The notes beneath the pieces were generated by a model, which saw only the letters and a list, made by a program, of their open reading frames with translations, was not told the origin of the DNA and made no database searches. Positions 1 through 64,000 of a stretch of DNA of 64,000 bases are shown here, piece by piece (within the stretch, counting starts at the first letter, position 1; each line of letters starts with the position of its first letter). The translations under genes and the position numbers were made by a program. Origin of the DNA: Patescibacteria group bacterium (GTDB lineage: Bacteria; Patescibacteriota; Minisyncoccia; Phycocordibacterales; BOKC01); NCBI GenBank assembly GCA_038062955.1, contig JBBTWE010000001.1, positions 453,640 through 517,639 of the forward strand. The letters are read 5' to 3'.

Positions 1-422
1 CTTCTCCTATGTCGTTCTTCTTCAGAAAATTCCGTATCAAGCCACAAATCAACTGCTTCAACCGCTTCTTCCTCTGTAATAAAACCAGCGCCCAAAGAAA
101 GAACATTTGAGTCATTATGCTCTCTCCCCAATCTCACAATTTCCAAATTGTTTGAGTTATACACAATGGCCCGAACTCCCGGAAAACGATTACAAATCAT
201 TGCCTCTCCCTGTCCCGATTTTCCAATAACGATTCCTAGAGAATTTTCTGGATCTTCAGCGATTTTATAAGCGAGCGGGGTTAAAATTGTTGGATAGTCG
301 TCACCTTTGTCGTATTCTTCAGCCCCCATATCTTCCACATCAAAATCTTTAGAAATTAAATGTTCTTTTAATTTCTCTTTGAGTTCAAAACCGGCATGGT
401 CGGCCCCGATGTAAATTTTCAT
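1..422 (-). CDS. rpiB: Ribose-5-phosphate isomerase B (RpiB/LacAB family), C-terminus runs off the window start
   Basis: Reverse translation from ATG at 420-422 gives MKIYIGADHAGFELKEKLKEH..., the canonical RpiB N-terminus. About 140 codons lie inside the window. Confidence 0.8.
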   Translation of the reverse strand, partial: MKIYIGADHAGFELKEKLKEHLISKDFDVEDMGAEEYDKGDDYPTILTPLAYKIAEDPENSLGIVIGKSGQGEAMICNRFPGVRAIVYNSNNLEIVRLGREHNDSNVLSLGAGFITEEEAVEAVDLWLDTEFSEEERHRR

Positions 423-436
423 ATTGTTATAATTTA

Positions 437-570
437 GTTATCCGACGCATCTCTGCGTTGCTGATTTCTGCGCTTCAGAAATCATGTCGGAATATTTTTT
501 ATCACAAAGTGATATAAAATTTCCGACTCGCTCGCGCCTTGATCTGCATTCAGCTACCTAAATTCTAAAG
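437..570 (+). repeat. Dispersed intergenic repeat family, copy A (short form)
   Basis: Shares ccgacgcatctc..., gaaatcatgtcgg..., tatcacaaagtgata..., ccgactcg..., gcgccttgatctgcattc... with copies at 9335, 12230, 12752, 52618 and 55392. Confidence 0.85.
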
Positions 571-669
571 TATAGTATATCAAGCTCTTGGATTAAGAAA
601 AACCGGCCACCAAAAGTTTGCTTTTTAAACTATAGTATGTTTTACTCTGAACCAGAAAGGAGACAATAA

Positions 670-1131
670 ATGGATACGATTCTAAACCTGCTCTATCCAC
701 AAGATCAGATCTTTGTCAGCAATCCACGTTTCTCTGTAGAAACTCCGACTGTGACTGTTACTTGTTTAGTGTCTGGGATTCAGAACTACACAATCAAGCG
801 AGTGCCTTACATCACCGCCGAAAATTACGTTCGCATTCTGTCACAGGCATGCTATTTACTCGCCCACCATGTTTTGGGAACGGGACAGATAGATATCGGC
901 CTCAAGCAAGACGATTTCCTGCGAGCAATGCTTGATTTTGAGCTCTATTATCGCAACCTAGCAATGACATTTCACGAAAGGGTGGGAAGAGATGTTCCGT
1001 TTGAGATGACACTTGATCTCAAGGACGTTCGAGAAATCAAACGACTTGGAGATTTCATCATCTTCTCGTTCGCCAATCAGCGAACCGTGATAAGCGGAGA
1101 AATGAGTTTCGTTTACACAAGCCACAGGTAG
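670..1131 (+). CDS. Hypothetical protein, 153 aa
   Basis: RBS aaaggagacaataaATG. Rho-independent terminator follows at 1153-1185. No recognisable motif. Confidence 0.6.
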   Translation: MDTILNLLYPQDQIFVSNPRFSVETPTVTVTCLVSGIQNYTIKRVPYITAENYVRILSQACYLLAHHVLGTGQIDIGLKQDDFLRAMLDFELYYRNLAMTFHERVGRDVPFEMTLDLKDVREIKRLGDFIIFSFANQRTVISGEMSFVYTSHR

Positions 1132-1152
1132 TGGCGAGCAAGGCTCTCGGCA

Positions 1153-1185
1153 CACAACACCACATTAATCAGTGGTGTTTTTTAA
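1153..1185 (+). terminator. Intrinsic terminator (aacaccac/gtggtgtt stem plus T-run)
   Basis: GC stem-loop followed by TTTTTT immediately after the 670-1131 ORF. Confidence 0.7.
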
Positions 1186-1335
1186 TGATTACGCCGCTCA
1201 ATCAGCAAAACTCTTTTAGCAAACAATTTTGGATCAAGTGATTTTTGGATACTGTGTAAATAGAATTTTATCTCTTTTAAAATAGCTAAGTGTTGAGCCG
1301 TTATTAGTAAAGTTTTTGAACTTTTTTTCCTCATT

Positions 1336-2367
1336 TTATTTAATGGATTGTCCTGCTTTAATAACATGATCTACCAAAGTGTAGGTATACCCCATTTCGT
1401 TATCGTACCAAGCTAGAACTTTTACCAAGTTTCCTCCAACAACACGGGTGAAAGAAAGATCAGCAATTGAGGCGTATTTATTTCCTTTAATGTCAGATGA
1501 AACGAGCTTTTCTTCTGTCACAGTAAAAATATTCTTCCAACGTTTATCCTTGGCAGCCTTTTTTAAAATTTCATTAACTTCTTCTGCAGTGGTATCACGT
1601 TTCGAAATAAAAGTGATATCGGCAATTGAGCCAACGACTACCGGCACTCTCATCGAAATTCCATCAAATTTACCGACGAGTTCTGGAAAAGCTTTCGTTA
1701 CAGCGATTGCAGCCCCTGTCGAAGATGGCACGATATTTTGAGCGGCAGCTCTTCCCTCTCGCCAATCTTTTTTGCTTGGTCCATCGACAATTGTCTGACT
1801 AGCAGTATAGGCATGTACAGTATTTAGCATCGCTTTTTCGATTCCCAAAGTTTCGTGCAAAATTGCAATAAGAGGACTTGCGGCATTTGTTGTGCAAGAG
1901 GCATTCGAAGTGACTTCGCAGGTCTTCATTTTCTCTTCGTTCACACCCATCAAAACAGTTTCTCCGGGGGCAGAAACTCCACCTTCAACATCCTTGGCTG
2001 GTGCCGAGATAACAACTCTTTTTGCTCCTGCATCTATATGCACTCGAGCCGTTTCAAATGAAGTAAAGAGTCCGGTTGATTCAACCACAACGTCCACCCC
2101 AATATCTTTCCAAGGAAGTTTAGCTGGCTCTTTTTCGCTTATATATTTAACTTCTCGGCCATCAATAATTAAATTTTTCTTATCTTCCGAAACAGAAATA
2201 TCAAAATCACTCACTCCATACGCAGTATCGTATTTTAAAAGATAGGCGATATTTTCTATATTACCCAAATCATTCACAGCAACAATTTCAATTTCTTTCC
2301 TCTTTAAAGCAATTTTTAAAAATGCCCGTCCAATGCGTCCTGCTCCATTTATTGCTACTCGAATCAT
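1336..2367 (-). CDS. gap: Glyceraldehyde-3-phosphate dehydrogenase, type I
   Basis: N-terminal INGAGRIGR Rossmann motif and active-site SCTTNA. The alternative upstream ATG at 2382 adds MHFTI. Confidence 0.9.
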   Translation of the reverse strand: MIRVAINGAGRIGRAFLKIALKRKEIEIVAVNDLGNIENIAYLLKYDTAYGVSDFDISVSEDKKNLIIDGREVKYISEKEPAKLPWKDIGVDVVVESTGLFTSFETARVHIDAGAKRVVISAPAKDVEGGVSAPGETVLMGVNEEKMKTCEVTSNASCTTNAASPLIAILHETLGIEKAMLNTVHAYTASQTIVDGPSKKDWREGRAAAQNIVPSSTGAAIAVTKAFPELVGKFDGISMRVPVVVGSIADITFISKRDTTAEEVNEILKKAAKDKRWKNIFTVTEEKLVSSDIKGNKYASIADLSFTRVVGGNLVKVLAWYDNEMGYTYTLVDHVIKAGQSIK

Positions 2368-2461
2368 GATAGTAAAATGCAAATATACGAATTTATGCGA
2401 ATAATACGAATATTATAACAGAAAACTGCCCATAAGGCAGTGTTCTAATTTTATTTTACCT

Positions 2462-2572
2462 CGATCCGTAAAACTTTCACTTTTTGGATGCAGACCGAGG
2501 CGCAAGCGAGAACCGTACCGAGCCGTATGTACTTATACGGTGAGGGAGGCTCGGAGCGAAGTAACAAAGGTA
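2462..2572 (-). repeat. Dispersed intergenic repeat family, copy E (hairpin-module form)
   Basis: The reverse complement carries cttcgctccgagcctccctcaccgtat...atacggctcggtacggttc...cttgcgcct..ctgcat, matching copies F, G and B. Confidence 0.8.
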
Positions 2573-2591
2573 TGCACCAAAAATGGAAGTT

Positions 2592-4952
2592 TTACTTGGC
2601 ACTTATTGTCTGTTCTGCAGGTATATCAATCTCACAAACCCCTCCCACACAGGCAAGTTCTTTTGCTCCAATTGTCTGATCTTGTTTCTCATAAAGCACC
2701 AACTTTGAGAAATCTATGTGTCCCAACATTTTCATGCGACGCTCATATTCTTCTTTATTGATTTCTTCGTAAGGTGCAAGCTGATAGACGTGATTGTTTC
2801 GTGGCAAGAATGATAGACCTCCGACCATCTCCCAGTTTTTATAAACAAAATTAGCGACAGCAATCCATTCGTTATCACCCACATAAATAGTCGCTGATGG
2901 GTTGTGTTCAGTGAAATTATTTTTGAGTCGTTTCCATTCCTCAAGCATTTCAATTGCTGTCACATCCTTGTTTACCATTGCACCTTCAGGCGCTTTACAT
3001 GGAAATTCAAGAACCATCGTTGAAGCATTCGAGGTTGAATATCCAACTTCCGGATTAAATGGCACGCCTTGATCTTGAGCGAGTTTGAGTAATGGATCAT
3101 TTACTGAAATTCGAACCCTACGAATGTAGTAACGAGAGTACCAAGTGTGCATTCCTGAACCAACTCCTAAAAGTTGTCCTGAATTGCCGTGTGGCTTTAC
3201 ACAAGTGATAGCTGTGGATTCATTAACACCAAAACGTTTGGCGTACTTTTTATTTGTCTTAATTGCTTCATCACGAAGAGTTTGGAGATTCTTATCATCG
3301 CGAATTATTTTATTGTCATAGTAGCCGGTAATAGAAACTCCGAGAAGTTGTTCTTTCTCACAATTCTCTTTCCATTCTTTCGAGAGATATTCAAAATTTG
3401 TAAGAGTTGCTTGATATGTACCAAGAATAGTCGCTAGGCGAATTTTTCTCTTTAAACTTTCCATCGTGTCAATTGGACGCACCACAATAGAAGTAAGGTT
3501 GCAGAATTGTTTTGATTGCAGATAAATTTCTCCGCAAGGATTCATTCCCGGCTGTTTGGCAGTCTTGAGATTCTCCCATCTTCTTTTTGGAACTTGGAAT
3601 TTGAGTCCTTCTCGATTGAAAATGCCTCGCTCACCAGAATGAGAAGTTACAAGGGCGGTCCATTCTTCGAGAAATTCTTCTGCTGAAGGTTTGGCTTCGT
3701 AAACTGCTGAATTATTGGCCATTGATCGCTGGCCATCTGTCTGCCAAAAAGCGCCCTTTTTAGAGTCACGCATCTCACGGTCATCAAGAGCCGAAAGAGA
3801 GATAAGGGCACTGCGGCGAACTCCTCCAGCAACCACAATAAGACCTATCTGGCAGATAATATCGTGCAAATCGAGTGTGGTGAGCCTTCTACCTTGTCGA
3901 GCAAGGATTTTTCGGCGAGTAAATTGCATGAGCTCCATAAGAGGAGCAGGTCCTGAAGCGCGACCTCCCATAGTTACAAGCTTTGCGCCAGCAGGACGAA
4001 TAAGAGAATAATCAAATTCCACATCCATTCCTTTTTCCCAGACTTCACAAGCGGCAACAAAAGCTTTACACCAGCCGATCTTGCTGTCTTCTACTACAAT
4101 TTTTGGAGCTTTCTCTCCTGTTTGTTTTTGAATTTGAGGAAACTTGCCAACGTTTTCAGGTTCGACAGAAAATCCACAGCCGGCACCGCACATCGAGACA
4201 TACATTATTTCAGAAAGATCCTGCCATTTTGTTGGAGCAATGTATGCGCAGTTATAAGCAGTCACGTTTGTCTGACGACAAGCTTTGCCAGAAGACCAGA
4301 GAAGTCGCATTGAAGGACAAACTTCTTGCTTTAATATTCCCTCTCGTACTTCCGAATATTCTGCCGGGGTGAGTTTGGAACCCATGTTTTCTTTCATGTA
4401 GTCCATGAAGCGATCAATTGCTTCTACCCATGTTTCTCTGCGTCCCAATTCTACTCGCCATCTTGCATAAAATTGATAGAAAATAAATTCTTGGTATGGA
4501 GTTTTAAAATATTTACTGCTTTCGGCAATTTTTTGTTTCACTTCGAGAGGCACCATTTCACTTTGTTCCCTGACTCTTGTTCTCTCTTGTCTATAAAGAA
4601 TGTAATTTTTGGCAGTATTAATATATTCAGAAACCATGAGCTCCTTCTCTACCGAATCCTGAAGACCTTCAACGGTTGGAACAAAATTCTTATATTTTTT
4701 AGAAATTCTGACGAGATCGGCAAGAACTTTATTGGCAACAAGAGCTGCTTCTTCTTCTGAACCTTCGTGAGAAGCGATCATTGCCTTATTTATTGCATTT
4801 ATGATCTTCCCCATATCGAATGCGACAATTTCTCCGTTTCTTTTCTGAATGCTTTTTATGAGTCCTGTTTTAGGCTTTGATGGAGCAGAGACAGAAGACA
4901 CACTCGAGACTTTTTTTGCAACCTTTTTTGTTTTCTTTGCCGTTTTTGCCAT
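2592..4952 (-). CDS. nrdJ: Ribonucleotide reductase large subunit with N-terminal ATP-cone, likely class II (adenosylcobalamin-dependent)
   Basis: ATP-cone motif (KRNGEIVAFDMGKI) and the RNR active-site motif NPCGEI. No nrdB-like small subunit in the window. C-terminal Cys pair. Assignment to class II rather than class I is inferred. Confidence 0.75.
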   Translation of the reverse strand: MAKTAKKTKKVAKKVSSVSSVSAPSKPKTGLIKSIQKRNGEIVAFDMGKIINAINKAMIASHEGSEEEAALVANKVLADLVRISKKYKNFVPTVEGLQDSVEKELMVSEYINTAKNYILYRQERTRVREQSEMVPLEVKQKIAESSKYFKTPYQEFIFYQFYARWRVELGRRETWVEAIDRFMDYMKENMGSKLTPAEYSEVREGILKQEVCPSMRLLWSSGKACRQTNVTAYNCAYIAPTKWQDLSEIMYVSMCGAGCGFSVEPENVGKFPQIQKQTGEKAPKIVVEDSKIGWCKAFVAACEVWEKGMDVEFDYSLIRPAGAKLVTMGGRASGPAPLMELMQFTRRKILARQGRRLTTLDLHDIICQIGLIVVAGGVRRSALISLSALDDREMRDSKKGAFWQTDGQRSMANNSAVYEAKPSAEEFLEEWTALVTSHSGERGIFNREGLKFQVPKRRWENLKTAKQPGMNPCGEIYLQSKQFCNLTSIVVRPIDTMESLKRKIRLATILGTYQATLTNFEYLSKEWKENCEKEQLLGVSITGYYDNKIIRDDKNLQTLRDEAIKTNKKYAKRFGVNESTAITCVKPHGNSGQLLGVGSGMHTWYSRYYIRRVRISVNDPLLKLAQDQGVPFNPEVGYSTSNASTMVLEFPCKAPEGAMVNKDVTAIEMLEEWKRLKNNFTEHNPSATIYVGDNEWIAVANFVYKNWEMVGGLSFLPRNNHVYQLAPYEEINKEEYERRMKMLGHIDFSKLVLYEKQDQTIGAKELACVGGVCEIDIPAEQTISAK

Positions 4953-5231
4953 ATAGATTTTTTAAAAAATTATAAACTGGTCTTTAAATTAAAATACTTA
5001 GATTAAATTTTCTTGGTACTATATTTTACCTTAAAACTCTCTCGAAAAAAACAAGAAATCAATCAATTTTTACAATTGGATACAAAATAAAAACGATGTA
5101 AAGCTAAATAGAAAAAAAACCTAAAACACTCTTAAAAAGAGCGATGGATTTTGGTCAGTCTTTGTCTAAAAATTTTTTTGAGAAAAATTAGAAATTTATT
5201 TTTAGGGAATTTTAGGTGTTATGTGGACAAC

Positions 5232-5696
5232 TCACCTCTGAATTTGCGCGTAAGAACCAATTTCTATTTTATTTTCATCTGAAAAACCAGCATTAACTTC
5301 TAAAACATATTTTGAAAGCACGTTTGGTTTGAAAGAATTTGGAAAAGTTTCTGGCTTAACGAATTTTTCAATGTGAACCACCGAAAAATTTTTATCTAAC
5401 CAAATAATATCGAGAGAAAATTTCATATCCTTCATCCAAAAGCTGTAGTAATCTAGATTTTCAAAAACAAAAAGCATTCCCCTATCTTTTTCCAAGCTTT
5501 CTCTAAAAGATAAGCCTCGCGCCAAATCTTCCGGACTTTTTACAACCTCGGCTTTTACTTTCACTCCCTCCAAATCCAATATTACTTGGTCACCAAAAAA
5601 TTCTGTTAGATTTTCTCCAGTTTTATAAAAATAATGCCTGGCAGCAATAAAAATTAACAATAAACAAACAACAATGATAATGATTTTTTTATTCAT
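5232..5696 (-). CDS. DUF192-family protein with N-terminal membrane anchor
   Basis: GMLFVF...FWMKDM...LDIIWLD...VLEVNAGF matches the DUF192 (COG1430) pattern. Start placed at MNKKIIIIVV. Confidence 0.65.
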   Translation of the reverse strand: MNKKIIIIVVCLLLIFIAARHYFYKTGENLTEFFGDQVILDLEGVKVKAEVVKSPEDLARGLSFRESLEKDRGMLFVFENLDYYSFWMKDMKFSLDIIWLDKNFSVVHIEKFVKPETFPNSFKPNVLSKYVLEVNAGFSDENKIEIGSYAQIQR

Positions 5697-5700
5697 TTTT

Positions 5701-6090
5701 TCATCTTTCCCATTCTTTTGTATGAGGTGAGAAATCAAGTTGGTAGTCTGGTATACCAAGTGACAAGCCAAATTTCAGAACTTCGTCATATGAATCTTTT
5801 TTGCTTCTATCAACCTTAAAAAATTTATCACGGAAAATAATATAATGAAATGAGTCATTTTTGAAATCTGCATACCAAAAATGTTTACTGTCTAATGATT
5901 TGCTAATTTTCTTAGCAGTTTTTTCCATTTGTTTCTCTGGAATTTCAACGGTGTGTAAAGTCCATTTATTTATCCACGGAGTTTTATGGTCTTCCGTAAC
6001 CTCCTCAACTTTTGTACTCAAAATTTTTACATCATTAAGAACATCTTTTTTTTCCAAACTTTCTTCAATTATTACCCCAGAATAATTCAT
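5701..6090 (-). CDS. Hypothetical protein, 129 aa
   Basis: ORF compactly arranged with the downstream DUF192 gene. No motif recognised. Confidence 0.45.
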   Translation of the reverse strand: MNYSGVIIEESLEKKDVLNDVKILSTKVEEVTEDHKTPWINKWTLHTVEIPEKQMEKTAKKISKSLDSKHFWYADFKNDSFHYIIFRDKFFKVDRSKKDSYDEVLKFGLSLGIPDYQLDFSPHTKEWER

Positions 6091-6129
6091 ATTTACTATT
6101 ATACTTGACCTAAAATAATAAGTCAGTTA

Positions 6130-6545
6130 ACATGGTCGCCAGCACAGTTCTTCTGCAAATAAAGCAAAATCAAGCGATTCCCTCTAAAAGGGGGAACAGG
6201 ACAAACCGTTCATGAAGCCGAAAGGTAGCGTGTCAACGGGGTTGGAGGACATCCTCTGTGCCAACTCGCAAGAGTCGAAAGGCATAAACGGGTATCAAAA
6301 CAGAGAGTCTCAAAAGGTGAGGCAATCTGGTGTGGAATCCTAGATGACAAGCCAAAAAATCGGACGGGAGACGAGTGGTCCCCTCCCCGATCACAAAATG
6401 GCTCTTCCTGAAAGAGTAGAGGGAAACTTCTTCTCTAAAAACCGCGAGTGAGAAACAAAGGCAAGTGCCGAACAGTCTCCTCGTAATCCTAAATGGAGAA
6501 AGCTGTGCTCCGAACCGGTCGACAAGGTGCAAACCTTGCCGGCCG
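6130..6545 (+). ncRNA. GC-rich structured ncRNA candidate of about 410 nt, possibly RNase P RNA (rnpB)
   Basis: About 50% GC in a roughly 30% GC background. No credible ORF or RBS. Ends in a hairpin plus TTTTTTT at 6520-6548. The segment ggacaaaccgttcatgaag resembles the P4 5' region (GGAAAGUCCGGGCUCCAUAG), aacagagag resembles CR-III, and ccgaaccggtcga resembles the P4 3' strand (ACAGAAnCCGGCUUA). Lies next to tRNA-Ser. Confidence 0.45.
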
Positions 6546-6561
6546 TTTTTTTATGCAAAAA

Positions 6562-6813
6562 TTATGGATTTGGTTGTGGGTTACCAAAATGATTTTTTAT
6601 GAATGCCCGTCCTGATCCAGATTTCAGATATTTCTCAAATTCAAAAGCTTTATATTTATCTTCTGTAACAAAATAAAATTCTAATGTAACTGGCAAACGA
6701 TTTGAGGTTGCCGGCACTTGTCTGTTTTTATGCCTATCTAATCTATCTTGAATATCGTCGGTACAGCCAACATAATATCCATCTTTACATTTTAGGCTAT
6801 ATACATAATACAT
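6562..6813 (-). CDS. GIY-YIG nuclease family protein (UPF0213-like)
   Basis: N-terminal YYVYSLKCKDGYYVGCTDDIQDRLDRH is the GIY-YIG signature. Confidence 0.75.
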   Translation of the reverse strand: MYYVYSLKCKDGYYVGCTDDIQDRLDRHKNRQVPATSNRLPVTLEFYFVTEDKYKAFEFEKYLKSGSGRAFIKNHFGNPQPNP

Positions 6814-6839
6814 TTATATAAATCTTCTGGCGGATTTTA

Positions 6840-6962
6840 TCACGCCGGAGCCCGACTAAGTTTAGCGAAGCCCGACTTCGCTAAAGCTATGTCGTGGCGA
6901 AGGTCGCCTTCGCAAATCTTCTTGCGGACTTTGTCACGCCGAAGGTTTGCTACTGCGAACCG
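6840..6962. repeat. GC-rich spacer with two imperfect direct repeats and nested hairpins
   Basis: ggattttatcacgccggag... and ggactttgtcacgccgaag... units. Hairpins agcgaagcccgacttcgct and ggcgaaggtcgccttcgc. Confidence 0.5.
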
Positions 6963-6964
6963 AA

Positions 6965-7053
6965 GGCGGAGGGGGGGAGATTCGAACTCCCGATACCCTT
7001 TCGGATATACAACCTTTCCAGGGTTGCGCACTAGACCGCTATGCGACCCCTCC
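6965..7053 (-). tRNA. tRNA-Ser, anticodon GGA, long variable arm
   Basis: Reverse complement folds as acceptor ggagggg/cccctcc, 3-bp D stem, anticodon stem caacc/ggttg with loop ctGGAaa, variable-arm hairpin atatccgaaagggtat, and T arm gggag-ttcgaat-ctccc. Discriminator G plus CC are encoded. Confidence 0.85.
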
Positions 7054-7062
7054 AAAATAAAA

Positions 7063-7662
7063 CTAAATAGAAGAATAAACTATAAGACTGATCAAAGCAA
7101 AAAATATTGCCGCGTAAAGCATGATTTGGGCTACGAGCAAAAACCAAGCGATTGGCCAGACAGCGTAAAGAAGAATGAGGCCAACGCCAAAACATTGAAG
7201 AATCATTTTTAACTTGCCCGGTAAAAGTGCTCCTATCGGCTTCTCCCCTTTCTTTAAGTGCCAGAACGCATTCAAAATTAAAATAATTTCAATCCCGATA
7301 ATGGTTGAGATGAGATAAATATTTAAATAAATAGAAACAATCAAAGCACCGACACTTCCTATTAAAAGTTTATCAGCAAATGGATCATGAATTTTACCCC
7401 AGTCAGTGATTTGATCGCGGGTCCTTGCAAGCGCCCCATCAACCGCATCAGAAAAAGCGGAAATAACAAAGAGAATTATTCCTAAAATATTAAATTTATA
7501 GACCAGGAGAAATAAAATGACAGGAATAGATATATACCTAAAAGTTGTAATTTGATTTGGTGTGATTTTCTTTGGTATTAAACGCAAAAATGTCCTAGCT
7601 AAAAAACGATCAATGATGTTCGGTTCGCCAGCTGGAACTGTGTAGGATTTTAATTTTCTCAT
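7063..7662 (-). CDS. pgsA: CDP-alcohol phosphatidyltransferase (PgsA-like)
   Basis: DAVDGALAR...DWGKIHDPFADKLL matches the CDP-OH phosphatidyltransferase motif. Multi-TM. Confidence 0.75.
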   Translation of the reverse strand: MRKLKSYTVPAGEPNIIDRFLARTFLRLIPKKITPNQITTFRYISIPVILFLLVYKFNILGIILFVISAFSDAVDGALARTRDQITDWGKIHDPFADKLLIGSVGALIVSIYLNIYLISTIIGIEIILILNAFWHLKKGEKPIGALLPGKLKMILQCFGVGLILLYAVWPIAWFLLVAQIMLYAAIFFALISLIVYSSI

Positions 7663-7673
7663 TATTTTTTGTA

Positions 7674-8588
7674 TTACTTAGAACCCAAGAGAGCATTCAC
7701 GCGATCGGCAACTGGTGGATGACTGGAAAATAATTTATTCATAAAACCAATCGAACGGCCTGACCCTAAACGCTGTGCGTCGGGCATGCCAAACGGATTT
7801 GAAATAAAAAGATGAGAGGTGGCATGGCTTGGATGTTTCATCGGCATAGCATACCCACTTATTTTTTGAAGCGCAGAGGCAAGTCCTTCAGGGTATCTTG
7901 TGAGCATGGCGCCCGACGCATCAGCCAAGAATTCTCTTTTTCTTGATACTGCAAGTTGAATAAGCTTTGCGGCAATCGGAGCCAGAATAATTCCGACAAT
8001 AGCGAGAATCATCAACACCCCTCCGCCCTTATTATCACGATCTCCTCCCTTAAAGTGAGTCATTCTGAAAGAGATATCCGCAAGAACCGCAATGAAGCCG
8101 GCCAAAGTGACCGCAATAGTTGCCACCAAAATATCTCGATTGCCGACATGCGAGAGTTCATGAGCAATCACTCCTTCAAGTTCTGTCTTACTTAATATTT
8201 GAAGAAGACCTGAAGTTACCGCGACAGCCGAGTGTGCAGGAGAGCGACCTGTCGCAAAAGCGTTCGGCGCCGGATCATTAATCACATACAATTTTGGCAT
8301 GGGTAGCCCCGCAGTGATTGATAGATTTTCGACAATATTCCAAAGTTCCCTGTTATCTTGAGGTGAAACCGGAATCGCTCTGCTCATCTTAATTACGATC
8401 TTATCCGAAAACCAGTAGCTAAAAAAATTCATTGTGATAGCAAAAATCACCGCAATATAAAGAATTTCTGGAGCCTGCGTGTACCAACTGATTGCATATC
8501 CAATAACAATCACCAAAATCAAAAATACAAACATAAGTAGCCATGTTTTTCGAATATTTGAAGATTGATGAGTGTAAAGGTTAGACAT
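7674..8588 (-). CDS. htpX: Membrane zinc metalloprotease HtpX (M48)
   Basis: HELSHVGNRD (HExxH), N-terminal TM helices, M48 architecture. Confidence 0.85.
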   Translation of the reverse strand: MSNLYTHQSSNIRKTWLLMFVFLILVIVIGYAISWYTQAPEILYIAVIFAITMNFFSYWFSDKIVIKMSRAIPVSPQDNRELWNIVENLSITAGLPMPKLYVINDPAPNAFATGRSPAHSAVAVTSGLLQILSKTELEGVIAHELSHVGNRDILVATIAVTLAGFIAVLADISFRMTHFKGGDRDNKGGGVLMILAIVGIILAPIAAKLIQLAVSRKREFLADASGAMLTRYPEGLASALQKISGYAMPMKHPSHATSHLFISNPFGMPDAQRLGSGRSIGFMNKLFSSHPPVADRVNALLGSK

Positions 8589-8619
8589 AAGTTAGACAAA
8601 AGATTAAAGACAAAAGAAA

Positions 8620-8746
8620 CGTAAATTCTTTTACTTTTTGAATGCAGTACTAGGCGACAAGGAGCAAAAAGGCGAAATGTATAACTAATACTTTGAGCTT
8701 TTTTGCGACGCAGTCAACAACGTAATGCGTCAAAAATAAAAGAATT
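8620..8746 (-). repeat. Dispersed intergenic repeat family, copy I (reverse orientation)
   Basis: Near-identical to 49870-49993 (tttgcgacgcagtcaacaacgtaatgcgtcaaaaataaaagaatttta). Its reverse complement aligns with copy G (tttgacgcat...gcgcc..ctgcattc..aaaag). Confidence 0.8.
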
Positions 8747-9316
8747 TTAGAACTTAACTTCTACAGGCTGTCTTGCCGCTTCTTCATTTGCTCCCAATTC
8801 AAAGAAATCTTTTTTGGCAAATCTAAACAACGAGGCAATGATGTTTGAAGGAAAAGATTCAATGGTGATGTTTAGATCTCTAACGTTGGTGTTATAAAAT
8901 CTTCTCGCGGCTTGGATTTTATTTTCAGTGTCAGATAATTCGCGTTGCAGTTCTAGGAAATTTTGGTTGGCTTTAAGATCAGGGTAATTTTCCGAGACCG
9001 CAAAAAGAGATTTGAGTGCACCAGAGAGCATATTTTCTGCCGCTGCAACTCCTGCTACATCTCCACTAACTTCCGAATTCATAGCTCGAGTTCTGGCTTC
9101 GGTAACAGCTTCGAAAACTCCTTTTTCATGTCCCGCATAGCCTTTCACCGTATTTATTAAATTTGGGATGAGATCATATCGTCTTTTTAATTGAACATCG
9201 ATATCCGCCCAAGCTTCCATTGCTCGATTAACCATTCTAATAAAACGATTGTAAGCAAAAATAACCCACAAGACTATGGCAACTAAGATGGCTATCAAAA
9301 TAGAATTTAGATTCAT
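8747..9316 (-). CDS. lemA: LemA family protein
   Basis: N-terminal TM followed by YNRFIRMVNRAMEAWADIDVQLKRRYDLIPNL, typical of LemA. Confidence 0.8.
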   Translation of the reverse strand: MNLNSILIAILVAIVLWVIFAYNRFIRMVNRAMEAWADIDVQLKRRYDLIPNLINTVKGYAGHEKGVFEAVTEARTRAMNSEVSGDVAGVAAAENMLSGALKSLFAVSENYPDLKANQNFLELQRELSDTENKIQAARRFYNTNVRDLNITIESFPSNIIASLFRFAKKDFFELGANEEAARQPVEVKF

Positions 9317-9334
9317 AATTGTTAGTACTTACAT

Positions 9335-9525
9335 ATCCGACGCATCTCTGCGTTACTTCGCTCCGAGCCTCCCTCAACGTATCATTAAATACGTCTCGGT
9401 ATGGTTCTGATTTCTACACCATAGAAATCATGTCGGGAGATTTTTTATCACGAAGTGATATAAAATTTCCGACTCGCTTGCGCCTTGATCTGCATTCGGC
9501 TCTGTAAGTCCTAAAAGTTAGTTTA
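9335..9525 (+). repeat. Dispersed intergenic repeat family, copy B (longest form, carries all modules)
   Basis: Contains the ccgacgcatctc start, the cttcgctccgagcctccctc...cgtctcggtatggttc hairpin module, the gaaatcatgtcgg...tatcacgaagtgata...ccgactcg module and the gcgccttgatctgcattc tail. Confidence 0.85.
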
Positions 9526-9582
9526 AGGTTTTTAAAGAGATTTAGGTCAAATTATAGCACAAAAACGAGTAGAAAGTTGTAC

Positions 9583-9602
9583 CTGCCTGCCGGCAGGCAG
9601 GA
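9583..9602. repeat. Perfect 20-bp palindrome cctgcctgccggcaggcagg
   Basis: Read directly from the sequence. Sits just downstream of repeat copy B. Confidence 0.9.
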
Positions 9603-9624
9603 AGTAAAAAGTGTAAAGTCAGTT

Positions 9625-9672
9625 CTAAATATAAATAAAGGGCGACCATGGCTGTTTTTGCCTTGGTCGCCC
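9625..9672 (-). terminator. Intrinsic terminator for the 9704-10162 gene
   Basis: On the minus strand, gggcgacc...ggtcgccc stem followed by a T-rich run. Confidence 0.6.
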
Positions 9673-9703
9673 CTCGTTGTGTGTGCTCATCGATCGCAAC
9701 TTG

Positions 9704-10162
9704 CTACCTTGGCAAGCCAACAAGCCACACGTCTTCGTTGTACCAATCGTCACTAGAGCCAGCGCGTACGTGAACGCAACGCTCTCCCGTAAGCACATCG
9801 AAGATCAGGAAACACCATTCGCCATTCTCATTCTGCCAATGAGTAGCATGGAAATGAGTACCGACAAGGGCATCGACTTCAATCGCGGCCATGAGAGAGT
9901 ATGGGTCGGCAGGCTTAAGACCCTCCTGCCAGAACGCTTCCTGGAGATCGGTGTCCGAGATGCGACCCCGCTTAGGCAGATTGGGCTTAAAGAAAATGAC
10001 TGTAACGGGATCCCACATGCCACGGGGCATTGTATCCATCACATCATCATCAACGTACTGCAAACACTTCGTTGCACTGAGGGCTTCTTGGGGAGAACGG
10101 GAACGATCCACCTGGACACGACGAAGGATTCTATTACCAGACTGAGCAAACGGTTGAGACAT
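9704..10162 (-). CDS. GC-rich hypothetical protein, about 152 aa, likely horizontally acquired
   Basis: About 52% GC against roughly 30% genome background. RBS ggaggtg before ATG (MSQPFAQSG...). Terminator downstream. HFHATHW motif. No family recognised. Confidence 0.6.
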   Translation of the reverse strand: MSQPFAQSGNRILRRVQVDRSRSPQEALSATKCLQYVDDDVMDTMPRGMWDPVTVIFFKPNLPKRGRISDTDLQEAFWQEGLKPADPYSLMAAIEVDALVGTHFHATHWQNENGEWCFLIFDVLTGERCVHVRAGSSDDWYNEDVWLVGLPR

Positions 10163-10546
10163 GACACACCTCCTCGATGTGTTGGAATTGGATTTGTGAC
10201 TTAGCGAAGTTGTCTGCCTCATCGGCAGATAAACTTTGCCACAGCAGGAGATAGCCCTGTAAAATTGATTCAGGATTCATGAAGCATGATTCAAGAATAA
10301 ATACAGAGCGAGCATCTGCTGTGGCAAAACCCTAGGAAAACGGGCAAGTCAGTGAGTTTTTAATGAACAATTTTCTGCGTCTAGCATACACATATTCGTG
10401 TATTTTGTCAATAATCAATGCGCCTGCCTCACCCTACACAACATAATAGAAAGAGACTAGCGAGCGCGGCGGCGCAAGCTCGAGGAATTTTCTAGCAAGA
10501 AAATATCCGTGCTCTTTCTGTTATGTTGTGTGGGGGTGGGACAAAA

Positions 10547-12335
<1,789 letters not shown>

Positions 12336-12366
12336 TATCAAATTTGTATCTCTTTCGACTAGTCCG

Positions 12367-12720
12367 TTATTTTATAATAGCGAGTATGCTTTCTTCTTTA
12401 AGAATATAGAGTTCTTCGCCTTCAACCTTAACCTCATCAAAACCATATTTAGAAAACAATACCCGGTCACCCACTTTTATTCTGATTGGAATGAGTTTAC
12501 CGTCTTCATACTTTCCCTCACCTACAGCAAGTACTTCACCTTGTTCTGGCTTCTCCTTATCTATTGTATCGGGAATTATAATTCCATACTGATTTTTCTT
12601 AGATAAATCAGAAGAAGAAAAAGGTTTGACCAAAATTCTGTCTTGAAGCGGCACAATCTTATGAGCTTTTTTTGTTTCGATTGCAGGACTTGATATTTTG
12701 GGGTTTTGTTTCCTTATCAT
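12367..12720 (-). CDS. groES: Co-chaperonin GroES with an unusual N-terminal extension of about 20 aa
   Basis: IVPLQDRILVKP...GEVLAVGEG...VGDRVLFSKY is canonical GroES. The ORF begins 20 codons further upstream (MIRKQNPKISSPAIETKKAHK). A GTG/ATT alternative start near IVPL is possible. Confidence 0.85.
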   Translation of the reverse strand: MIRKQNPKISSPAIETKKAHKIVPLQDRILVKPFSSSDLSKKNQYGIIIPDTIDKEKPEQGEVLAVGEGKYEDGKLIPIRIKVGDRVLFSKYGFDEVKVEGEELYILKEESILAIIK

Positions 12721-12751
12721 AAATATTTAACGATTGTAAATAATAAAAGAA

Positions 12752-12864
12752 AAATTTAAAAACTTTCAGATTTGAGCGCGGTTTTAACGAGTCAGAAATT
12801 TTATATCACTTCGTGATAAAAAATCTTCCGACATGATTTTTGTGGTGCAAAAATCAGAAATGTG
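12752..12864 (-). repeat. Dispersed intergenic repeat family, copy D (inverted relative to copy C, upstream of groES)
   Basis: Reverse complement is about 95% identical to copy C. Confidence 0.85.
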
Positions 12865-13004
12865 CCAAATGAGGAAGTTTTTTGGGGTGGACGTATTATA
12901 GAGGAATTAAAAACAGTAAGTCAACAAAAGAAGATTCCACTAGAGTTTATAGATTTTTATCTAGGTCATATAAAACGATAACTCCACTGACTACCACGGT
13001 CATC

Positions 13005-13033
13005 TTGTCAAAAACACCCTAATCGGCTAGAAT
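13005..13033 (+). promoter_or_regulatory. Sigma-70-like promoter TTGTCA-N17-TAGAAT upstream of secG
   Basis: Hexamers with 17-nt spacing, about 10 nt before the secG start. Confidence 0.5.
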
Positions 13034-13041
13034 ATCGGAAT

Positions 13042-13278
13042 ATGAATTTTATCGCAAACACCCTGCCTTTTTTCCAAATTATTCTATCTATTGCCTTAAT
13101 AGCCTTGATTCTCTTACAGAGATCAGAGGCTGGAGTTGGAGGAACTTTCGGAGGCGGTGAAGGAGGATCTGGCCACTTCGCTAGACGAGGAATGGAAAAA
13201 ATTCTATTTAACAGCACGGTAATTGTTGCTTTGCTTTTCGCCCTGTCTTCTTTTCTAGCTTTTTACTTTGGAGCGTAA
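13042..13278 (+). CDS. secG: Preprotein translocase subunit SecG
   Basis: Two TM helices flanking a glycine-rich loop (LLQRSEAGVGGTFGGGEGGSGHFARRG). Confidence 0.8.
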   Translation: MNFIANTLPFFQIILSIALIALILLQRSEAGVGGTFGGGEGGSGHFARRGMEKILFNSTVIVALLFALSSFLAFYFGA

Positions 13279-13380
13279 TCATTTGAGCTCAATCTCAAAT
13301 CATAGACTTAAATATCGATTGTTAAAAAAACTCTTAATTCTTGTAATATAAAAGTTGCTAATTTACGAAAAGAATATTAG

Positions 13381-15231
13381 GTGTTTTATATTCGTGTCAT
13401 TCGAATGCATTCGTATATTGGTGTCGCACTCATCATGGAAGAACTAAATCAGGATTTTTATCCAAAATTCGACAACACAAATTCTTTTTCAAATAAAAAA
13501 TCAAAAAGATGGCTTGGCCGTCTTGATTCAAGATTGAAAAAAATTCTTTCCAACTTATCAATTGTGGAGAGTTTTATTTTTTATTTATTTGTCGTTTTGT
13601 TTGCTTTCTCGGGGTTGTTTATGTTTTTTCAGTTAAATAACGTTTTCATGACGGAAGTTCCTGCTAAAAGAGGTTCTATAACTGAAGGTGTGATTGGCTA
13701 TCCTCGAGCAATCAATCCCCTTCTCGCGAGCGACTCCTCCGAAGCAGATAAAGATTTGGTGCTTTTAGTTTATTCCGGACTTCTCAAGGCGACCCCGGAA
13801 GGCGACCTGATCTCTGATCTAGCCGAGAGTTACAAAATTTCTAAAGACGGTTTAACGTATAGTTTTAAACTTAAAGATGATATCTATTTTCATGATGGCG
13901 TTGCAATCAAAACGGCAGATGTAAAATTTACAATTGAAAAAGCTCAAGACCCTTTAACTAAGAGTTCGGAAAGAATTAATTGGGACGGAGTACAAGTTAA
14001 GATATTGAATGACAAAGAATTGGACCTCGTCTTACCTCAAGCTTATGCCCCGTTTTTGGAAAATGCCACTCTCGGAATACTCCCTAAACACTTATGGGAA
14101 AATCTTGATGCAAATCAATTTGCTCTAAGTCCATTAAATTTGGAACCAATAGGATCTGGCCCTTATAAAGTTGAAAATATAAGAAGAGACAGAGACGGAC
14201 TCCCAATTTATTATTCTCTTGGATCATTCAAAAAATATGCCCTTGGACAACCTAATATTAAAGACATTTATCTAAAATTCTTTCTTAATGAAGAGAATTT
14301 GATTTTGGCATTTGAAGATGGACAGATAGAAAACATAAACAGCATTTCGCCGGGAAAAGCATTATCTCTTAAAAAAGATGGCTTTGAAATAAAACGCGCA
14401 ACCCTTTCAAGAATTTTTGGAGTATTTTTCAACCAAAGCCAAGCTCCAATATTCACCAACAAAGAAGTTCGCAAAGCTTTGGAAATGTCTGTCGACAAGA
14501 ATGCTTTAATCGCAAAAGTTTTAGCTGGTTATGGAAAACCAGTATCAAGCCCAGTCCCAATACAGTACCAATTGGTAAAAGAAAAGGAAGATACGCAATC
14601 AATTGAAGAAAGATTGAGTGAGGCAAGATTGATTCTTCAAAACGGCGGTTGGAAATTTGACGACGATAAAAAGCTTTGGACGAAGAAAGTGAAAGACGAA
14701 GAACTTGAACTAAGTTTTTCAATTTCAACAGCTGATACGCCTGATCTCAAAGCGGCCGCGCAGATCATAAAAGATAATTGGGAAAGTTTAGGCGCCAAGG
14801 TAGATGTTAAGGTTTTTGATTTAAGCGATCTAAAACAAAATATAATAAGGCCACGCAAATACGAAGCATTGCTTTTTGGTACAGTCATCGGACGCGATTT
14901 GGATTTATATCCATTCTGGCACTCATCACAGAGAAACGATCCGGGACTCAATATTGCGCTTTATGTAAACAAGGAAGCCGATAAAGTTTTAGAAGGGATT
15001 AGACAACTGACCGACAAAACACTCCGACTTCAAAAATACGCTGAATTTGGAAAGATGATCGAAGAGGATACACCTGCTGTCTTCATTTATTCTCCCGAAT
15101 TTATTTATTTAGTGCCAAATAGAATTAAAGATATTAAACTTGATTTTTTGACCACTTCAAGTGAAAGATTTTTAAACATTGAAGATTGGTATGTGGAAAC
15201 AGATAAGGTGTGGAAAATATTCGCAAACTAA
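13381..15231 (+). CDS. ABC transporter substrate-binding protein, family 5 (peptide/nickel type), membrane-anchored
   Basis: N-terminal TM segment and SBP_bac_5-like architecture. Start could be the internal M at 13435. Confidence 0.7.
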   Translation: MFYIRVIRMHSYIGVALIMEELNQDFYPKFDNTNSFSNKKSKRWLGRLDSRLKKILSNLSIVESFIFYLFVVLFAFSGLFMFFQLNNVFMTEVPAKRGSITEGVIGYPRAINPLLASDSSEADKDLVLLVYSGLLKATPEGDLISDLAESYKISKDGLTYSFKLKDDIYFHDGVAIKTADVKFTIEKAQDPLTKSSERINWDGVQVKILNDKELDLVLPQAYAPFLENATLGILPKHLWENLDANQFALSPLNLEPIGSGPYKVENIRRDRDGLPIYYSLGSFKKYALGQPNIKDIYLKFFLNEENLILAFEDGQIENINSISPGKALSLKKDGFEIKRATLSRIFGVFFNQSQAPIFTNKEVRKALEMSVDKNALIAKVLAGYGKPVSSPVPIQYQLVKEKEDTQSIEERLSEARLILQNGGWKFDDDKKLWTKKVKDEELELSFSISTADTPDLKAAAQIIKDNWESLGAKVDVKVFDLSDLKQNIIRPRKYEALLFGTVIGRDLDLYPFWHSSQRNDPGLNIALYVNKEADKVLEGIRQLTDKTLRLQKYAEFGKMIEEDTPAVFIYSPEFIYLVPNRIKDIKLDFLTTSSERFLNIEDWYVETDKVWKIFAN

Positions 15232-15322
15232 ACAGATTCAAGAATAGAAATAAATTACTTTACTTTATTAAACTTTTTCAACTTATAAAACTAATTAAAC
15301 TTATCAGAATTAACAAACTAAA

Positions 15323-17215
15323 ATGATTAATAGAAACGAAACAAACACAACGCCCATTGTGGTGAAAACAAAAAGAGAAGAGAGATTACCAACTAGCCAC
15401 AGCTCGCACCCACGCCGTCCACGCAGTGGCGGAAGTGGTGGTGGTAGAAGAAAAATGGGACGAAGTCAGAGAAGACCGAGCGACTTTAGACCATCTGAAG
15501 AGAGCCAAAAACGTCGAAGAGAAACGGCTGATATTCCCTCTCCAGGCGACAATATCAGGATTATTCCTCTTGGTGGCGTGGAAGAAGTCGGAAAGAATAT
15601 GACCGCAATAGAGTACAAAGATGACATTATTATAATGGACTGCGGTTTGCAGTTTAAAGATACTGACACACCTGGCATTGATTACATTATTCCCAATGTT
15701 AAATATCTAATCGAACGAAAACATAAAATTCGCGGTATTTTTATCACCCACGGACATTTGGATCATATCGGAGGAATCCCTTACGTGATTGCCCAACTTG
15801 GAAACCCACCGGTATATTCTCGAGAATTCGGAGCGCTTATGATCAGAAAACGCCACGAAGAATTTCCTCATCTACCACAGATCGATATGAGAATTCTGCA
15901 AGAAAACGAAAAGATTCTTATTGGTAAAAACTTTAAGATAGAAACTTTTGCGATTTCACACACAATCCCAGACACAGTTGGCTTCGTTATTGAAACTGCT
16001 ATCGGAAAAATTGTCTTTATCGAAGACGTGCGAGTAGACAATGTTGCTGGAGTACCGACAGAAGAAGAAGTGGAACAATATCAAAGATTTAAAGGAGAAA
16101 AGATATTGTTTTTGACTATGGATTCCACGTCTGTTGAAAAGCCGGGGTTCTCTATCTCGGAGGACGTTGTCGTAAAAAATATTGAGAAAATAATAAAAGA
16201 AGCTCCTGGTAGGCTTGTCATAGGCACTTTTGCTTCCCAAGTGGAAAGAATAATAAGCATTATCGACATATCAGAAAAATATGGAAAGAAAGTGGCGGTT
16301 GAAGGCCGAAGCATGAAGAATAATTTGGAGATTATAAAACAATTAAATCTTCTCAAAGATACCAAAAATCTTATCGGGGTTAATGAGATAAATGATTTTC
16401 CTCCTTCAAAAATCGTCATGATTACAACTGGCGCTCAAGGTGAAGAATATGCCGCCCTTATGAGAATCGCCAATAAAACTCATAAAGGAATCACTCTCAA
16501 CAAAACTGACACGGTGTTGCTTTCATCGTCTGTTATTCCTGGAAACGAATATGCGATTACCAAACTCAAAGACAATCTTTACAGATCAGAAGCAAAAATA
16601 ATCACTTACAGAGATTCAGATATCCACGCTTCGGGACACGGAAATAGAGAAGAATTGGGTTGGATTCATGAGCAGATAGATTATAAATTTTTCATGCCTG
16701 TTCACGGACATCACTTTATGCTCCGCCAACACGCTGAATTATCGGAATCATTAGGCACTCCACGAGAAAATATAGTCATTCCAGATAACGGTTCTATTAT
16801 AGAAATTTCAGCTGACGGACAAAAAATAAAAATCTTAAAAGAAAAAGCTCCTTCAAGCATGATGACGGTTGACGGGTTTTCTATTGGAGATGTTCAGGAG
16901 GTTGTTATTAGAGACAGAAAAATGCTCGCCGAAGATGGAATGTTTGTTATTATCGCAAGCATCAATGCTAAAACAGGTAAACTCAAAAAATCTCCTGACA
17001 TTATCTCAAGAGGATTCGTTTATCTTCGTGAATCCCAAGACCTACTCCAACAGACCAGAATTATAATCAAGAAGACTGTTGAGGACACGATTGCTGGTAT
17101 GAATCCAATCAATTTTGATTTTGTAAAATCAAATGTTACAGAAAATGTCACCAAATTCTTATTCCAAAAAACCGCCAAGCATCCAGTGGTTATACCTGTA
17201 GTGTTAGAGATCTAA
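15323..17215 (+). CDS. rnj: Ribonuclease J (metallo-beta-lactamase/beta-CASP) with Arg-rich N-terminal extension
   Basis: HGHLDHIGG motif, beta-CASP and C-terminal domain order. Low-complexity, R-rich N-terminal region of about 70 aa. Confidence 0.85.
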   Translation: MINRNETNTTPIVVKTKREERLPTSHSSHPRRPRSGGSGGGRRKMGRSQRRPSDFRPSEESQKRRRETADIPSPGDNIRIIPLGGVEEVGKNMTAIEYKDDIIIMDCGLQFKDTDTPGIDYIIPNVKYLIERKHKIRGIFITHGHLDHIGGIPYVIAQLGNPPVYSREFGALMIRKRHEEFPHLPQIDMRILQENEKILIGKNFKIETFAISHTIPDTVGFVIETAIGKIVFIEDVRVDNVAGVPTEEEVEQYQRFKGEKILFLTMDSTSVEKPGFSISEDVVVKNIEKIIKEAPGRLVIGTFASQVERIISIIDISEKYGKKVAVEGRSMKNNLEIIKQLNLLKDTKNLIGVNEINDFPPSKIVMITTGAQGEEYAALMRIANKTHKGITLNKTDTVLLSSSVIPGNEYAITKLKDNLYRSEAKIITYRDSDIHASGHGNREELGWIHEQIDYKFFMPVHGHHFMLRQHAELSESLGTPRENIVIPDNGSIIEISADGQKIKILKEKAPSSMMTVDGFSIGDVQEVVIRDRKMLAEDGMFVIIASINAKTGKLKKSPDIISRGFVYLRESQDLLQQTRIIIKKTVEDTIAGMNPINFDFVKSNVTENVTKFLFQKTAKHPVVIPVVLEI

Positions 17216-17291
17216 AATAATTATCAATTATCAATGTACAATTACCAATCAAGCCTCAAACTCCAATTATCAAACGGTTGAAAATTGGTTA

Positions 17292-18539
17292 TTGATAATT
17301 GAAAATTTACCTATGGACCTCAAACCAATTAATATAACACCTAAAAGATCTTCTAAATCTCTGCTTTTCGTCTACCTGGCAAACTTATTCCTGTCTTTTC
17401 ATTTATATCTCATTCTCTACATAAACTCTTCGTTTTTGGAAAAGTTTTTTTCGTCCACAGCTTTAAGTTGGGTCTATATAGTGGGATCGATTTTAAACTT
17501 AATCCTCCTCCTTGCGGCGCCGAGATTGATTAAAAAAATAGGAATTTACAGCCTGACCATTCTGTTTATTGTTCTTGAAGGATTAGCTATTTTTGGTTTA
17601 AGTCTGGCTCAAACTCCAGCTCTTATCGCATGCCTCTCTGTCCTTCATTTGGCTGTAATCGCAATGATATTTTTTGGCCTAGATATTTTTCTGGAAGAAT
17701 ATTCCCCTCTCGACGAAACCAAAACTGGCAGTATTCGTGGAACATTCCTTACGATTTCAAACGTTACGCTTGTGATCGCTCCTATGATTGCGGGATTTAT
17801 TTTGGTAAACGGAGATTTCTCAAAAATTTATCTGACTTCTTTTCTCTTTCTCATTCCCTTGCTTCTTACTTTAATTATTGGCCTTAGAAATAACGCGGAT
17901 AAAATTCCCGCTCCTTTGCAAAACAAAATAAGTTTTAAAAATTCAATACAGAATATTCTACACAATAAAAATCTCCACGGAATTTTTATGGTTCAATTTA
18001 TTTTGCAATTTTTTTACGCATGGATGGTTATTTATGTACCAATCCATCTTCACCAAAATCTAGGATTCTCTTGGCCAAATATCGGTTTAATTTTTACTAT
18101 AATGCTTTTGCCATTCGTGTTGTTTGAACTGCCGATAGGAAAATTGGAAGATAAAAAATTAGGAGAAAAAGAAGTGATGATTTTAGGATTTATTATTACT
18201 GCTCTTTCTGTTGCTTTTATTCCCTTTCTTAAAGAAGCTAGCTTAATTATCTGGGCCATTCTTTTATTTATTACTCGTACAGGAGCAAGTTTTATTGAAA
18301 TTTCTGCAGAAAGCTATTTTTTCAAACATGTAAACTCAACTAATGCTGACACTATAAGTCTCTTTAGAATGACGAGACCGTTGTCTTTCATAATAGCTCC
18401 TGCTATCGCCGCTTCAACTTTATTCTTGCTAAATTATTTAAAACTAGGTTACGGCCTGTCATTTATAATTCTTTCAATAATTGTTTTTTATGGAATCCGT
18501 TATAGTTTGATGATTACAAATACAAAAAACGAGAAATAA
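17292..18539 (+). CDS. MFS transporter
   Basis: Twelve predicted TM segments with an MFS-like loop pattern. Confidence 0.7.
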   Translation: MIIENLPMDLKPINITPKRSSKSLLFVYLANLFLSFHLYLILYINSSFLEKFFSSTALSWVYIVGSILNLILLLAAPRLIKKIGIYSLTILFIVLEGLAIFGLSLAQTPALIACLSVLHLAVIAMIFFGLDIFLEEYSPLDETKTGSIRGTFLTISNVTLVIAPMIAGFILVNGDFSKIYLTSFLFLIPLLLTLIIGLRNNADKIPAPLQNKISFKNSIQNILHNKNLHGIFMVQFILQFFYAWMVIYVPIHLHQNLGFSWPNIGLIFTIMLLPFVLFELPIGKLEDKKLGEKEVMILGFIITALSVAFIPFLKEASLIIWAILLFITRTGASFIEISAESYFFKHVNSTNADTISLFRMTRPLSFIIAPAIAASTLFLLNYLKLGYGLSFIILSIIVFYGIRYSLMITNTKNEK

Positions 18540-18686
18540 AAACACCGTGTTCAGGAGGCCCCCATGAACACGGTGTCGAGCACGTAATTAGCGTGCCAAA
18601 GAACGAGAATGCCCGCCCCCTCTTGAAGGAAGGGCATCCAGACCACTAATATAGTAAACCTGTCCCTATAATTAAACAAGCTCTGA
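18540..18686 (+). other. GC-rich structured 3'UTR segment / candidate small RNA
   Basis: 12-bp perfect stem aacaccgtgttca...tgaacacggtgt, second hairpin atgccc...gggcat. No ORF. Bounded by the bidirectional terminator. Confidence 0.4.
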
Positions 18687-18716
18687 AAAATCCACCTGTT
18701 TCGGTGGATTTTTTCT
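18686..18716. terminator. Bidirectional intrinsic terminator (aaatccacc-tgtttc-ggtggattt flanked by A-run and T-run)
   Basis: Serves the convergent MFS (+) and YtxH-like (-) genes. Confidence 0.75.
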
Positions 18717-18744
18717 CTGTAACCTACCTTGAATTACTGGGATG

Positions 18745-19155
18745 TTATTTTTTCTTGCTTGATTTTACTTTCTTCGCACCGCCCAAATTGGCTTCTTTTT
18801 TCATATCCTCCCAACCACCCTTTAGAGTTTTTTTTACAACTTCTATTTCTGCCTGACTCAAATCTTTAATTTGATTAAACTTTTCTGAAACTTCATCCAC
18901 CACCTTATCGTAAACTTCTTTATTTATATCTTTTAAGCTTTCAAGTTTTTGGATTATCTCGTCTTTTAGTGTAGACACCCAATCTTTAATTTTTTTCCTC
19001 TCTTCTTTTCCCTTCTTAGTGCCATAAAGAAAAACGAGTAAGGCTGCTCCTGCTGCAGTAATTCCCATGACAACTCCTTTAGATAAAAAACTGTTATTTT
19101 TATTATTTTTCATATTTTTTCTTTGAGAATTAATTAAACATTCATAACTATTCAC
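18745..19155 (-). CDS. YtxH-like (DUF948) protein
   Basis: N-terminal hydrophobic segment GVVMGITAAGAALLVFLYG followed by a K/E-rich coiled coil. Probable start at the internal MKNNKNN. Confidence 0.55.
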   Translation of the reverse strand: MNSYECLINSQRKNMKNNKNNSFLSKGVVMGITAAGAALLVFLYGTKKGKEERKKIKDWVSTLKDEIIQKLESLKDINKEVYDKVVDEVSEKFNQIKDLSQAEIEVVKKTLKGGWEDMKKEANLGGAKKVKSSKKK

Positions 19156-19468
19156 TCGGCTCGGTTTTTTCTCGAGTGGTTTTACCGTTGTTTTTTCTGG
19201 CCCGTTTTTTGTTATTAGGTAAAATCAAACTTAAAAGTGCTCTCCATTTGCTTACAAAGGCTTGCCCACCCTCTTTTAAATTCGATCGAAAATCCCGGAC
19301 ATTATTTATAATTTCCTCACCCTCTTTTTTGACATGTTTCACTAATCCAAAAACATCTCGAAGAATTCGAAGAAGATAGATAAGAACCGCAATCAAAACA
19401 CCCGACACTAAGATTACAGCGATTGTCGTAATAAAGAAAAAAATATCGGCTTTCATTAAAGATTCCAT
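19148..19468 (-). CDS. Small membrane protein (DUF948-like), overlaps the start of the YtxH-like gene
   Basis: Single N-terminal TM helix and a charged C-terminus. 8-nt overlap suggests translational coupling. Confidence 0.5.
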   Translation of the reverse strand: MESLMKADIFFFITTIAVILVSGVLIAVLIYLLRILRDVFGLVKHVKKEGEEIINNVRDFRSNLKEGGQAFVSKWRALLSLILPNNKKRARKNNGKTTREKTEPSE

Positions 19469-19471
19469 AAA

Positions 19472-20203
19472 TTATATATTAGCCATACAGCTTTTAAATG
19501 CTGATGTTTCTGTCCAGCCACACTTTCCATTTGTTTGTCTTTCACACACCGCCTCCTTATAACAAGCGTACTCTGGCAAAAATTCACAAGTACTCATAAC
19601 GTTTTCATCTGAACAAATCTGCCCACTACACCCTGTCGGTTTGCATTCTTTGAGTGAGACATTATTAGATTTAAATTTAACTGGTATTTCCAATTTATTA
19701 TCATATTCTGGAAGCCCCGATGGATTATCTTTTTCTAGGACCAAAACCCCACTCGTTCCCGTACCAGCATTAAAATTAATCGTTGCGGTAAAAGGCACAA
19801 AATCTTCCGTCATCCATTCCCCTTCCGCTTGCGCGATTCCACTCCCCAAAACTTCCCCACTTAAACTTTTTATTTTCACAGGAAAACTGGCTTCAAAAAA
19901 CCAATATCCTCGAGCTTCCCCTTTTATCACAAGAGGGCTCGTTACCACACTATTCTGTGTTGGAGTTTCCACAACAATCAAATCTTCTTTGCTATTTACG
20001 TTCCCGATTTCCTCGACAAAATTTCTACCATCTGGCGTTTTACACTGTCTTGGATAGGATTCCATTATCGGGAATCCATTATCTGCGCATTCCTGAAAAC
20101 TGTTTATTTTTGCAACTGCCCCATTATCTCTAAAATAAAATATTACGAAAAACAGAACGATTAACGTAATTATAGACAGGGAAATTAAAAAGGTTTTTCT
20201 CAT
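19472..20203 (-). CDS. Secreted or membrane-anchored protein with Gmad2/GerMN-like domain and Cys-rich C-terminus
   Basis: Signal anchor MRKTFLISLSIITLIVLFFVIF. 10 Cys in the last 60 aa. Confidence 0.55.
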   Translation of the reverse strand: MRKTFLISLSIITLIVLFFVIFYFRDNGAVAKINSFQECADNGFPIMESYPRQCKTPDGRNFVEEIGNVNSKEDLIVVETPTQNSVVTSPLVIKGEARGYWFFEASFPVKIKSLSGEVLGSGIAQAEGEWMTEDFVPFTATINFNAGTGTSGVLVLEKDNPSGLPEYDNKLEIPVKFKSNNVSLKECKPTGCSGQICSDENVMSTCEFLPEYACYKEAVCERQTNGKCGWTETSAFKSCMANI

Positions 20204-20320
20204 CCCGTTAGAAGCAGGTCTCGGTCACCCGATGCCCCACCAAATTTACTATTTAATTTAATAATACTTTTTCTTTGTTTAAACAAATTTTAGTGAACCG
20301 TGACCGAGGCTTCTAACGGG
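20204..20320 (-). promoter_or_regulatory. Long-stem hairpin (about 22-bp arms, about 70-nt AT-rich loop) abutting the start codon of the 19472-20203 gene
   Basis: cccgttagaagc(ag)gtctcggtcac at 20204-20228 and gtgaccgaggcttctaacggg at 20300-20320 are inverted repeats. On the mRNA the 3' arm ends 0-2 nt before the ATG. Confidence 0.5.
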
Positions 20321-20381
20321 ACTCATAACTTTATGATATGTAAGTGTTGGATAAAAATCAAACTAAAATTGCCTTTGTAAT

Positions 20382-23300
20382 TTAAGACGACACACACCCA
20401 GAAAAATTACAATTTAAAAGCCAAGGGGAAAACACGGCATTGCCATAAATCTGATCGCCTGTGCCTCCGGGATTATTTGTGTGTCTCGGTCCGCTTGTAT
20501 CCCCCCACCAATTGTCTCGAGCCACGACATTGGATCCATTTCCAGCATTTAGCCCATAACGTAGATTTTCAGCAATATCGCTTTTTGTTATCGACATATT
20601 TCCAGTGTTACCTGCTGCTTTATTTATACCATAGCCGTTTTGATAGATAGCGCTCGAATCTATATTGAGTGTTCCTTGCCCATTATTCATGGACACTACC
20701 CCCAAAATAGAGCAAAAGAATTGAGCGTAACATTTGCCACCGTACCGCAACACAGCATTCGATATGGTAGAAGTGCTATTGCCATAAAGAACGATGCCGA
20801 CATAGTCCTCTCTGGCAGGATAAGAGCCATAACCATCACCATTAGAATCACCGCCAATAAAATCATCTTTGTAAGAAGTGAAATAAATTTTATTTTGTTT
20901 TTTCCCTTGCGCCACAAATGCTCCACCTACCCACAAAGATGAGCTGTCGGCCTGAAATTTGACCACCGTTCCCGGATTTATGGTCAAAGATTTAGAACCT
21001 GTCGAAAAACTTCCGACTATAAACGGCACACCAGGATTCCAGGTTTGATTTTCTTTGGCACTTCCATAAAGATAAAACCCATTTGTTGAAGTACCGCTCG
21101 TGCGGTTCCCAGAATTAACAAAATCAATTTGAGTTTGATAGCCACTGCCAAAATTACCATCGCCGAATTGATTGTTCGAAAAACTAGTGTTAGTAATAGA
21201 AATATTATGATCCCCAGACTGCCCAATGACATACACACCATAATGTCCACTTTTTGTAATCACACTTTTTTCAATAGAAAGACCTATAGGACCGCCATAG
21301 GGATTTATTGCAATAACTCCACTATAGGTGCTGTTAGTAATGGAAGTGTTACTGATCGTTGTGGTTGCGGAACCTTGTGAATAAACACCGTATCTATTAT
21401 TTATAAACGTACTCAATGAAATATTGATTGGAATTGTGCCGTAATGGGAAATTCCTCCTCGAGCAGAACACGACCCCCAATGACAATAATCAGCGCCTCC
21501 ATATTTAATCACTACATTTGAAATATCAGCGCCTCCTGCGATATGTATTCCTGGATAATCTCCGGCACTTGGTGTCGTGATTGAACCGTCACCATTTGAA
21601 TCCCCTCCCACAGAATCATCTTTTAGGGATGTGAAATAAATCGGTACTCCGGATGTGCCGTTAGCGACCAGAGACCCAAGGACATAGAGAGAAGCAAATT
21701 GTCCATCAACAAACTTCACGATTGTCCCAGGGTTTATTGTAAGAGTGGAATTAGTGGGCACATCTATTCGCCCGTCTATAATAAACGGAACCCCTGGATT
21801 CCAAGTGTGATTTGTGATCAAGGGTCCGCCAATATGAAAACCGCTTTTTGTGGTTCCTGCAGTGGTATTGCCGTGATTTATAAAATTAATTATTGACTGC
21901 CCAGAGATAACTGCATCCCCCTCTGTGTTGTTAACAAAATTAGTGTCAGTGATGGTAGCGTCGATAGCAATATTTTGACTTCCATAGGCATGCACACCGT
22001 AGCTTCCATTCTCTGAAATTGTTGAGTTGGAAATAGAGAGTTTTACAGGTATTCCATAATTGCCATAAGCTTTAACACCTATGTCTCCGCTTTGAGTGAT
22101 TGTGCTATTTTTAATAGTTAAATCTACCGAATTTACACCTTCTATTCCAGATAATGTACTGCTCGCAACGGTACTGTTTACAAAATTTATAACACCGCCT
22201 GAGCTAGTTATGCCAATTCGATTATCGATTATAGTAGTGGAAGTGGCGTTAGTGCTTCCACCTAAATTTATGATTGAAGCTCCAGAAGGATACGAAGAGC
22301 AACCAAACACCCCACACCAGAGATAACCTCCATAACGAATCACAACATTTTCTAGATTTATGGTTCCTCCTCCATAATTTATGAGGCCTATAAAATCACC
22401 GGTGGCTGGAGTGGAAGCATTCCCATCTCCATTGTTGTCCCCGCCTATCGAATCATCTTTGTACGAAGTAAAATAAATTTTATTTTGTGGAGTGCCTTGC
22501 GCGACAAGGGAACCTTCTACCCGAATAAAGTTTTGTCGAGTTTGAAACTTAACAACTGCTCCCGAATTTATCGTAAGCGTTACTCCAGGATTTATTGTCA
22601 CTGGACCCGCAAGAAGATACACCCTCCCACCGACCCATGTGGTGTTTTGACTGACATATCCAGAAACATTTGTGATGGGGAGAGTGTTAGAGGTTGGCGG
22701 GGTGAGAGATGGCACAGTGGTTGTCCAAAGAAAACCTATATTATGTGGCCAAGGATCAATCTGTACTGGAGCATTTGATAAAGGAGACCACCCATATGGA
22801 TCAATATTTTGTCCGCCAGTCTGAAATTGCCGAAGACCAAAATGCAAGTGTGGTCCACCAGTGCAACTCCCCGTATTTCCAGATAAAGCAATACGAGTAA
22901 ATCTATCTTATCCCCACGTAATACCGGACTGTTAATAGCAAAATAATTGGAATTAGCCTTTAGGTGAGCATAAACCGAACACTGATTCTGTATGGGGTGA
23001 AGTATGGCCATATGAAAACCATACCCTACTGTATGGTTTGGATTTTCCCACCCAGCACGATGAATTACACCGCTATCAGCAGCATAAATATTTTTCCCTT
23101 CTATGCGAGTACCATAATCTATTCCATGATGGTTATCATAACAACCGAAACCATTATTGTAAGAACCACAAGAACTAAGAGATGCCCCAAGACCTTGATA
23201 AATCAATCCTGTAAACCTTGTCATTTGGCCTAAGACACTATCATGGTCAAACCATGAGGTTGTGCTTATATCAGGATCAGTAATATCATCGATTGGTAGA

Positions 23301-23419
23301 GTATAGTAACTTGCAAAAACATAAGATGGCAATAGAAAAAATACACTTATAAATATATATTTATAAGTAAATAAGATTTTAATTTTATTTGATAACTTTG
23401 TATTCCCAAACATATCCAT
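20382..23419 (-). pseudogene. Secreted M23 peptidase fused to a triple-module parallel beta-helix protein, interrupted by a frameshift near 22895-22915
   Basis: ORF 22736-23419 carries a signal peptide plus M23 motifs HGIDYG...YAHL. The M23 motif GNTGSCTGGPHLHFG continues in the frame of ORF 20382-22847, upstream of its nominal TTG start. The downstream part has three repeats of FTSYKDD.IGGD.NGDG (about 220 aa each). May be a true pseudogene, a sequencing error or a programmed shift. Confidence 0.6.
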
Positions 23420-24185
23420 CGTTTATAAATGTAATTATAGATCCATCTTCCGACCATCTAAAAGGTATCCAATCTGCATTATGAATATAAGTTAAATTAC
23501 TTCCGTCAGAATCTATAATCACTAAGTAACTAGTTTCTTGAGGAGAATTAAGGTTATAAGTCAAAAAAGCTATTTTATTTCCTAAAGGAGACCATTTGAT
23601 GTAATCAAAACCACTACTACCATAACCCTCTACAATAACCCTGTCAGAGCCATCATTCGAGCGAAGGTACAAATCTACGCTGTTTGCTCCAGTCACATAA
23701 GAAATACTTTTATCCTTGGGAGAATAAGCGGCACTATAAGTATCTCTTGGTAATCCTGCATCGTAGTAATTTCCTTGAATATCTAGATAATAAATTTTAA
23801 GATCCCAGCTAGCATACAATATCACCTTGGTACTATCTGAAGTCCAGCCAATAAAATAACCCCACTCATCGTTAGTCAATCTATTACCCTGGTCATCTGT
23901 AATGTAGTTTTTATCCCCCTCTTCTAATCTCTCAGCAAGCACAACTTTATATTTTTTATTTGGTGAAAAAGTGTGTGAATTTTCAAATTCTATTTCAGTT
24001 TGTTCGGTAGTTTCCATTACTCTCTTTACATCATTTTTATCTGCTTCTTTAGGGATATTCACAGGTTCAGTGTTTTGCACAACTGGTTCTGTTGTGGGAG
24101 CAATTGTTTTATTAACAGATAATAAATAGAACAGGCCAATAAGAACCAAAACGATAATGATGATTGCGATGATTTTGTTTTTCAT
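23385..24185 (-). CDS. Membrane-anchored PD40/TolB-like beta-propeller protein
   Basis: N-terminal TM helix. Repeated ...SPDGSKIAF / DGSxI... blades. Confidence 0.6.
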   Translation of the reverse strand: MKNKIIAIIIIVLVLIGLFYLLSVNKTIAPTTEPVVQNTEPVNIPKEADKNDVKRVMETTEQTEIEFENSHTFSPNKKYKVVLAERLEEGDKNYITDDQGNRLTNDEWGYFIGWTSDSTKVILYASWDLKIYYLDIQGNYYDAGLPRDTYSAAYSPKDKSISYVTGANSVDLYLRSNDGSDRVIVEGYGSSGFDYIKWSPLGNKIAFLTYNLNSPQETSYLVIIDSDGSNLTYIHNADWIPFRWSEDGSIITFINDGYVWEYKVIK

Positions 24186-24203
24186 ATGATTTAATATTAA
24201 TTT

Positions 24204-25397
24204 TTAATCTACTAGTAATGGATAAGATTTTAATTGCTCATCATGCGTTAATTGTTCCGCCTCGCCCATCTCATCAATTGACCAGATTTGTCTGCTTCCG
24301 TTAATCTCGCGAGAAAACACAATCTCGTTTCCGTCGCGAGAATAGTTAGTCTGCTCAACAAAACCATCCCCAAAATTAGTTAAAGAGATGAGAGCTTTTT
24401 GGTTTACATCATACTTCCAAAGATTTGCCCCTTTTGTAAAAATAATTTTTGCGCCGTCCGAAGACCAAACTGGCGGATAATTCCAATTAACGCCCGAAAT
24501 TCTTTCAGCGCCTGAACCATCTGAATTAATCACCCATATCTCACTTTTTTCTTCATTAATAGCAAAATCTGATTTTAGAAATGCAATTTTATCCCCATTC
24601 GGTGAGAAACGAACCCAAGCAAAGATATTTTTATCGCCTTCGAGCAAAAGTTTGTCTTTCCCTTTTGTGTCTCTTATATAAATCGTTGAATCATCGGTTC
24701 CAGTTTTTGTAAGAGTATAAACAATACTTTTATCTTTAGAACTAACGTCCGCATTAGCAACTCCTATTGGTAACTTAGAATCATAATATTTACCGTTCAC
24801 ATTCAAATAATAAATTTGGCGGCCTCGAGCGTTTTCTTCAAAGCCGGAAAGAAAAAGTAGAACACCGGTACTATCTGGCAACCATGAAATAGCGTAACCA
24901 GGTTTTACATCAGTGATCATATTTCCTTCAAGATCAGCGATGTAAGTTTCTGTTTTCTCCTCACTACTTACAGTGACAGCGATTAATTCTCTATTAGGCG
25001 ACAAATATATAAATTTTCTGTAATTATCAAAATTATCTTTATCTATAGTTACAGCGTCACTAGAATCCCCCATTGATTCTTTATTGATAACACTATGTCC
25101 GAAATTATTGACCAACTCCGACACATAAATTAATGAAGATTCTTTTTCTATTGGGATTTCTTTTTCTGCTAGTGCTTCCGTGACATCTTCATCTTTTATT
25201 TCTACAGAAACATCACTATTCATATTTTCCACCTCAAGAATTTTCTCATTATTATCTATCCCCAACTCAACTATCTCTGTCACATCAGAATCCATGGCTT
25301 TTGCTTGAGGGTTTCCAAACGTAATATCCAATATAAAAATAATCAAGAAAATAGAGGTAATTGCCACAAACAAAGTCTCGGTTTTGAGATTTTTCAT
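24204..25397 (-). CDS. Membrane-anchored PD40/TolB-like beta-propeller protein (paralog of 23385-24185)
   Basis: FSPNGDKIAFLKSD, EIWVINSDGSGAERIS, WSSDGAKIIFTKG. Start placed at MKNLKTETLF. The ORF frame stays open to 25451. Confidence 0.6.
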   Translation of the reverse strand: MKNLKTETLFVAITSIFLIIFILDITFGNPQAKAMDSDVTEIVELGIDNNEKILEVENMNSDVSVEIKDEDVTEALAEKEIPIEKESSLIYVSELVNNFGHSVINKESMGDSSDAVTIDKDNFDNYRKFIYLSPNRELIAVTVSSEEKTETYIADLEGNMITDVKPGYAISWLPDSTGVLLFLSGFEENARGRQIYYLNVNGKYYDSKLPIGVANADVSSKDKSIVYTLTKTGTDDSTIYIRDTKGKDKLLLEGDKNIFAWVRFSPNGDKIAFLKSDFAINEEKSEIWVINSDGSGAERISGVNWNYPPVWSSDGAKIIFTKGANLWKYDVNQKALISLTNFGDGFVEQTNYSRDGNEIVFSREINGSRQIWSIDEMGEAEQLTHDEQLKSYPLLVD

Positions 25398-25620
25398 ACC
25401 ATTCATTTGTACCATATATACCATTCCCCAACAATACATAACTTCCACCACCTTTTACCTAGAGTTTTCTTTACATTTCGAGCTGAAGTGATAAAATAGG
25501 CTTATGTTTCCGAATCGATCACTTTTATTAATCAAAGAGTTCACCGAGAGTGACTTAAATTGTCGCTCCCTAAGTAGTGTTTTGTTCGGAGAATTAAAAA
25601 TTTCATACTAAGTTATTTAG

Positions 25621-25650
25621 AGTCCCGCATGTGCGGGATTTTATTTTTTT
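25621..25650 (+). terminator. Orphan intrinsic terminator (tcccgcatgtgcggga plus T9) with no upstream plus-strand gene
   Basis: Perfect hairpin plus long T-run. Region 25452-25620 is divergent from the PD40 gene and non-coding. Confidence 0.6.
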
Positions 25651-25798
25651 GTACCTAACACAAGTCAATATTAAGTTCTTTGTTGACAAAATCTTTGTTT
25701 CATGCTAACATAGACTTATTCATTAACAATCTGTCAAATAACCAAAAATAAAGGTTATTTTCACAAAACATACATTTTCATTAATCTAAACCCAACTT

Positions 25799-26329
25799 AT
25801 GAAGAAAATCGTTGTAAAGAAAAGCAAAATCCACGGCACCGGCTTATTTTTAGAGGAAGATGTGTCGAGAAGAGATTTCATCTCCTACATTCGAGGTCAT
25901 CTCTCCACTCTTAAAAAACAAAAGATTCACACACCCGAAGCGGCGCTCATGTACCCTAATTGGATTGGAGTTTCAATGTCCTACTGGATTGATCCTGCTA
26001 TGCCATTTAGGTATCTTAATCATTCGTGTGATCCTTCCTGTGGAGTTAAAGGAAAGAGAAGATTATACGCACTAAGAGATTTAAAAGCGGGTGACGAAAT
26101 CACAGTTGATTATTCAACTATTGAAGCTAACCCGCATTGGCAAATAAAATGCTCTTGCGGATCAAAAAAATGTCGAGGTATAGTCCGAGCATTAAAGTAT
26201 CTACCGTTATCTAATTTTAAAAAATACTATCCGTTTTTCCCAACAGCGTTTAGAAAGTTTTATATAAGATATAAACATCTCTCTATTAAAGGAAATCCTT
26301 GGATTAAAAAAATAAAGGTTTTCTCTTAA
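25799..26329 (+). CDS. SET-domain protein (putative protein lysine methyltransferase) with Cys-rich post-SET region
   Basis: GTGLF, RYLNHSCDPSC, ITVDYS, CSCGSKKCRG: the SET-domain signatures NHSCxPN and ELTxDY and a post-SET Cys cluster. Confidence 0.75.
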   Translation: MKKIVVKKSKIHGTGLFLEEDVSRRDFISYIRGHLSTLKKQKIHTPEAALMYPNWIGVSMSYWIDPAMPFRYLNHSCDPSCGVKGKRRLYALRDLKAGDEITVDYSTIEANPHWQIKCSCGSKKCRGIVRALKYLPLSNFKKYYPFFPTAFRKFYIRYKHLSIKGNPWIKKIKVFS

Positions 26330-26355
26330 TCAGACAAAGCATAATATATAAAAAT

Positions 26356-26380
26356 CAGACCCACAAAGGTCTGTTTTTTA
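26356..26380 (+). terminator. Intrinsic terminator (cagacc-cacaaa-ggtctg plus T7)
   Basis: Follows the SET gene stop. Confidence 0.65.
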
Positions 26381-26391
26381 TATATTCTTGG

Positions 26392-26700
26392 CTATAAATT
26401 CAGAAAATATTCAGACTCTCCCCTACAAACAAATTCTAAACATTCTTTTCTTTTTTCTAAATGTTTTTTGTTTAAATTATTATCCAAATTGGTTGGTTTA
26501 ACACCGCCGGCATTTTCTAACGTATAGCCAACAACATAAAAATCTTTTCCAACAGGAAATACTAAACACCCTTCCAATAAAAGATTTTCTTCTTTGATTG
26601 TCTTTAATGCTTCATCTTTAAATTCTGTAGATAGGAGTTTACACCAGTCTTTCCAGACCTGTAGTTTCCCTTCTTTGACTTTAAATAAAGAGTATTTCAT
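26392..26700 (-). CDS. Hypothetical protein, 102 aa
   Basis: ORF with plausible start. No motif. Confidence 0.4.
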   Translation of the reverse strand: MKYSLFKVKEGKLQVWKDWCKLLSTEFKDEALKTIKEENLLLEGCLVFPVGKDFYVVGYTLENAGGVKPTNLDNNLNKKHLEKRKECLEFVCRGESEYFLNL

Positions 26701-26714
26701 TTCATTTTATTTTC

Positions 26715-26750
26715 ATAAAAAATCCCCCATACCGCTTTCGGTTAGGGGGA
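26715..26750 (-). terminator. Intrinsic terminator for the 26760-27299 gene
   Basis: On the minus strand, atccccc...gggggat stem followed by TTTTTTAT. Confidence 0.6.
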
Positions 26751-26759
26751 TCATCTGGA

Positions 26760-27299
26760 TCAAGCCAGAGCAAGTTCGGGACGCACGGCGAAGATTGTTT
26801 CTCCGGCCGACTGAGCATTCCCCCCGTGATAACAGATCACACGATCCTGAACGACACTTGAGGGATAGAACTCCTCATCATTCCCACCAAAGATTCTCTG
26901 ATGGATTTCGATGGTGTACTCGTAAAGCCTACCCACACGACCGACTTCTGGTACATCCAGATGATCGAGAGGGTAATGGTGCATGTACTGACCGAGTACT
27001 TCGTTGCAGAACCGCACATACGGCTCCGTATGAAGAATCTGAGAGTGCCAGAACGGATCGAGTACATCCGAGATTGCGTGGCCATTCAAAGGGTCAAGCA
27101 CTGCAATCGCATGGTACTTCCGAAGAGCGAAGATACCACGATCCAAAAATCCTTCAGTAGGATCCTGACCAATGGTAATCATGTCCTTTTGAGTCTTTCT
27201 CCTTTCAGAGGAAAAATCCCAACCATCGATGATTTCCAGAGACCGCATCTGAGTAGTAGTCAAAGGAACCTTCACCCCATCCATCAGTCGTAGTGTCAT
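26760..27299 (-). CDS. GC-rich hypothetical protein (about 180 aa), likely horizontally acquired
   Basis: About 52% GC. RBS aaggaaaag before ATG (MTLRLMDGV...). His-rich motifs (WHSQILH, YMHHYPLDH). Terminator downstream. No family recognised with confidence. Confidence 0.55.
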   Translation of the reverse strand: MTLRLMDGVKVPLTTTQMRSLEIIDGWDFSSERRKTQKDMITIGQDPTEGFLDRGIFALRKYHAIAVLDPLNGHAISDVLDPFWHSQILHTEPYVRFCNEVLGQYMHHYPLDHLDVPEVGRVGRLYEYTIEIHQRIFGGNDEEFYPSSVVQDRVICYHGGNAQSAGETIFAVRPELALA

Positions 27300-27491
27300 C
27301 TGGCTTTTCCTTGCAAGGAACAACTAATAGACAACTCGAAATGAGTTACCTTTCTATATACAAGATATACTATTAGAATGCGTTGTCAACTATTTTTTCA
27401 ATTTATCAGATTCTGTTTTGGGCGAAATTTTGGTAAGATTGAGTGATACAAGTTCTAAAAAACCTTAATTTTATAGATAAAATTTTTGAAT

Positions 27492-28115
27492 ATGTCCCTT
27501 TTAATTACAGTCTCAATATTTTCAGGCATAACTCAATTTTTAGGATATGTTGCGTATACTAAAGATGTAATATTTGAAAAAATTCGTCCAAATGCCGCGA
27601 GCTGGAGCATCTGGGCTTTTGGCGCAGTGCTTGAATCGATCTCATATATATTTCTCACTGGAGACATTCTAAAAAACGTTCTTCCTATCGTCTGCGCGAT
27701 AAGCGCCGTCTTATTTTTTCTTTTATGTTTAAAACGTGGACATTTTGAAAAAATCACTCGATTTGAAAAAATAATAGTTATTGCAGATATAGCAATTATT
27801 ATTATTTGGTTTCTAACGAAATCCCCTTTTTATGCCAATCTTCTCTTTGTTATCACTGCAATCATATCCTTCGTCCCAATAATAGTTAATGTCTACAAAA
27901 ATCCAACATATGAAAATGCTTTTCCCTGGTTTATTTGGACCACTGCGTATGCGCTACAAACAATTGTTGTCGTTGGAAGATTTGAAAAAGCGGAAGATTT
28001 AATCTATCCAGTAGTATTTTTTATTTTGCACATTATTGTTGCGGTCTTAGCGGTAGATGCTCGCAAAAAACGCCATCTAGCCATGATAAAAAAGATGCAT
28101 CCGGAACATCTATAA
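27492..28115 (+). CDS. Integral membrane protein (6 TM), unknown function
   Basis: Hydrophobicity pattern. The ORF nominally begins at TTG 27486. Confidence 0.5.
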   Translation: MSLLITVSIFSGITQFLGYVAYTKDVIFEKIRPNAASWSIWAFGAVLESISYIFLTGDILKNVLPIVCAISAVLFFLLCLKRGHFEKITRFEKIIVIADIAIIIIWFLTKSPFYANLLFVITAIISFVPIIVNVYKNPTYENAFPWFIWTTAYALQTIVVVGRFEKAEDLIYPVVFFILHIIVAVLAVDARKKRHLAMIKKMHPEHL

Positions 28116-28170
28116 CCCTACAAGACATGATTATTCGGCATATGATTTTTATGCTAAAATTGAATGGTCT

Positions 28171-28359
28171 ATGATAGAGAAAAAATCAAAAATATTTTTC
28201 ATAATACTGCTTATCATCATTTTATTTTCGATTGCATATACATACTACGACACATTAATCTTGAGAAGATTTGATATCTTTGTTTCAGAAGATCAAATAC
28301 CAACATATTCAGACCTAACAAGTGAAATTAGAGAATTGATTAACTCCTATGTACAGTAG
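28171..28359 (+). CDS. Small single-pass membrane protein
   Basis: N-terminal TM segment. Overlaps the next gene by 11 nt. Confidence 0.35.
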   Translation: MIEKKSKIFFIILLIIILFSIAYTYYDTLILRRFDIFVSEDQIPTYSDLTSEIRELINSYVQ

Positions 28360-29968
28360 TATTATAGAAAATTTAATGGCGGCTTGTGAATGGGACACTA
28401 CAGATTTTTTAATCGTATCTGCAAATGTATTTGATCGACTCATTTATTATTCCCATATTGTCCCTTTGGTGATTTCGCTAACAATCGGGTTTTTTGTACT
28501 TTATAAAAACCCAAAACAACTTCTATCTAGAATACTATTCGTAATTACAAGTTTATTTTCGGTTTGGGTATTTTTTGACTTGATTCTTTGGGCCACAGAC
28601 AAACCTTATTTCACGATGTTCTTTTGGTCACTCTTGGTCATAATTGAGCCGATCATTTATGCAACCTGTTTGTATTTTATACAGGTATTTATCACTGGCA
28701 AGGATACAACATTAAAAAATAAGATCGTTACCACATTATTCTTATTGCCGACATTTTTTTTAATCAACACTCACTATGCACTTTTAGGCTATAACTTAAT
28801 AAATTGTGACAGAGAAGTTATTGAAGGCCCCCTAACACAATTTGGGTACTTAATTGAAATAGTCTACACGCTCTGGATACTTATATTTTCTATGGAAAGA
28901 TTTAGAAAGATAAAAAATAATAATGTGACTCGTAAGCAAATTGTTTTAGTTACTGTTGGAATATTATTATTTCTTCTTACTTTCTCATCTGGCAATATCA
29001 TAGGAACTATTACTAACGATTGGAGAATTCCACAATGGGGAATATTTGGAATGCCAATATTTATTGGCTTCTTAGCTTACTTGATTGTAAAATACAGAAC
29101 CTTTGACATTAAATTGGTTGCCACACAAGCTTTGGCTATAATGATGTCAATTTTGATCGGCTCACAATTTTTCTTTATAAGGACACCTATAAATCAATTC
29201 CTAAATGGAATCACCTTCTTTATCTCAGTAATCGGTGGCATTCTCTTGGTTAGAAGTGTAAAAAAACAAATCAAACAGCGGGAGCAGGTAGAAAGCTTTC
29301 TAGAGGCTGGTTTTACTAGCGAGGCACTCATTTCATATTTATTGGCAAGTATAGAAGGTGCGCCAGAAACATATTATTGCGACTTAGATAAATTTGCGAC
29401 TAACTTTGATGTCACAAAAGTACATCAAGCACACACTCGTTTCTCCGATGAAGTTTTGAAAATTCATCAATCAAACTCTATTAAAGAGATGGGAAATAAA
29501 GACTACAGAAATGTATTCGAAAAAAGATTAGCTATTGTAAAACCACATCTGTTTGAACGGTATAAGAATGATCCAGATTTGCAGAAACTTTTATTGATGA
29601 GAAGAAGTAATTTAGTTGATGATAAATTCAATGTTGTTGATTTTGGAGAAGATTTCGGTGCAATTGATGAGAGATTATTACTGGTAGCAAGGCAAGTTGA
29701 AAAGTTTATAACGCTGAATGATCTAGGTTCTTCAAAAAAATCTTTAATGAACGGTCTTGAAAAGTGTAAAGAAGGACTTGGTTTAAGTAAAAAAGATTAT
29801 TATATGTCACTGCGTATCATGTATACTGGAAAGATGTATGGTCTTGGTCTAGATGATTTGCTATCATATCTTGAAAAGAAGGGCGAGCTAGGTGGTAGAA
29901 TTAGAATTTTTAAGCAATATCTTGAAAAAGAACACGGAAAGAGTGCGGGTTTCGGAAAAATCTTATAA
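28349..29968 (+). CDS. Membrane protein with histidine-kinase-type 7TM N-terminal domain and a non-kinase C-terminal soluble domain
   Basis: The 7-TM N-terminal region is homologous to the N-terminus of the sensor kinase at 33848-35491 (shared VISL/ILISIFLGFFV, LFVITSLFSVWV, D-L-W pattern). The C-terminal roughly 250 aa lack HisKA/HATPase motifs. Confidence 0.55.
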   Translation: MYSSIIENLMAACEWDTTDFLIVSANVFDRLIYYSHIVPLVISLTIGFFVLYKNPKQLLSRILFVITSLFSVWVFFDLILWATDKPYFTMFFWSLLVIIEPIIYATCLYFIQVFITGKDTTLKNKIVTTLFLLPTFFLINTHYALLGYNLINCDREVIEGPLTQFGYLIEIVYTLWILIFSMERFRKIKNNNVTRKQIVLVTVGILLFLLTFSSGNIIGTITNDWRIPQWGIFGMPIFIGFLAYLIVKYRTFDIKLVATQALAIMMSILIGSQFFFIRTPINQFLNGITFFISVIGGILLVRSVKKQIKQREQVESFLEAGFTSEALISYLLASIEGAPETYYCDLDKFATNFDVTKVHQAHTRFSDEVLKIHQSNSIKEMGNKDYRNVFEKRLAIVKPHLFERYKNDPDLQKLLLMRRSNLVDDKFNVVDFGEDFGAIDERLLLVARQVEKFITLNDLGSSKKSLMNGLEKCKEGLGLSKKDYYMSLRIMYTGKMYGLGLDDLLSYLEKKGELGGRIRIFKQYLEKEHGKSAGFGKIL

Positions 29969-30149
29969 TATTTCAGTAGTTCTTCACGTCTCTTAACGCT
30001 GAAATCACTTTCCACACCTCAAAAATATTTAGCCTGATTTTAAGTTAGATTCTTGGAAAATTGATAAAAAACCCTTCCTATAAAACGTCTCAACAAGGCC
30101 ACTTATCGGAAGATATAAGTAATTACGAGGTTTTATAGTGTATAAATTA

Positions 30150-30177
30150 TTGACTTTTAAAAAATATCTAGTATAAT
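30150..30177 (+). promoter_or_regulatory. Near-consensus sigma-70 promoter TTGACT-N16-TATAAT
   Basis: Hexamers read directly. About 50 nt upstream of the S51 peptidase start. Confidence 0.6.
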
Positions 30178-30228
30178 GTGAGGTGGATGTTCCAATTTTT
30201 GGCACTTTCATTACACAGGAGAAATACA

Positions 30229-30855
30229 ATGAATAGTTTGAACGTGACCAGATACATACTCTCCGGAGGATTTATTACAAAAGCCTCCGATAGAGGTCGA
30301 GCTTTCTATCGAGCGATCATTGGGGATCAAATACGAAACGCAAAAGTTTTGATCTGTTGTTTCGCACTCCCCCGTGAGAACTGGGTAGCAGCATTTGACG
30401 ACGAAAAGGGCAGGTTTCAGTTGTTCAACGGTGCACTCACAATGCATTTCCAGAACGCTGATCCCAGTCGTTTCGCTGACCAAGTCGCATGGGCAGACGT
30501 GATTGTCTTCCGCGGAGGTTCAACCAAAAGCTTGATGGATGTCCTTTCGGATATTCTGGGCTGGCAGAAAAACCTTTCAGGAAAGACTGTGGTAGGCTCT
30601 TCTGCTGGAGCCCACATGCTCTCGTCGAGCTATCTCGTGACTGACGCAGGACCTCAACTTGCTACTGGCCTCGGTTTACTACCAGTAGTAATTGCAACCC
30701 ACTATCAGTCGACTTTCATTCATGATGGTGACATCGATAAGTCTCGGGTTTTCTGGGACAAAGTTGATAGTCTCCTGAAGTCGAAAGCTGGTGGAAAAGA
30801 TGTGCTTGCGTTGAAGGAGGGCGATTTCCAGATCGTCGCAAGTGACAACTCATGA
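30229..30855 (+). CDS. Peptidase S51 family (cyanophycinase / dipeptidase E-like)
   Basis: FRGGSTKSLMDVL and VGSSAGAHML match the S51 GGNT/GxSAG motifs. Moderately GC-rich. Start at MNSLNV with RBS acaggag. Confidence 0.7.
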   Translation: MNSLNVTRYILSGGFITKASDRGRAFYRAIIGDQIRNAKVLICCFALPRENWVAAFDDEKGRFQLFNGALTMHFQNADPSRFADQVAWADVIVFRGGSTKSLMDVLSDILGWQKNLSGKTVVGSSAGAHMLSSSYLVTDAGPQLATGLGLLPVVIATHYQSTFIHDGDIDKSRVFWDKVDSLLKSKAGGKDVLALKEGDFQIVASDNS

Positions 30856-30987
30856 CACCCAACTTCGGTTGGGTGTCCTTTTTTAATTTTAATACCTAGG
30901 AAACCCACGTAATACATTTTCTCCTAGAGAGCTGCGAGGAAATTGTCACTTATTCTATTTTGAGTCAAATTTTGATACAATTTTCTC

Positions 30988-31902
30988 ATGAACTGGTTCT
31001 TCATCGCTCTAATCGGATCACTATTCTACGCATCGACTAACCATATCGACAAATACCTTATTTCTAGGTATTTGAAAAATAGAGAAATTGGATCACTTAT
31101 CATTTTCTCCTCAATCTTTAGTGTTTTTGCTTTACCAATTATTTTTTTCATACGACCGGAAGTCTTTTCCGTAACACTTATTCAAGGTGTAGTTCTGACA
31201 TTAGCTGGAATGATGACAGTAATTGCACTACTTCTATACTTCTATGCACTTTTGGAAGATGAGGCGACAAATGTTGTACCATTCTATCAAACGATTCCAA
31301 TTTTTGCATTCATACTCGGATATATTGTTCTTGGGGAGACAGTTACATCTACACAAATAATAGCCGCGTTAGTGATTATTGTGGGGGCAACAACATTATC
31401 ATTGGAATTCAATGGAAACAGTATTCGATTCAAGGGTAAAGTAGTGCTTTTTATGCTTCTTGCCTCTTTTCTCTATGCTGTGAGTAGTGTCATTTTCAAA
31501 CTTGTGGCACTTGAAGAAGGTTTCTGGCTTTCAACTTTTTGGTCACTCGTTGGTAAAGTGGCTCTCGGTAGTTTTTTTCTTATTGCTATACCTATATATC
31601 GGAATCAATTTTTAACAGTGCTAAAAGAAAACAAGGTTCGTATTCTTGCTTTAAATTCGATTAACGAAACCGTTAGTATAATCGCCGACGGCTTAGTCGG
31701 ATTTGCAACTCTTCTTGCGCCAATCGCCATAGTTTTACTTGCTGGATCATTCCAACCAGTCTTTGTGCTTTTGATTGGTATTACTATCACCATTTTTTTA
31801 CCCCACATATCACAAGAATCGATTTCAAAAAAACATATACTTCAAAAAGTTTTTGCAATATCACTTATTATGGTAGGTAGTTACTTCTTGTTAGGAAATT
31901 GA
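30988..31902 (+). CDS. DMT superfamily transporter (EamA-like, 10 TM)
   Basis: Two EamA-like halves, 304 aa. Confidence 0.7.
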   Translation: MNWFFIALIGSLFYASTNHIDKYLISRYLKNREIGSLIIFSSIFSVFALPIIFFIRPEVFSVTLIQGVVLTLAGMMTVIALLLYFYALLEDEATNVVPFYQTIPIFAFILGYIVLGETVTSTQIIAALVIIVGATTLSLEFNGNSIRFKGKVVLFMLLASFLYAVSSVIFKLVALEEGFWLSTFWSLVGKVALGSFFLIAIPIYRNQFLTVLKENKVRILALNSINETVSIIADGLVGFATLLAPIAIVLLAGSFQPVFVLLIGITITIFLPHISQESISKKHILQKVFAISLIMVGSYFLLGN

Positions 31903-31968
31903 CCAGGACATACGCCCCTTGCATTTTTTATCAATACTGACTAGTATAAATGATATAATAGTATTTTC

Positions 31969-32358
31969 ATGACGAAATTAACCCCTTTTGGATATTTAAT
32001 GACACTCGATCTTTATGGCTGTAAAGAGGGTGTTTGTGATGATTTGAACCTCTGCTACAAATTTCTAGAAGACCTTGTGGCAAAATTAAAAATGAAAAAG
32101 CAATCTCCTCCTTTCATTTTTAAAAGTGATGAAGTTAAATACCCAGATAAAGCAGGGTTGAGTGGTTGGGTACCCCTCATTGAAAGCGGTGTTCAAATTC
32201 ACACCCTTACTCCAAAAAATTTTATTTCTATTGATATATACTCCTGCGGGCACTTTTCTACAGAGAATATTAAAGAATTCGTCAAAGATTACTTTGGATG
32301 CAAAGAAGTAGAAATGCACTACATAGAAAGAGGAATTAAATATAACGGTATTCAGTAA
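31969..32358 (+). CDS. speH: S-adenosylmethionine decarboxylase proenzyme (SpeH-type)
   Basis: LSGWVPLIESGVQIHTLTPKNFISIDIYSC matches the AdoMetDC ES(H)ISIHTWPE...DIFTC region including the self-processing Ser. 129 aa. Confidence 0.75.
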   Translation: MTKLTPFGYLMTLDLYGCKEGVCDDLNLCYKFLEDLVAKLKMKKQSPPFIFKSDEVKYPDKAGLSGWVPLIESGVQIHTLTPKNFISIDIYSCGHFSTENIKEFVKDYFGCKEVEMHYIERGIKYNGIQ

Positions 32359-32502
32359 TTACTACTCTAATGGAACTTCGATAACCGAATAATCTCTCTT
32401 AATTACAGTCTTATAGAAAGTTAGAGATATGGATACGACAGCAAATAAAATCAGTATTACAAGAAAAGATGATGTGGCCTTTTTCATTTCAAAGATTATA
32501 TC

Positions 32503-33816
32503 ATGAGAGTACTATTTATATCATCTAGCAATCTGATTGCTGCCAATTTGGCCTATATAATGAAACAAGAAGGCCATAGTGTTAAGCTCTTTATTGATGA
32601 ACCTGATCGAAAAGAAAACTTTGATGGTTTGGTAGAAAAAACAGATGATTGGCAAAAAGAATTAAAGTGGGTAGGTAAAGGAGAAAATAGTCTGATTGTT
32701 TTTGATGATATAGGTTATGGTAAAATTCAGGATCAACTTCGCAAAGATGGCTATTCGGTCTTTGGTGGGTCAGAAGCTGCTGATAAACTCGAATCTAATC
32801 GACAGTTCGCACAAGAAATTTTTTCAGATTGCGGCATTAAAACTGTTCCAATAAAAGATTTCACTGATATTCCCAGCACAATAGATTTTATAAAGAAAAA
32901 AAAGGGTGCGTGGGTTATTAAACAAAACGGGCATGCTTCAAAAAGTCTCAATTATGTTGCTCATTTTGATGATAGTAGAGACGTCATAAATCAACTTGAA
33001 AATTATCAGAATAATCTAAAAAGCCAAATACGCACAATTACTTTACAACAAAAAATAGAGGGTGTAGAAATCGCATGTGCTAGATATTTCAATGGAACTG
33101 ATTGGGTTGGTCCTATAGAAATGAATGTTGAACACAAAAAATTTTTCCCGGGAGACATGGGCCCGGCCACTAGTGAAATGGGTACGTTGGCATGGTATGA
33201 CGATAATGAAAATAATAGATTATTTCAGGAGACTCTTGCAAAACTAAAACCTTATTTACAAAAAATAAATTTCAGAGGGGATATCGACATAAATTCTATA
33301 GTTAATGAGAGTGGTGCGTACCCTTTAGAAGCCACACCTAGATTCGGTTCCCCGATTATATATTTACATGAAGAAATTCATCGCTCACCATGGGGTGAGT
33401 TTCTTAAGGCTGTCTCAGATGGTAAGAACTATAATTTAAAATGGAAAAGGGGTTATGGTATTGTGATCCTACTCACTGTTCCACCATTTCCTTACACAAA
33501 GAAATTAAGAGAAATGTCTCCCAAAGGAATCCATATTTATTTTGATCAAGTTTTAAGGGAAAAACATTTTAATCATGTCCATTTTGAAGGTGTGGCAAAG
33601 AAAAAAATTGGTAATCAGGATCAATACTATATATCAGACTATCAAGGATATGTGCTGTATGTGACAGCAGTCGATCGTACGGTCAAATTAGCCAGAAAAA
33701 AAGCTGAGAAATTGGCAAAACACATTTATTTTCCAAAAATGTTTTATCGACATGATATAGGTGTTGGTTTTATTGATAATACTTATGATAGGTTAAGGTG
33801 GTTAGGATATATATAA
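32503..33816 (+). CDS. PurD (GAR synthetase)-family ATP-grasp ligase, divergent
   Basis: Collinear with PurD: GGSEAADKLESNRQFAQEIFSDCGIKTVP, KGAWVIKQNGHASKS (ADGLAAGKG region), FFPGDMGPATSEMGTLAWY (GDTGPNTGGMGAYSP region), LEATPRFGSPII (IEFNCRFGDPET region). Confidence 0.6.
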   Translation: MRVLFISSSNLIAANLAYIMKQEGHSVKLFIDEPDRKENFDGLVEKTDDWQKELKWVGKGENSLIVFDDIGYGKIQDQLRKDGYSVFGGSEAADKLESNRQFAQEIFSDCGIKTVPIKDFTDIPSTIDFIKKKKGAWVIKQNGHASKSLNYVAHFDDSRDVINQLENYQNNLKSQIRTITLQQKIEGVEIACARYFNGTDWVGPIEMNVEHKKFFPGDMGPATSEMGTLAWYDDNENNRLFQETLAKLKPYLQKINFRGDIDINSIVNESGAYPLEATPRFGSPIIYLHEEIHRSPWGEFLKAVSDGKNYNLKWKRGYGIVILLTVPPFPYTKKLREMSPKGIHIYFDQVLREKHFNHVHFEGVAKKKIGNQDQYYISDYQGYVLYVTAVDRTVKLARKKAEKLAKHIYFPKMFYRHDIGVGFIDNTYDRLRWLGYI

Positions 33817-33847
33817 TTTTTAAATTATTGGCTATAATAGCTTAAAT

Positions 33848-35491
33848 ATGAACCCCTTATTATGTCCAGATTCGGTTCCAAGTTTTCTTGGATTTTTTGA
33901 TTTTTCAATAGCTCCACATTTGCTTTTTTATACGTATATACCCGCAATCCTAATATCTATATTCTTAGGTTTTTTTGTTTATCACAAAGAGAACGGCTCT
34001 CTATCAAGTAAATTACTTTTTGCCATTTCCGCTTTCTTTACTTTATGGGTGCTTGATATTTTTATTCTTTGGATTTCGGCCTATAACGATGCGGTGATGT
34101 TAGGGTGGCAAATTACTCCGATCTTAGAAGTGCCAATATTTATATTTTCACTTTATTTCGCATATGTTATTACTGATAAAGACCGAAGTGATATCAAACC
34201 TCAATTAAAATGTTTTTTTATCTTAATAATGGGTGTTGTTTTTTATTTTTTACCGACATTATCAAATATAGTAAGTTACAACATAAGTGTTTGCGAAGGT
34301 TTACCAGGTAAAATGTGGGACATGATGTATGTTGGAGAAATTATTATCATCATGTGGATATTGGGTTTATGTATCGCACGCCATCGTACTGCTCAAAATA
34401 ATATTTTATTAAAAAAACAAATTATATTTATAGGAATAGGATTGATTTCTTTCTTAACATTGTTTGTTGGTTCAAATCTGGTTGGTCAAATTACTGGAAT
34501 ACAGGAAATTAGTTTTATAGGCTCATTGGGAATGGTTGTATTTCTGGCATTGTTAGTTTATCTAATTGTTCGATATAAAACTTTTAACATAAAATTAATT
34601 GGGGCAAATGTTTTAGTTCTCACATTATGGATAGCCACGGCTTCACTGTTTGCTATTGATGAGATAAGTACCATTCGTGCTGTTGTTGCCGGAACATTGA
34701 TCTTAATTACAATTTTTGGCTACATACTTATAAATTCTGTTAGAAGAGAGGTTAGCCAACGAAAAAAGATTGAAAATCTTGCAGGGGAACTTGCGATGTC
34801 AAACGAAGGTCAGAAAAATCTTATTCACATTATGAACCATCAGATTAAAGGCTTCCTTGGGGTAGCCAAGAATATTTTTGCTGAACTATTAACTGGGGAC
34901 TATGGAGTTATGCCTGAACCTTCAAAACCTCTTTTGACTCATGGATTGGAGGAGATGGGTTCTGGCGTGGATTACGTTCAAGGAATATTAAGAGGGGCCA
35001 GCGCTCAATCTGGTGTTCTCCCCTACTCCATGAAACCAGTTGATCTCATGCCTTTAGTGTCTGACCTAATTAAAGAACGAAAAGAGGTGGCAGAAAAAAA
35101 AGAACTGTCTTTTGAATCAAATATAACCCCGGGAGATTATAATATAGTAGGAGACGGAGTTCAGATCAAAGAAGCTTTTAAAAATCTGATTACTAATGCC
35201 ATTAAGTACAATAGCCCAAAAGGCAATGTTAAAGTAGCTTTTGAAAAAGAATACGGAAAGATTATATTTTCGGTAAAAGACACAGGGATTGGTATCGCAG
35301 AGGAAGATAAAGCAAAACTATTCACCGCTGGAGGTGTGGGTAAGAATTCAATCAAACATAACACCGACGCGGCCGGCTACGGACTCTCTTTCGTAAAAGG
35401 CGTCGCAGAGGCTCATAAAGGTAGAGTGGGTTACAAATCAAACAGCCCGGAAAAAGGCACAACTTTCTTTATCGAATTGCCTGTTAAATAG
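33848..35491 (+). CDS. Sensor histidine kinase (7TM sensor + HisKA + HATPase_c), no response regulator in the window
   Basis: HQIKGFL H-box, N-box NLITNAIKYN, G1 DTGIGI, G2 GYGLSF. Seven TM helices N-terminally. Confidence 0.8.
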   Translation: MNPLLCPDSVPSFLGFFDFSIAPHLLFYTYIPAILISIFLGFFVYHKENGSLSSKLLFAISAFFTLWVLDIFILWISAYNDAVMLGWQITPILEVPIFIFSLYFAYVITDKDRSDIKPQLKCFFILIMGVVFYFLPTLSNIVSYNISVCEGLPGKMWDMMYVGEIIIIMWILGLCIARHRTAQNNILLKKQIIFIGIGLISFLTLFVGSNLVGQITGIQEISFIGSLGMVVFLALLVYLIVRYKTFNIKLIGANVLVLTLWIATASLFAIDEISTIRAVVAGTLILITIFGYILINSVRREVSQRKKIENLAGELAMSNEGQKNLIHIMNHQIKGFLGVAKNIFAELLTGDYGVMPEPSKPLLTHGLEEMGSGVDYVQGILRGASAQSGVLPYSMKPVDLMPLVSDLIKERKEVAEKKELSFESNITPGDYNIVGDGVQIKEAFKNLITNAIKYNSPKGNVKVAFEKEYGKIIFSVKDTGIGIAEEDKAKLFTAGGVGKNSIKHNTDAAGYGLSFVKGVAEAHKGRVGYKSNSPEKGTTFFIELPVK

Positions 35492-35578
35492 CATCTAATA
35501 TTTGTTATACAAACACCGTAAAAAACCTTATTTTAAGGTATTTTATATCAGAAATTCGCAGATTTACAGCACCAACTA

Positions 35579-35607
35579 TTGACAATAGATTCAAATTCAT
35601 TTATCAT
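35579..35607 (+). promoter_or_regulatory. Sigma-70-like promoter TTGACA-N17-TATCAT
   Basis: Consensus -35 and good -10, about 75 nt upstream of the small acidic ORF. Confidence 0.5.
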
Positions 35608-35682
35608 CTAGACTGGAATCTAACCATTGTTTTCACAATATTTGTGGGGTGGTTAGAGATGTTACCATAGACGGAGACAAAG

Positions 35683-35877
35683 ATGGGCAGAAAAGTGATC
35701 GGTCATGTCGATGGCGAAAGGACAACGACCGAAGTCGTCAAGCACGACAATCTGGTTTTCGAGAGCAGGTACTACGCCAACAACAAGGACGATGACACAT
35801 CTCGTGGTTCGTTCAACTCGGCCGACAAAGCGTTCGATGCTGCGGAGGAGATGAGCCCGGGAAGTGACGACGACTGA
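35683..35877 (+). CDS. GC-rich small acidic protein (64 aa) ending in ...EEMSPGSDDD
   Basis: RBS ggagacaaag-ATG. About 55% GC. A perfect 13-bp-stem terminator follows at 35887-35920. Confidence 0.55.
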   Translation: MGRKVIGHVDGERTTTEVVKHDNLVFESRYYANNKDDDTSRGSFNSADKAFDAAEEMSPGSDDD

Positions 35878-35886
35878 CCGGACTGG

Positions 35887-35920
35887 CTCGACTTTTTCAA
35901 AAAAGTCGAGCCATTTTATT
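35887..35920 (+). terminator. Intrinsic terminator (ggctcgacttttt-caa-aaaaagtcgagcc plus T-run)
   Basis: 13-bp perfect stem. Confidence 0.7.
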
Positions 35921-35990
35921 ACTTAGTTTTAAAACAGGTCTACGTTATACTAAAACATTAAACTTCAATCAGACTGTAAATTACTAAAGA

Positions 35991-37226
35991 GTGATGAGAA
36001 AAAAAACTTACAAAGCAAAATGTCCCCACTGCGATCCAATTAATAAACATCCCGCCCATATTCAGGAACGTTTAAGTAACTTTTTCTTTGACTTTAAGAA
36101 ATTGCTGATTTCTATAGAAAACAAATTTAAAAACAAATTCCCAAAGTTCTTTAATCATTTAAACAAAATTGTGTTCTATGGCAGTATAAAAACTCTTATT
36201 ACTATAGGGATTTTGAGAGAAGTTGAAATACCGAAGAAAAATGACTTCATCTCAAATCGTACTTTTGTGTTTCTAGCAGCCGCAAAACAAAGAGGAATAG
36301 AAGTGAAAACATTCCAAACTTTTAGTGGACGAAAAACAAATTTTTTTTCAATCATTATTAATGAGAAGAAAAAAATCTTTGAAATATTGCCTCACAATAA
36401 TATCGATTATGTAGAAATGGTTGAATTTGATAATAAAGATAAATTCAAGGAAATTTTACAAACTAATAGATTTCCGCACCCTGATGGAAAATCATTCAGC
36501 AATATCGACCAAGGAATTAATTTTGCCAAACAAAGAAATTTTCCTTTTGTTGTTAAACCTAGCTCTAGTTCTTTAAGCAAACACATTACTTGTAATATAC
36601 ATGATATCTTCTCTTTAAAAGAAGCAATCCGTATAGCACAAATAATTAATAGAGACTTTATTTTAGAAGAACATGTGGATGGACTAGTATATAGGATAAC
36701 TTTAGTTAGACATAAATTTATAGCATGTTGCTTAAGAGAAGCGCCGAATATTGTTGGTGATAATATCCACACGATTAAAGAATTGATAGAACAAAAAAAT
36801 AACCACGAGTGGCGCGGGGAGCCAGAAAAGAAAAATTATACATTGCGAAAAATTAAACTTACAGACAAGACCACCTCTATATTAAACTCCAAAGGATTTT
36901 CTTTAGAAAGTGTTCCAGAAAAAAATCAGAAAATATACTTGCATGACAAAGTAATTCTGGCGTGTGGGGCAGATATTCATGACAGAACAGATGAGATTCA
37001 TCCTGATAATATAAAAATGTTTGAAAAAATATCGGAACTTTGCAGATCCCCTATTATCGGAATTGATTTTATCTGTAAAGATATTTCAAAATCTTACAAA
37101 GAACAAAAAAGTGCTGTTATAGAAGCAAACTCTTTGCCTTACATAGATATGCATCATTATCCGGTTTCTGGAAAACCTAGAGATGTAGGTGGAGCAATTG
37201 CCGACTATCTTCTGTCTTTAAAATAA
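35991..37226 (+). CDS. ATP-grasp ligase resembling cyanophycin synthetase (CphA) N-terminal plus G domains, lacking the Mur-ligase-like domain
   Basis: FPFVVKPSSSS..., HVDGLVYRITLV, APNIVGDNIHTIKELIE, PIIGIDFICKDIS, and the tail AVIEANSLPYIDMHHYPVSGKPRDVGGAIADYL, which closely matches the CphA/RimK-type ...E(V)N..PG...H..P..G.PR.VA.AI.D.L ending. Confidence 0.55.
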   Translation: MMRKKTYKAKCPHCDPINKHPAHIQERLSNFFFDFKKLLISIENKFKNKFPKFFNHLNKIVFYGSIKTLITIGILREVEIPKKNDFISNRTFVFLAAAKQRGIEVKTFQTFSGRKTNFFSIIINEKKKIFEILPHNNIDYVEMVEFDNKDKFKEILQTNRFPHPDGKSFSNIDQGINFAKQRNFPFVVKPSSSSLSKHITCNIHDIFSLKEAIRIAQIINRDFILEEHVDGLVYRITLVRHKFIACCLREAPNIVGDNIHTIKELIEQKNNHEWRGEPEKKNYTLRKIKLTDKTTSILNSKGFSLESVPEKNQKIYLHDKVILACGADIHDRTDEIHPDNIKMFEKISELCRSPIIGIDFICKDISKSYKEQKSAVIEANSLPYIDMHHYPVSGKPRDVGGAIADYLLSLK

Positions 37227-37840
37227 GACAACGATGGACGAAATCGCAAAAATAAGTTTCTAGGTTTCTTTACGTAAGTATCGAGAATTTTTTTGTACCC
37301 AACTTCCTCGACAATTTTCCATGCTTGAGTATATTCGTCGGTTTCGTGCTTAAGGCAAGATTTTTTGTTTATTTCAATCAACTCTGGTCTTTTTAAAACG
37401 TCTGTAAAGATATGTTCTAAAAGCGCATGGACTATAATGTGATTCTTTAGCAATTTTGGTTCTTTACCAAATTTTTCGGTAAATTCTTTAGTCCATCCGT
37501 AACCAGATTTATGAACTAACTCATGAATAAATCTATTGAGAAAATCCCCTACTTTAACGTGAGCTCCAATAACAATAGCCAGACTATATTGCCTATGACA
37601 AGCCGAGACTACCGACACATCAACGATTGAATAAGGGAATTTCCTGTGAGTCTTTTTCTCAATAGTCGAAAAAACTACAGTTTCAATCGGAGACCAGGCA
37701 TCTTTATACTCTTGAATTCTTTTATCTATCTCCTCTTGAGTTGGAATTTTGTAATCCTTAAACTTTGGAAGAGATAAACAAAAAGGCTTAAAAACCTCAT
37801 CTAGATTTGGATTGTATCTAATATTTACCTTTGGTTTCAT
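37205..37840 (-). CDS. Hypothetical protein with HExxH motif (putative zinc metallopeptidase-like)
   Basis: FIHELVHKSGYGW. Overlaps the 3' end of the ATP-grasp gene by 22 nt (convergent). Confidence 0.45.
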   Translation of the reverse strand: MKPKVNIRYNPNLDEVFKPFCLSLPKFKDYKIPTQEEIDKRIQEYKDAWSPIETVVFSTIEKKTHRKFPYSIVDVSVVSACHRQYSLAIVIGAHVKVGDFLNRFIHELVHKSGYGWTKEFTEKFGKEPKLLKNHIIVHALLEHIFTDVLKRPELIEINKKSCLKHETDEYTQAWKIVEEVGYKKILDTYVKKPRNLFLRFRPSLSYFKDRR

Positions 37841-37847
37841 TGAATTT

Positions 37848-38675
37848 TTAATTAACCTCTCTCCCCAAAATAAACGCTTCCTGCCCCGCCTTTTCTCTTT
37901 TTCTACAGAAGATAATTAGATTTTTATTTTCCTGGGGCGCGTAGATTTTTTCATCTCCATCCTTCCCCAAAAATTCACCTTTCTTGAGCAAACCAAAGTC
38001 AGAGAAATTTTTTGCTGGAATAAAATTATTTTTTGTATGGTATATCTTGTAAGCTTGGATTGTTTTTTGCGCGTTATTTTTTCCCGGTATTTGTCCTGAG
38101 ATTATATTGTGTAAAATTAGAAAATCCACGATAGCTTGTTTTGCTATTTCAATAGATGAGGTATCAAAATGATATCCACACTCAACACATAGCCCAAAAC
38201 CTCCTTTTTTATTCATATAATAATCAGTTCCACCAGGTTCAAGATCGTCCCACCCAAAAGACTTGATTGGAAATGATAATCTTTCAGCTATATGAAAAGA
38301 CTTGGGTTCGCAAATAATAAAGGGCGAGCTGTTTTTTGTTTTACTAGAATGTATATCAAGGGACGCTTCACTTTCATCTAAATAAGCCATTATTATCTCG
38401 GCACGTTTCCTTTCATAACTTTCCATCTCTTTTGCAGAAAGCATCTCTTTAGGTTTAAATGCACGGTTCAGATTCATTTCGATAAACCTTGTTTTTTTCT
38501 TAATGGCCAGTAAATTGCCATAGATAAAATGCACCTTACCTCTTTCAATTGAAAGTGTCGGTATAATTTCTTTAAATGCTTCGATACCACACGTCTCGTC
38601 ACCGTGAATACCAGCTAGGATAGAAATTGTTTTACCTGGTTTTTTCCCAATAATTGTTTGTATGCCATCTTTCAT
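37848..38675 (-). CDS. Succinylglutamate desuccinylase / aspartoacylase (AstE/AspA) family zinc hydrolase
   Basis: ISILAGIHGDETCGIEA matches the GxHGxE zinc-binding motif of the AstE_AspA family. Confidence 0.65.
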   Translation of the reverse strand: MKDGIQTIIGKKPGKTISILAGIHGDETCGIEAFKEIIPTLSIERGKVHFIYGNLLAIKKKTRFIEMNLNRAFKPKEMLSAKEMESYERKRAEIIMAYLDESEASLDIHSSKTKNSSPFIICEPKSFHIAERLSFPIKSFGWDDLEPGGTDYYMNKKGGFGLCVECGYHFDTSSIEIAKQAIVDFLILHNIISGQIPGKNNAQKTIQAYKIYHTKNNFIPAKNFSDFGLLKKGEFLGKDGDEKIYAPQENKNLIIFCRKREKAGQEAFILGREVN

Positions 38676-38707
38676 ATCTAAAAAAATTACCTTAATTCGT
38701 ATCAGTA

Positions 38708-39799
38708 TTATTCGACAAAAGAAGTTCTAAGTTTCGCTTCCACATTAAACCTCTTTATAGCAAGTTCAATAAGTGTATCGATCAATTTGCTATAAGATAC
38801 GCCACTTGCTTCCCATAATTTTGGATACATACTTATTGAAGTAAAACCTGGGATTGTATTTATTTCATTTACAATAATTTTATTATCTTTGGTTAAAAAG
38901 AAGTCGACCCTAGCCATTCCCTCACAACATAAAACTTCAAAAGTCTTAATTACCATTTTTTGAATATTTTTTATTGTAGATTTAGAAAGTTCCGCTGGAA
39001 TTTTTAATTCTGCTCCATTTTCGTCTAAATATTTAGCTTCGTATGAATAAAATTCGTGCTTGGGAATTATTTCACCCGGCAAAGATACTGTTGGTTTTTC
39101 GTTACCCAGAACAGAACATTCAATTTCACGTCCAGAAATATTTTCCTCGATCAATATTTTATTGTCATATAGAAAAGCAGAATCTATTGCCTTTTTAAAC
39201 TCTTTCTCCGAACGAACTTTTGAAACGCCCACTGACGATCCCAGATTTGCTGGCTTAACGAAGAAAGGCAGGGCAAGTTCTTTTTTTATTTTTTTGAACG
39301 AGATATATGCAAGTTCGTGTTTTTTATATACTAAAAACTTTGCAATTGGTAACTTAGCATCCCTTAACAATCTTTTCATCACATCTTTATCCATTCCTAG
39401 AGCAGAACCCAAAACACCTGCTCCGACAAAAGGAACGTTAGCAAGTTTGAGCAAGCCTTGAATAGTACCATCCTCACCAAATGGACCATGAAGCACTGGA
39501 AAAAAAACGTCAATCGGCTCATTTGTACTAGTATTTAATGTTTCAATTATTTTTCCACCATCCTGCGCCGCTAAAGCAATGGTATTAAGTGTATGTTTTT
39601 TCTCTATTTTTTCACCTTTCAAAATTAATTTTGATTCGATCTCTGGCAACCAACGACCGGTTTTATCTATACCAATCAAAATTGGTTCATATTTATTTTT
39701 ATCTAAGGCATCTATAATATTCTTTGCGGATCTAATCGATACCTCATGCTCAGCTGATTTTCCGCCATATAAAATACCAACGCGTATTTTTTTATTCAT
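38708..39799 (-). CDS. ddl: D-alanine--D-alanine ligase
   Basis: RVGILYGGKSAEHEVSIRSAKNI..., ATP-grasp core, EINTIPGFTSISMYPKLWEASG C-terminal motif. Confidence 0.85.
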   Translation of the reverse strand: MNKKIRVGILYGGKSAEHEVSIRSAKNIIDALDKNKYEPILIGIDKTGRWLPEIESKLILKGEKIEKKHTLNTIALAAQDGGKIIETLNTSTNEPIDVFFPVLHGPFGEDGTIQGLLKLANVPFVGAGVLGSALGMDKDVMKRLLRDAKLPIAKFLVYKKHELAYISFKKIKKELALPFFVKPANLGSSVGVSKVRSEKEFKKAIDSAFLYDNKILIEENISGREIECSVLGNEKPTVSLPGEIIPKHEFYSYEAKYLDENGAELKIPAELSKSTIKNIQKMVIKTFEVLCCEGMARVDFFLTKDNKIIVNEINTIPGFTSISMYPKLWEASGVSYSKLIDTLIELAIKRFNVEAKLRTSFVE

Positions 39800-40055
39800 A
39801 TAATTTATCCATTATAATCTATCATTTACAAATATCATCATAGTATCAAAAGAAATTATATGACACGGTGATTGGTGTCTAGACATAGGTTAAATATACA
39901 AAAAAGCGACCGTATGCTAAAAGAAAATTTTCATTTGACAATAATTGTCAAAAGTATTAGGGTTAATTTGGATCAACTGAGACTTGTCTTCATCAACATT
40001 TGGTGATGGCAATACTTTTCGTCTCAGGGTTCTTTCAAAAAAAGTTGGTAGAGAC

Positions 40056-40244
40056 ATGAGCCATCAGCAGATACCCGAGCAGGGCAAGGTCACGTTGTGT
40101 GGAGTAGAGGGATGTTGTCCCACAATCGACTTCACGGATCCTCACAAGGTGATTCTGAAGGACGACTTCGGTGGTCAAGTACAACTCACGCACGATCAGT
40201 GGGATGATCTGAAGACCAAGTTCTCGAAGGCCCATCAGGCCTGA
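40056..40244 (+). CDS. GC-rich small Cys-containing protein, DUF397-like (62 aa; ORF opens at 39984)
   Basis: LCGVEGCCP...VILKDDFGGQVQLTHDQWDDLKTKF resembles the DUF397 pattern C.EVA...V.VRDSKDP.GP.L.FT..EW..F. Immediately upstream of a radical-SAM/SPASM enzyme. Confidence 0.5.
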   Translation: MSHQQIPEQGKVTLCGVEGCCPTIDFTDPHKVILKDDFGGQVQLTHDQWDDLKTKFSKAHQA

Positions 40245-40347
40245 GCGGTTCTGGCATCGTGTACGATGTCAGGCTATCAGCTCTCAGCTACGCAAGTGGT
40301 TGGGAGCTGTTTCATTATTTACTAACCCCATTAGAGGATACAAGCAC

Positions 40348-41679
40348 ATGCTGTCCCGATATCTTTGCGTTCAGGAGAGAGATGGTGTTGTGGCGTTATT
40401 CCACGAACTTCATCCCGATCCTATCTTCTGTTCTTTAGATCAGTGGAAAAATCTTCTCGGTGGAATTATTGACGGTATCGAAGCGCTTCTTACTAAACTA
40501 AGAGAGCTCAGACTTATTGTCGATACACCCGAAGATGACGACCGTGAGTTTAAGCTAGTCGCCACTGCTCTTGAGCGTAAGCTCAACCAGCCGACAATCC
40601 TTTATCTCATGACATCTCAGGGTTGCAACTTTGGTTGTAAATACTGTCCTGTGCCGGAAACTGCAAAAAAGTACGGTGAATCGCTCCTTTCTAAAGAAGA
40701 TGCCGTCGCAGGCATTGATCTGTGGCAAGAACACATCACGGATGTGTACGACCCCGCCTTGAGATATTTCGTCATCTTCTATGGTGGCGAACCATTACTC
40801 AACCAAGCAGTGATCAAGGATTCCTTAAAGCATATCAAGACGAAGAAAGACGCCGGCAAATTGCCAGCAGACCTCAACATCATGATTGCAACAAATGGAT
40901 CCTTAGTGAACGCTGAAACCATTGCTTTATGTAAAGAATATGAAGTGATGGTTGCCGTTGGACTCGATGGTCCCAAATCACCAAACGACATACTGAAAGT
41001 GGATAGGGATGGTGCCGGAACGTATGATTTGATCGTCTCGACAATCAAATTACTCGTTCAACACGGAATCAGAACATTCGCATCAGTAAGTATCACACCC
41101 TTCAACATCGAACAGATTGCGGAGTATTCTGAATTTTTCAGTGAATTGGGAGTCGAAAAATTTGGCTTCAATTTTCTGAAGGGTCGACTACTTCTCGAAC
41201 TGGTTGGTCATGATGGTTTGAATAGCTACTATCGGCAGGCTTCGCATGGCATTATCGAGAATGCTCGCCGCCAGAGCAAGCCCGGATTTGAATACCAGAT
41301 GGAGAAGAAGCAAGTTGCTTTCGACAATAAGGATTTCTTCCCTGTCGACTGTACCTGCTATGGAAATCAACTGGTGATCCAACCTGACGGACAGATTTCC
41401 AATTGCCCATTTTTCAAAGCCTGGCTCGGCCAAGCAAGAGAGGTGAGCAAAGATTTTCGCATTTGGGATCAGCCAATCGTCAAGGAATGGCGGAAACGCT
41501 TACCTCTTTATCACTCAGGGCAAGCAAAAGCTATGTGTGGAGGTGGGTGTGCATGGAGTTCAAGCGAACTGAAAGGAAGTCCGCTTGCTGTTGATGATTC
41601 AAGTTCCATCTTTTCAAAGGAAGTACTCAATGAACTCATCTGGTCACGATACGACCGGGCCGAGTCTCAGAAAGCCTAG
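40348..41679 (+). CDS. Radical SAM/SPASM-domain enzyme with N-terminal RRE (PqqD-like) domain; putative peptide or protein maturase
   Basis: CNFGCKYC (CxxxCxxC), SPASM Cys clusters CTCYGNQLVIQPDGQISNC and CGGGCAW. N-terminal roughly 85 aa (ERDGVVALFHEL...SLDQWKNLLGG) fit the RRE pattern. RBS agagga before ATG at 40348. Confidence 0.7.
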   Translation: MLSRYLCVQERDGVVALFHELHPDPIFCSLDQWKNLLGGIIDGIEALLTKLRELRLIVDTPEDDDREFKLVATALERKLNQPTILYLMTSQGCNFGCKYCPVPETAKKYGESLLSKEDAVAGIDLWQEHITDVYDPALRYFVIFYGGEPLLNQAVIKDSLKHIKTKKDAGKLPADLNIMIATNGSLVNAETIALCKEYEVMVAVGLDGPKSPNDILKVDRDGAGTYDLIVSTIKLLVQHGIRTFASVSITPFNIEQIAEYSEFFSELGVEKFGFNFLKGRLLLELVGHDGLNSYYRQASHGIIENARRQSKPGFEYQMEKKQVAFDNKDFFPVDCTCYGNQLVIQPDGQISNCPFFKAWLGQAREVSKDFRIWDQPIVKEWRKRLPLYHSGQAKAMCGGGCAWSSSELKGSPLAVDDSSSIFSKEVLNELIWSRYDRAESQKA

Positions 41680-42478
41680 TCTTGGGATTATCGGGGGCTC
41701 GGGAATGTGTGCATTTCCCGAACTCAAGGTAATCTCAAGACTACGGCCTGAGACAAAGTACGGTCTTCCGTCAGACGAAATCGCGATCTGCGAGCATGAC
41801 GGACAACTCATTGCTTTCTTGCCGAGACACGGCTCGAAGCATACGCTGGCACCACACAAGGTGCCGTACAAGGCAAACCTTGCAGCCCTGAAGAAGATCG
41901 GGGTCGAATATGTCATCGGAACCTGTATTGTCGGAAGCCTTAAAAAAGAGATCGCTCCCGGCAGTCTGGTAATCCCTGACCAATTCGTCAATCTAACTTG
42001 GGGTCGTGACGACCATTCAGAGGCAGATGGAGGTTCATTCGTCCATCTGCCAATGGGGGAGCCGTACTGTGGCCACCTTCGCAAGAAGATCATGGAGCAA
42101 TCTGTTGCTACTCAGACAGCAATAATTCCGCAAGGGACGGTTGCTGTGATACAAGGTCCGCGATTCTCAACCACTGCAGAAAGCCGATGGTTTTCTGCGA
42201 ACGGATGGGACATCGTCAACATGACTCAGTATCCAGAGTGCTACTTTGCACGCGAACTCGGACTCTGTTACGCAGCAATTGCAGCGGTAACGGATTACGA
42301 TGTCGGTCTTCAGGAAAATCTTGTCATTGATCCGCGTCACATGGACGCTGTGCTCGTTGTCTTTAAGGACAACATTCGAAAAACAAAGAACTTCTTATTA
42401 GCCTTTATCGAAAGTGCGCTTGGTGATCTTTCGTGCAAATGCGCATCTGTCGTACTAAAGGCCTATTACGAAGCATAG
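41630..42478 (+). CDS. S-methyl-5'-thioadenosine / 5'-deoxyadenosine phosphorylase-like (PNP/MTAP family)
   Basis: GIIGGSG N-terminal motif, PNP_UDP_1 fold pattern. Overlaps the rSAM gene 3' end. Confidence 0.7.
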   Translation: MNSSGHDTTGPSLRKPSLGIIGGSGMCAFPELKVISRLRPETKYGLPSDEIAICEHDGQLIAFLPRHGSKHTLAPHKVPYKANLAALKKIGVEYVIGTCIVGSLKKEIAPGSLVIPDQFVNLTWGRDDHSEADGGSFVHLPMGEPYCGHLRKKIMEQSVATQTAIIPQGTVAVIQGPRFSTTAESRWFSANGWDIVNMTQYPECYFARELGLCYAAIAAVTDYDVGLQENLVIDPRHMDAVLVVFKDNIRKTKNFLLAFIESALGDLSCKCASVVLKAYYEA

Positions 42479-42490
42479 GTGTGAAAACAC

Positions 42491-42525
42491 TCCCCCGCTG
42501 AAGAATATTCTCAGCGGGGTTTTTA
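42491..42525 (+). terminator. Intrinsic terminator (ccccgctga...tcagcgggg plus T-run)
   Basis: Follows the phosphorylase gene. Confidence 0.7.
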
Positions 42526-42622
42526 TTGACCCACCTTGCTATCATTAGCGTCTCATGTTACTTTATCGTAGGAACAGTACATTTACAGTGTTATAATATG
42601 CCCACAAACAAAGGAGACAATC

Positions 42623-44299
42623 ATGCTACAAGCAAAACACATTCAAAAAAGCTACGGCGCTCTGACTGTGCTTGCTGATGTCTCCTTCTCCTTGGCTAAA
42701 GGGCAGAAGGTGGCATTAGTCGGCGACAACGGGATTGGTAAGACAACTATTCTCAAGATCATTGCCGGACTGACGGAGCCTGACGCTGGCGAGATCGAAC
42801 TCGCCAAGAATACGTACATCGGATATCTCCCGCAGGATACCAGTCTATCGGGCAATGAAACGATCAGTGCGTATTTGAGGCGGATCACAGGCATTGATGC
42901 CCTTGAGCAAAAACTCGAGGCACTTGCTTCTCACCTTGAGGACAAGGCGAAGACGGATGAGTACGGGGACGCACACGAGCAATACGAGCGTCTCGACGGC
43001 TATGCCTTTGAGCATCGCATCAAAGTGATGCTTGCAGGTTTCGGTTTTGATAACATCGGTATTGATCATCGTCTGTCCGGTTTAAGTAGCGGACAGAAAA
43101 GCAAAGTGATGCTAGCGGGGATTCTCCTCAAAGGTGTCGATCTCTTGCTTCTCGATGAGCCGACGAACAATCTTGATCTGCCAGCACTCATCTGGCTTGA
43201 GGATTTCCTCCGGAAGTCCAATGCCGCTTGCATTGTCATTTCTCATGACCGTCGGTTTCTTGACCGAGTTGTGAAGAAAATCTTCGAGCTTGACCGGCAT
43301 ACGCGCGTACTCAACATTTCAGGAGGCACATACAGTGACTATCTTGCAGTGGTGGCGAAGCGCGTTGCTCGACAAAAGGAAGAATATCGACTCCAACAGG
43401 AGGAGATAGAACGCCTTTCCGATCAGGCACGACAGCAGAGAGTTGCTTCGGCTAAGGGGTCAAACTGGCAAGGAAGCGACAATGACAAGTTCTCGCGAGG
43501 TTTCAAGCGAGACCGTGCAGGAAGATCTGGCAGAAAAGCTAAAATACTCGAAAAGCGAATCGATCAGATGGAAAAAGTTGAAAAACTCATCGAACGCGCT
43601 CCGTTTGAGATTCCGCTTAAGGCCGAAGTTGGTCCCGGAACGCTTGATATCCGTCTCCTCGACGTGGTAGCAGGATACACGGACGGCTTCAGTATCGGTC
43701 CTGTGTCATTTGAAGCACGGTATGAGAGCAGAGTTGGCATCATGGGCTTAAACGGTGCCGGGAAGTCAACACTACTCAAGACTATTACCGGCCAACTGGC
43801 GGCACGTAGCGGCACGATCGAGATTGGTTCCGGTGTTAAAATCGGAAACATGATGCAGGAGCATGAAAGCCTGCCTCGTGATTGCACGCTTTTTGAGTTT
43901 CTTAAGGAGCGTGCGGGGCTCAAAGACAACGAGGTCTACAGTCAGCTCGCAAAGTTTGGCCTCCAAGAAGGTCAAGTGAAGCAGCCAATCAGTACTCTGA
44001 GTCCTGGTGGCCGTGCTCGATTGCTTCTGGCCTTATTTTCTGCTCAGTCGGTCAACGTGTTGGTCCTCGACGAGCCTACAAATCACCTCGATCTTGAGGC
44101 GCTCGAAGCTCTAGAGGAAACGATCGAAGCCTATCGAGGAACAATATTGCTCGTGTCTCACGATCGATACTTTCTCGAAAAAGCACGACTTGATTCCACG
44201 TATACATTGTCGGAAGGGGTTCTCACCAAAATTCCTGATTACAAAACGTATGTGGCACAAGCCGAGGAGCGAGCATTGCAGCTCTTGAAGTCACTGTAG
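42623..44299 (+). CDS. ABC-F family ATPase (two ABC domains, no transmembrane domain)
   Basis: Two Walker A sites (GDNGIGKTT, GLNGAGKST), two LSGGQ-type signatures (LSSGQKSKV, LSPGGRARL), charged linker. 558 aa. GC-rich. Strong RBS aaaggagacaatcATG. Confidence 0.8.
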   Translation: MLQAKHIQKSYGALTVLADVSFSLAKGQKVALVGDNGIGKTTILKIIAGLTEPDAGEIELAKNTYIGYLPQDTSLSGNETISAYLRRITGIDALEQKLEALASHLEDKAKTDEYGDAHEQYERLDGYAFEHRIKVMLAGFGFDNIGIDHRLSGLSSGQKSKVMLAGILLKGVDLLLLDEPTNNLDLPALIWLEDFLRKSNAACIVISHDRRFLDRVVKKIFELDRHTRVLNISGGTYSDYLAVVAKRVARQKEEYRLQQEEIERLSDQARQQRVASAKGSNWQGSDNDKFSRGFKRDRAGRSGRKAKILEKRIDQMEKVEKLIERAPFEIPLKAEVGPGTLDIRLLDVVAGYTDGFSIGPVSFEARYESRVGIMGLNGAGKSTLLKTITGQLAARSGTIEIGSGVKIGNMMQEHESLPRDCTLFEFLKERAGLKDNEVYSQLAKFGLQEGQVKQPISTLSPGGRARLLLALFSAQSVNVLVLDEPTNHLDLEALEALEETIEAYRGTILLVSHDRYFLEKARLDSTYTLSEGVLTKIPDYKTYVAQAEERALQLLKSL

Positions 44300-44304
44300 T
44301 TCAT

Positions 44305-44345
44305 GAACCCGGGAGAGCGAAAGCTTTTCCCGGGTTCTTTTTTAA
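44305..44345 (+). terminator. Intrinsic terminator (aacccggga...tcccgggtt plus T-run)
   Basis: Follows the ABC-F stop. The first 16 codons of ORF 44303 run through it, so the downstream gene start is moved to 44351. Confidence 0.7.
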
Positions 44346-44350
44346 CCATG

Positions 44351-44989
44351 ATCAAATCAGAACGTATAGCGAAAAGAATAAGCCAAGAAATAAAAGTGTG
44401 GAAGAAAAACCATGCTAAATTAGTCGTGGCTATTGATGGATATGCTGGCTCTGGAAAAACCACTGTAGCTGATTTCATTGCAAAGCAAAATAGCGATATC
44501 TTAGTGGTACATATTGATGATTTTATTAATCATTGGGAGAACAGAAAACAGATGATAGACAGTGCCAAAGATAAATCAAAAATCTTTGAATATAATTGGT
44601 ATCGATATGACGACATGAAAAGACTCATCGAAGAATTTTTGAATAAAAAGATTGGGACAATTCAATTTCAAACATACGATTATATTAAAAATGATTTTGG
44701 TCCAGAACAATCATTTGATCTTTCAAAGAAAATTTTACTGATAGATGGAATATTTCTATTTCATCCTAAACACCCGATAATTAAGTTGATGGATAAAAAG
44801 ATTTATCTTGACGCTAATTTCGATAAAGCAGATAAAAAAAGAATTTTGAGAGAAAAAAATAAATTGGGCAAATCACACGTTCCTGAGAATCATCCAGATA
44901 ACTGGATTCAATATTTTAAGATAGCTTATAAAAGATATATAAAAGAATATAATCCTGCGAAAAAAGCAGATTTAGTTTTTCGGGTTTAA
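44351..44989 (+). CDS. P-loop nucleoside/nucleotide kinase (uridine-kinase-like)
   Basis: VVAIDGYAGSGKTTVADFIA Walker A with the uridine-kinase-type context. Confidence 0.55.
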   Translation: MKSERIAKRISQEIKVWKKNHAKLVVAIDGYAGSGKTTVADFIAKQNSDILVVHIDDFINHWENRKQMIDSAKDKSKIFEYNWYRYDDMKRLIEEFLNKKIGTIQFQTYDYIKNDFGPEQSFDLSKKILLIDGIFLFHPKHPIIKLMDKKIYLDANFDKADKKRILREKNKLGKSHVPENHPDNWIQYFKIAYKRYIKEYNPAKKADLVFRV

Positions 44990-45019
44990 ATCAAAAGTTA
45001 TAAAATAACTGTTCTAATC

Positions 45020-45418
45020 ATGCTCAAACCAAAACGTATAGCCCGAGGAATAATTCTGAATAATGACAAGATATTGCTCTGCAAAAACCTGAAACACGGC
45101 TCTTATTTTTTGCCTGGCGGTCATATAGAAAATGAAGAATCTGCTCAAAATGCTCTTGCAAGAGAGGTACGAGAAGAGATGGGTAAAGTTGTTTTATCAA
45201 GCAAGAAAATATCTGGGGTTGAAAATACTTTTACAGAAGACGACATCGAACACAGAGAGGTTATTTATTTGTACTCTGTAGAACTCCAAGATTATGAAAA
45301 CATTAAAAGCTTAGAAGATCACATCGATTTTGAGTGGATATTGATCACTGATTTTTCAAAGATCAATTTCAGACCAGAAAAAATGACTCGGGTTGTACTT
45401 AAAAATATAAAAAAATAA
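45020..45418 (+). CDS. NUDIX hydrolase
   Basis: Nudix box GGHIENEESAQNALAREVREEMG. Confidence 0.8.
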   Translation: MLKPKRIARGIILNNDKILLCKNLKHGSYFLPGGHIENEESAQNALAREVREEMGKVVLSSKKISGVENTFTEDDIEHREVIYLYSVELQDYENIKSLEDHIDFEWILITDFSKINFRPEKMTRVVLKNIKK

Positions 45419-45892
45419 ATGCCAAAAAAATTTACGGAAGAAGAATACGCTAAAATTCTCCCAAAGAAGCGAGTTGGAGCAGGAGTTTTATTTTTTAACA
45501 CAAAGGGTGAACTACTTATTGTAAAACCGGATTATAGAAAAGAGTGGCTTGTACCAGGAGGAGTCACTGACGAAAATGAATCTCCACTTCACTCTGCGGT
45601 TAGAGAAGTAAAAGAAGAGATCGGGCTTGATGTGACAGAATTAAAATTGGTGGGAGTATATTACGGACCGAAAAATGGAATTTTCACTGATTCGCTTAAA
45701 TTCATCTTTTCAGGTGGTGTTTTAACTGAAGATCAGATTGCTCGCATTAAATTGCAAAAGGAAGAATTGGAAGAATACAGATTCGTTTCCATAGAAAACG
45801 CACTATCCGTTTTATCTATAAGTTTACAGAAAAGCATACCAGCATGTTTAAAAGCTATTAAAAATAAAACGGTCGCTTATATAGAAATATAG
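45419..45892 (+). CDS. NUDIX hydrolase (tandem second copy)
   Basis: Nudix box PGGVTDENESPLHSAVREVKEEIGL. Confidence 0.8.
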   Translation: MPKKFTEEEYAKILPKKRVGAGVLFFNTKGELLIVKPDYRKEWLVPGGVTDENESPLHSAVREVKEEIGLDVTELKLVGVYYGPKNGIFTDSLKFIFSGGVLTEDQIARIKLQKEELEEYRFVSIENALSVLSISLQKSIPACLKAIKNKTVAYIEI

Positions 45893-45914
45893 ATTACTGA
45901 GTGAACAGAAAAAA

Positions 45915-46151
45915 TTAAACTTTGAGTTTCGTTTCTACCACACGCATTTTGTCTTCCAACCTCTCCATCCTGTTTTCCAATCCCCTAATTAAAAGATTTT
46001 CAATCCTATCCAATCTTTCTTCGACTTTATCGAATCTCTTATCTACCTGTTCAAACCTTTCATCTACCTTATCGAACCTTTCATCAACATTCTTAAACCC
46101 TTTCTGAGTCATCACGGCTAAATCTTCAATTGTCATTTTCTTTTTTATCAT
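45915..46151 (-). CDS. Small coiled-coil protein built on a 21-bp (7-aa) tandem repeat
   Basis: VDERFDK / VDERFEQ / VDKRFDK / VEERLDR repeats. DNA repeat unit ttatcgaa(t/c)c(t/c)tt(a/c)atc(t/a)acc, four copies. Confidence 0.45.
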   Translation of the reverse strand: MIKKKMTIEDLAVMTQKGFKNVDERFDKVDERFEQVDKRFDKVEERLDRIENLLIRGLENRMERLEDKMRVVETKLKV

Positions 46152-46214
46152 ATTTGAAGATATTTTAACATATCTAGACCTACGGAGAAAATAGAGATAA
46201 AAGTGTAAATTTCA

Positions 46215-48017
46215 CTACTGGTGCAGGCCGATTTGGAGTTCATAGAGCTTTCTGTATTCCCCATTTTCTATTTTTAGAAGTTCGTCGTGATTGCCTCTCT
46301 CTACTATCGTTCCGTCTTTAAACACAAAAATTTTATCTGCTTTTCGGACAGTACTCAAGCGATGAGCAATGATGAAAGTGGTTTTGCCTTTCATAAGTTT
46401 TTCGAGAGACTCAGTGATTATTTTTTCTGATCCGGCATCGAGAGCAGAAGTTGGTTCATCGAGAACAAGTATTTTTGGATTTCTTAAAATTGCACGAGCA
46501 ATCGCGATCCTTTGTTTTTGACCAACAGAAAGTTTAATCCCTCGCTCCCCCACAATTTGCTCCCATTTAAGAGGAAATTTTTCGATAAATTCCAAGGCAT
46601 GTGCTTTTCGAGCGGCATCTATAATCTCTTTATCACTCGCATTGAAATTGCCGTATTTGATGTTCATTTCTATTGTGTCATTAAACAAAACGACTTCTTG
46701 CGGCACTACAGCAATCTGAGAACGGAGACTCCGTAAATTAATATTCCCTATTCTTTGTCCATCGATTAGAATTTGGCCTTTATCGGGAAAATGATAAGCC
46801 GAAATAAGGTCAATAAGAGTGCTTTTGCCCACTCCCGATTCGCCAACCAAAGCTATTACTTCCCCAGACTTCACAGAAAAAGAAACATCTTGCAGAACAG
46901 TTTTGTCTGCCTCATAAGAAAAATAGGTATTTTTAAATTCTATATCTCCTTTCAAATTGAGCTTAATGCTTCCGTGAGAGTCATAGTTCTCTGGTGAAAG
47001 TCCAAGAATCTTTTCGGTTTCTTGTAAATTTACAATGCCATTATGAATAGTTTGCCAACTACGAACAATCGCGATAAACGGTCCAAAAACCATTGCCGCA
47101 TAAGCATTAAAAGCCAAGAGTTCACCTATGGTCATATCTCCTTTCGAAATATAAAATACGGAAAGCACAAAGATCACTACTTGGGTAAATAAAATAATAA
47201 ACCGCTGAAAAAGCGTAAGGATACCCCAAATTTTAGTTATGGATACCCATGGAGACATCGCCCCACTCATACTATTTTCAATCCTCTCACCCTCATACAC
47301 TTCTGCACTAGCTTGCTTAACGGCCAAAGTATTTTCTGTGGCGTCATAGGCAATACCGAATGATTTTGATATTTTATCGTGATATTCTTTCTGGTGACCT
47401 CCGAGCGGCTGCACTTTTCGAAGAAGAACAAGTATGTAGATTATGAGCCCAGCAATCAAAACACAAGCGAGTACAGGTTTAATATAAAAAGCAACAATAA
47501 AAGCAATCAGAATACTGAGAATTTGTGGGGCAAGATCGATAATAATATTGCCAGTCAACACTTCAAGAGCATATGCTGATTGAGTAATTTTACTGCCGAT
47601 TTCTCCAATTTTTTGTTTTTTATGAAAAGAGATAGGTAACGTTAAAAGAAATCCGAAGCCTTTAGCAATATAATCCGACCACACGTAGAAACCCAAATAT
47701 TCGCTCATTAAATTAAGTCGCCAATCTAAAACATAAGTAATAAGTTGAATGACAAACCACGTCAAAAGTAAAATTGCGTAAAACGGAAAGACAACATCCA
47801 AAATACTGATCGAGGTTCGAACAATTATTGAATCAAAAAATTTACCAATAATAAAAGGGATTAAGCCATTTCCAATAGCAGAAAAGATACCCATCAAACT
47901 TAAAGAGATGAGATGTTTTTTATATTGACTCAAATAGGAAATTAAAATTTTAAAGCCAGTATATAGGCCTTCTTTGGTCAATTTTTCTATTTCTGTTTTG
48001 TCTTGATCCTGTGTCAT
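46215..48017 (-). CDS. ABC exporter, fused permease-ATPase (MsbA/type I exporter-like)
   Basis: Six N-terminal TM helices. Walker A GESGVGKST, signature LSVGQKQR, Walker B LVLDEPTSALD. Confidence 0.85.
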   Translation of the reverse strand: MTQDQDKTEIEKLTKEGLYTGFKILISYLSQYKKHLISLSLMGIFSAIGNGLIPFIIGKFFDSIIVRTSISILDVVFPFYAILLLTWFVIQLITYVLDWRLNLMSEYLGFYVWSDYIAKGFGFLLTLPISFHKKQKIGEIGSKITQSAYALEVLTGNIIIDLAPQILSILIAFIVAFYIKPVLACVLIAGLIIYILVLLRKVQPLGGHQKEYHDKISKSFGIAYDATENTLAVKQASAEVYEGERIENSMSGAMSPWVSITKIWGILTLFQRFIILFTQVVIFVLSVFYISKGDMTIGELLAFNAYAAMVFGPFIAIVRSWQTIHNGIVNLQETEKILGLSPENYDSHGSIKLNLKGDIEFKNTYFSYEADKTVLQDVSFSVKSGEVIALVGESGVGKSTLIDLISAYHFPDKGQILIDGQRIGNINLRSLRSQIAVVPQEVVLFNDTIEMNIKYGNFNASDKEIIDAARKAHALEFIEKFPLKWEQIVGERGIKLSVGQKQRIAIARAILRNPKILVLDEPTSALDAGSEKIITESLEKLMKGKTTFIIAHRLSTVRKADKIFVFKDGTIVERGNHDELLKIENGEYRKLYELQIGLHQ

Positions 48018-48046
48018 TCAAAGGATAATACCACAAGAAAAAGAAA

Positions 48047-48616
48047 TTAGTCTTTTGAGATGGTTTTAATGAATTGTTTTATATTTTTAATCGACTTATT
48101 TAGCACAGCATCATAAATTTCTTGTCCTGAAATATCCAAATTATGATCATTCCTATATTTTTTGAACGATAAAATTAATTCTCTTTGCTCACCTGTTAGA
48201 ACAACGTCGCCGATATTTAGAAATTTCTTTTTTCGATCTTCAAATTCTGCTCTTCCCACAAACCAAATATCTACTTTCCATTTTTCTTCCCCCAATCTTT
48301 GTTTTAAACCTATGTAATGTCCATGGGGAAATTCAGCGCCTTTACGACTATCATCCCAATCACCTTTTATAAAATAACTTCTAAACTTACCTTTCAAATA
48401 AAGAAATTTCAGTATATCCAAAACTTCTTCCGCTAAATAAGGATTTTCTCGAACAACGGTAATATCAATATCACCATGCATCATAACGTTCCCTGCATAA
48501 GCACCGGAAAAGAAAACATCACCAAAACTCTTCAGCTGACTGATAAGATCTGTCTCCTGTAGCAAAATATCTGCATTATTTTTAAACTTTCCGCTTGTTT
48601 GAGAGAGTTGAGACAT
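48047..48616 (-). CDS. Nucleotidyltransferase-fold protein (minimal NTase-like)
   Basis: FFSGAYAGNVMMHGDIDITVV fits the GS-x(9-13)-DxD NTase motif. Stop is 30 nt upstream of the ABC exporter start. Confidence 0.45.
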   Translation of the reverse strand: MSQLSQTSGKFKNNADILLQETDLISQLKSFGDVFFSGAYAGNVMMHGDIDITVVRENPYLAEEVLDILKFLYLKGKFRSYFIKGDWDDSRKGAEFPHGHYIGLKQRLGEEKWKVDIWFVGRAEFEDRKKKFLNIGDVVLTGEQRELILSFKKYRNDHNLDISGQEIYDAVLNKSIKNIKQFIKTISKD

Positions 48617-48692
48617 ATATCTATTATACTACTTTGTCTTTTTCTATAAAAAGTTATAATGAAAGGCGGGAGTAAGCCTTAAATTAACTTAC

Positions 48693-49787
48693 ATGAACAT
48701 ATCAAGTAAAACATTTTTATATTTTGGGATTATTCTGCTCGGTGTAAGTGGATTTTTTTTCACCATATTCCTCCCCTACCCTACAGGTTTTTACGCTTTC
48801 GTTGTCATGGCTGCGCTCGGAGGATTCTCCGTTTCCGCAAATGTTTGGCACACCAAGAAAAATCACAAAGAATTGGTCTGTCCTACCGGCTCTAATTGCA
48901 ACGTTGTCGTAAACAGTAGATATTCAAAGTTTTTTGGAATCCGCCTCGAATATATGGGGATGGCTTATTTTGCAATAATTATCTTGGGTTATTTAGCTCT
49001 TATTCTCTTCCCAGAATTTTTCGTTGGTGGCCGTCTCATCGCGCTTGCCATGCTTACAATCGCCGCCGCTCTCTTCTCCTGCTATTTGCTCTTCGTCCAG
49101 GCCGTTCTTTTGCGTTCCTGGTGCATTTGGTGCGTATTGGCTTCAATGATGTCTCTCACTGTATTTTTTATTTCACTTATAAGTCTTCCGCTTGCTACAG
49201 GTTTTCTCACAAGCATAGAAAATATAATTGTAATGCTTCAATTCCTGGGCTTCGTCTTGGGAATGGGTGGAGCTACTTCAGCTGTGTTCCTGTTTTTAAA
49301 CAATTTTCTCAAAGACTCAAGTATTGATGAAGATGAACTCAAAACTCTACAGAGTTTTTATGAATTAGTTTGGTTTGGGTTTGGACTTGTTCTTATAAGT
49401 CAATTTGCAATGTATGTGACCGCACCGGGAATTTTATCAGAATCTCCAACCTTTATTATGAGAATTATTTCCTTGATGGTTTCGGGCTTCTCCGGCGCGC
49501 TTCTTATGATAATTTTTGCTCCATTTTTGGTATTCGTACCATTCGTCAAACCAGAATCAAAACCTCACGGCTCATGGCTTCTTAAACTTCGCACTCCAAT
49601 TTTCGTAGTTGGCGCTGTTGCTCTGGCTTCTTGGTACTTTGCCTTTGCCACCCACTTTATGCCAACGAGATATAATATAGATACACTTATCATCGTTTAT
49701 CTCATTTTCTTAGGTCTGGCAGTAATCGCAGGTCTTCTTTGGGAAGAAATCGTGGGCCGAAGCTCACAACAAATAACAAAAGACTAA
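48693..49787 (+). CDS. Vitamin K epoxide reductase (VKOR)-domain membrane protein with extra C-terminal TM helices
   Basis: CPTGSNCNVVVNSRYSKFFGIRLEYMG and a CIWC (CxxC) redox motif in a TM helix, typical of bacterial VKOR homologs. Confidence 0.65.
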   Translation: MNISSKTFLYFGIILLGVSGFFFTIFLPYPTGFYAFVVMAALGGFSVSANVWHTKKNHKELVCPTGSNCNVVVNSRYSKFFGIRLEYMGMAYFAIIILGYLALILFPEFFVGGRLIALAMLTIAAALFSCYLLFVQAVLLRSWCIWCVLASMMSLTVFFISLISLPLATGFLTSIENIIVMLQFLGFVLGMGGATSAVFLFLNNFLKDSSIDEDELKTLQSFYELVWFGFGLVLISQFAMYVTAPGILSESPTFIMRIISLMVSGFSGALLMIIFAPFLVFVPFVKPESKPHGSWLLKLRTPIFVVGAVALASWYFAFATHFMPTRYNIDTLIIVYLIFLGLAVIAGLLWEEIVGRSSQQITKD

Positions 49788-49811
49788 TCACTATAACCTC
49801 ATAAAACTAAA

Positions 49812-49840
49812 ACACCCGCCAGCAGTGGCGGATGTTTTAA
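49812..49840 (+). terminator. Putative intrinsic terminator (short ccgcc/ggcgg stem plus T-run)
   Basis: Weak stem. Directly after the VKOR gene. Confidence 0.35.
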
Positions 49841-49869
49841 TTTGATTCACTAAAATCAAAGAGACCTAA

Positions 49870-49993
49870 ATTCTTTTATTTTTGAATGCAGTACGAGGCG
49901 ACAAGGAGCAAAAAAGTGAAATGTATGTAGTAATACTTTGAACTTTTTTGCGACGCAGTCAACAAAGTAATGCGTCAAAAATAAAAGAATTTT
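49870..49993 (-). repeat. Dispersed intergenic repeat family, copy J (near-identical to copy I)
   Basis: tttgaatgcagtacgaggcgacaaggagcaaaaaagtgaaatgtatgtagtaatactttgaacttttttgcgacgcagtcaacaaagtaatgcgtcaaaaataaaagaatttta. Confidence 0.85.
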
Positions 49994-50143
49994 ATTGTAC
50001 TGGGTTTTTCCCCTGTATAACTCTCACCAAAAACATGATAATCGCAACAACAAGGAGAACGTGAATAAACCAACCAATAGCGTAAACCCCAACAACTCCC
50101 AAAAACCAAAGAATTAGTAAAATGATTGCAATTGTAGTCAACA
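49991..50143 (-). CDS. lmo0937-family small membrane protein (50 aa); below the ORF-track length cutoff
   Basis: Reverse translation MLTTIAIILLILWFLGVVGVYAIGWFIHVLLVVAIIMFLVRVIQGKNPVQ matches the conserved lmo0937 family (MLWTI..ILLVLWLLGF...G..IH.LLVIAII..I.R.IQGR). Confidence 0.6.
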
Positions 50144-50223
50144 TGTTTATTTTGTAATTAATAGTTAATAAATCTATTTTAACTCTAACACGTTTCTATT
50201 CACTACAACATTGATGTTGGTGT

Positions 50224-50862
50224 TTATATCTTTTTCTTGAAGATTCGATACCCTATATAAGCTAGAAAAATAACTATCAGGCCTATGATTATGGCGTTTT
50301 CTGCCAAATCTATCTGTTCCGCATAAATTTTATATAAAGATCCAGCTTGCCATCCTACAATTCCTAAGATTGTCGCTCTTATGAAAGTACCTAAAAATGT
50401 ACAAATAATATATTTCAAAATTGAAATTCTCATGATACCAGAAAGAGCGCTTATGACGACAGAAGGAACTATAGGAACAGCTCGCAAAGCAAAAAGAGTG
50501 AGAGAATCTGCTTGCTTAGAAGCAAACTTGGCTTCAGTTTCTTCAACTGATTGCCATGAAACTCCCACATATTTCCCATATTTTTTCAAAAACGGTTTAC
50601 CTGCAAAATAAGCCAGAGTGTAAATAAATAAAGATCCAATAGTAACCCCTATTGTGGCTGGCAAAACAACAAACATCATGAGATATCCGAGCGAAGAGAC
50701 ATTTATGGGCAAACCATCCATAAAAGAAAACCCTGCTCCCATTATAACTAGACTTGATGGAATCGGAGCAATAACTTCTTCAACAATAGATGCGAGAAAA
50801 ACCCCCCAAGCGCCATAGGTAACAAAAAGATTTTCTGCGAAAATTACTAGTTGGGAAATCAT
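50224..50862 (-). CDS. DedA family membrane protein
   Basis: YGAWGVFLASIVEEVIAPIPSSLVIMGAGF resembles the DedA/SNARE-associated signature. Confidence 0.65.
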   Translation of the reverse strand: MISQLVIFAENLFVTYGAWGVFLASIVEEVIAPIPSSLVIMGAGFSFMDGLPINVSSLGYLMMFVVLPATIGVTIGSLFIYTLAYFAGKPFLKKYGKYVGVSWQSVEETEAKFASKQADSLTLFALRAVPIVPSVVISALSGIMRISILKYIICTFLGTFIRATILGIVGWQAGSLYKIYAEQIDLAENAIIIGLIVIFLAYIGYRIFKKKI

Positions 50863-50946
50863 TTTAAAAAAGTAGATTCAAGATTCATGATACAAGAATC
50901 AAGACTTAAAAATTTAGAAGAAGATTCCTATTCATGAATCGTGAAT

Positions 50947-51987
50947 CTACTGACTTATATGTTCACGATGAATTTCAAAATAGATATCAAGGAGGGCAAA
51001 AAGCAAACTCAAAACAAGTGGGCCAAGGATAAATCCAAGGGGACCAAAAAGAGATAGACCGCCAAAGATTGAGAGTAAAATTAAAAATGGATGAATGTGC
51101 ATTCCACGCTCCACGAGTCTTGGACCCAAAAAGTTATCAATAAGCCCGACTGCCGCTACTCCCCAAATGATAAGTCCTATCGCAAAAGGTGTCTGCCCGC
51201 TCCAAAAAAGATATAAAGCGGCTGGAACAATCACAAGTGCGGTGCCAAGGCCGGGTATCAAAGCGGTTATCGCCGCAATACTTCCCCAAAGCACAGGATT
51301 TGGAACATTGAAAATTAGGAAACCGATTGCGGTGAGAGCTCCTTGAATTAAAGCTATTCCAAGATTCCCGCGAATGACAGCATTGATCGCGGACTTAAGT
51401 TTGCGAAAAATAGCTTCATCATGATTATCTTGGAGAGGACTCGATGCCACAATTGCTCGTTTAAGTCTGCTTCCATCTTTGAAAATGTAATAGAGAGCCA
51501 TAAGAAATATAAAAACTCCCACAAATGCGGCGGCAAAATTTGAAACAATAGATGTTATGTGAGGAATGAACCATTTTAGACCTTGTTCGGTATATTGTTT
51601 TAAATCAAAGGAAAAATCAGCAGGCAGAAAGGCTAGATTCTTAATATTATTTACCAATTGCTCAACTTTATTATTGAAAGCGGAATTACTACCCTCTTCG
51701 GTAATAGAAAGATAAAGATGGGACGTTTCTTGAAAAACTTGAGTTGCTAAAAAAGAAATTGGAATTATGACAACAATCAAAACCGATATTGTGGATAGCA
51801 AAGCGGCCAAAACTTTTTTCTGTCCAGTCCATGTAAGAATTTTTTGATGCAATGGGTCAAAAACAGTCGCAAAAACTACAGCCAGAATTAAAACATAAAT
51901 AAATGGTTTAAACAGAAAAAAACCTAAAGTTAAAACAATTAGGAGAAGAAAAAGCAAAAAATATAGTTCGGATTTGTGCTTATCCAT
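50947..51987 (-). CDS. AI-2E family transporter (UPF0118 permease)
   Basis: Eight TM helices with the AI-2E pattern, 346 aa. Confidence 0.7.
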   Translation of the reverse strand: MDKHKSELYFLLFLLLIVLTLGFFLFKPFIYVLILAVVFATVFDPLHQKILTWTGQKKVLAALLSTISVLIVVIIPISFLATQVFQETSHLYLSITEEGSNSAFNNKVEQLVNNIKNLAFLPADFSFDLKQYTEQGLKWFIPHITSIVSNFAAAFVGVFIFLMALYYIFKDGSRLKRAIVASSPLQDNHDEAIFRKLKSAINAVIRGNLGIALIQGALTAIGFLIFNVPNPVLWGSIAAITALIPGLGTALVIVPAALYLFWSGQTPFAIGLIIWGVAAVGLIDNFLGPRLVERGMHIHPFLILLSIFGGLSLFGPLGFILGPLVLSLLFALLDIYFEIHREHISQ

Positions 51988-52032
51988 AAAGATAATATTC
52001 CCTTAATGTTATCACAAAAAACCACCTTTCAC

Positions 52033-52596
52033 TTAGTATTTCCTAATAACCCCCTTCACTACGCCGCCGATTGTAAGTTGGCTTTCCGGATAAATATTTT
52101 GAAAATTTTTATTGGCCGGTTCAAGAAAATATCCAGATTTCTCTTTCTTTAAATATTTAAGCGTCCAATCCCCGTCCACACAAGCTACCACGATATCTCC
52201 TATTTTTGCATTTTCAGTTTTTTCAACAATAACCAAATCCCCTTCGGTAATACTGGCATCAATCATTGAATCCCCAGAAACTGTAAGAACATAATGAGAC
52301 TTTTTATTTTTACCAACTATGTACTCATCAAGACTCATAGTTCCCGAGAAATCTTCCTCGGCTGCGGTTGGAAAACCAGCCTGAACAGTTCCTAATACCT
52401 TAAGTTCTCCTAAACTTAGTGGCGTAATTTTGCCTTGTGCATCTTTTTCGATCACACCTTCATCTTTAAGTTTATTTAAAAGTTTATAGACAGAATTTTT
52501 GGATTTGAAACCACAAAACTGCATGATCTCTTTATAACCTGGCATCCGCTTATTTCTTTCATAGAAATCGAGAATTTTCTCCTTGTATTGTTCCAT
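52033..52596 (-). CDS. lexA: LexA repressor (S24 peptidase)
   Basis: N-terminal wHTH. Ser protease motif VSGDSMIDASI, catalytic Lys in LKYLKK, VIRKY end. Confidence 0.85.
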   Translation of the reverse strand: MEQYKEKILDFYERNKRMPGYKEIMQFCGFKSKNSVYKLLNKLKDEGVIEKDAQGKITPLSLGELKVLGTVQAGFPTAAEEDFSGTMSLDEYIVGKNKKSHYVLTVSGDSMIDASITEGDLVIVEKTENAKIGDIVVACVDGDWTLKYLKKEKSGYFLEPANKNFQNIYPESQLTIGGVVKGVIRKY

Positions 52597-52617
52597 AGTG
52601 TGTAAAACTTCTATATT

Positions 52618-52735
52618 CAGCGCATCTCATCGTTACTTCGCTCCGAGCCTCCCTCACCGTATCAGTACATACGGCTCGGTACGGTTCTCACTTGCGCCTT
52701 GATCTGCATCTGAACATAAAAGTTTTTAGTTTACT
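52618..52735 (+). repeat. Dispersed intergenic repeat family, copy F (in the lexA upstream/leader region)
   Basis: cgcatctcatcgttacttcgctccgagcctccctcaccgtatcagtacatacggctcggtacggttctcacttgcgccttgatctgcat. Confidence 0.85.
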
Positions 52736-52925
52736 TACTGATGAGACGCTTGAAAAAGAACCCCCAAATCGAATCACTCTCCATTCCTCGAAGTCGAGCA
52801 GTCAATATCTTGTGTCTCAAAGATTCTTTCCTGTATGACTCGCCCTTAATAATCTTTCGATCAATTATGTTATTAAGGTGGGCCAATTCCAGTCTTATGT
52901 ATTTTTGAGATTGCTGTCTGCTCAT
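52731..52925 (-). CDS. Questionable small ORF (64 aa) between the LexA box and the repeat
   Basis: No motif. Its 3' end overlaps repeat copy F. May simply be lexA leader. Confidence 0.2.
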   Translation of the reverse strand: MSRQQSQKYIRLELAHLNNIIDRKIIKGESYRKESLRHKILTARLRGMESDSIWGFFFKRLISK

Positions 52926-52938
52926 ACAAACAGTATAG

Positions 52939-52954
52939 GTGAACTAGGGTTCAC
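52939..52954. promoter_or_regulatory. Putative LexA operator (Cheo-box-like GAAC-N4-GTTC within the palindrome gtGAACtaggGTTCac)
   Basis: Perfect GAAC-N4-GTTC inside a 16-bp palindrome, upstream of lexA on the lexA strand. Confidence 0.45.
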
Positions 52955-53161
52955 CAGTCAAGCTCATACCTGTGGATAACCTCGCGCATCTCAATTAAAA
53001 TATAGTTGATTGAGATGATTGGTTATCAAGTTATTTTTTATTATGATCGCCCCGTACTTGTTTTTGAAGTGTTGTTGGTGAGGATATAGCTTGATTCAAA
53101 ATAGCAAAAAAACTATCTTTATTTTTTGGGTTTATTTTTTTATTTTGATTCATATTTTTAA

Positions 53162-53419
53162 TTAGTCACCATAACCCTCCTTCTTCCACCACTCTAACAT
53201 TTCTTTTGGGTCAACACCACAGTGTCTCATACATTTTTTTATAGAAGACATTGTGCCATCAGGAATTTCTTCATTCCTGTTTGGTAATTTTAACGTATAG
53301 TTAAAGCCTCTTCTTGCCCATATTTCATCGTCTCCGTTTGTATTTGCAAGATAAAAATCTTTTGTTTCTAAAAATTTCTTTATGATTTCGGCTTTTCTTG
53401 CTCTGAAAAACTTAGGCAT
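53162..53419 (-). CDS. HicA-like toxin candidate (type II TA)
   Basis: KLPNRNEEIPDGTMSSIKKCMRHCGVD resembles the HicA ...VP.H...L..GTLRSILKQAGL C-terminus. The canonical catalytic His is not obvious. 8-nt overlap with the upstream HicB-like gene. Confidence 0.4.
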   Translation of the reverse strand: MPKFFRARKAEIIKKFLETKDFYLANTNGDDEIWARRGFNYTLKLPNRNEEIPDGTMSSIKKCMRHCGVDPKEMLEWWKKEGYGD

Positions 53420-53759
53420 GTGTACTAGACAATCTATTATTAGGTATGTGTTGGGTAAGAAGCTTTATTTCACCATTAAATCTTGAGAACAAATTAACAA
53501 TTGAGCTTAATAAAGGAGCAACAAAAAACAGCATCAAATATTTAAATGGTGGTCTCACATTTAACGACGGTTCGAGATTAGGATTTTTTTGCACGGTTTC
53601 AAGTAAAAGTATAGAACTCCTAAAAAGTCTTTCCACAAGGTCTTTTTCTGACTTTCCTTCTTCCACAAAACCAAACTCTTTGCAAATCCCAAGATAGCCT
53701 TTCTCACCTCTGTTTATTATAAGATAGTGTATTTTTCCTTTTTTAGCTGTATTTCTCAT
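53412..53759 (-). CDS. HicB-like antitoxin candidate
   Basis: KIHYLIINRGEKGYLGICKEFGFVEEGKSEKDLVERL fits the HicB N-terminal pattern (..DGGY.V.VPDLPGC.TQGDT.EEAL.N). The C-terminal third is low-confidence. Confidence 0.4.
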   Translation of the reverse strand: MRNTAKKGKIHYLIINRGEKGYLGICKEFGFVEEGKSEKDLVERLFRSSILLLETVQKNPNLEPSLNVRPPFKYLMLFFVAPLLSSIVNLFSRFNGEIKLLTQHIPNNRLSSTHA

Positions 53760-53822
53760 AACCTATGTAAGTTATATATACTAAGAACAAAAAAAATTGT
53801 CAACATTAGTAATGAGGTGGCC

Positions 53823-54041
53823 TTACTTTTTATTTCCAGAAACAACGTAAAGGAAAAAATATCTAACACCTATCAATAATCCAGCGAACACTACAAACGT
53901 CAATAAAACAAAGTCATTTGTAAAAATATTATCAATGGCAGAAAAAAATATCAAAATAAAAATAATCCAAACAAAAACATAGATGCCTTTTGCAAATCTA
54001 AACCACCAATAATCTTTTAATTTTTCTCTCGGAATAGTCAT
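53823..54041 (-). CDS. Small membrane protein (2 TM)
   Basis: Hydrophobic 72-aa ORF. Confidence 0.35.
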   Translation of the reverse strand: MTIPREKLKDYWWFRFAKGIYVFVWIIFILIFFSAIDNIFTNDFVLLTFVVFAGLLIGVRYFFLYVVSGNKK

Positions 54042-54139
54042 TTTGATTAATATTTCAATTATACACCTATTATATCTTTAAAAAAGATAGAGTATAAGTG
54101 TTTTTCCTAAATCTTAAATCGTATATCTTAAATCTTCCT

Positions 54140-55375
54140 CTATTCGTAACGAAGCGCTTCCATCGGACTCTTCTTTGCGGCGCGGCGGGCTGGATAAATT
54201 CCGAAAACTAAACCGATAAAAGCAGAAACAGCGAGGCCCAAAATTGCAGCAGAAATTGGAAAAGTAAATGTCCAGCCGGAGGCAACAGTCGAACTCAAAA
54301 CAAGCGCTGCCAAAAATGAAATTCCAGCACCTAAAATTATTCCGATTACTCCTCCGAAGCCTGTCAGGATGATTGCTTCAAATAAAAATTGAAATAGTAT
54401 ATCTCCTTCTGTCGCTCCCAAAGCTTTCCGCAAACCAATCTCACGAGTTCTTTCAGTCACCGAAACAAGCATAATATTCATAATTCCAATACCTCCGACA
54501 ACCAGAGAAATCCCAGCAACCGACCCGAGGAGAGCGGTAAGCACAGTAGTGATAGTGCCAACAATGTCGGCCGCTTCTTCCGGAGTGTTTACGTTAAAAT
54601 CATCATTTTCCGGATCAGTAATTTTATGCGACTCACGTAAGGTAGCCTCAATATCATGTACGACACGCGGTACCATTTCCTTGGACTCGGCTTTTATCAT
54701 TATCGAATTAAAATGATTAGTGCCAGTTATATATTGCTGGGCAGTGGTATATGGCATGAGAACCATTTCATCAACACTGAAAATTGAAGTCTCACTATCT
54801 GGAAATACACCGATAATTCTATAAGACTGCTCTTTGATCCTAATTGTCTCGCCGACTGCGTCAGAAAGTCCGAAAAGATCTTCTTTAATAGTAGTACCCA
54901 AAACCGCCACTCTCGCTTTTTGTTTAACATCCTCTTCAGTAAAAAATTGTCCGACTTCCGGATAAACTCCCAAAATATCTGGGAAAATTTCTCCCGAACC
55001 AACTACTGTTGATCTTTTGGTTTCCCTCTCATAGACAACAGAAGCCGGTTGCATGACCATCGGGCTTATGTCTCGTAACCCTTGCACGTTGGCTTTGTTA
55101 CGTAGTGCCACAATATCTTTTGGTTTTAAAGAATCCGTATAAACTTCTGCAAAATTTGATGGGCCTTCCGGCTGTCTCCCCGGGTCAATCGAGATAGTAG
55201 TAGCACCCAATCCTTCAATCTGATTGAGAATTAAATCTTCGGCGCCTTGGCCAATAGACATAACAATAATGATTGAAGTAATTCCAATCACAATTCCAAG
55301 AATGGTCAGAAGTGATCTGGATTTGTTGGTGGCAAGGCCGGTGTATGCGGTTCTGATTCTGTGTTTAAATAACAT
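54140..55375 (-). CDS. ABC transporter permease, MacB/FtsX family
   Basis: N-terminal TM, large periplasmic domain, C-terminal FtsX-like 3-TM bundle. 411 aa. Confidence 0.8.
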   Translation of the reverse strand: MLFKHRIRTAYTGLATNKSRSLLTILGIVIGITSIIIVMSIGQGAEDLILNQIEGLGATTISIDPGRQPEGPSNFAEVYTDSLKPKDIVALRNKANVQGLRDISPMVMQPASVVYERETKRSTVVGSGEIFPDILGVYPEVGQFFTEEDVKQKARVAVLGTTIKEDLFGLSDAVGETIRIKEQSYRIIGVFPDSETSIFSVDEMVLMPYTTAQQYITGTNHFNSIMIKAESKEMVPRVVHDIEATLRESHKITDPENDDFNVNTPEEAADIVGTITTVLTALLGSVAGISLVVGGIGIMNIMLVSVTERTREIGLRKALGATEGDILFQFLFEAIILTGFGGVIGIILGAGISFLAALVLSSTVASGWTFTFPISAAILGLAVSAFIGLVFGIYPARRAAKKSPMEALRYE

Positions 55376-55391
55376 GTTTATAACTTTTGTA

Positions 55392-55505
55392 TTTGACGCA
55401 TCTCATCGTTGCTTCGCTCTGGTGCTCCCTCGTCGTATTACTGAATACGTCTCGGTTCGCTCCTCGCTTGCGCCTTGATCTGCATTAAAATCTAAAAGTT
55501 CTAAT
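55392..55505 (+). repeat. Dispersed intergenic repeat family, copy G (between the ABC ATPase and permease genes)
   Basis: tttgacgcatctcatcgttgcttcgctctggtgctccctcgtcgtattactgaatacgtctcggttcgctcctcgcttgcgccttgatctgcattaaaatctaaaagttctaa. Confidence 0.85.
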
Positions 55506-56221
55506 TATTTTGTGTAATTTTCGCTAACACGACGACCAGTCGCCAATTTTGTATCACTTTCAATCAGTCCATCTTTAATGCGGATTATTCTTCTTGCGTG
55601 TTCAGCAGTTCCTGTCTCGTGAGTAATAAGCATGATCGTCTGACCTTGATCGTTTAATTTCTGAATTATTTCCATCACAATTTTTCCCGATTTTGAATCC
55701 AAGTTTCCGGTCGGTTCATCAGCAAAAATGATGCTTGGTTTGTTTACAAGCGCACGCGCAATCGCCACTCTCTGTTTTTCTCCACCAGAAAGTTTGGCTG
55801 GTTCAAAGTCGAGACGATGACTCAAACCCACCGCCTCGATCGCCTCTCTCGCCCGAGCGTCCCACTCTGACTCCTTAACATCAGAATAAAGTAGGGGCAA
55901 TTTCACATTTTCGAGCACTGAAGTTCGTGACAATAAATTAAAAGCTTGAAAAATAAATCCTAATTTTTTATTGCGGATTTTTGCGACTTCCTCATCTGAA
56001 TATTTACCCATTTCACGTCCTTCAAAAATATATTCTCCAGAAGTATAGCTATCGAGAAAACCTAAAATCTGAAGAAGGGTTGATTTACCCGAACCCGATG
56101 GACCCATGACGGCCACAAATTCTCCAGGTTCAACTTTGAAATTTATACCATGAAGAACAGGGGTTAGAGTTTCCCCATCTTGATAGGTTTTTTTTAGATT
56201 TTTAACTTCAAGAAGCGGCAT
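55505..56221 (-). CDS. ABC transporter ATP-binding protein (MacB/LolD-type)
   Basis: GPSGSGKSTLLQILG, LSGGEKQRVAIARAL, IIFADEPTGNLD. Confidence 0.85.
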   Translation of the reverse strand: MPLLEVKNLKKTYQDGETLTPVLHGINFKVEPGEFVAVMGPSGSGKSTLLQILGFLDSYTSGEYIFEGREMGKYSDEEVAKIRNKKLGFIFQAFNLLSRTSVLENVKLPLLYSDVKESEWDARAREAIEAVGLSHRLDFEPAKLSGGEKQRVAIARALVNKPSIIFADEPTGNLDSKSGKIVMEIIQKLNDQGQTIMLITHETGTAEHARRIIRIKDGLIESDTKLATGRRVSENYTK

Positions 56222-56252
56222 AGATTAAGTCTAGATGTTACGGGTAAATCTA

Positions 56253-57794
56253 TTATTTAGTTTCTGTAAACACAATCACTTTGTCTCCCTCGGCAAGTCC
56301 TTCTGTTATTTCTACATTTCCATCAGAGCCACGAAGTCCTGTCTTTACAATTTTTTCTGCAATAGTACCGTCAATGTTCTGTACTTGAACAAATTTTTGT
56401 CCATCTCTCGAAATAACTGATCGGCCAGGCACCGCTAGAACATTCTCTTTCTTTTCACCCTTTACAGTTATGTCGGCGGTCATACCAGATTTGATTCGAT
56501 TGTCTGGCAGAGTAAATTCAAAGGTGGTTTTATAAGTCGCTACCCCATCAAGCAGAGTTTCAGCTGGATTCACAGACACCACAATCGCAGTAAACACGAC
56601 ATCATTTCCGTAAGCATCCAAGGTTACATCAGCCAAAGCTCCAACTTTCATCTTAGCAATGTCAGCCTCCGGTAAATTAGCTTCAATTTCATACTCATTC
56701 AAAGATATGAGAGAAATTACCGGTTCATTTTGAGAAATAGTTTCTCCAACTTCTGCCAGCACTTCTGTTACCACTCCATTTATTGGAGACCGAATAGCCC
56801 GGTGATTTATGGCAATTTGCGTGTCTTCGATATCAAGCTCGGCTTGTCTCACATCAATCTTAAGGCTTTCAATATCTTTATCTTCGTCAGTGATTCCCTC
56901 TTTGAAATTTTTAATATCATCTATAATCTCAAACAATTCTGAAAGATGCGTATTGATTGAGTCAGTAAATCCGTCTAGTGTTTCTTGATCTTCCACAAGT
57001 TCCTCCGGTAAGTCTTGATCGATTATTCTATTCTCAACTAAATCCACCAGATTGTTTACTTTCTTAACGACATCGGCAACGTCCTTGGCGACTTCATATG
57101 TTTGTTCAATCAATGATCCAATAGCTTCTGTCTCGGATTCTCGGTCAAGAGTTCTGTACAATTTTTGCATTGTTTCAAACTGTCTTTTGGCCGCAAAATA
57201 TGCTTTAGTTGTTTCCTTTCTCAAATCTTTGGCCGCATTTCCATAACGCAAACTAGTGACATCTCTCGATATATAATTATGAGAAAGTACATCGTCTAAA
57301 TCAGTAATTATCGAGGGTAAATCCAAAAAAGTTTCGGACACAATATTGAACCCATCTTCATAAGCAATCTTAAGATCATCTTCTGAATTAGTTTTTGTTT
57401 CCTGCTTATTTAGAGCGATTTTAGATCTCTCAAGTTCTGTTTCTTGCCTCGCAAGACGCACCCATAAGTCATCACTGTTCACTCGTAAAAGAGTTTGTCC
57501 TTTTATGATTTCTTGTCCAACTATTACATTGATAGCAACAATCTTACCACCAGACTCGATAGCCAATTCTACTTTTTCTGCTGATTCAACTCGGCCAGTT
57601 ACGCTAATTTCTTCAGCAACAGTCACAGGCACAACTTCTAAAACTTCGGTTTTGAGTTCATCACCGCCAGAAGCCATGACAAAACCACCAATTAAAAGGA
57701 TGATGGCTATGATTATCGAGAGAATTTTGTGTTTTTTCACAAAACCCCAGATTTTCCCCCAGATTTTTTTCAAGATGATTTTAATTTTTTGCAT
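56253..57794 (-). CDS. HlyD/MacA-family periplasmic adaptor (membrane fusion protein) with a long coiled coil
   Basis: N-terminal TM, biotinyl/lipoyl-like and beta-barrel segments flanking a coiled coil of about 200 aa. Head of the MFP-ATPase-permease operon. Confidence 0.75.
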   Translation of the reverse strand: MQKIKIILKKIWGKIWGFVKKHKILSIIIAIILLIGGFVMASGGDELKTEVLEVVPVTVAEEISVTGRVESAEKVELAIESGGKIVAINVIVGQEIIKGQTLLRVNSDDLWVRLARQETELERSKIALNKQETKTNSEDDLKIAYEDGFNIVSETFLDLPSIITDLDDVLSHNYISRDVTSLRYGNAAKDLRKETTKAYFAAKRQFETMQKLYRTLDRESETEAIGSLIEQTYEVAKDVADVVKKVNNLVDLVENRIIDQDLPEELVEDQETLDGFTDSINTHLSELFEIIDDIKNFKEGITDEDKDIESLKIDVRQAELDIEDTQIAINHRAIRSPINGVVTEVLAEVGETISQNEPVISLISLNEYEIEANLPEADIAKMKVGALADVTLDAYGNDVVFTAIVVSVNPAETLLDGVATYKTTFEFTLPDNRIKSGMTADITVKGEKKENVLAVPGRSVISRDGQKFVQVQNIDGTIAEKIVKTGLRGSDGNVEITEGLAEGDKVIVFTETK

Positions 57795-57884
57795 AATTGT
57801 TTAAGAAATATGGCCTTTAGTTGCACTATATAAGCACAAATTAAAAAAATCGTCAACCCTTTTGACGATTTTTCTTTTATGAAG

Positions 57885-57990
57885 AGTTCTTAGAAATTTC
57901 AGATTTGAGACAAGTTTTTTAATAAAACCGAGTACCGGAGCGAGACGTATGTACTTATACGATGAGTGGAGGAGCGGAGATTTTAGTAAA
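57885..57990 (-). repeat. Dispersed intergenic repeat family, copy H (partial, reverse orientation)
   Basis: Reverse complement carries ctccgctcctccactcatcgtataagtacatacgtctcgctccggtactcgg plus a caaatctgaaatttctaa tail as in copies C and D. Confidence 0.7.
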
Positions 57991-58013
57991 AAAATTGGCC
58001 AAATGTGGAAGTT

Positions 58014-59516
58014 CTACTCGCGAGGGCGCATAAGGGGGAAAATTTGAGATTCTCTGATGCTCTTCCCGGCCAAAAAACTAAACAACCTCTCTGAAACTCC
58101 AAATCCAAAAGTTGGTGGCATTCCGTATTCCATCGCTTCAACATATTCAAAGTCTGCCATTTGTGCTTCTTCATCTCCCGCATCACGAAGAGCTTGTTGT
58201 TTTTCGAATCTTTCACGCTGATCAATCGGATCATTTAACTCATTGAAAGCTTTGCCGAGTTCGCTTCCAGCAAGAAGAATCTGGAAACGTTCCACTACCC
58301 TGTTGTCGGTCGGAGTCTTCTTGGCTAAAGGTTCAAGGTAGATCGGCATGCCGGTAAGAATTGCCGGACCCGCAATAGTTTTGCGAATTTTTTTCCAAAG
58401 TAAATCAACTCCTCTTCCTAAATCTATTTTGGTTTCATGTTTGATTCCAGCTTTCTTAAGGAGACCTTCTACTGTTTTAATGTCGGTGTCCCTCGGATCA
58501 ATTCCATACTCTTTCTTCATGAGTTCGTTGAAATCAAATTTCTCCCATTCCTTTCCTAAATCAATATCAAAACCATTGATTGTAAATTTCAAAGTGCCAA
58601 AAGTTTTTTGCGCAACAGTGCGATACAAATCAATGAGCATCGGCACTCCCTTGGTTGAGTCGGCAAAGGCTTCGTAGAACTCAAAAGAGGTATAGTCATT
58701 TGCGTGCTCGTAGGACATTCCTTCATTTCTAAAAATCCTGCCAATCTCAAATGTTTTTGGGAGTCCTCCAACCATTAATTTCTTCTGCCACAATTCCCCG
58801 ACTGAAATTCGAAGAAATACATCTATATCGAGCGCGTTGTGATGAGTGGTAAACGGACGAGCTTCGGCGCCACCGGTCATCGTTTCAAGTACTGGTGTTT
58901 CGACTTCAATAAATCCCCGCTCGAGCATAAATGTTCGAATCGCATTCCAAAAAATTGATCTCTTAACAATTCTCTCCGAAACTTCCGGATTTAAAATCAT
59001 GTCGAGGTAACGCCTGCGGTATCTTTCATCTTCATCTTTAAGACCAAACCATTCGTCTGGAATCGGTCGCAAACTTTTCGCAAGCATTCTCCAAGAACTT
59101 CCCAAGAGAGATTTCATGCCTCGCTTGGTAACAAAAGTTTTTCCGGTAACATCAATAAAATCTCCTGAATCAACAGCGTTCATAAAAAGTTCAAATTTAT
59201 CCGTTGGTCCGCCGGAGCTTGTTTCTTTTTTAGAAGCAGAGGAGACACCAATATCATCTTTCTTTAAAATCGTCTGAACTCGAACTGTTCCATCAAATAA
59301 ATCGGCAAAAACAATTCCGCCTTGGTTTCGAATAGACATTATTCTTCCAGCAAGAGTAACTTCTTTCCCAGACGAGCTAATTTCTTCAAAAGTCTCAAGG
59401 AATTTTTTATTTTCTAGTGTACGAAAAGAGTCCTTTGGATATGGATCCATTCCGGCCGCTTTCAATATTTCAATCTTTTTTAATCGCTCCTCGCGAAAAT
59501 TTTCTATATTCGACAT
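58014..59516 (-). CDS. lysS: Lysine--tRNA ligase, class II
   Basis: Class II motifs including the C-terminal GMPPTFGFGVSERLFSFLAG...IFP (motif 3). Start placed at MSNIENFREERLKKIE. The ORF opens at 59555. Confidence 0.9.
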   Translation of the reverse strand: MSNIENFREERLKKIEILKAAGMDPYPKDSFRTLENKKFLETFEEISSSGKEVTLAGRIMSIRNQGGIVFADLFDGTVRVQTILKKDDIGVSSASKKETSSGGPTDKFELFMNAVDSGDFIDVTGKTFVTKRGMKSLLGSSWRMLAKSLRPIPDEWFGLKDEDERYRRRYLDMILNPEVSERIVKRSIFWNAIRTFMLERGFIEVETPVLETMTGGAEARPFTTHHNALDIDVFLRISVGELWQKKLMVGGLPKTFEIGRIFRNEGMSYEHANDYTSFEFYEAFADSTKGVPMLIDLYRTVAQKTFGTLKFTINGFDIDLGKEWEKFDFNELMKKEYGIDPRDTDIKTVEGLLKKAGIKHETKIDLGRGVDLLWKKIRKTIAGPAILTGMPIYLEPLAKKTPTDNRVVERFQILLAGSELGKAFNELNDPIDQRERFEKQQALRDAGDEEAQMADFEYVEAMEYGMPPTFGFGVSERLFSFLAGKSIRESQIFPLMRPRE

Positions 59517-59644
59517 ATATTTAGGTACTAGGAATAGTATATCAAATCCTTCCAAAATTGGCTTTTAATTGACAACAATCGAGACTCATACTATATTCTC
59601 ACAGTACTGTTCTTTCCAAAATCAAAACCCAACAAGGAGGGGTT

Positions 59645-60208
59645 ATGAACAACAAGATCACTCTACTTCGTCACGGCAGTGTGGAGAAGACTTTCGGCGA
59701 TCATCGAAAGCATCTGCTGTCCGACGAAGGTCGTCGCCAAGCCAGTGCATGCCGGGAAAAGCTCGGCAACCCACGCTTCGATTGTGTTCTTCATTCACCA
59801 CTTGAACGCACCCGAGAAACTGCTCGGATCGTTGCAGGTCTCGAGGAAGATGAAGCAACGACTGTAATTCGTCCATTGTTCTATGATGCCACACACCCCG
59901 GCGTCGGAGTCCTGGATATGGCGTTCCGAAGACTGCACCACGATTCGCTTTCGGAGTACTACAAACTTCCCAACGTCCGCAAGCACATGGAGGCTCTGGC
60001 GTTGGATGCTTTCGCTCTCCTCGACGTGGAAATCAAATGCAGAAATGCAAAAGAAATCCTTGTAGTCGGGCATTGCGTGCTTCTTCTCGCTCTGTGCGCA
60101 GTCATCGCAGACAACGATGAACCCTTCATGAGCCGAGTCCTCGGCGAGTGCGAGGGTTATCGAATTCAGATGGAAAAAGGTCGGGCAAGTTCGATCGAAC
60201 CCATCTGA
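59645..60208 (+). CDS. Histidine phosphatase superfamily protein (PGAM/SixA-like), GC-rich
   Basis: LLRHGS (RHG catalytic motif). RBS aaggagg before ATG. About 55% GC. Terminator follows. Confidence 0.7.
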   Translation: MNNKITLLRHGSVEKTFGDHRKHLLSDEGRRQASACREKLGNPRFDCVLHSPLERTRETARIVAGLEEDEATTVIRPLFYDATHPGVGVLDMAFRRLHHDSLSEYYKLPNVRKHMEALALDAFALLDVEIKCRNAKEILVVGHCVLLLALCAVIADNDEPFMSRVLGECEGYRIQMEKGRASSIEPI

Positions 60209-60216
60209 CTACACCT

Positions 60217-60258
60217 CGAACCCCAGTTCCACATTGTGGACCTTGGGGTTCTTTTTTA
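60217..60258 (+). terminator. Intrinsic terminator (aaccccag...ttggggtt plus T7)
   Basis: Follows the histidine phosphatase gene. Confidence 0.7.
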
Positions 60259-60260
60259 TA

Positions 60261-61145
60261 TTAATAACCGAGTTTTTCGGAGACGAGTATGATGTGGAAC
60301 TTGCGGCCCATTTGAGCAAACTCGCGGTTTATAATTAGAAGTTTGGAAATAAAACTACCTCCCCATCCGAGACCTTTTGCACGAGCATCTTCAAGGGGAA
60401 ACACGTAATCTTCTAGACGTGTGATTGCTTTTTCAAGATTCGATGCAATCTTTTGTGTTCCGACAACTAAAATAAGATTTGGTGAGGTAAAAACAAGATG
60501 CGGTAATTGACTACCAGAATTTGAAGCGATAACAATCTCCCCTGTCTGCGCTACCGCATGAGCACTTCCTAGATAAAAATCAGAAAGAACAGACTCTTTG
60601 CGAAGTTTGGCTTGTTTAACGGGATCTTTTTCTTTAAGAACCGCTTCATGGAGATTATTCCAACCATGCTTGCCTGCTTTAAGAAAATCAACAAATCCAA
60701 TCTCTTCGAGTGTTCGGGATGAGCCATTCATAACTGATGCTCCTTTTGGAATTAGCTCCTTAATTCTCGCAAGTGCTTCTGCTTTGGTTGCAACTGTTTC
60801 TGCTAATAATCCTTTCTTCTTAAGAGCTTCGATCGTCTTTGTAATTACTTTTTGATCCGCTAACTTTTCATATTTTTTTGTTTTGGGCATAGTTTTTTTG
60901 TTATTTTTTATAAAGCTAAGTTTTTCTTCTCTTTTTAAAGATTTAATTTCAGCTTCCCTTTTTCGAGCTTCGTTATATGTAGAAAATTTTTCTTGGTATC
61001 TAAGAATAACAGGTCTGCGAATTTTTGTGTAATGTGCCCCTGATTTTAAATTATTATGTGCATGCAATCTTTTTGTAAGATCATTGGTTGATCCAACATA
61101 CAAGGTCTTATCTGCACATTCAAGAATATAGACAAGATAGGACAT
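60261..61145 (-). CDS. GIY-YIG nuclease domain fused in-frame to a LUD (LutC/YkgG-like, DUF162) domain
   Basis: N-terminal YLVYILECADKTLYVGSTNDLTKRLHAH (GIY-YIG). C-terminal 200 aa (...IPKGASVMNGSSRTLEEIG...VVGTQKI...) resemble LUD-domain proteins. No stop between the two parts. Confidence 0.55.
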   Translation of the reverse strand: MSYLVYILECADKTLYVGSTNDLTKRLHAHNNLKSGAHYTKIRRPVILRYQEKFSTYNEARKREAEIKSLKREEKLSFIKNNKKTMPKTKKYEKLADQKVITKTIEALKKKGLLAETVATKAEALARIKELIPKGASVMNGSSRTLEEIGFVDFLKAGKHGWNNLHEAVLKEKDPVKQAKLRKESVLSDFYLGSAHAVAQTGEIVIASNSGSQLPHLVFTSPNLILVVGTQKIASNLEKAITRLEDYVFPLEDARAKGLGWGGSFISKLLIINREFAQMGRKFHIILVSEKLGY

Positions 61146-61161
61146 AATAAAATTAGGACTA

Positions 61162-61602
61162 CTATTTCAAATCAAATTGATAGTAATTTTTCTTTTCACC
61201 TTCCAAACTGATTTTTCCTAAAGAAATGCCACCAAGTTTTTTAAGTAAATTAATTGAAGCAAAATTATTTTCCTCTGCATCTGCAAAAACCTTCTTTATA
61301 CCATTATTTTTAGCATGCTCGAGAAAATATCGGCAAAGTTTTTCCCCGGTTCCCTTTCTTCGATAGTCTTTATCAACAGTCACTTGTGTAAGAAACCAAT
61401 TATTATCCCCTAAAAATTCTTTTCTCCAATAAAGTAATCCGACTAATTCTTTATCTGCCAGAGCAACAATAAGATCTCCACTCTTAACAAAAGGGGGTAG
61501 TTTTTCTTCTACTATTAATCCCTCTTCTTCTGACCCAAGACTATTAATTACTACTAATCGCGGAAGATCTTTTAAAAAAGCTGTACGAATTGTTATGTTC
61601 AT
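61162..61602 (-). CDS. GNAT family N-acetyltransferase
   Basis: QVTVDKDYRRKGTGEKLCRYFLEHAK matches the acetyl-CoA binding motif A (Q/RxxGxG/A). Confidence 0.7.
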   Translation of the reverse strand: MNITIRTAFLKDLPRLVVINSLGSEEEGLIVEEKLPPFVKSGDLIVALADKELVGLLYWRKEFLGDNNWFLTQVTVDKDYRRKGTGEKLCRYFLEHAKNNGIKKVFADAEENNFASINLLKKLGGISLGKISLEGEKKNYYQFDLK

Positions 61603-61604
61603 AA

Positions 61605-62042
61605 TTATTTTTCCATTGTCTTCTTTATTAGAGTAACAAATTCATCAAAACGGTCTTTGGCATTCAGAAGTTTGCGAGCTTCTTCGAAGTTTAACCAAAG
61701 TCCGCCCCTTCCTTCTTTTACATTAAATTTCACTTGTTCTGTTGGATACAAATACATATAACGGATAATTTTTTGCCCGTCCCAATCAGTTTCTGAAGTG
61801 CATAAATATTTTAAATCTTCTTCTTTAATATCTATGTCCAATTCTTCTTTAGTCTCTCGGATAACTGCTTGAATTGGAGTTTCTCCATTCTCAATCGAAC
61901 CGCCAAAATATCCCCAATCTGGTTTTTTATATCCTCGCCTATCTTGAATTAAAATCTGAAGTTTTGAATTTATAGGAATAATAAGTGCCTTACGAACATC
62001 GGCCAATTCAACTTTTTCTTTTTTTGTAGAGACTTTTTTCAT
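61605..62042 (-). CDS. NUDIX hydrolase (third in window)
   Basis: Nudix box GGSIENGETPIQAVIRETKEELDID. Confidence 0.75.
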   Translation of the reverse strand: MKKVSTKKEKVELADVRKALIIPINSKLQILIQDRRGYKKPDWGYFGGSIENGETPIQAVIRETKEELDIDIKEEDLKYLCTSETDWDGQKIIRYMYLYPTEQVKFNVKEGRGGLWLNFEEARKLLNAKDRFDEFVTLIKKTMEK

Positions 62043-62076
62043 GATTTTACTTGATTCTAAATTAAACTGCTCTATC

Positions 62077-62844
62077 TTATTGTAATTCAGCTTTTGAAGT
62101 ATCAGGAAAATCTAAAAAGATCAGATCGAGTTCGTCAGGACAAACTTTTTTCAAAAGATTAAATAAATACTTTCTTCCCTCTGTTTTTGATGAATAACGA
62201 CCCGCATACGAACTATTTAATTTAACCCATTCTGAGCCTGCATGTTTGGTCAGTGCAGATTCCATTCGAGGAGCATCCTTGTTTAAAATTTTATTCTTCT
62301 CATCACTAAATATCGATTTATGAATATTCCACGAAGACGTATTCTCAAGAACAGGAATAAATTTCTCAACAAACTGTCTTGCGCATACATAATGAGCATT
62401 ACGAATATAACCGTGAGGCTCACTGCGATATGATCCAACAAGAACGTCCTGTAACAATGTTGGCCAAAGATCACAACTTTCATCATACACAAAAGCATCG
62501 TCCTCTAGCCACAAAAAGAAATCGGCATCTGAATTTATGGCGTGTTTAAAACCGATTTGCCATGAGGGTAGCGCCGGGTCAGGAAGATTCTGAATTTGAT
62601 GCCTTGTAATAATTGAGTCTCCGTACTTTCCCTCTGCTGTCCAATTCTGAACAAGTTGCTCTCTTTCAGTAGGATAAAGTGAAGTGGCCATTCTAGATTT
62701 TAAATTGATTGGAAAATTATGTTGAACCAAATGAACTTCGATTTTCTTACCAATCTTTTTCTCCATCATGGGTAAAGAATATTTTATAAACAAATAAGGA
62801 AGTGTGACTCTCCGACACTGTAGAATTGTTACTAGAATTTTCAT
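62077..62844 (-). CDS. Hypothetical protein (255 aa) with an acidic DxD-like motif
   Basis: LWLEDDAFVYDE. No confident family. Start may be the internal MMEKKIGKK. Confidence 0.35.
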   Translation of the reverse strand: MKILVTILQCRRVTLPYLFIKYSLPMMEKKIGKKIEVHLVQHNFPINLKSRMATSLYPTEREQLVQNWTAEGKYGDSIITRHQIQNLPDPALPSWQIGFKHAINSDADFFLWLEDDAFVYDESCDLWPTLLQDVLVGSYRSEPHGYIRNAHYVCARQFVEKFIPVLENTSSWNIHKSIFSDEKNKILNKDAPRMESALTKHAGSEWVKLNSSYAGRYSSKTEGRKYLFNLLKKVCPDELDLIFLDFPDTSKAELQ

Positions 62845-62998
62845 AAACCGGTTTCTGTAAGATTGAAGTGGTTTAACATTGGAAAATATTACTGACTCTT
62901 TTTTCGGCTCCTAGTTCTTTGATTCTTTTCGTAAGATAATCATGGTCAATTTGATAAATCTTCATGAAATTTCGGATGTCCTCAATATCTTTCTTTGC

Positions 62999-63538
62999 CT
63001 AATTTTTCTGACCCGTCTTGATCGCGGGTTTTTTTAACAGAGCATTCATTAAGTCAGCTAAGATTTTTAATTGGCCTCGAGCGTCTGCCAGGTCTAACCC
63101 ATCATATTCAAGTTCACTAAAACGACCATGTGCAACTGCGTTTCTTAAATCCTGCACTTTTCGCATTAAACTAATGAATTTATCCTTCTTAGGATTTTCA
63201 ACATAGAGCTCAGATATAACTGAAATTTTATCTCCAAAATGAAGTTTATCTGTAAGTATTTGTACCGCCCGTCTTCTTGCTCCTAATTGTACCTCCGGTT
63301 CGACGATCAAATCTTGTGCCTCTCGTTCAACAAAATATGAAAACCAAAATACAAATTCAACAGCATTAATACTCTTTTTATCCATTGAGTATTTTAGTTG
63401 AACCAATTTTCTTGCGATATCCAACTCGTTGGCGGTTTTATCAAAATCAATCCCAGTGTCCTCAAGAAACTTAATGAATTCGGAAGGATTTTCCTTTATC
63501 ATTCGCATCATTTTTTCCTCAAGAGATTCCATTTGCAT
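62999..63538 (-). CDS. HEPN-like protein candidate (Rx4HG motif)
   Basis: VQDLRNAVAHGRF contains the R-x4-H-G HEPN RNase motif in an all-helical context. Confidence 0.35.
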   Translation of the reverse strand: MQMESLEEKMMRMIKENPSEFIKFLEDTGIDFDKTANELDIARKLVQLKYSMDKKSINAVEFVFWFSYFVEREAQDLIVEPEVQLGARRRAVQILTDKLHFGDKISVISELYVENPKKDKFISLMRKVQDLRNAVAHGRFSELEYDGLDLADARGQLKILADLMNALLKKPAIKTGQKN

Positions 63539-63945
63539 TATTTTATTCCAATCTCAGTCCTCATTAAAATTTCGACATCGGTGATTCTAAAGTCGGGATT
63601 ATCACTCGAAATAAATTCAGATAATTTTTCTTGCAAATCTGAATTCCCCGCAAGAAGAAAAGCTTCCGTCGCAATTCCTTTCATTGCTTTTCTATTTCTA
63701 CGCCATTCACTAACTTTTGCATTATAGGCATCAACCTCTACTGTAGTCATCCCGGCACGAGCATTGGGCGGATATCTTTCTTCAGATTTTGCCACAGAGA
63801 GCAACTTTGCATAAGTAGACAACCTTGTTTCCATCAAAGTCTGGCTTCTGGATTGTTTCCTTGTTAGATATGCTTGTAACCAAGTTGCACCCAATGTGCT
63901 TACAATTCCAAGTATCCAACCTATTATCAGAATTTTTATTTCCAT
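63538..63945 (-). CDS. Small membrane-anchored hypothetical protein, start-stop overlap (ATGA) with the HEPN-like gene
   Basis: N-terminal TM helix. Translationally coupled to the downstream gene. Confidence 0.35.
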   Translation of the reverse strand: MEIKILIIGWILGIVSTLGATWLQAYLTRKQSRSQTLMETRLSTYAKLLSVAKSEERYPPNARAGMTTVEVDAYNAKVSEWRRNRKAMKGIATEAFLLAGNSDLQEKLSEFISSDNPDFRITDVEILMRTEIGIK

Positions 63946-64000
63946 ATTATTTATAAATTAAGGCGTGATAGTGAGTCGTCCTCTCGCTCCCGCAATTTGC

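Follow-up and report, generated by a model that had tools for sequence, protein, structure and literature searches.

The ten intergenic segments described here belong to one family of small palindromic dispersed repeats, and this family is probably a mobile element, non-autonomous and of the MITE/ERIC/RPE type. On the best reading it is a mosaic, non-autonomous palindromic element resembling ERIC, RPE and bcr1, new in CPR bacteria and of a kind already known: one more, apparently mobile, addition to the small palindromic 'selfish' repeats that E. coli, Neisseria and Rickettsia are known to carry.

Repeat finding and blastn (word 7) recovered from the window, i.e. the whole stretch of 64 kb that was analysed, all ten segments claimed in the initial annotation and no others. 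The shared modules occur far beyond chance: the left-frame 23-mer ATGCAGATCAAGGCGCRAGYGAG had five matches at up to three mismatches and a 26-mer around the 6-3-6 palindrome had four, with 0 expected for either in 100 dinucleotide shuffles. Hereafter, F is the strand that folds best and R is its complement. The positions assigned initially were right, but several ends were 10–27 nt short, and the boundaries were refined using a covariance model (CM) together with the terminal repeats (Table 1). Once the ends were refined, all copies displayed a single architecture, namely a non-coding imperfect palindrome of 126–128 nt that is longer where a two-hairpin module of about 66 nt has been inserted (126–193 nt over the copies). 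The CM matches all types globally, over positions 1–127 and on a single strand only; the copy at 12207..12331 has no match to CM R1, a model that represents module B. Both orientations occur, as first proposed, with F on the + strand in five copies and on the - strand in five. The 64 kb of the window contain 10 copies, and 14 were counted over 104.5 kb of the source genome; the density in this tiny groundwater Patescibacteria genome is approximately one copy per 7 kb.

Table 1. Copies of the repeat and of module C in the window, with the strand of F and the position of its 3' end relative to genes.
Feature	Position	F strand	Composition	Context	Basis
Copy	427..568	-	frame 1 + module C, no B	F 3' end 4 nt before rpiB ATG	CM R1 64.1 bits, global 1-127; blastn
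Copy	2468..2595	+	frame 1 + module B, variant right frame AACAAAGGTATGCACC	F 3' end supplies stop codon of - strand RNR gene; 100 nt from gap start	CM 128.5 bits
Copy	8622..8748	+	type-3, AT-rich arms TAAATTCTTTTAYTTTTTGA	F 3' end overlaps lemA stop	CM 75.8 bits; 92% identity to 49867-49993 (blastn)
Copy	9322..9514	-	frame 1 + C + B, longest copy	F 3' end 5 nt before lemA ATG	CM 74.2 bits, central insertion; blastn
Copy	12207..12331	-	frame 2 + module C	between groES and groEL; F 3' end 7 nt before groEL ATG	92% to 12761-12879 (repeat finding)
Copy	12759..12881	+	frame 2 + module C	upstream of groES, divergent gap; exception to the polarity rule	
Copy	49867..49993	+	type-3	F 3' end overlaps stop of 50-aa DUF5670 gene (gene call in L004)	CM 88.8 bits
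Copy	52602..52728	-	frame 1 + B	lexA leader; F 3' end 5 nt before lexA ATG	CM 134.1 bits
Copy	55378..55504	-	frame 1 + B	occupies entire gap from ABC ATPase stop to MacB permease ATG	CM 128 bits
Copy	57890..58017	+	frame 2 + B	F 3' end supplies LysRS stop codon	CM 53.9 bits
Module C	462..530	-	two hairpins incl. TATCAC-N3-GTGATA palindrome	inside copy 427-568	
Module C	9405-9476				
Module C	12231-12299				
Module C	12788-12860				

The outer layer of the unit is a closing stem of 15–20 bp, which is present in every copy and constitutes the terminal inverted repeats; its sequence differs between subfamilies, the commonest form being NTAGAACTTYC...GRAAGTTCTAN'. The middle layer is a conserved 'frame', ATGCAGAYCRAGGCGCRAGCGAG ... 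YAACRNNGRNATGCGYC, or one of the alternative frames, and the inner layer is an exchangeable central hairpin cargo (B, C, both, or others such as those carried by copies in L018, L020 and L023). A mini form, L016:998, consists of the stem only. The four copies of module C share 87–93% mutual identity (blastn). The four shared modules recognised initially proved real, but had been written on the complement of the best-folding strand: the 'head' is the right frame GAGATGCGTC, the 'nested hairpin' is module B, the 'second module' is module C, and the 'tail' is the left frame with the terminal repeat. The spacer to the left of F was rejected as a part of the element, since the flanks are dissimilar between copies. 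The mosaic probably arose as hairpin modules were inserted, nest-like, into the centre of older hairpins or were exchanged there.

The F strand folds into a long rod. Over the aligned copies its 35 pairs are 95.7% paired, compared with 79% in shuffles and 35–43% with slid partners, and 24 of them show compensatory changes on both sides, which none of 500 shuffles reached; the conserved secondary structure proposed earlier is thereby borne out. G·U combinations outnumber A·C ones by 60 to 4, a U·G is conserved at columns 21:111, and the internal loops are GA-rich and invariant. F was more stable than R in all 37 copies tested, by about 9.6 kcal/mol and in every context (for the copy at 2468..2595, -53.3 vs -40.1 kcal/mol), and the F strand is probably under selection to fold. 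The interior is conserved, while the terminal stems vary and covary, a combination that we counted against a mobile element.

Pfam assignments agree with the gene contexts given in the initial annotation, i.e. the LexA leader, the gap between an ABC ATPase and a MacB/FtsX permease, and the stop codons of lemA and of the DUF5670 (lmo0937-like) gene, and they also place a copy between groES and groEL. Of 30 copies, 26 have their F 3' end bordering on a start codon or on an opposite-strand stop codon, and six have their F 5' end in such a place. The F 3' end was found 3–9 nt before the starts of lexA, groEL, the macB permease, lemA, rpiB and an mreB-like gene, as well as 6 nt before an initiator-like tRNA. 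In about half of the copies F is antisense to the genes touched, with its advantage over R unchanged. Most genes have no Shine-Dalgarno (SD) site, the genes neighbouring the copies form no coherent regulon, and no replication-strand bias was seen in the window (5 vs 5 under uniform GC skew). Such strong orientation polarity at gene boundaries is not predicted by symmetric cut-and-paste transposition and speaks against a mobile element.

Presence or absence of the repeat at orthologous sites was observed in six comparisons with relatives. The stop codon of the ATPase and the ATG of the permease are 1–2 nt apart in L013 and L014 and 129 nt apart in the window, and the same site of L009 holds a different subfamily. 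The site of the copy at 49867..49993 is empty in L009, that of the copy at 57890..58017 is without an element in L010, and a 52-nt gap of the window corresponds to two elements in L009. Between DnaB and RecR, the site is filled in L034 and unfilled in L032. The lexA-leader site is also occupied in L009 (L009:11498-11624), and the copies there and in the window are 82–88% identical, far above the 40–63% of four-fold sites in the flanking genes, suggesting that this copy is constrained or homogenised and is not neutral junk. Conservation of this copy was likewise counted against mobility. Short metagenome contigs break within the repeat.

In three relatives, genes contain a 126-nt variant in frame, and the reading frame is the same in all three. 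In the cysteinyl-tRNA synthetase (CysRS) of L015 it makes a net addition of 42 aa relative to two homologues, P0122 and P0123, and the same insert is present in the RNase HI of L017 and in a 237-aa protein of L024. The RNase HI insertion has a 7-nt flanking repeat and the CysRS insertion has none. Only this variant was seen in frame, most copies being intergenic. Several frames are open on both strands of the copies, and therefore no significance attaches to all three coding insertions being in the F orientation. Taken with the turnover of sites, these cases show that copies come and go at gene boundaries and that the 126-nt variant survives in frame within genes.

The MITE-like nature proposed initially is borne out by dispersal and terminal inverted repeats, and the repeat is a candidate MITE in the strict sense. 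Inspection of the flanks disclosed no consistent target-site duplication, the longest flanking direct repeats being no longer than those of a chimeric null. Two empty sites and an N-TA...TA-N' pattern would fit a TA duplication, although the terminal TA is inseparable from the inverted repeat. No conserved 4–5 nt target motif adjoins either end. The check for transposase genes covered only part of the approximately 300 kb of loci that were fetched (gene calls of L001, L009-L014 and L032-L038 plus Pfam scans, with most L015-L031 ORFs and much of the window outside this set), and no transposase with matching ends was found. Both the flanking repeats, being as in the null, and this result were counted against a mobile element. 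The only transposase seen in the annotated loci and scanned proteins, of the IS1595 type (L034:15779-16645), was rejected as a partner, its 30-nt terminal inverted repeats (TIRs) being unrelated, and the annotated loci contain no Y1/HUH or TnpB gene. A reverse transcriptase (RT) encoded 16 nt upstream of the copy L016:11235 was also rejected: it is part of a DGR whose VR/TR pair is 95% identical, its best PDB match is a 328-aa RT, and we treat the adjacency as a coincidence.

The initial annotation had not recognised a named element, and our searches agree. No copy matched Rfam, either at the gathering score or at E up to 5; viral contigs, plasmids and phages gave no match, nor did blastn against E. 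coli (5,426 genomes, 20,395 records; word 11, E up to 0.01). A scan of GTDB genomes with the 23-mer returned one divergent match, in L008 (Ca. Nomurabacteria), and did not match the source genome. A literature search found no description of MITE-like repeats in CPR/Patescibacteria.

By its features, the repeat is closest in kind to elements of other bacteria. ERIC is about 127 bp long, with TIRs and TA flanks, and affects mRNA decay (PMC3184786). Like ERIC, the repeat is an imperfect palindrome of about 127 bp that has terminal inverted repeats and a TA at each end, and it is intergenic in either orientation, co-transcription being known for ERIC and presumed here. Longer ERIC forms reportedly arise through internal insertions, in work by Wilson and Sharp from 2006. 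Unlike ERIC, it resides in a Patescibacterium, shares no sequence similarity with it (blastn vs E. coli), and has a conserved interior, covarying closing stems and strong polarity towards gene boundaries. RPE, as summarised in PMC3184786 citing Ogata et al. 2000, is a palindromic repeat of about 105–146 bp in a reduced genome, located between genes and in frame within them. CysRS, RNase HI and the 237-aa protein provide the same in-frame insertion here; in contrast to RPE, most copies are intergenic and only one variant is in frame, a comparison made by description rather than by sequence. The bcr1 repeat of the Bacillus cereus group (about 155 bp) is transcribed, is not conserved in distribution between strains, and keeps its RNA-level structure by compensatory base changes (PMC3184786). 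Dispersal, compensatory changes and variable sites are shared with bcr1, whereas bcr1 is flanked by 5-bp direct repeats and no such duplication was seen here.

About 100–160 bp long, Correia/CREE of Neisseria and RUP of pneumococcus bear TIRs, and many of their copies are near genes (PMC3184786). Their TIRs are conserved, while the terminal stems of the present repeat vary between subfamilies, and RUP has a presumed IS630-family partner, whereas none was found here. Correia and RUP duplicate a TA target, and Correia hairpin transcripts are processed by RNase III. As in BOX elements and BIMEs, a few modules are recombined in differing numbers and orders; unlike them, the hairpins are nested within one closing stem rather than arranged as a boxA-boxB-boxC string or REP arrays, and no sequence relation was found. 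Of the features that define MITEs strictly, the repeat has small size, non-coding nature, multiple copies, terminal inverted repeats and presence or absence at orthologous sites; its conserved interior and its varying, covarying terminal stems are the opposite of what a classical MITE has. The element ends contain AAC...GTT, which recalls the integron attC cores (RYYYAAC/GTTRRRY). However, attC sites lie in the same orientation between promoterless cassettes next to intI, and an attC identity was rejected on context, the copies lying in both orientations among housekeeping genes such as groESL, lexA, RNR and LysRS with no integrase array.

Several other explanations were weighed. The segments are intergenic, form hairpins and lie next to gene ends, as would ordinary intrinsic terminators or promoters, or chance AT-rich similarity. 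This explanation is refuted and retains practically no chance of being right: no matches are expected by chance, the stems are not followed by a T-run, neither terminator-like sites (9 vs 10.7 in shuffles) nor promoter-like sites (29 vs 31.2) are enriched, and the 127-nt unit also occurs within coding sequences of relatives. One of the nine terminator-like sites does fall in a copy (443-460), as the small head hairpin of 427-568 and not the whole element. We also considered, and dropped, regeneration of a -10 box by the 3' junction, the key T being present in only 4 of 14 junction hexamers. The initial annotation had left the choice between a MITE-like element and a structured-RNA or regulatory cassette, and the terminal inverted repeats, covarying structure and site presence/absence support that pair of readings. 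A structured RNA made from F for the benefit of the host, either a hairpin acting in cis within a leader or trailer or a small RNA, with mobility being secondary, is in our judgement rather unlikely. Such an RNA might regulate how stable mRNAs are and how they are processed or translated in a genome largely devoid of SD sites, and it would account for the covarying stems, invariant loops, conserved U·G, F-specific pairing, the F 3' end just before start codons and the initiator-like tRNA, and the lexA copy conserved far above neutral sites. However, the same advantage of F over R is present where F is antisense, the neighbours make up no regulon, close relatives lack the element at the same junctions, in-frame coding insertions are typical of selfish repeats, and the copies have no associated promoter or terminator signal.

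An element that moves as a single-stranded DNA hairpin, REPIN/RAYT-like or IS200/IS605-PATE-like, with the F fold recognised by an HUH/Y1 enzyme and inserted in an oriented manner, appears very unlikely. A fold that is specific to one strand whatever the transcriptional context and that tolerates G·T pairs, the finding of no consistent target duplication, the oriented relation to the flank and a mosaic composition recalling BIMEs all agree with it; the lack of Y1/HUH and TnpB genes in the annotated loci, of a target motif at either end and of replication-strand bias in the window does not, and the whole element is one long palindrome instead of carrying subterminal hairpins. We are also doubtful, if slightly less so, that F is itself the active form, either a structured RNA or a single-stranded intermediate, which propagates as such and docks directionally at gene boundaries; its 3' end would then settle beside a start codon, the 5' end of a tRNA or a stop on the opposite strand. 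If true, CPR bacteria would possess a mobile RNA module of a new kind, oriented and dependent on structure, and not a passive MITE. For the non-autonomous mobile element that we favour, transposition would be effected in trans by some enzyme, possibly one targeting TA, the copies would presumably be co-transcribed with their neighbours as self-contained hairpins, and the hairpin may matter either by helping the element to propagate or by making its presence in transcripts harmless.

Few known genomes are as small and streamlined as those of CPR/Patescibacteria. This repeat would make up roughly 2% of a 0.7-Mb genome, as extrapolated from 14 copies in 104.5 kb. It is wedged between operon genes and into the lexA and groEL leaders, and stands in frame in the CysRS and RNase HI of relatives, a load reminiscent of RPE in Rickettsia, although the two reduced lineages are unrelated. 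Such repeats break metagenome assemblies, and gene calling can be misled by stop codons supplied by the element and by 42-aa protein inserts. With its covarying stems, strict strand bias and polarity, the family is a tractable case for learning how such repeats persist, be it through harmlessness at the RNA level, a benefit to the host, or a structure-dependent transposition mechanism.

Repeat search and sensitive blastn of the segments against the window recovered all ten intergenic segments of the initial annotation, and no others. The tail-module 23-mer had 5 matches at ≤3 mismatches in the window and the palindrome-module 26-mer had 4, while neither had any in 100 shuffles. The modules described earlier were correct but had been given on the complement of the best-folding strand, and several copy ends were 10-27 nt too short; the gene contexts named there were all as stated. 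The elements lie at rpiB, gap/RNR, M48 peptidase/lemA, groES/groEL, VKOR/DUF5670, lexA, ABC ATPase/MacB permease and HlyD/LysRS.

All copies were oriented like 2468-2595(+), and the strand so read is termed F. Every copy follows one plan, in which a 15-20 bp stem (usually N-TAGAACTTYC... / ...GRAAGTTCTA-N') closes the unit around a frame and a central cargo. Frame 1 is GATGCAGAYCRAGGCGCRAGCGAG ... YAACRNNGRNATGCGYC, frame 2 is CAGATTTGAGNNNGKTTT ... AAATTGGCCAAATRTG, and the third type is AT-rich; cargo module B is a rod with a CGTAT/ATACG hairpin at its end, and module C consists of two hairpins (~66 nt). A covariance model trained on 22 frame-1+B copies gave global matches (model positions 1-127) to three further kinds, namely frame-2+B, type-3 and C-interrupted ones, on F in every case, and these are therefore variants of one 126-128-nt unit. 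The two frame-2+C copies, which have no B, are tied to the family by shared modules only. Among relatives, the L023 copy has two other hairpins as cargo, those of L018 and L020 carry additional nested insertions, and a mini form in L016 is reduced to the stem. Hairpins nested within hairpins are thus the best description of the mosaic.

Element copies in the window (named by start position) and other features of the window and the fetched loci (L numbers)
Location	Coordinates	Feature	Details
Window	2468, 52602, 55378	Copies	Frame 1 + B
Window	427	Copy	Frame 1 + C
Window	9322	Copy	Frame 1 + C + B
Window	12207, 12759	Copies	Frame 2 + C
Window	57890	Copy	Frame 2 + B
Window	8622, 49867	Copies	Type 3
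L016	998-1035	Mini form
Window; L016	10234-10330; 8346-8401	Second, unrelated palindromic family	Stems TTTGCCACAGCAGGAGATAGCCC / GAGCGAGCATCTGCTGTGGCAAAA; window stems 100% identical over 24-26 nt to the compact L016 hairpin; ~45-nt loop insertion in window copy; no Rfam match
Window	10432-10535	24-bp perfect stem (CCCTACACAACATAATAGAAAGAG / CTCTTTCTGTTATGTTGTGTGGGG)	Encloses 56-nt GC-rich loop, in 325-nt gap downstream of groEL; no Rfam match
Window	20382-22847	Gene of 821-aa beta-helix protein	Internal DNA repeats: 20782-20932 vs 22372-22522 (71%); three 58-nt copies
Window	40001-44000	GC 47-50% (33-43% elsewhere); may be foreign DNA	Radical SAM (40300-41679), PNP_UDP_1, ABC-F-type ATPase (42623-44299)
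Window	30178, 31969, 33848, 38708-39799, 48047-48616	Example starts without Shine-Dalgarno, with TATAAT-like box
Window	670, 42623, 59645	Strong AGGAG sites (few genes)
L032	6585-6690	Different ~105-nt palindrome (TAGTAATTAG...CTAGTTACTA)	DnaB/RecR gap, exactly at the source species' 127-nt element site
L031; L009	12420-12461; 9838-9866	Truncated left ends of more elements (TTAGAACCTCCATTTTTGGATGCAATTC..., ATAGAACAGTAC...)	Directly 5' of complete copies
L038	1177-1247	Initiator-like tRNA-Met	6 nt downstream of element copy, upstream of tRNA-Met and tRNA-Asp genes; missed by ARAGORN, Rfam tRNA model 45.7 bits
L034 (source species)	14500-16699	IS1595-family insertion sequence	288-aa DDE transposase; 30-nt terminal inverted repeats unlike the 127-nt elements
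L016	8361-11218	Diversity-generating retroelement	VR 8983-9113 in target gene; TR 9662-9792 (95% identical); RT 10220-11218, best PDB match a 328-aa RT (E = 9e-44)

RNAalifold folded the 22-sequence alignment into a single long rod of 35 pairs, with two-sided changes at 24 of them. Paired cells amounted to 95.7%, against 79% in column shuffles, and all five pairing measures exceeded 500/500 shuffles, a control that overstates significance because the aligned sequences are kin; sliding the partners by 1-3 columns, which does not overstate it, left only 35-43% paired. Most paired columns vary; invariant positions cluster in the GA-rich internal loops and in the frame. G·U occupied 60 cells versus 4 for A·C (26 versus 4 after removal of two conserved wobble columns), and 21/22 sequences have U·G at columns 21:111. 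F was more stable than its complement in 37/37 unique copies, by a mean of ~9.6 kcal/mol, and the margin was equal for F sense or antisense to the adjoining gene; the fold is strand-specific. Because subfamily-defining compensatory changes are common to copies at different loci, we infer that at least part of the selection on the fold predates dispersal, having acted on source copies.

MacB permease homologues led to the relatives that were compared, one at 91% (aa; L009-L012) and two at 79% (L013, L014). Between the ATPase stop and the permease ATG, the window has 129 nt, wholly element, against a gap of 1-2 nt in L013 and L014; in L009 this site is occupied by a copy from a different subfamily, which shares 90% identity with copy 2468 and 74% with the orthologous copy. 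The LysRS/HlyD and DUF5670/VKOR sites, filled in the window, are empty in L010 and L009, respectively, and the latter site fits CAGTA|AATT -> CAATA[element]TAGG, i.e. a TA duplication. Conversely, the 52-nt LUD/His_Phos gap is empty in the window and holds two elements in L009. Outside the window, the DnaB/RecR site is filled in L034, from the same species, versus an unrelated palindrome in L032; gene junctions seem to be landing sites common to several hairpin families. The truncated left ends suggest that the same site was hit by insertion repeatedly, and some "orthologous" copies may be replacements. The lexA-leader copies of the window and L009 are 82% identical (88% in the core), against 40-63% for four-fold degenerate positions in four genes that flank them. 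Copies are thus not decaying neutrally but are under constraint, homogenised or the product of recent re-insertion.

A 126-nt variant with an apical loop of 5 nt lies in frame inside three genes of relatives, encoding CysRS (net +42 aa relative to the homologue P0122 and to P0123 of the source genome itself), RNase HI and, at its N-terminus, a 237-aa protein. The same reading frame is used in all three: ..PNADQGASE[NK]RTE.Y.QY..G.S.RSN.EMRR.G..Y.

Fourteen copies were found in 104.5 kb of the source genome (about 15% of that genome), which extrapolates to roughly 90-100 in total; the relatives L013, L014 and L032 (57 kb together) have none. The JGI metagenome scan yielded 17 loci with ~27 further copies, and short metagenome contigs terminate within the repeat. 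A divergent element with a GC-rich, wholly different closing stem occurs in one GTDB representative genome (L008, Ca. Nomurabacteria).

Polarity was counted in 30 copies, using ORFs of at least 50 aa and a boundary defined as within 15 nt of a coding start or stop. The F 3' end lay at such a boundary in 26/30 copies and the 5' end in 6/30 (only 3', 21; only 5', 1; p = 1e-5). The 3' end adjoins the ATG of an F-strand gene or the stop codon of an opposite-strand gene, the latter often donated by the terminal TAG or TAA of the element; the 5' end faces a 30-100 nt spacer, and the spacers of the copies have no conserved sequence in common. Regenerated stops or terminal hexamers cannot account for the polarity, because the two termini are nearly identical. 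Neither DNA strand of the window is preferred (5 to 5). Most genes in the window have no Shine-Dalgarno sequence, and in many a TATAAT-like box precedes the ATG by 7-12 nt, a pattern suggesting leaderless mRNAs or very short leaders; it is therefore likely to matter where an element inserts with respect to promoters and starts.

No Rfam family matches the copies, and the plasmid, phage and E. coli collections contain no related sequence. Terminator or promoter identity was rejected, as was, on context, an attC array. IS1595, the sole transposase seen among the loci with gene calls and the scanned proteins, was rejected as a partner since its ends are unrelated; a link to the retroelement RT of L016 was likewise rejected, the 127-nt element that begins 16 nt past its stop being taken as coincidence.

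The element differs from a textbook MITE in three ways: neither a target duplication nor, in the loci scanned, a partner enzyme could be demonstrated; it is polar; and its interior is conserved while the ends vary and covary. These misfits keep two other explanations alive: an F-strand RNA module useful to the host, which we consider unlikely, and a hairpin element of single-strand DNA moved by an enzyme of the HUH type, which appears quite improbable. We favour, with some reserve, a non-autonomous palindromic mobile family functionally like ERIC, RPE and bcr1. The family, every listed property of which has precedent among small repeats (PMC3184786), is small and multicopy, sits at gene edges, is gained and lost between relatives and is tolerated in frame; its mosaic arises via nesting, and selection keeps a self-contained hairpin on one strand.

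Follow-up and report, generated by a model that had tools for sequence, protein, structure and literature searches.

A Patescibacteria M23 peptidase/beta-helix gene broken at a probable joint between two divergent allele types

Two adjoining reading frames in a ~0.7-Mb Patescibacteria genome from groundwater of Hainich well H43 raise the question of whether they are separate genes or the halves of a single gene, and, if the latter, how that gene came to be broken. At NCBI they are annotated on a 701,796-bp contig as an "M23 family metallopeptidase" (MEK7552242.1) and a "beta-helix repeat protein" (MEK7552241.1). Positions given below refer to the whole stretch of 64,000 nucleotides that was analyzed (the window), in which all features described lie on the minus strand.

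One M23–beta-helix gene in two frames

The upstream frame (frame A) opens a 227-aa ORF (ORF-A; 23419..22736). Its residues 1–172 (22904..23419), which are of the RG type (see below), comprise a signal-like peptide (residues 1–36; 23419–23312; …FFLLPSYVFA followed by SYYTLP) and the N-terminal two thirds of an M23 domain, with H97xxxD101 (23131–23117) and H152 of a YAHL motif (22966–22964). The HxxxD motif, which provides zinc ligands 1 and 2, reads H97-H-G-I-D101, and its columns are almost invariant among 30 family members. This segment ends in …VLRGDKI and is followed by about 55 out-of-frame codons (DLLVLLYLEIRGV…; 22736..22903; stop at 22738–22736) that show no homology to any M23/beta-helix family member. 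The −1 frame (frame B) is open from just past a TAA stop (22908..22910) that lies directly upstream of the frame switch and beyond which the 3′ reading frame cannot extend; from there, DRFTRIALSGNTGSCTGGPHLHFGLRQ… runs directly into an 821-aa ORF (ORF-B), the nominal TTG start of which (22847) is the Leu codon of an HLH motif. The first part of this 3′ segment (22620..22907; RF type) encodes the C-terminal third of the M23 domain (…IALSGNTGSCTGGPH186LH188F; HLH at 22850–22842) and a conserved linker (DPYGWSP…APVQIDPW…LWTTT…). The conserved PH186LH188F thus lies in the −1 frame past the switch, and no single ORF of the window gene holds both HxxxD and HxH. Three-frame reading therefore bears out the original prediction that a signal-like peptide and M23 motifs continue to …VLRGDKI before the frame is lost, and that the remainder of the M23 domain with its HLH motif is encoded in the frame of the 821-aa ORF, 5′ of the TTG.

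ORF-A alone matched the Pfam M23 profile (PF01551; gathering threshold 28.7 bits) with 30.0 bits over profile positions 2–69 of 96, while the joined frames covered positions 2–96 of 96 with 46.5–61.9 bits, depending on the repair. The frame switch is confined to 22903–22907. A single-nucleotide indel had been proposed near 22895–22915; the position holds, but the size does not, as 14 surplus nucleotides, i.e. five codons minus one base, fit better when the gene is compared with 31 intact homologues, the Pfam profile and solved M23 sequences. The surplus encodes a second, differing copy of the same β-strand, giving a doubled strand region (CGTGGGGATAAGATAGATTTACTCGTATT; 22890..22918) with RGDKI in frame A (22918–22904) and DRFTRI in frame B (22907–22890). 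Deleting either 14-mer (22918–22905 or 22903–22890) yields a single ORF whose alignment to the family has no gaps; across the joint, this holds for the protein encoded at the related locus L015 (P0117), for P0004 and for the chain 5j1l_A. Removal of 14 nucleotides gave Pfam M23 scores of 61.9 or 53.9 bits, insertion of four (AGAT) 56.5 bits and insertion of one 51.3 bits; we discarded the one-base repair, in a TTT run, for having the poorest family fit. The repaired gene encodes a single M23/beta-helix protein, as foreseen, albeit of about 1,007 rather than about 1,040 residues. Apart from the joint, neither half of the gene shows damage.

Continuity of the M23 fold, for which modeling had been proposed as a check, was found in an AF2 model of the 14-nt-repaired protein (pLDDT 83.8), in which a single strand (E171–176) crosses the joint. 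Foldseek matched the M23 core of this model with probability 1.00 to the Helicobacter pylori Csd1/Csd2 (5j1l/5j1m), Vibrio cholerae ShyA (6ue4), Enterococcus faecalis EnpA (6smk), lysostaphin (4qpb) and LytM (2b13) structures, superimposing with rmsd values of 1.5–2.9 Å over 100–118 residues, and the sequence matched 5j1l_A with an E value of 2.6e-8. Like LytM/lysostaphin-type endopeptidases, the window gene encodes HxxxD, HxH and the additional conserved His, although sequence identity to the solved enzymes is just 26–34%. Known M23 enzymes have SH3b, LysM or coiled-coil partners; the M23 domain of the window gene, unlike those solved, has about 800 residues of beta-helix modules as its C-terminal partner, and this copy is interrupted. 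Judged by its sequence, the ancestral gene is a member of the M23 family and the present ORFs are fragments of it; the activity predicted for the intact gene is that of a Sec-exported zinc peptidoglycan endopeptidase of the M23 LytM/lysostaphin type. The part in host attachment by an episymbiont that the original prediction had envisaged for it is speculative.

The beta-helix part consists of three modules, each with the motif IYFTS(Y/L)KDDxxGGDxNGDG (at residues 310, 589 and 840 of the repaired protein). Modules of about 220 residues with a repeated motif had been proposed; the number and the motif stand, but the lengths are 279, 254 and 212 residues. Module 1 (21783..22619; repaired residues 263–541) is supported by PF13229 (40.8 bits; cutoff 25.9), module alignment and the AF2 model, module 2 (21021..21782; repaired residues 542–795) by module alignment and the model. 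Module 3, with a C-terminal cap and the stop codon (20382..21020), ends in …NWWGDTSGPRHTNNPGGTGDQIYGNAVFSPWLLNCNFSGCVSS, and its C-terminus is conserved in the proteins of both related loci described below. Self-BLAST of the protein missed these internal repeats, whereas MAFFT on the cut modules revealed them, with 38–46% identity to one another. In the AF2 model they form a β-solenoid of regular short strands with pLDDT values mostly above 90, except for a loop at residues 365–395. An Rfam search returned nothing relevant.

Two allele types at one syntenic locus

In a word-index search, the first 136 residues matched only themselves; an exhaustive HMMER search found P0117, which had no encoding contig on record and whose locus (L015) was recovered by a metagenome scan. 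An alignment of four sequences searched against genome contigs, among which the genome of the window was absent, retrieved L008, a Harrisonbacteria relative, and apart from it only three M23 genes that are unrelated. At L015, the gene is one intact ORF of 1005 aa (JGI Ga0209542_10035485), of which P0117 is the N-terminus, and at a second related locus, L012, it is one intact ORF of 979 aa (P0002; JGI Ga0163150_10002802). The comparison of orthologues, which had been suggested as a way to tell one gene from two, thus came out in favor of one.

Both loci are arranged as in the window, with two anchored surface-protein genes upstream and collinear flanks on both sides (proteins 67–95% identical). 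For the neighbors of the two positional orthologues, protein identities of 77–88% were noted. The flank shared with L012 comprises Gmad2, a 106-aa protein, YtxH, MFS, RNase J, SBP, Cpn10 and Cpn60 genes; L015 has two propeller genes upstream and the Gmad2, 106-aa protein, YtxH and MFS genes downstream. In the window, this common flank begins with a gene for a Gmad2/Heavy_Cys_CGP protein (19472..20203). The upstream neighbor (23385..24185) encodes a 266-aa membrane-anchored PD40/Tricorn-like propeller protein, which together with a 415-aa anchored protein and the M23–beta-helix enzyme makes up a three-gene surface cluster. The last 35 nt of the propeller gene overlap the start codon of the M23 gene, and an identical 35-nt overlap is found in L015. 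The propeller protein is 53% identical to a 270-aa protein of L015, and its match to the 206-aa protein of L012 is limited to residues 1–42. The L015 protein and P0002 have the same architecture as the window gene, i.e. signal peptide, M23 domain, linker and three beta-helix modules, and all three share a C-terminus of the form …PWLxNCNF(E/S)GCV(T/S)S.

The L015 gene is of the RG type throughout and P0002 of the RF type throughout, while the window gene is RG, then RF, the strand being doubled and the frame shifted in between. Its 5′ segment is nearest to the L015 gene (56–60% identity), P0015 and P0004, compared with 24–30% to P0002, and in the 3′ segment the roughly 70 residues past the joint are 75–85% identical to P0002 and 42–53% to the L015 protein. 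Likewise, sliding identities over residues 1–160 were 0.53–0.70 to L015 (0.38 in one window of the scan) and 0.10–0.40 to P0002, and over residues 161–240 0.75–0.85 to P0002 and 0.42–0.53 to L015. The maximum chi-square test puts the breakpoint at residues 158–181 (chi2 41.4, permutation p ≤ 1e-4), the group-level preference flips between residues 160 and 181, and in bootstrap replicates the nearest neighbor was of the RG type upstream in 1000/1000 and of the RF type downstream in 994–996/1000. None of 31 intact homologues mixes RG and RF. The pair of window gene and P0002 is the top outlier between pre- and post-joint similarity (z 4.1; the highest value for any of 449 intact pairs was 3.0), in a family in which pre/post congruence is only moderate (r 0.42). 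Frame-independent blastn placed the beginning of homology to L012 at 22908, and homology to L015 at 25149–23240 and 23100–22946. Downstream of the linker, RG and RF types are too alike to be distinguished.

Based on these comparisons, we conclude that the gene is most probably an RG/RF hybrid whose seam coincides with the frameshift or is no more than a few codons away from it. FAINSPVL, the octapeptide preceding RGDKI, is particularly close to P0002 (6/8 residues; 16/21 nt over the first seven codons); on sequence grounds, the crossover could have taken place slightly further upstream, by a few codons, or the two types could alternate in patches. Two other origins were considered and set aside. 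To place the recombination in the lineages of L012 and L015 would require two events; no mixed intact protein was seen, and the doubled strand occurs only here. A deletion between tandem paralogues has no direct support, with no second paralogue in the 64-kb window; L012 and L015 each have one M23 gene at the locus.

The following history would account for the joint. Two divergent allele types occupy the same syntenic locus in related lineages. The stretch from the start codon to …VLRGDKI would derive from an RG-type parent, as represented by the intact L015 gene of 1005 aa, and that from DRFTRIALSG… through HLH and the linker from an RF-type parent, as represented by the intact 979-aa P0002. 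A diverged incoming or paralogous allele, held by the conserved flanks, may have been joined illegitimately to its counterpart via a 5-nt microhomology, GATAG (22903..22907), at which the two frames are offset by one base. The codon phase of GATAG would differ between the parents, aaG ATA Gct (K-I-A) in the RG type and GAT AGa (D-R) in the RF type, and such a joint would therefore retain both parents' copies of one β-strand, adding 14 nucleotides and shifting the frame by −1. Because the parental alleles were not recovered, with L015 (RG, ~70%) and L012 (RF, ~67%) the nearest relatives found at the DNA level, we can only infer the microhomology and the one-step joint; we regard this specific one-step route as slightly more likely than not.

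Homology-facilitated illegitimate recombination is known to produce illegitimate joints of 3–10 bp, and mosaic genes arise after uptake of diverged DNA in Acinetobacter, Streptococcus pneumoniae and Pseudomonas stutzeri (PMC6382021). The window gene shows the corresponding pattern, a heterologous tract between conserved flanks, with a putative joint of 5 nt; unlike the described cases, the event is inferred from one natural product, which is out of frame. The hybrid product is presumably non-adaptive. To judge from solved M23 homologues, ORF-A would yield an exported fragment without the HxH motif, which supplies a catalytic His and a zinc ligand; the last core strands are missing from it as well. 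ORF-B has neither a signal peptide nor an agreed start codon; on these grounds we consider the locus a probable young pseudogene. The otherwise intact halves argue that the event is recent. "Recent pseudogene" was indeed one of three options offered by the original prediction and is the one that fits. We regard a genuine, fixed disruption of one ancestral gene as very probable, and the complete account, a young pseudogene that arose from an out-of-register joint of divergent alleles at the GATAG microhomology, as reasonably likely.

Competing accounts of the frame break

The strongest competitor is a two-step history, essentially the earlier idea of an indel pseudogene, in which an in-frame hybrid with a tolerated insertion of 5–6 residues in an M23 hairpin (…VLRGDKIDRFTRIALSG…) subsequently suffered a small deletion, by loss of one base or by slippage of one AGAT unit of (AGAT)3. 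Indeed, the window sequence has AGATAGAT, in which a third AGAT restores the frame to give RGDKIDRFTRI (Pfam, 56.5 bits), and the loop before the doubled strand varies in length within the family, e.g. in P0008. However, this route requires two events; recombination must still be invoked to explain why the copies of the strand are of different origin; extra residues at the strand position were found in 0/31 intact homologues; and the Pfam scores are 5–10 bits below that of the 14-nt repair. The counterpart allele of such a history in a close relative (>90% nt) would read in frame as …RGDKIDRFTRIALSG…. We consider it unlikely, though clearly more plausible than the accounts that follow.

The junction string is identical in seven loci (L001–L007) from six assemblies of Hainich H43 groundwater (ENA ERZ1292638, ERZ1292626 and ERZ1292640; Logan ERR3858116 and ERR3858133; GCA_964363395.1), which represent different filter fractions, replicates, assembly pipelines and several read sets, and whose record names differ in assembly format. 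The same junction is also present in two Patescibacteria contigs of ~0.7 Mb, and the exact frameshifted 227-aa product is read on nine contigs. An in-frame version was absent from 5.8 billion clustered proteins.

These observations bear on phase variation, the second option of the original prediction, and on a programmed −1 ribosomal frameshift, either of which would leave the full-length protein still made. A contingency gene would be in keeping with a surface or secreted product, with membership in a variable cluster of three surface genes and with the short AGAT duplication at the site. Nevertheless, Tandem Repeats Finder detected no simple-sequence tract in 22700–23100, the only repetition being (AGAT)2, and neither a slippery X XXY YYZ heptamer nor a long homopolymer occurs in 22890–22918. 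Moreover, both syntenic orthologues are in a single frame without the extra 14 nucleotides, no on/off variants were seen at the assembly level among the seven loci from six assemblies, and no in-frame protein turned up in the protein collection. Phase variation is thus not borne out, and we regard this group of mechanisms as very improbable.

The third option, a base-calling or assembly error, including chimeric assembly of two co-occurring strains, would gain some plausibility from the low coverage of the short-read assemblies (cov about 4–5.6). Yet the occurrence of one identical junction in so many assemblies, the two ~0.7-Mb contigs among them, together with the lack of any in-frame version, makes such an error very unlikely, and the lesion is a 14-nt heterologous surplus rather than a homopolymer slip or length error. 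As the two types have just 5 nt in common where they meet, far short of any assembler k-mer, a graph chimera should not be able to create the joint.

Hardly any more credible are two truly separate genes, a small M23-like one and a beta-helix one, as in the separate NCBI annotation and as the existence of beta-helix-only homologues might suggest: the M23 domain is cut midway with its HxH in the frame of the second ORF, upstream of all proposed starts; the three recorded start calls conflict (821, 777 and 746 aa); ORF-B has no signal peptide, whereas each beta-helix-only homologue has its own; the 55 terminal codons of ORF-A have no family homology; and the positional orthologues are single ORFs.

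The surface cluster and the wider protein family

On our preferred reading, a single gene broken at an out-of-register allelic joint, MEK7552242.1 and MEK7552241.1 are the halves of one broken gene. The two-gene annotation is then misleading, and to infer a secreted M23 hydrolase for this ~0.7-Mb genome would be wrong. The broken gene is an ordinary kind of object; it is the scar that is instructive. The break has the hallmarks of a recombination event in which highly diverged alleles of a cell-surface locus were joined, and a joint that has kept both parental copies of a strand is a rare readable scar, which can be searched for systematically. To our knowledge, little is known about DNA exchange among the ultra-small, host-dependent Patescibacteria. 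As a tentative and rather less probable extension, the three-gene surface cluster may be a hotspot at which ectodomain and enzyme cassettes are exchanged among Patescibacteria lineages, through uptake of diverged DNA and anchor-plus-microhomology recombination. If so, the frameshifted joint would be a failed exchange and direct natural evidence for such recombination in CPR.

The modules share their fold with right-handed parallel beta-helix proteins (PF13229 Beta_helix; PF05048 NosD-like). Searching the PDB by sequence, we found no significant match of the beta-helix part to solved structures; structurally nearest, as weak matches, are a GH87 α-1,3-glucanase (6k0p) and antigen 43 (7koh). What sets the modules apart from known beta-helix proteins is the repeated unit of 212–279 residues with its conserved IYFTSxKDDxxGGDxNGDG loop. 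Several dozen intact secreted proteins among our search results combine an M23 or other hydrolase head with two to five modules of 210–280 residues, and nearly all are without a functional name in the source records; we suggest that these hydrolase-head/beta-helix-module proteins form a family worth naming. Besides M23, the heads found on the module array in relatives are PF00413, PF02868, PF02450 and PF01083.

Two halves of one gene in a natural population

ORF-A, the 5' part of the gene (23419-22736, minus strand), encodes 227 aa that open with an export signal of the usual kind (a hydrophobic core after a K-rich N-region, …SYVFA/SYYTLP) and continue with the M23 motifs H97xxxD101 and YAH152L up to …NSPVLRGDKI, from where 55 codons to the stop bear no resemblance to the family. 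A TAA at 22910-22908 closes the -1 frame, which from there is open as DRFTRIALSGNTGSCTGGPHLHFGLRQ… down to 20382; the nominal TTG start of the 821-aa ORF in this frame (ORF-B) is the Leu of the HLH motif. ORF-A alone matches Pfam M23 over positions 2-69 of 96 (30.0 bits), the joined frames over positions 2-96. Pfam assigns the downstream part to PF13229, a right-handed beta-helix profile (40.8 bits); three internal repeats make up this part, 279, 254 and 212 aa long (mutual identity 38-46%), each with the motif IYFTSxKDDxxGGDxNGDG. The original prediction of a split M23/beta-helix gene was essentially right as a description, while its module length and product size (here about 1,007 aa) were not.

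The frameshifted 227-aa product and the junction string CGTGGGGATAAGATAGATTTACTCGTATTGCT recur as exact copies in several independent records, namely ENA assemblies ERZ1292638, ERZ1292626 (Hain_H43_01um_R3) and ERZ1292640 (Hain_H43_02um_R1), Logan assemblies of runs ERR3858116 and ERR3858133, and a 703,865-bp contig of genome GCA_964363395.1, all 99.995-100% identical to the window. NCBI also has the two halves, as MEK7552242.1 and MEK7552241.1, on a contig of 701,796 bp labelled 'Patescibacteria group bacterium'. Going by their contig names, the junction records come from Hainich Critical Zone Exploratory well H43; a description of the Patescibacteria there has been published (PMC8672522). 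The disruption is real and population-wide, and the enzyme family to which the gene belongs is a known one. A phase-variable surface protein, as had been proposed, is very unlikely: no in-frame, near-identical version was found when the joined protein was searched against 5.8 billion protein clusters, and no tandem-repeat tract was found at the frame switch. Sequence inspection revealed neither a slippery heptamer nor a long homopolymer at this site. A base-calling error or other sequencing or assembly artefact is made very unlikely by the exact junction in the ENA, Logan and GCA_964363395.1 records.

Over 20.7 kb, the sole mismatch to ENA contig ERZ1292638 NODE_696 is G versus T at 25769; two assemblies sampling one population and differing at one site indicate that its diversity is very low. 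The public entries MEK7552241.1 and MEK7552242.1 (20382-23413) give the halves as two separate, intact genes in place of a single frameshifted pseudogene.

Positional orthologues and status of the locus

The family is a large one: the search returned several dozen intact proteins with an M23 head and two to five beta-helix modules, two of these proteins being positional orthologues. In locus L012 (JGI Ga0163150_10002802), the intact 979-aa gene P0002 is followed by Gmad2, 106-aa, YtxH, MFS, RNase J, SBP, Cpn10 and Cpn60 genes, as in the window (72-95% protein identity). In locus L015 (JGI Ga0209542_10035485), an intact 1005-aa gene, whose first 331 residues (P0117) were the top N-terminal match in an exhaustive HMMER search, lies downstream of the two propeller genes also seen in the window, the nearer one again overlapping it by 35 nt at the start codon, and upstream of genes for Gmad2, the 106-aa protein, YtxH and MFS. 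Flanking proteins across the three lineages are about 77-92% identical. Since positional orthologues with conserved flanks are intact, the ancestral state was a single ORF, which settles the question against two separate genes.

ORF-A would export a fragment with HxxxD and H152 that, by homology to solved M23 enzymes, would be without the HxH motif, the source of the third zinc ligand and of a catalytic His; the last M23 core strands are also missing. ORF-B has no signal peptide, its start calls on record conflict (821, 777 or 746 aa), and each genuine beta-helix-only relative has a signal peptide of its own. With ORF-A an incomplete M23 fragment and ORF-B lacking both signal peptide and agreed start, the locus is most likely a pseudogene. 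A recent origin, one of the options raised originally, remains the most likely reading, both halves being otherwise intact: all catalytic residues are retained and an 841-codon frame is still open in a genome of 38% G+C, from which we infer that the event is recent relative to neutral decay. Judging from its domains, the intact family is probably secreted and cuts peptidoglycan as an endopeptidase, carried on a long beta-helix that may serve as stalk or binding array; its own cell wall and a host's wall are both possible targets.

A doubled strand at a probable allele seam

Intact homologues share a conserved hairpin, V-x-R-(G/F)-x-x-I-(A/G)-x-S-G-x-T-G, and the window carries extra sequence at the joint relative to every one of them. 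The R-x-x-x-I strand is encoded twice, as RGDKI in frame A and directly thereafter as DRFTRI in frame B. Removing either 14-mer (22918-22905 or 22903-22890) restores one ORF, which aligns gap-free to P0117/L015, P0004 and the solved 5j1l_A chain. The lesion is better described as 14 surplus nt at the joint than as the single-nucleotide indel envisaged originally, and a 1-nt repair gives the lowest Pfam M23 score (51.3 bits, versus 56.5 for addition of an AGAT unit and 61.9 and 53.9 for the 14-nt repairs). In an AlphaFold2 model of the 14-nt-repaired protein (mean pLDDT 83.8, pTM 0.73), one strand (171-176) crosses the joint, the M23 core is modelled with confidence, and pLDDT exceeds 90 in the beta-helix modules; in Foldseek, the core superposes on Csd1/Csd2, ShyA, EnpA, lysostaphin and LytM at 1.5-2.9 Å.

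The two sides of the joint resemble two divergent M23 allele types. Upstream, the sequence is RG-type (GWENP…GYGF, V-x-RGD-x-I), with 56-60% identity to L015/P0117, 53-56% to P0015 and P0004, and only 24-30% to P0002, far under the 77% typical for flanking proteins in the L012 genome. The roughly 70 residues downstream are RF-type (TGxCTxGPHLHFGxRxxQTGG, APVQIDPW), with 75-85% identity to P0002 and 42-53% to L015; beyond them, L012 and L015 are about equally similar and do not discriminate. The maximum chi-square breakpoint at three-way informative sites falls at residues 158-181 (chi2 41.4, permutation p <= 1e-4), sites favouring P0117 and P0002 numbering 63 versus 14 before and 11 versus 36 after it, and group-level preference changes over between residues 160 and 181. 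Upstream, all 1000 bootstrap replicates have an RG-type nearest neighbour; downstream, 994-996 of 1000 have an RF-type one. The types are mixed in none of 31 intact homologues, and of all pairs compared before and after the joint, window-P0002 is the strongest outlier (z 4.1). Frame-independent blastn matches to L015 run 25149->23240 and 23100->22946; that to L012 starts at 22908 and ends at 22423. By these comparisons, the gene appears to be an RG/RF hybrid with the frameshift at its seam.

The joint string GGGGATAA[GATAG]ATTTACT (GATAG, 22903-22907) can be read two ways: an RG-type parent would have read …GAT AAG ATA Gcx (D-K-I-A), an RF-type parent GAT AGA TTT ACT… (D-R-F-T). The putative parents would overlap in the 5-nt GATAG, in different codon phases, so that joining there would give exactly the observed product, with both strand copies kept, 14 surplus nt and a -1 shift. 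Homology-facilitated illegitimate recombination in transformable bacteria likewise combines conserved flanks with an illegitimate joint at 3-10 bp microhomology (PMC6382021). At the DNA level, identity to the window is only about 70% for L015 and 67% for L012, which are relatives rather than the parental alleles; a one-step joint, the direction of transfer and a DNA-uptake route are therefore inferred. The tract may be slightly patchy, as FAINSPVL, just before RGDKI, resembles P0002 in particular. Alternatively, a hybrid still in frame, with 5-6 strand residues duplicated, may have formed first and then lost 1 nt or one AGAT. The object itself is ordinary; its unusually legible scar suggests that diverged alleles have recombined at this variable surface-protein locus of a CPR bacterium.

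Neighbouring genes and repeated elements

The end of the 266-aa gene and the start of the M23 gene overlap by 35 nt in different frames (23385-23419; L015 1840-1874). The overlap is kept in L015, as is the constrained peptide M-x-MFGNxKL, which suggests an operon with translational coupling. The two upstream genes (415 and 266 aa; 23385-25451, minus strand) share with their L012 counterparts (6347-7700) only the N-terminal membrane anchor and linker (58% identity over 89 aa; 74% over 42 aa). As ectodomains, the window and L015 have PD40/Tricorn-like propellers and L012 has an unrelated ~130-aa domain (…FKLEIVELP…LRNWVDNFIENQ…); close relatives seem to have exchanged entire ectodomains.

The same beta-helix array occurs on other secreted hydrolase heads in homologues P0026, P0038, P0041, P0071, P0073, P0074, P0082, P0086, P0092 and P0095. 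These heads are matrixin (PF00413), thermolysin (PF02868), lipase/LCAT (PF02450, PF01674) and cutinase (PF01083), and the array looks like a reusable carrier of extracellular enzymes.

A repeated element of 72-119 nt is present in three copies, 86-92% identical, at 9405-9476 (+), 12208-12326 (+) and 12761-12879 (-), two of them forming an inverted pair on either side of the gene for Cpn10 (groES), with Cpn60 close downstream. Terminal inverted ends (AACTTTCA…TGAAAGTT) bound the 119-nt copy, whose fold is strong (-33.6 kcal/mol, z -5.4). The element has no Rfam match and could be MITE-like or a structured regulatory RNA.

Finally, the ABC transporter and neighbour gene that immediately precede the surface cluster in L012 (3320-6201) lie about 20 kb off in the window (46215-48616), indicating that the region upstream of the locus has been rearranged between L012 and the window.

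Follow-up and report, generated by a model that had tools for sequence, protein, structure and literature searches.

The window, by which we mean the whole 64-kb stretch of DNA analysed, is part of a Patescibacteria genome that was assembled from groundwater of the Hainich. A short transcription unit occupies window positions 35579–35923 and consists of a promoter, a leader with a 5′ hairpin, a Shine-Dalgarno sequence, an ORF and a terminator, with the gene for an ATP-grasp ligase lying just downstream (the two genes carry the NCBI names AAB534_02450 and AAB534_02455). The individual features are as follows.

35579–35607, plus strand: sigma-70-type promoter, TTGACA-17 nt-TATCAT, score 11/12.
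35619–35657, plus strand: 5′ stem-loop of the leader, TCTAACCA...TGGTTAGA, around the inner stem CACAA/TTGTG, beginning a few nucleotides past the predicted transcription start.
35673–35676, plus strand: Shine-Dalgarno sequence GGAG, 6 nt before the ATG at 35683, read from the sequence.
35683–35877, plus strand: small protein gene, 64 aa plus stop, the protein ending in ...AAEEMSPGSDDD.
35884–35923, plus strand: intrinsic terminator with a perfect 13-bp stem and a 4-nt loop, then TTTTATTACT, from fold and sequence.
35991–37226, plus strand: gene for a free-standing ATP-grasp ligase of the same type as the CphA G domain; translation from the ATG at 35994 gives 410 aa.

All of the expression signals described in the initial annotation (a TTGACA-N17-TATCAT promoter, a long leader, an RBS and a terminator with a 13-bp stem) were recovered at the same positions. 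We compared them with those of two relatives of the small gene, neither of which is called as a gene: one spans positions 347–511 of locus L007 (54 aa) and was found by tblastn over the fetched loci of ligase homologues, and the other spans positions 49–237 of locus L041 (62 aa) and was found by reading the locus sequence. Promoter sites scoring 11/12 number only five in the window, counting both strands; one of them drives groES-groEL, and the scan gives the small-gene promoter the same score as the groESL promoter. The equivalent promoter in L007 reads TTGACA-16-TAAACT, while the L041 sequence is cut within the leader, so that its promoter falls outside the visible stretch.

The leader of the window gene is ∼69 nt long and folds at −18.5 kcal/mol (z = −2.5). 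Its counterpart in L007 forms a perfect 20-bp hairpin a few nucleotides past the predicted transcription start (−44 kcal/mol, z = −6.9), and L041 keeps the inner leader hairpin, an AGGAG Shine-Dalgarno sequence at the same place, the ORF and a 12-bp terminator. Pairing of the inner stem is maintained in the three genomes despite changes on both sides (CACAA/TTGTG, CATGA/TCATG and CGCAA/TTGCG), and the 3′ arm of the hairpin carries a conserved, G-rich run resembling GGGTTGG. A hairpin at the extreme 5′ end of an mRNA usually stabilises the transcript against 5′-end-dependent decay. We found no comparable 5′ hairpin at the other strong-promoter genes of the window, and the idea of a "stable mRNA" architecture common to other GC-rich, strong-promoter genes was rejected because those genes are without one. 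A second role for the small-gene mRNA is unsupported. At the other end of the unit, the terminator stem-loop (35884–35913; −20 kcal/mol, z = −6.3) is followed by the T-run TTTTATT, and terminators are also present behind the relatives, at 521–548 in L007 (11 bp) and at 259–286 in L041 (12 bp). We hold it to be nearly certain that the small gene and its expression signals are real.

The ORF had originally drawn attention as a GC-rich stretch encoding 64 aa and ending in DDD, and its GC content is indeed 54%, compared with 36% and 31% in the flanking genes. The window as a whole is patchy around a mean of 38%, with several genes at 50–57%, so that the GC-rich island is extreme but not unique; by GC3 (0.69) the ORF ranks at the top of the 71 ORFs of the window (mean 0.34, SD 0.10). 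Because the alternative frames across the same stretch are likewise open, for 42–49 codons, 64 open codons in GC-rich DNA are by themselves no proof of a gene. The three small proteins are 56–60% identical in pairwise comparisons and share 27 invariant residues, and their genes differ pairwise at 16/14/38, 20/14/35 and 18/11/32 sites in codon positions 1/2/3. Among the three members pS is saturated (0.73–0.87) and pN is low (0.27–0.30, ∼0.28), the codons differ at invariant residues (R13 is encoded by AGG, CGC and CGT in the three genomes), and both the reading frame and the start M-[GSA]-R-K are conserved. Given this saturation of synonymous change, low pN and exchange of codons at invariant residues, the ORF is, as judged from comparative sequence data, a genuine protein-coding gene, translated and under purifying selection. 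The initial annotation's reading of it as a real gene is thus upheld by codon-level conservation in two other genomes.

Structured RNAs classically show up in AT-rich genomes as GC-rich islands that have a promoter and a terminator of their own. The layout described above has this form, all frames are fairly open, and the folding of the transcript surpasses that of shuffled sequences (z = −3.6), as would be expected if the island were a structured non-coding RNA and the ORF an accident. The folding excess, however, is due for the most part to two elements, the leader hairpin and the terminator, and the substitutions are of the coding type, with dN far below dS and with frame and start conserved. 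Rfam 15 returned zero matches at the gathering threshold, the best permissive matches being at chance level and outside the ORF, and ARAGORN found nothing in the small-gene region. We consider a non-coding RNA scarcely credible as an explanation of the island.

Codon usage also sets the small genes apart from the ligase genes that adjoin them: NNC/(NNC+NNT) is 0.77, 0.69 and 0.82 in the three small genes, as opposed to 0.32, 0.24 and 0.19 in the adjoining ligases. Because the synonymous sites are saturated, this preference for C-ending codons has been upheld independently in each lineage. Translational selection was rejected as its source, since GroEL, GroES and GAPDH (0.22–0.26) have no such preference.

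The AF2 model of the small protein, built from the single sequence and of modest confidence (pLDDT 67), places strands at residues 3–9, 12–21 and 24–31, a helix at residues 46–54 and a disordered end. On this model, the protein probably consists of a small folded core formed by a three-stranded sheet and a following helix. The conserved core extends from residue 1 to the invariant Ser58-Pro59, beyond which lies a variable C-terminal tail that reads GSDDD in the window, SDED in L041 and RR in L007; the model is consistent with a short, disordered tail that would be free to evolve. None of the three proteins contains Cys. Their net charges are −7, −6 and +11, the last being that of the strongly basic L007 protein (pI 11.6, ending in ...ESPRR), whose sequence is the same in two independent assemblies of one sequencing run (ERR2191545). 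Since tails and net charges differ in this way among the three members, acidity is not a property of the family.

Searches of Pfam, PHROGs, NCBIfam and PADLOC with the small protein gave nothing significant. The best sub-threshold scores (DUF7336, E = 0.003; phrog_22675, E = 0.002) were each obtained with one member over the strand-loop-helix segment, and such sub-threshold family matches fall on the segment YYAN...RGSFxSxxKAF. A profile search of the PDB gave an ACT-domain protein as its best match (E = 0.48), and Foldseek with the AF2 model returned no known fold (best E 0.43). A likeness to Sso7d was rejected when the PDB profile search lent it no support. A pLDDT of 67 together with the lack of a known fold is an observation that speaks against the small protein being a partner of the ligase.

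The downstream gene had been described as a CphA-like ligase reduced to the G domain, and our analysis agrees. By phmmer against the PDB, ligase residues 148–408 match CphA1 (7lgn) with E = 5e-36, and residues 96–408 score 221 bits with TIGR02068 over model positions 166–471 of 862, where the cut-off is 850. The AF2 model of the ligase (pLDDT 91.7) superposes on CphA2, CphA1 and GshF, for which Foldseek gives E-values of about 1e-29 (∼27% identity over ∼328 columns for CphA). Lesser matches, at 12–13% identity, were to ArgX (2e-11), PsnB (7dro; 2e-9), LysX (1e-9) and RimK (1e-8), and Pfam RimK gave no match to the ligase at E<0.01. The ligase thus groups with CphA and GshF, not with RimK, LysX or the graspetide ligases, and the RimK and microviridin-type analogies drawn in the initial annotation do not carry over to an enzyme that is nearer to CphA1, CphA2 and GshF (about 1e-29 as against 1e-8 to 1e-11).

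The ATP-grasp module of the ligase is most closely related to the G domain of CphA1 and CphA2, but of the three-domain architecture of CphA1 (N, G and M) the ligase has the G domain only, in 410 aa as compared with ∼870–900 aa. Residues 1–70, which contain a CxxCDP...H motif and a helical bundle, take the place of the CphA N domain, and there is no M domain. The nucleotide and Mg motifs of the ATP-grasp fold are intact, with K188 (in VVKP), E225 and N379 invariant in 73 family members and E377 of the E377-x-N379 motif nearly so (at least 90% of the 73). The family is widespread in Patescibacteria, with 201 matches.

The small gene is known from three Patescibacteria lineages only, in each of which it lies 70–115 nt upstream of an orthologous CphA-like ligase, and gene callers have annotated it in only a subset of the assemblies that contain it. 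Word-indexed protein searches, with the single sequence and with a 3-sequence profile, returned the window's own protein or chance matches only, and an exhaustive phmmer search of 1.84 billion representatives added no member, its three extra matches being long repeat proteins with many weak stretches. A pattern scan of JGI metagenomes found no further small-protein member; a second JGI scan with the ∼38-bit degenerate pattern RGSFxSxxKAFxAA gave 17 matches, all without the other motifs. A scan of viral contigs and tblastn against phages likewise gave no member. The three partnered ligases (P0002, P0003 and P0004) group together in a clade of their own in a tree built from 119 members of the family, and this clade is deep (52–57% mutual identity). 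At ∼35 other ligase loci the small gene is absent, as judged by tblastn, an HMM search over upstream ORFs and a six-frame HMM search; these loci include the sister clade (L009 and L042–L045; 50–53% identity) and 31 loci from reference genomes. The upstream neighbours at the other loci are heterogeneous and include toxin-antitoxin pairs, YidD, DivIC and a glyoxalase-like gene. That so many ligase loci, the sister clade among them, are without the small gene is a second observation against a partner role.

Seven substitutions set the clade of the partnered ligases apart from the rest of the family; six are conservative, and no indel accompanies them. Because these changes are few and mostly conservative, and indels are absent, we see no sign that the ligase has adapted to a new substrate. 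From the sequences, then, the pairing appears exclusive to one ligase clade and yet narrow, and the ligase itself looks unchanged. The initial annotation had asked whether homologs of the small protein co-occur with ATP-grasp genes, and all three (3/3) lie directly upstream of the orthologous ligase, with none elsewhere. Its broader proposal, a dedicated small acidic substrate or primer placed before the ligase, survives in part: the adjacency is borne out, whereas the acidic primer is not, and both the loci without a small gene and the scarcity of clade-specific changes in the ligase weigh on the other side.

These data bear directly on whether the two genes are linked in function or are unrelated neighbours. 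The small gene could be independent, monocistronic and highly expressed, inserted upstream of the ligase in the ancestor of the clade and kept there by inheritance, or because the ligase has come to rely on the small gene's promoter, the two proteins having no link in function. Its own strong promoter and strong terminator would fit such an origin, as would a ligase family that works without the small gene at ∼35 loci, partnered ligases that are not visibly specialised, and unrelated genes upstream of the ligase elsewhere. Against this, the adjacency has outlasted the divergence of the ligases to 52–57% identity, during which the downstream genes have changed in 3/3 loci (a 211-aa minus-strand gene, a NUDIX gene and a further gene on the minus strand); none of the searches above placed the small gene in another context; and the charge of the ligase N-terminal region is opposite to that of the small protein, as described below. 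We regard an unrelated neighbour as a serious possibility and as the main rival to the explanation that we prefer, one that could well prove correct although we judge it somewhat improbable.

The spacing of the two genes bears on how the ligase is transcribed. The distance from the T-tract to the ligase start is about 25–30 nt in L007 and L041 and 77 nt in the window, and the promoter scan, which is insensitive in these organisms, detected no promoter-like site between terminator and ligase in 3/3 loci. The same scan recovers an upstream site at only 12 of 34 ligase loci and misses cases of divergent genes in which a promoter must exist; because of this insensitivity, failure to find a promoter counts for little, and the spacing carries more weight. 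The arrangement suggests that the ligase may be expressed by read-through of the terminator, and, given the strong terminators, a monocistronic unit of its own is just as conceivable for the small gene. In lantibiotic operons, a structural gene is followed by a leaky terminator and then by the modification genes. The order seen here, with a strong promoter, a small gene, a strong terminator and an enzyme gene soon after, is similar, the read-through in our case being predicted from sequence.

The N-terminal region of the ligase (∼72 residues) has a net charge of +11, +7 and −1 in the three loci, where the partner small proteins have −7, −6 and +11. Across the family the charge of this region is +6.2±3.0 (n = 97), so that the value +11 corresponds to the 97th percentile and −1 to the 1st. 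The opposed charges hint at a contact between the small protein and the ligase N-terminal region, a pattern that is suggestive only at n = 3. The linkage of the two genes has the same sample size as the charge pattern (n = 3).

We next weigh what chemistry, if any, the ligase could perform on the small protein. In CphA1 and GshF, the G domain activates a peptide C-terminal α-carboxylate and adds an amino acid to it. The initial annotation had drawn an analogy with RimK, an ATP-grasp enzyme that lengthens the acidic C-terminal end of ribosomal protein S6 with acidic residues, and had proposed that the ligase adds Asp or Glu to the acidic tail in the same way, or that the small protein primes, as a dedicated partner, the synthesis of an acidic polymer; to our knowledge, CphA has no known protein primer. 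In two of the members the C-terminal residues are indeed acidic (...SPGSDDD and ...SPSDED), on a tail that is predicted to be disordered and hence accessible, the co-occurrence with the ligase holds, and the addition of an amino acid at a C-terminal α-carboxylate is the chemistry expected of a CphA-type G domain. The third member, however, finishes with ...ESPRR and is basic overall (net charge +11), nothing past Ser58-Pro59 is conserved, and most ligases of the family are without such a partner. Moreover, the likeness to RimK (E = 1e-8, 13% identity) is distant and at the level of the fold, and the small protein is unrelated to S6. With tails of GSDDD, SDED and RR and an L007 protein of pI 11.6, extension of an acidic C-terminus has lost its main premise, and we consider it unlikely.

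A second precedent is the LysW system of Thermus and Sulfolobus, in which a small protein with a folded N-terminal part and a flexible tail is likewise encoded beside an ATP-grasp ligase (LysX or ArgX). By this analogy, the ligase would load an amino acid onto the carboxylate of the small protein, which would then act as a carrier through further enzymatic steps. The size of the protein (54–64 aa), its position beside an ATP-grasp ligase and the acidic, flexible tail in 2/3 members are consistent with such a carrier, and ArgX and LysX are the best structural matches to the ligase outside CphA and GshF. Unlike LysW, however, the small protein has no Cys and so no zinc ribbon (CxxC...CxxC), and it lacks a conserved C-terminal Glu or EDWGE-like motif, the three members ending in DDD, DED and PRR and the L007 tail being basic. 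The ligase belongs to a different branch of the ATP-grasp enzymes, its match to LysX and ArgX being at the level of the fold (13% identity, 2e-11 as against 1e-29 for CphA), and there are no downstream pathway genes of the LysY, LysZ, LysJ or LysK type nearby. A carrier of this kind is very improbable.

Graspetide pairs offer a third comparison, since they too place a small ORF beside an ATP-grasp gene in Patescibacteria, with a precursor-like gene that is often missed by gene callers. The order of small gene, terminator and enzyme resembles that of RiPP operons, and the conserved residues of the small protein include Ser, Thr and Lys; the protein could in principle be a graspetide or microviridin-type precursor cross-linked by the ligase. 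CPR bacteria have graspetide systems, and the published criteria for their precursors are a 'Phhx(1,2)h' leader, often a GG site, and a core with Thr/Ser plus Asp/Glu or Lys (PMC8939145). Judged by these criteria (PMC8939145), the small protein has neither the leader motif nor a GG cleavage motif, its sole invariant Pro standing in the C-terminal 'SP' with no hydrophobic residues after it. It also has no unambiguously invariant acidic residue, and so no conserved acceptor, and its conservation runs through the whole protein in the manner of a folded domain in place of a leader and a hypervariable core. The enzyme in turn is CphA-type and not of the PsnB or MdnC type (PsnB, 12% identity, E = 2e-9), and the locus is without a transporter or a peptidase. 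A graspetide precursor is among the least probable of the readings considered here.

With confidence just short of even, we prefer to see in the small protein an abundant, lineage-specific product that would serve the ligase as a partner or as a substrate, the folded core being the part that is recognised, with both genes in one attenuated transcription unit. The near-consensus promoter, the 5′ hairpin, the Shine-Dalgarno sequence, the C-ending codons and the strong terminator would together amount to high output by design. The fraction of polymerases that read through the terminator would transcribe the ligase, giving much small protein and little enzyme. The small protein would contact the N-terminal region of the ligase, with its Cys/His motif and helices, and would serve as an accessory or regulatory subunit, or as a substrate known by its folded core, and not as a primer with an acidic C-terminus. 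Co-transcription by read-through, contact with the ligase and ligase chemistry on the small protein are all steps that we infer.

If the small protein is a substrate, a CphA-type ligase might dock its core on the N-terminal domain and activate the carboxylate at the end of the tail, leading either to a protein-primed chain of amino acids or to the attachment of the small protein to amines of other molecules, a form of tagging in the manner of Pup or ubiquitin that would use an ATP-grasp enzyme. Recognition would then depend on the core, whatever the sequence of the tail, which would leave the tail free to vary. We consider this specific form of the substrate reading to be a long shot.

Stand-alone CphA-like ligases are widespread in the small genomes of Patescibacteria, which are rich in unassigned genes, and have so far been without a known substrate, and the small protein offers an experimental handle on them. 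If it is a substrate, protein-directed ATP-grasp chemistry would reach the cyanophycin-synthetase branch, beyond the RimK/LysX and graspetide branches. A functional link of any kind between the two genes would make their pair a new form, on the CphA branch, of the theme of a small protein with an ATP-grasp enzyme. And if the small gene should prove to be a mere neighbour, it would still provide a clean case of a conserved small gene that is mostly missed by gene callers and protein databases.

The small gene (64-aa ORF, window positions 35683–35877, + strand) and its two relatives directly upstream of orthologous ligases (L041:49-237 and L007:347-511) all display a strong preference for C-ending codons, with an NNC fraction of 0.69–0.82, and this preference is maintained in all three despite saturated synonymous sites. 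This preference is absent from the adjacent ligases, with an NNC fraction of 0.19–0.32, and from GroEL, GroES, and GAPDH, at 0.22–0.26.

On contig L002, a population variant from Hainich H43, an A>C substitution at window position 35728 (L002:9735) changes Thr16 of the small protein, an otherwise invariant residue, to Pro. A second variant, L004, differs at position 35984, within the gap preceding the ligase. At the L007 locus, two similar hairpins (GCCCGATTT...AAATCGGGC) flank the small gene, one lying 5' of its promoter (L007:167-204) and the other constituting its terminator (L007:521-548). These hairpins may be copies of a terminator element that recurs in the L007 genome, or they may mark what remains of a cassette.

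GC-rich genes in the window, the small gene included, tend to have near-consensus promoters. Two further promoters scoring 11/12 precede the following GC-rich genes, the first of which lies upstream of the CphA-like ligase, at a distance of 5 kb:

30150–30855: S51 peptidase (cyanophycinase/dipeptidase E family)
59569–60208: His-phosphatase

A 5' hairpin was sought at both genes and found at neither. A stretch of 52–57% GC is also present at positions ~9600–10200, between 9316 and groEL (10547–12247, − strand), and contains an ORF:

9677–10204: 175-aa ORF

This ORF has no match in Pfam, and a permissive Rfam search of positions 9300–10560 found nothing.

Another GC-rich small ORF (GC3 of 0.53) is positioned directly upstream of a radical-SAM gene:

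39984–40244, + strand: GC-rich small ORF
40300–41679, + strand: radical-SAM enzyme (PF04055 plus Fer4_12)

The product of the small ORF, 86 aa long if translation starts at TTG and 62 aa as annotated in L001, includes a Cys-containing stretch (...VTLCGVEGCCPTIDF...). The two genes look like a precursor-peptide/maturase pair.

Downstream of the window ligase, three genes are encoded on the opposite strand:

37205–38675 and 38708–39799, − strand: 211-aa protein, zinc hydrolase, and D-Ala-D-Ala ligase

The 211-aa protein has no family match, and the zinc hydrolase is of the succinylglutamate-desuccinylase/aspartoacylase type. Among the sister-clade loci, which have no relative of the small gene, L043 (L043:11-3053) contains the ligase gene in two tandem copies, and the small genes between them resemble an antitoxin of the Phd type and a toxin of the RelE type; in L042 and L044, a single ligase is preceded by a degraded version of this Phd/RelE-like pair. 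The ligase of a further sister-clade locus, L009, neighbors MurD-like, Mur-ligase, DivIC, and FtsX genes. Although inconsistent across loci, a link between this ligase family and the cell envelope is possible.

Follow-up and report, generated by a model that had tools for sequence, protein, structure and literature searches.

Genes and signals of the island

The window analysed, a stretch of 64 kb, contains a GC-rich island at 40.0–44.3 kb. Its GC content is 48.6% against 37.1% for the remainder of the window, within which it is the highest-GC block. By 500-nt steps, the GC fraction is 0.30–0.37 up to position 39999, 0.45–0.51 across 40000–44499 and 0.28 at 44500, so the shift claimed in the first-pass annotation is real and the step abrupt. 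Both junctions are reproduced by three further public assemblies, a contig from ENA with 99.99% identity and two Logan contigs, each of its own run, with 100%, and an assembly chimera is hence dismissed. No integrase, tRNA or flanking repeat marking the island was found.

All four ORFs claimed for the island are present, all on the + strand, and Pfam Radical_SAM, PNP_UDP_1 and ABC_tran were recovered among the domains predicted for them. A gene for a 62-aa cysteine-loop mini-protein (MSHQQ...CGVEGCCPT...DDFGG...; 40056–40244), supported by an ORF and a gene call, is followed by that for a 443-aa radical SAM (rSAM) enzyme (40348–41679; Radical_SAM, PF04055, E 2.7e-18). Homologues place the rSAM start at ATG 40348 (MLSRYL, matching the family consensus MWSxYL), and therefore the gap after the small gene is 103 nt rather than the 45 nt first given. 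The gene for a 282-aa MTAP-family purine nucleoside phosphorylase (41630–42478; PNP_UDP_1, PF01048, E 2.4e-34) starts inside the rSAM gene, with the overlap noticed before being 50 nt (41630–41679). The last gene encodes a 558-aa ABC-F ATPase (42623–44299) with two ABC_tran nucleotide-binding domains, both having Walker B DEPTN, and a long interdomain linker.

The terminators claimed in the island correspond to three terminator-like hairpins. The first, GC-rich with a stem of 14 bp and a T-rich tail (40278–40309, + strand), separates the small gene from the rSAM gene, matches no Rfam family and is a candidate attenuator or leaky terminator. The second is palindromic and GC-rich, is followed by TTTTTATT and is a candidate intrinsic terminator closing the unit of the small, rSAM and phosphorylase genes (42493–42519, + strand); it was listed on the minus strand because of the palindrome, and its T-run is on the + strand. 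The third, a 13-bp intrinsic-terminator-like hairpin followed by TTTTTT (44305–44337, + strand), lies directly 3′ of the ABC-F gene at the compositional edge of the island. From its position past the second hairpin, the ABC-F gene may form a separate transcription unit in the window. The TGtTATAAT just 5′ of it would fit an extended −10 promoter; the promoter scan gave no report there.

Conservation and mobility of the cassette

The family counts 46 non-redundant loci with a shared plan: the mini-protein gene, with invariant CGxxGCCP and DDxGG loops, lies 5′ of the rSAM gene, a conserved hairpin stands between them and the phosphorylase gene comes after. This triad is present in 46/46 loci and absent at loci with other rSAM enzymes. 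The small gene is directly 5′ of the rSAM gene in every one of them and occurs in none of those carrying other rSAM families, so its conservation beside the rSAM gene holds and the proposed functional link is supported. The best hairpin within 100 nt past the small-gene stop is −15 kcal/mol or stronger in 45/48 loci, compared with 8/48 for two intragenic controls, and the stems vary in sequence among loci with the pairing maintained. The rSAM–phosphorylase overlap of ~40–50 nt recurs in other gene-called loci, and the pairwise identities of the two proteins are correlated (r=0.93).

The triad is always accompanied by ABC-F, a P-loop kinase or a nucleotidyltransferase. ABC-F is adjacent in 39/46 loci, and each of the remaining 7 has a P-loop kinase or else a nucleotidyltransferase (for the nucleotidyltransferase, Fisher p=0.012). 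A kinase is found in 22/46 loci, NUDIX (within 7 kb) in 6/46 and HIT in 3/46, and the neighbours across loci include PSTK/KTI12-like kinases and a Pol-beta-type nucleotidyltransferase. Neither the kinase nor the nucleotidyltransferase is significantly similar to any known drug-modifying enzyme.

The functional unit reaches beyond the compositional edge at 44345, and the extent of four genes first proposed is too short. The cassette continues into an AT-rich gene (44348–44989, + strand) for a 213-aa P-loop kinase of the PRK/uridine-kinase family (PF00485, E 1.5e-14), the start that gives this length being also that of the NCBI model from its 90% cluster. With a GC content of 29.8% here, the kinase gene is consistently about 10 points under the cassette core, and under the flanks even in GC-richer hosts. 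Still, it belongs to the cassette: the PRK-type kinase occurs in 15/46 loci, mostly just 3′ of ABC-F or the phosphorylase, and its pairwise identities follow those of rSAM (r=0.85). Two tandem NUDIX hydrolase genes further on (45020–45892, + strand; PF00293) are possibly loose accessories, outside the core.

Most occurrences of the cassette are in Patescibacteria with tiny genomes, and the searches turned up no curated family or publication that describes it. Its core GC is 32–61%, mostly 43–61%, while the host flanks span 29–70%, so that it can be up to 16 points over AT-rich flanks and 13 under GC-rich ones. The flanks differ in every genome, the identities within the cassette are mosaic and a serine recombinase adjoins one copy (L014). 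The narrower GC range of the cassette against such flanks points to repeated horizontal transfer, in line with the acquisition proposed earlier.

The mini-protein presumably serves the rSAM enzyme as substrate or partner. It has 396 homologue clusters, of which every named one is called hypothetical, and 358 representatives at 50% identity, with lengths of 47–127 aa among the 150 listed. C15, G16, C21, P22 and D37 are invariant, and G19, C20, D36, G39, V42 and L44 nearly so. Its AF2 model (pLDDT 81.5) shows four strands and a C-terminal helix. Conservation spans the whole length with no variable core, a pattern that fits a folded partner or the precursor of a cofactor better than it fits antibiotic RiPPs.

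A DUF397-like C-terminus had been claimed for it, but the Pfam DUF397 model gives no match at E<0.01, with the best of 41 members at E=0.12. The mini-protein is similar in size to the actinobacterial DUF397/BldB proteins and, by eye, shares with them a Cys-containing strand, a turn of charged residues and Gly, and then ...W..F...GE-hydrophobic, the resemblance being clearest among the Pseudonocardiales copies. DUF397 genes pair with XRE regulators (PMC10364602, PMC6262351), whereas the cassette has none. More distant relatives keep the CG...CCP and DDxGG motifs in phage head-tail modules without an rSAM gene. This argues for a role of the cysteines intrinsic to the fold, possibly in metal binding or redox, and they need not be modification sites.

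The enzymes and their known relatives

In the rSAM enzyme, an RRE-like N-terminal domain precedes the CxxxCxxC core, and the C-terminal domain has just one conserved auxiliary-cluster site. In its AF2 model (pLDDT 90.7), the N-terminus is beta-beta-beta-alpha-alpha-alpha. Foldseek with this model finds CteB (1.6e-17), then TigE, SuiB, ChlB, anSME and SkfB. CteB, TigE and SuiB align over ~460–480 columns including their N-terminal RRE (E 1e-17 to 1e-12), which bears out the RiPP-maturase-like architecture. The PqqD/RRE-like domain claimed at the N-terminus stands by this structural alignment and not by profile, as neither Pfam PqqD nor SPASM matches the window enzyme at E<0.01. The top NCBIfam matches are all peptide maturases, none of the curated maturase models reaching its cut-off, and the best is the FibroRumin maturase (131.7 vs cut-off 400).

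The twin-cluster SPASM domain claimed earlier has to be reduced to one site. The only conserved C-terminal cysteines are C335, C337, C353 and C401, which match Aux I ligands in the alignment with anSMEcpe (C261, C276 and C330 with C335, C353 and C401). The CX2CX5CX3C motif of Aux II is absent, and the first cysteine of CGGGC is unconserved. The enzyme is in the same superfamily branch as anSME and yet is not one, scoring 61.8 against a cut-off of 349 on TIGR03942. It differs also by the extra RRE-like N-terminal domain and by having no sulfatase neighbour; the anSME substrate motif is CxPxR, that of the mini-protein CCPT[VI].

Among known systems, the best full-length structural matches including the RRE are CteB/CteA and related sacti- and ranthipeptide maturases (PDB 5WGG, 5WHY), TigE (8VPO) and SuiB (5V1T). 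CteB is also the best PDB sequence-profile match (E 1.7e-20), at ~17% sequence identity, and its cysteine-bearing product is likewise encoded directly 5′ of the enzyme. However, the SPASM domain of CteB is complete, with both auxiliary clusters, while one site is conserved here. The putative substrate in the cassette, of 60 aa, is folded, conserved throughout and without a variable core, and the conserved set holds neither peptidase nor exporter.

The mini-protein itself recalls QhpC by its three conserved cysteines and its invariant pair of Asp (DD). In the maturation of quinohemoprotein amine dehydrogenase, QhpD cross-links QhpC by Cys-to-Asp/Glu thioethers, its target being a small protein and not a short peptide for secretion. 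The NCBIfam quino_hemo_SAM model matches the rSAM enzyme at 82.7 bits, far under the cut-off of 453. The conserved set has no dehydrogenase subunits, QhpE peptidase or QhpG, and the thioether chemistry here is hypothetical.

SkfB forms a thioether on a peptide, and the SkfB or Twitch rSAM enzymes have a single auxiliary-cluster site, as apparently here (SkfB structural match, E 4e-11). Unlike Twitch, the C-terminal domain here still opens with CX10GX4C, an element of SPASM type, and resembles a SPASM domain minus Aux II rather than a classical Twitch, the cluster being predicted.

The phosphorylase, which NCBI names an MTAP family purine nucleoside phosphorylase, is a member of the MTAP family coupled to the rSAM enzyme, as had been proposed. 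It is homologous in full length to archaeal and human MTAP (E 6e-53 and 1.5e-47), with Sulfolobus MTAP 1V4N the best solved relative at the former value. It retains the motifs RHG..H, NMT, GPRFS and TDYD, which we take to hold the phosphate-, ribose- and adenine-binding residues in human MTAP. Still, it falls below all NCBIfam MTAP equivalog cut-offs, with 266.7 and 247.1 bits just under 306 and 274.85. It makes its own subfamily with invariant changes near the active site, namely NMTQYPEC, LTWGRD and a Cys where human MTAP has the phosphate-binding T93. MTAP-type enzymes can clear 5′-deoxyadenosine (5′-dA). Because of the Cys for T93 and the scores under the cut-offs, the substrate may be other than plain 5′-dA or methylthioadenosine (MTA). 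We know of no described obligate gene overlap of an MTAP or 5′-dA phosphorylase with an rSAM enzyme.

The ABC-F identity is confirmed by the NCBIfam model NF000355 for ribosomal protection-like ABC-F (416 bits vs cut-off 380), and the linker is of the resistance (ARE) type. The protein is roughly equidistant from EttA, YheS, VmlR and YbiT. Its linker aligns in full length with VgaA-LC, VmlR and MsrE and only to about residue 85 with EttA, YheS and YbiT. It fails all the specific NCBIfam resistance models, Vga, Msr, Lsa, Sal, OptrA and producer-type. Like the ARE-type ABC-Fs of antibiotic gene clusters (OleB, CarA, LmrC; VmlR, VgaA, MsrE), it sits beside a putative biosynthetic core. Literature searches found no ABC-F tied to an rSAM peptide maturase, and to our knowledge it has no precedent.

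A proposed maturation system and its alternatives

The best explanation, to which we give an even chance, is a cassette that moves horizontally and matures a protein in the manner of RiPP maturases. In this reading, the mini-protein is matured, 5′-dA is removed and a ribosome-directed module serves for protection or handling. We infer that the mini-protein is the substrate, that the phosphorylase acts on 5′-dA and that ABC-F gives self-protection. Our proposals for the site and type of the modification are guesses, and the chemistry and physiological role of the cassette are inferred.

It is rather unlikely that the mini-protein is not the substrate but a metal-, Fe-S- or redox-active partner or a nucleic-acid-binding adaptor of the rSAM enzyme. 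The target would then be something else, for instance a nucleoside, tRNA, rRNA or ribosomal component, with ABC-F as the ribosomal functional partner. The phage-encoded relatives that keep the Cys3 and DDxGG motifs without the rSAM gene would fit this, as would the domain-like conservation in full length and the PSTK/KTI12-like kinases and Pol-beta-type nucleotidyltransferase nearby. The N-terminal domain of the rSAM enzyme, however, is of the type that recognises peptides, and the whole enzyme aligns with peptide maturases from end to end. Moreover, RiPP precursor operons typically run from a small gene through a hairpin to the enzyme genes, which is the order here.

Also unlikely, and somewhat more so, is an adenosylation followed by trimming. 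The rSAM enzyme would add the 5′-deoxyadenosyl radical to the mini-protein or a small molecule, and the MTAP-like enzyme would remove adenine phosphorolytically. The resulting 5-deoxyribosyl(-1-phosphate) adduct would be processed further by the kinase, NUDIX and HIT enzymes, which are recurrent nucleotide-handling neighbours. The same logic is followed by HpnH/HpnG when hopanoid side chains are made and by MqnE/MqnB of the futalosine pathway. The phosphorylase is as invariant as the overlapping, co-evolving rSAM enzyme, a coupling tighter than by-product salvage normally needs, and its separate subfamily and sub-threshold scores also speak for this reading. Nevertheless, the rSAM fold and best HMM matches are those of hydrogen-abstracting peptide maturases, not of HpnH or MqnE. 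No radical acceptor, whether an alkene, dehydroalanine or the like, is obvious in the mini-protein, and the TDYD adenine-binding motif and MTAP similarity equally fit plain 5′-dA or MTA.

An anti-phage defence or conflict system is improbable. A host copy of a phage virion-module mini-protein would act on infection with the rSAM, nucleotide-modifying enzymes and ABC ATPase, as the head-tail relatives, the patchy and transfer-prone distribution, the host-independent composition and the recombinase beside L014 might suggest. On the other hand, the PADLOC matches were only weak and generic, with pVip for the rSAM core (37 bits) and ABC/AAA models for the ATPase. This ATPase is a genuine member of the ABC-F translation-factor family, and the conserved set has no nuclease, TIR, Sir2 or membrane effector. 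Lastly, an assembly chimera or a chance adjoining of housekeeping genes with a spurious small ORF, an idea fed by the abrupt GC step and the unmarked edges, had next to no probability and is refuted by the shared junctions, the same gene order in 46 loci of many lineages and the hundreds of conserved homologues of the small ORF.

In the favoured maturation reading, the RRE would dock the mini-protein, and the rSAM enzyme would abstract a hydrogen atom and install a cysteine-based modification. The most likely product would have at least one intramolecular thioether joining the Cys loop with the acidic DDxGG loop, for which QhpD on QhpC and CteB and SkfB on peptides are the models. Owing to the hairpin, transcripts of the small gene would outnumber those of the enzyme genes. 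The phosphorylase, produced in step with the rSAM enzyme, would clear the inhibitory by-product 5′-dA.

As neither peptidase nor exporter is in the conserved set, the product probably remains a modified protein kept inside the cell. ABC-F with its resistance-type linker, or the kinase or nucleotidyltransferase in its place, would protect or tune the ribosome against this product or handle the product itself.

A widespread cassette and its copy in the window

The GC-rich block represents a cassette that is widespread among genomes. Loci were gathered from GTDB species representatives (77 loci) and from exact protein look-ups, and their six-frame ORFs were searched with the window proteins. We counted 46 non-redundant loci carrying an orthologous radical SAM (rSAM) gene with enough flank. 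A gene for the small cysteine-loop protein, here the mini-protein, lies directly 5′ of the rSAM gene and an MTAP-like phosphorylase gene directly 3′ of it in all 46. Neighborhood conservation of the small ORF, a check proposed in the first-pass annotation, came out without an exception.

Beyond this triad, an ABC-F gene is adjacent in 39 of the 46 loci; it stands upstream in 3 loci and is also divergently oriented in 2 Pseudonocardiales loci. P-loop kinases of three unrelated families occur in 22, those of the PRK/uridine-kinase type in 15, a Pol-beta-type nucleotidyltransferase in 8, NUDIX in 6 and HIT in 3. ABC-F, a kinase or the nucleotidyltransferase, singly or combined, is present at every locus. 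The 7 loci lacking ABC-F have a kinase (3) or a nucleotidyltransferase (4), and the latter is enriched at such loci (Fisher p=0.012). None of these neighbors were found at loci with an rSAM gene of another family (<175 bits).

Measured as a RiPP cluster making a secreted, leader-cleaved peptide, the cassette has the precursor-like adjacency at 46/46 loci and lacks the leader peptidase and the exporter, so it falls outside the definition of a RiPP biosynthetic gene cluster. In fact, the neighbors of the cassette include no recurrent peptidase or transporter family.

The hosts, by record title, are mostly Patescibacteria/CPR, including Parcubacteria, Paceibacteria and Zambryski-, Uhr-, Berkel-, Kerfeld- and Giovannonibacteria. 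The non-CPR hosts are 2 Pseudonocardiales MAGs and 1 Bacillota MAG. Two unrelated loci have a gene for tyrosyl-tRNA synthetase no more than a few kb from the cassette. At one (L008, 2961–5310) its neighbor is a SAM synthetase gene; at the other (L053, 9820–12185) it comes right after the kinase gene and is then followed by CYTH and NUDIX genes. This proximity may be a coincidence in small genomes.

The GC step that first drew attention to the block is real. By 500-nt windows, GC is 0.30–0.37 up to 39999, 0.45–0.51 over 40000–44499 and 0.28 at 44500. The island at 40056–44299 has 48.6% GC against 37.1% in the remaining window and is the most GC-rich block within the 64 kb. Both boundaries recur at 99.99–100% identity in one ENA contig of Hainich groundwater origin and in two Logan assemblies, each from a different sequencing run. 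Hence, with the same junction sequences in three further assemblies, an assembly chimera is ruled out. Chance juxtaposition or another artefact is excluded by the recurrent loci, the mini-protein homologues and these matching assemblies.

All four ORFs of the first-pass annotation are present by ORF scan and gene calls; the source contig is CAYIIC010000001.1 of MAG GCA_964363395.1, and its proteins carry the NCBI label 'Patescibacteria group bacterium'. They are the mini-protein gene (62 aa, 40056–40244, by ORF and source-contig gene call), the rSAM gene (443 aa, 40348–41679) and the ABC-F gene (558 aa, 42623–44299), both by source-contig gene call, and the PNP_UDP_1 phosphorylase gene (282 aa, 41630–42478). 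The overlap between the phosphorylase and rSAM genes, which had been noticed, measures 50 nt. The rSAM gene had been placed 45 nt downstream of the small gene; its homologue-supported start at 40348 makes the spacer 103 nt. The block had also been taken as four genes ending at about 44345. A compositional edge is there, but the functional edge lies further, since the AT-rich kinase gene (213 aa, 44348–44989) belongs to the cassette.

The expected terminators appear as terminator-like hairpins 3′ of the mini-protein gene (40278–40309), the phosphorylase gene (42493–42519, then TTTTTATT) and the ABC-F gene (44305–44337). Across genomes, the best hairpin in the 100 nt after the mini-protein stop reaches −15 kcal/mol or lower in 45 of 48 loci, compared with 8 of 48 when two windows inside genes are taken as controls. 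The stems vary in sequence with the pairing kept, and a T-rich tract follows many of them. A leaky terminator separating the precursor gene from the enzyme genes is typical of RiPP operons.

Upstream of the mini-protein gene by about 105 nt is a perfect 17-bp palindrome, TTGACAATAATTGTCAA (39935–39951), the sole such site in the window. It agrees at 13 of 15 positions with what we take to be the Fur-family 7-1-7 box consensus (TGATAATNATTATCA). Other genomes lack it 5′ of the cassette, which rules out a conserved operator, so it may be a host-specific one. Further 5′ of the island (35991–37226 and 37205–39799), the genes encode a D-Ala-D-Ala ligase, an AstE/AspA-type deacylase-like protein and an unannotated 211-aa protein. 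A 411-aa ORF in the same 35991–39799 region has no Pfam record in the source contig.

The proteins of the triad

The rSAM protein belongs to the radical SAM superfamily with a PF04055 score of 67.1 bits over the cut-off of 29.5. Its CxxxCxxC core is confirmed, with CNFGCKYC (C93, C97, C100) invariant across 20 homologues of 54–76% identity. Outside this core, the only conserved cysteines among them are C335, C337, C353 and C401, and most relatives have Ser in place of the first Cys of the CGGGC in the window.

A SPASM twin-cluster domain had been assigned to the C-terminal region, and this assignment does not hold. Such a domain has seven to eight conserved cysteines, arranged as CX9-15GX4C, then CX2CX5CX3C and then a final C. 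The window protein has a CX10GX4C but lacks CX2CX5CX3C, the element of the Aux II ligands. By profile alignment, the anSMEcpe counterparts of C335, C353 and C401 are C261, C276 and C330, which we take from its published structure to be Aux I ligands, and no conserved cysteine falls on any other ligand. PF13186 has no match in the window protein at E<0.01, and a precomputed one in a single homologue. The enzyme is thus predicted from its cysteines to keep a single auxiliary-cluster site.

The PqqD/RRE-like N-terminal domain that had been proposed is a candidate with structural but no profile support. Such a domain is an N-terminal winged helix of three strands and three helices that matches PF05402, and Pfam gives no PqqD match for the window protein. 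Its AF2 model (pLDDT 90.7) has three strands (6–11, 14–19, 26–29) and three helices (30–37, 45–53, 61–79) in residues 6–79, preceding the rSAM barrel. The best Foldseek matches in the PDB are CteB (E 1.6e-17), TigE, SuiB and ChlB, followed by anSME and SkfB. The alignments span 457–482 columns for the RRE-bearing CteB, TigE and SuiB versus 381–392 for anSME, which is without RRE.

The enzyme represents an uncurated family within the peptide-maturase branch. The leading NCBIfam matches are all peptide maturases, each far short of its cut-off. The FibroRumin maturase TIGR04136 comes first (131.7 bits vs 400), and the other curated maturase models, PapB, CcpM, QhpD, SCIFF, anSME and others, score 49–89 bits against cut-offs of 300–855. 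Neither NCBIfam nor Pfam has a model specific to this family. Its relatives exceed 450, the closest being 76% identical to the window protein. An anSME that serves a distant sulfatase is ruled out by the anSME score (61.8 vs 349) and by the conserved small-gene neighbor.

The phosphorylase is homologous over its full length to the archaeal (E 6e-53) and human (E 1.5e-47) MTAPs, which bears out its earlier family assignment. A true MTAP should exceed the equivalog cut-off and keep the residues that bind phosphate, ribose and adenine. The enzyme conserves the RHG..H, NMT, GPRFS and TDYD motifs. It just misses the MTAP equivalog models NF005876 (266.7 vs 306) and TIGR01694 (247.1 vs 274.85). It forms its own subfamily of MTAP, with an invariant Cys at the position of T93 of human MTAP and with invariant NMTQYPEC and LTWGRD motifs. 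Its start overlaps the rSAM gene by about 40–50 nt at every locus with gene calls, the window included.

The mini-protein homologues make 396 clusters at 90% identity, and every named cluster is called hypothetical. An exhaustive HMM search of a 50%-identity library found 358 representatives, and the 150 listed are all 47–127 aa long. They are conserved over the whole length. The family has no model in Pfam or NCBIfam, and no PHROGs family was found for the mini-protein or its phage-context relatives. One homologue, P0242 (116 aa), is a tandem duplication of the domain, with two of the three cysteines gone from the second copy (FRGHNCYLRIDF...).

A DUF397-like C-terminus had been read into the mini-protein, and this reading is not upheld. 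PF04149 has no match in the window protein at E<0.01, and the best E value among 41 family members is 0.12, in one member. The resemblance is by eye only, being clearest in the Pseudonocardiales copies with a C-terminus of ...KVHQGELA. No XRE regulator, the usual partner of DUF397, is among the neighbors at the cassette loci.

Accessory genes, transfer and recombination

The ABC-F family is defined by two ABC domains with an interdomain linker, no membrane domain and a score above the NF000355 cut-off. As annotated at first, the protein is an ABC-F ATPase, with two ABC_tran stretches and 416.2 bits against 380 for NF000355 ('ribosomal protection-like ABC-F'). EttA, YheS, VmlR and YbiT are its homologues at E 1e-59 to 1e-70, and its distance to the four is about the same. 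It fails the EttA model and all named resistance models, Vga, Msr, Lsa, Sal, OptrA, CplR and producer-type (157–303 bits vs 680–1450). Its linker aligns end to end with those of VgaA-LC, VmlR and MsrE, but only in the first half with those of EttA, YheS and YbiT. In its length and alignment, the linker hence looks like those of resistance proteins.

A role as drug-modifying enzymes was considered for the kinase and nucleotidyltransferase of the cassette and rejected, since neither is significantly similar to any solved or curated resistance enzyme. Stretches of about 45 nt spanning the start codons of the kinase (44337–44381) and of the first of the two NUDIX genes at 45020–45892 (45009–45053) are 78% identical, ..TAAYCATGMTCAAAYCARAACGTATAGC.., and the ABC-F start has a 20-nt version (42619–42638). 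This repeated sequence may be either a junction left by recombination or a translation-initiation signal that the genes share.

The composition of the cassette carries the signature of horizontal transfer. The core from the mini-protein gene through the ABC-F gene has 32–61% GC, mostly 43–61%, in flanks of 29–70%. Its difference from the flanks goes from up to +0.16 with AT-rich flanks, through +0.14 in the window, down to −0.13 with Pseudonocardiales flanks. Among 51 loci, the core deviates by more than +0.03 in 33 and by less than −0.03 in 10. The kinase gene averages 10 GC points under the core (22 loci) and is below the flanks too in the GC-richer hosts, so it looks native in the window yet travels with the cassette.

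Each genome has different genes flanking the cassette. Horizontal acquisition, as first proposed, is consistent with the unlike-host composition and the patchy distribution, but the window has no mobility genes or insertion scars; no integrase, nearby tRNA or convincing flanking direct or inverted repeats were found at the insertion within it. Elsewhere, a serine recombinase gene with Resolvase, Recombinase and Zn_ribbon_recom domains lies immediately 3′ of the cassette in one locus (L014, 12054–13661), and other genes are there in locus L013, which is identical otherwise. The recombinase gene is a hint that the context is mobile.

Pairwise identities correlate at 0.93 between rSAM and phosphorylase, 0.85 between rSAM and ABC-F and 0.85 between rSAM and kinase. 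Compared with two other cassette loci (L017, L018), the window copy is 72–73% identical in rSAM, 86% in phosphorylase and 88% in ABC-F. The small-protein and rSAM half is at 58–73%, the phosphorylase and ABC-F half at 86–88%. The window ABC-F is in a 36-member cluster at 90% identity, including Vogelbacteria, Zambryskibacteria and even 'Aquabacterium' MAGs, and the rSAM cluster has 2 members. ABC-F is at least 90% identical across differently named CPR lineages, versus at most 76% for rSAM. Such unequal identities of the two halves imply that recombination has occurred inside the cassette, and they suggest a breakpoint between the rSAM and phosphorylase genes.

Proposed working and its meaning

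We propose that the cassette matures the mini-protein. The RRE-like domain would bind it and the rSAM enzyme would modify its Cys loop. By analogy with QhpD/QhpC, CteB and SkfB, the favored products would be intramolecular thioethers from the Cys loop to the neighboring acidic loop. Produced in parallel with the rSAM enzyme, the MTAP-type enzyme would clear 5′-deoxyadenosine. The product is probably a modified protein kept inside the cell, because neither a peptidase nor an exporter is conserved. The ABC-F with its resistance-type linker, or the kinases or nucleotidyltransferase that can take its place, would form an accessory module that might protect or tune translation with respect to the product. 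We hold the molecular core of this model to be about an even bet, and its specific chemistry and physiological role to be much less certain.

The mini-protein could instead be a partner of the rSAM enzyme rather than its substrate. Distant relatives of 47–59 aa, shorter than the window protein, keep the LCG...CCP and DD[FY]GG motifs and are encoded in head-tail morphogenesis modules of six phage-like contigs (L093, L097, L098, L100, L101 and L102; proteins P0297, P0312, P0352 and P0380). In three looked-up phage loci, the relative is shortly 3′ of an HK97-gp10-like gene, and one longer phage-like contig also has terminase, portal and Mu-F genes. No rSAM gene was found near these relatives. Their cysteine motifs are thus kept in its absence, so the cysteines have a fold-intrinsic role. 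We nevertheless consider the partner role unlikely. In L097 and L098, a weak glutaredoxin-like gene lies two genes 5′ of the relative.

Another scheme resembles HpnH/HpnG or MqnE/MqnB, where a 5′-deoxyadenosyl group would be added to the substrate and the adenine then removed. The very tight coupling of the phosphorylase and the altered neighborhood of its active site speak for this scheme, which we rate as rather improbable. A defense system is a poor prospect, PADLOC giving generic matches only (pVip at 37.5 bits, and ABC and AAA models) and no specific support.

Returning to the maturation of the mini-protein, an RRE-bearing rSAM enzyme beside a Cys-containing gene product is known in kind. 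New are the folded mini-protein as a substrate type and the obligate partners, namely the overlapping MTAP-like enzyme and the module of ABC-F, kinase or nucleotidyltransferase. We found no description of the cassette in a full-text literature search on ABC-F with rSAM or RiPP and on RiPPs in CPR bacteria.

The finding raises three questions. One is what a peptide-maturase-type rSAM enzyme does to a folded 60-residue protein with relatives in phage virion modules. Another is why an MTAP-type phosphorylase is locked to it by gene overlap, which may be for by-product control or for new adenosyl-trimming chemistry. The third is what triggers this orphan subfamily of ABC-F proteins, whose linker is of the resistance type. 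To our knowledge, the triggers of ABC-F proteins besides EttA and the clinical resistance factors are mostly unknown, so a genetically linked candidate trigger is useful. If the product targets translation, it would be a lead for a new inhibitor.

Patescibacteria have very small genomes and are generally considered poor in specialized metabolism. The five-gene cassette is exchanged by them often enough that its base composition does not track the hosts. As a long shot, it may be their first ribosome-directed product system. There, the rSAM enzyme would turn the mini-protein into a translation-targeting effector, cross-linked or bearing a 5′-deoxyadenosyl-derived ribosyl group trimmed by the MTAP-like enzyme, and the ABC-F, P-loop kinases and nucleotidyltransferase would be interchangeable immunity or control modules. 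If true, the class of protein modification would be new, and so would the partnership of ABC-F with a RiPP-like product, spreading by horizontal transfer among bacteria with very small genomes.
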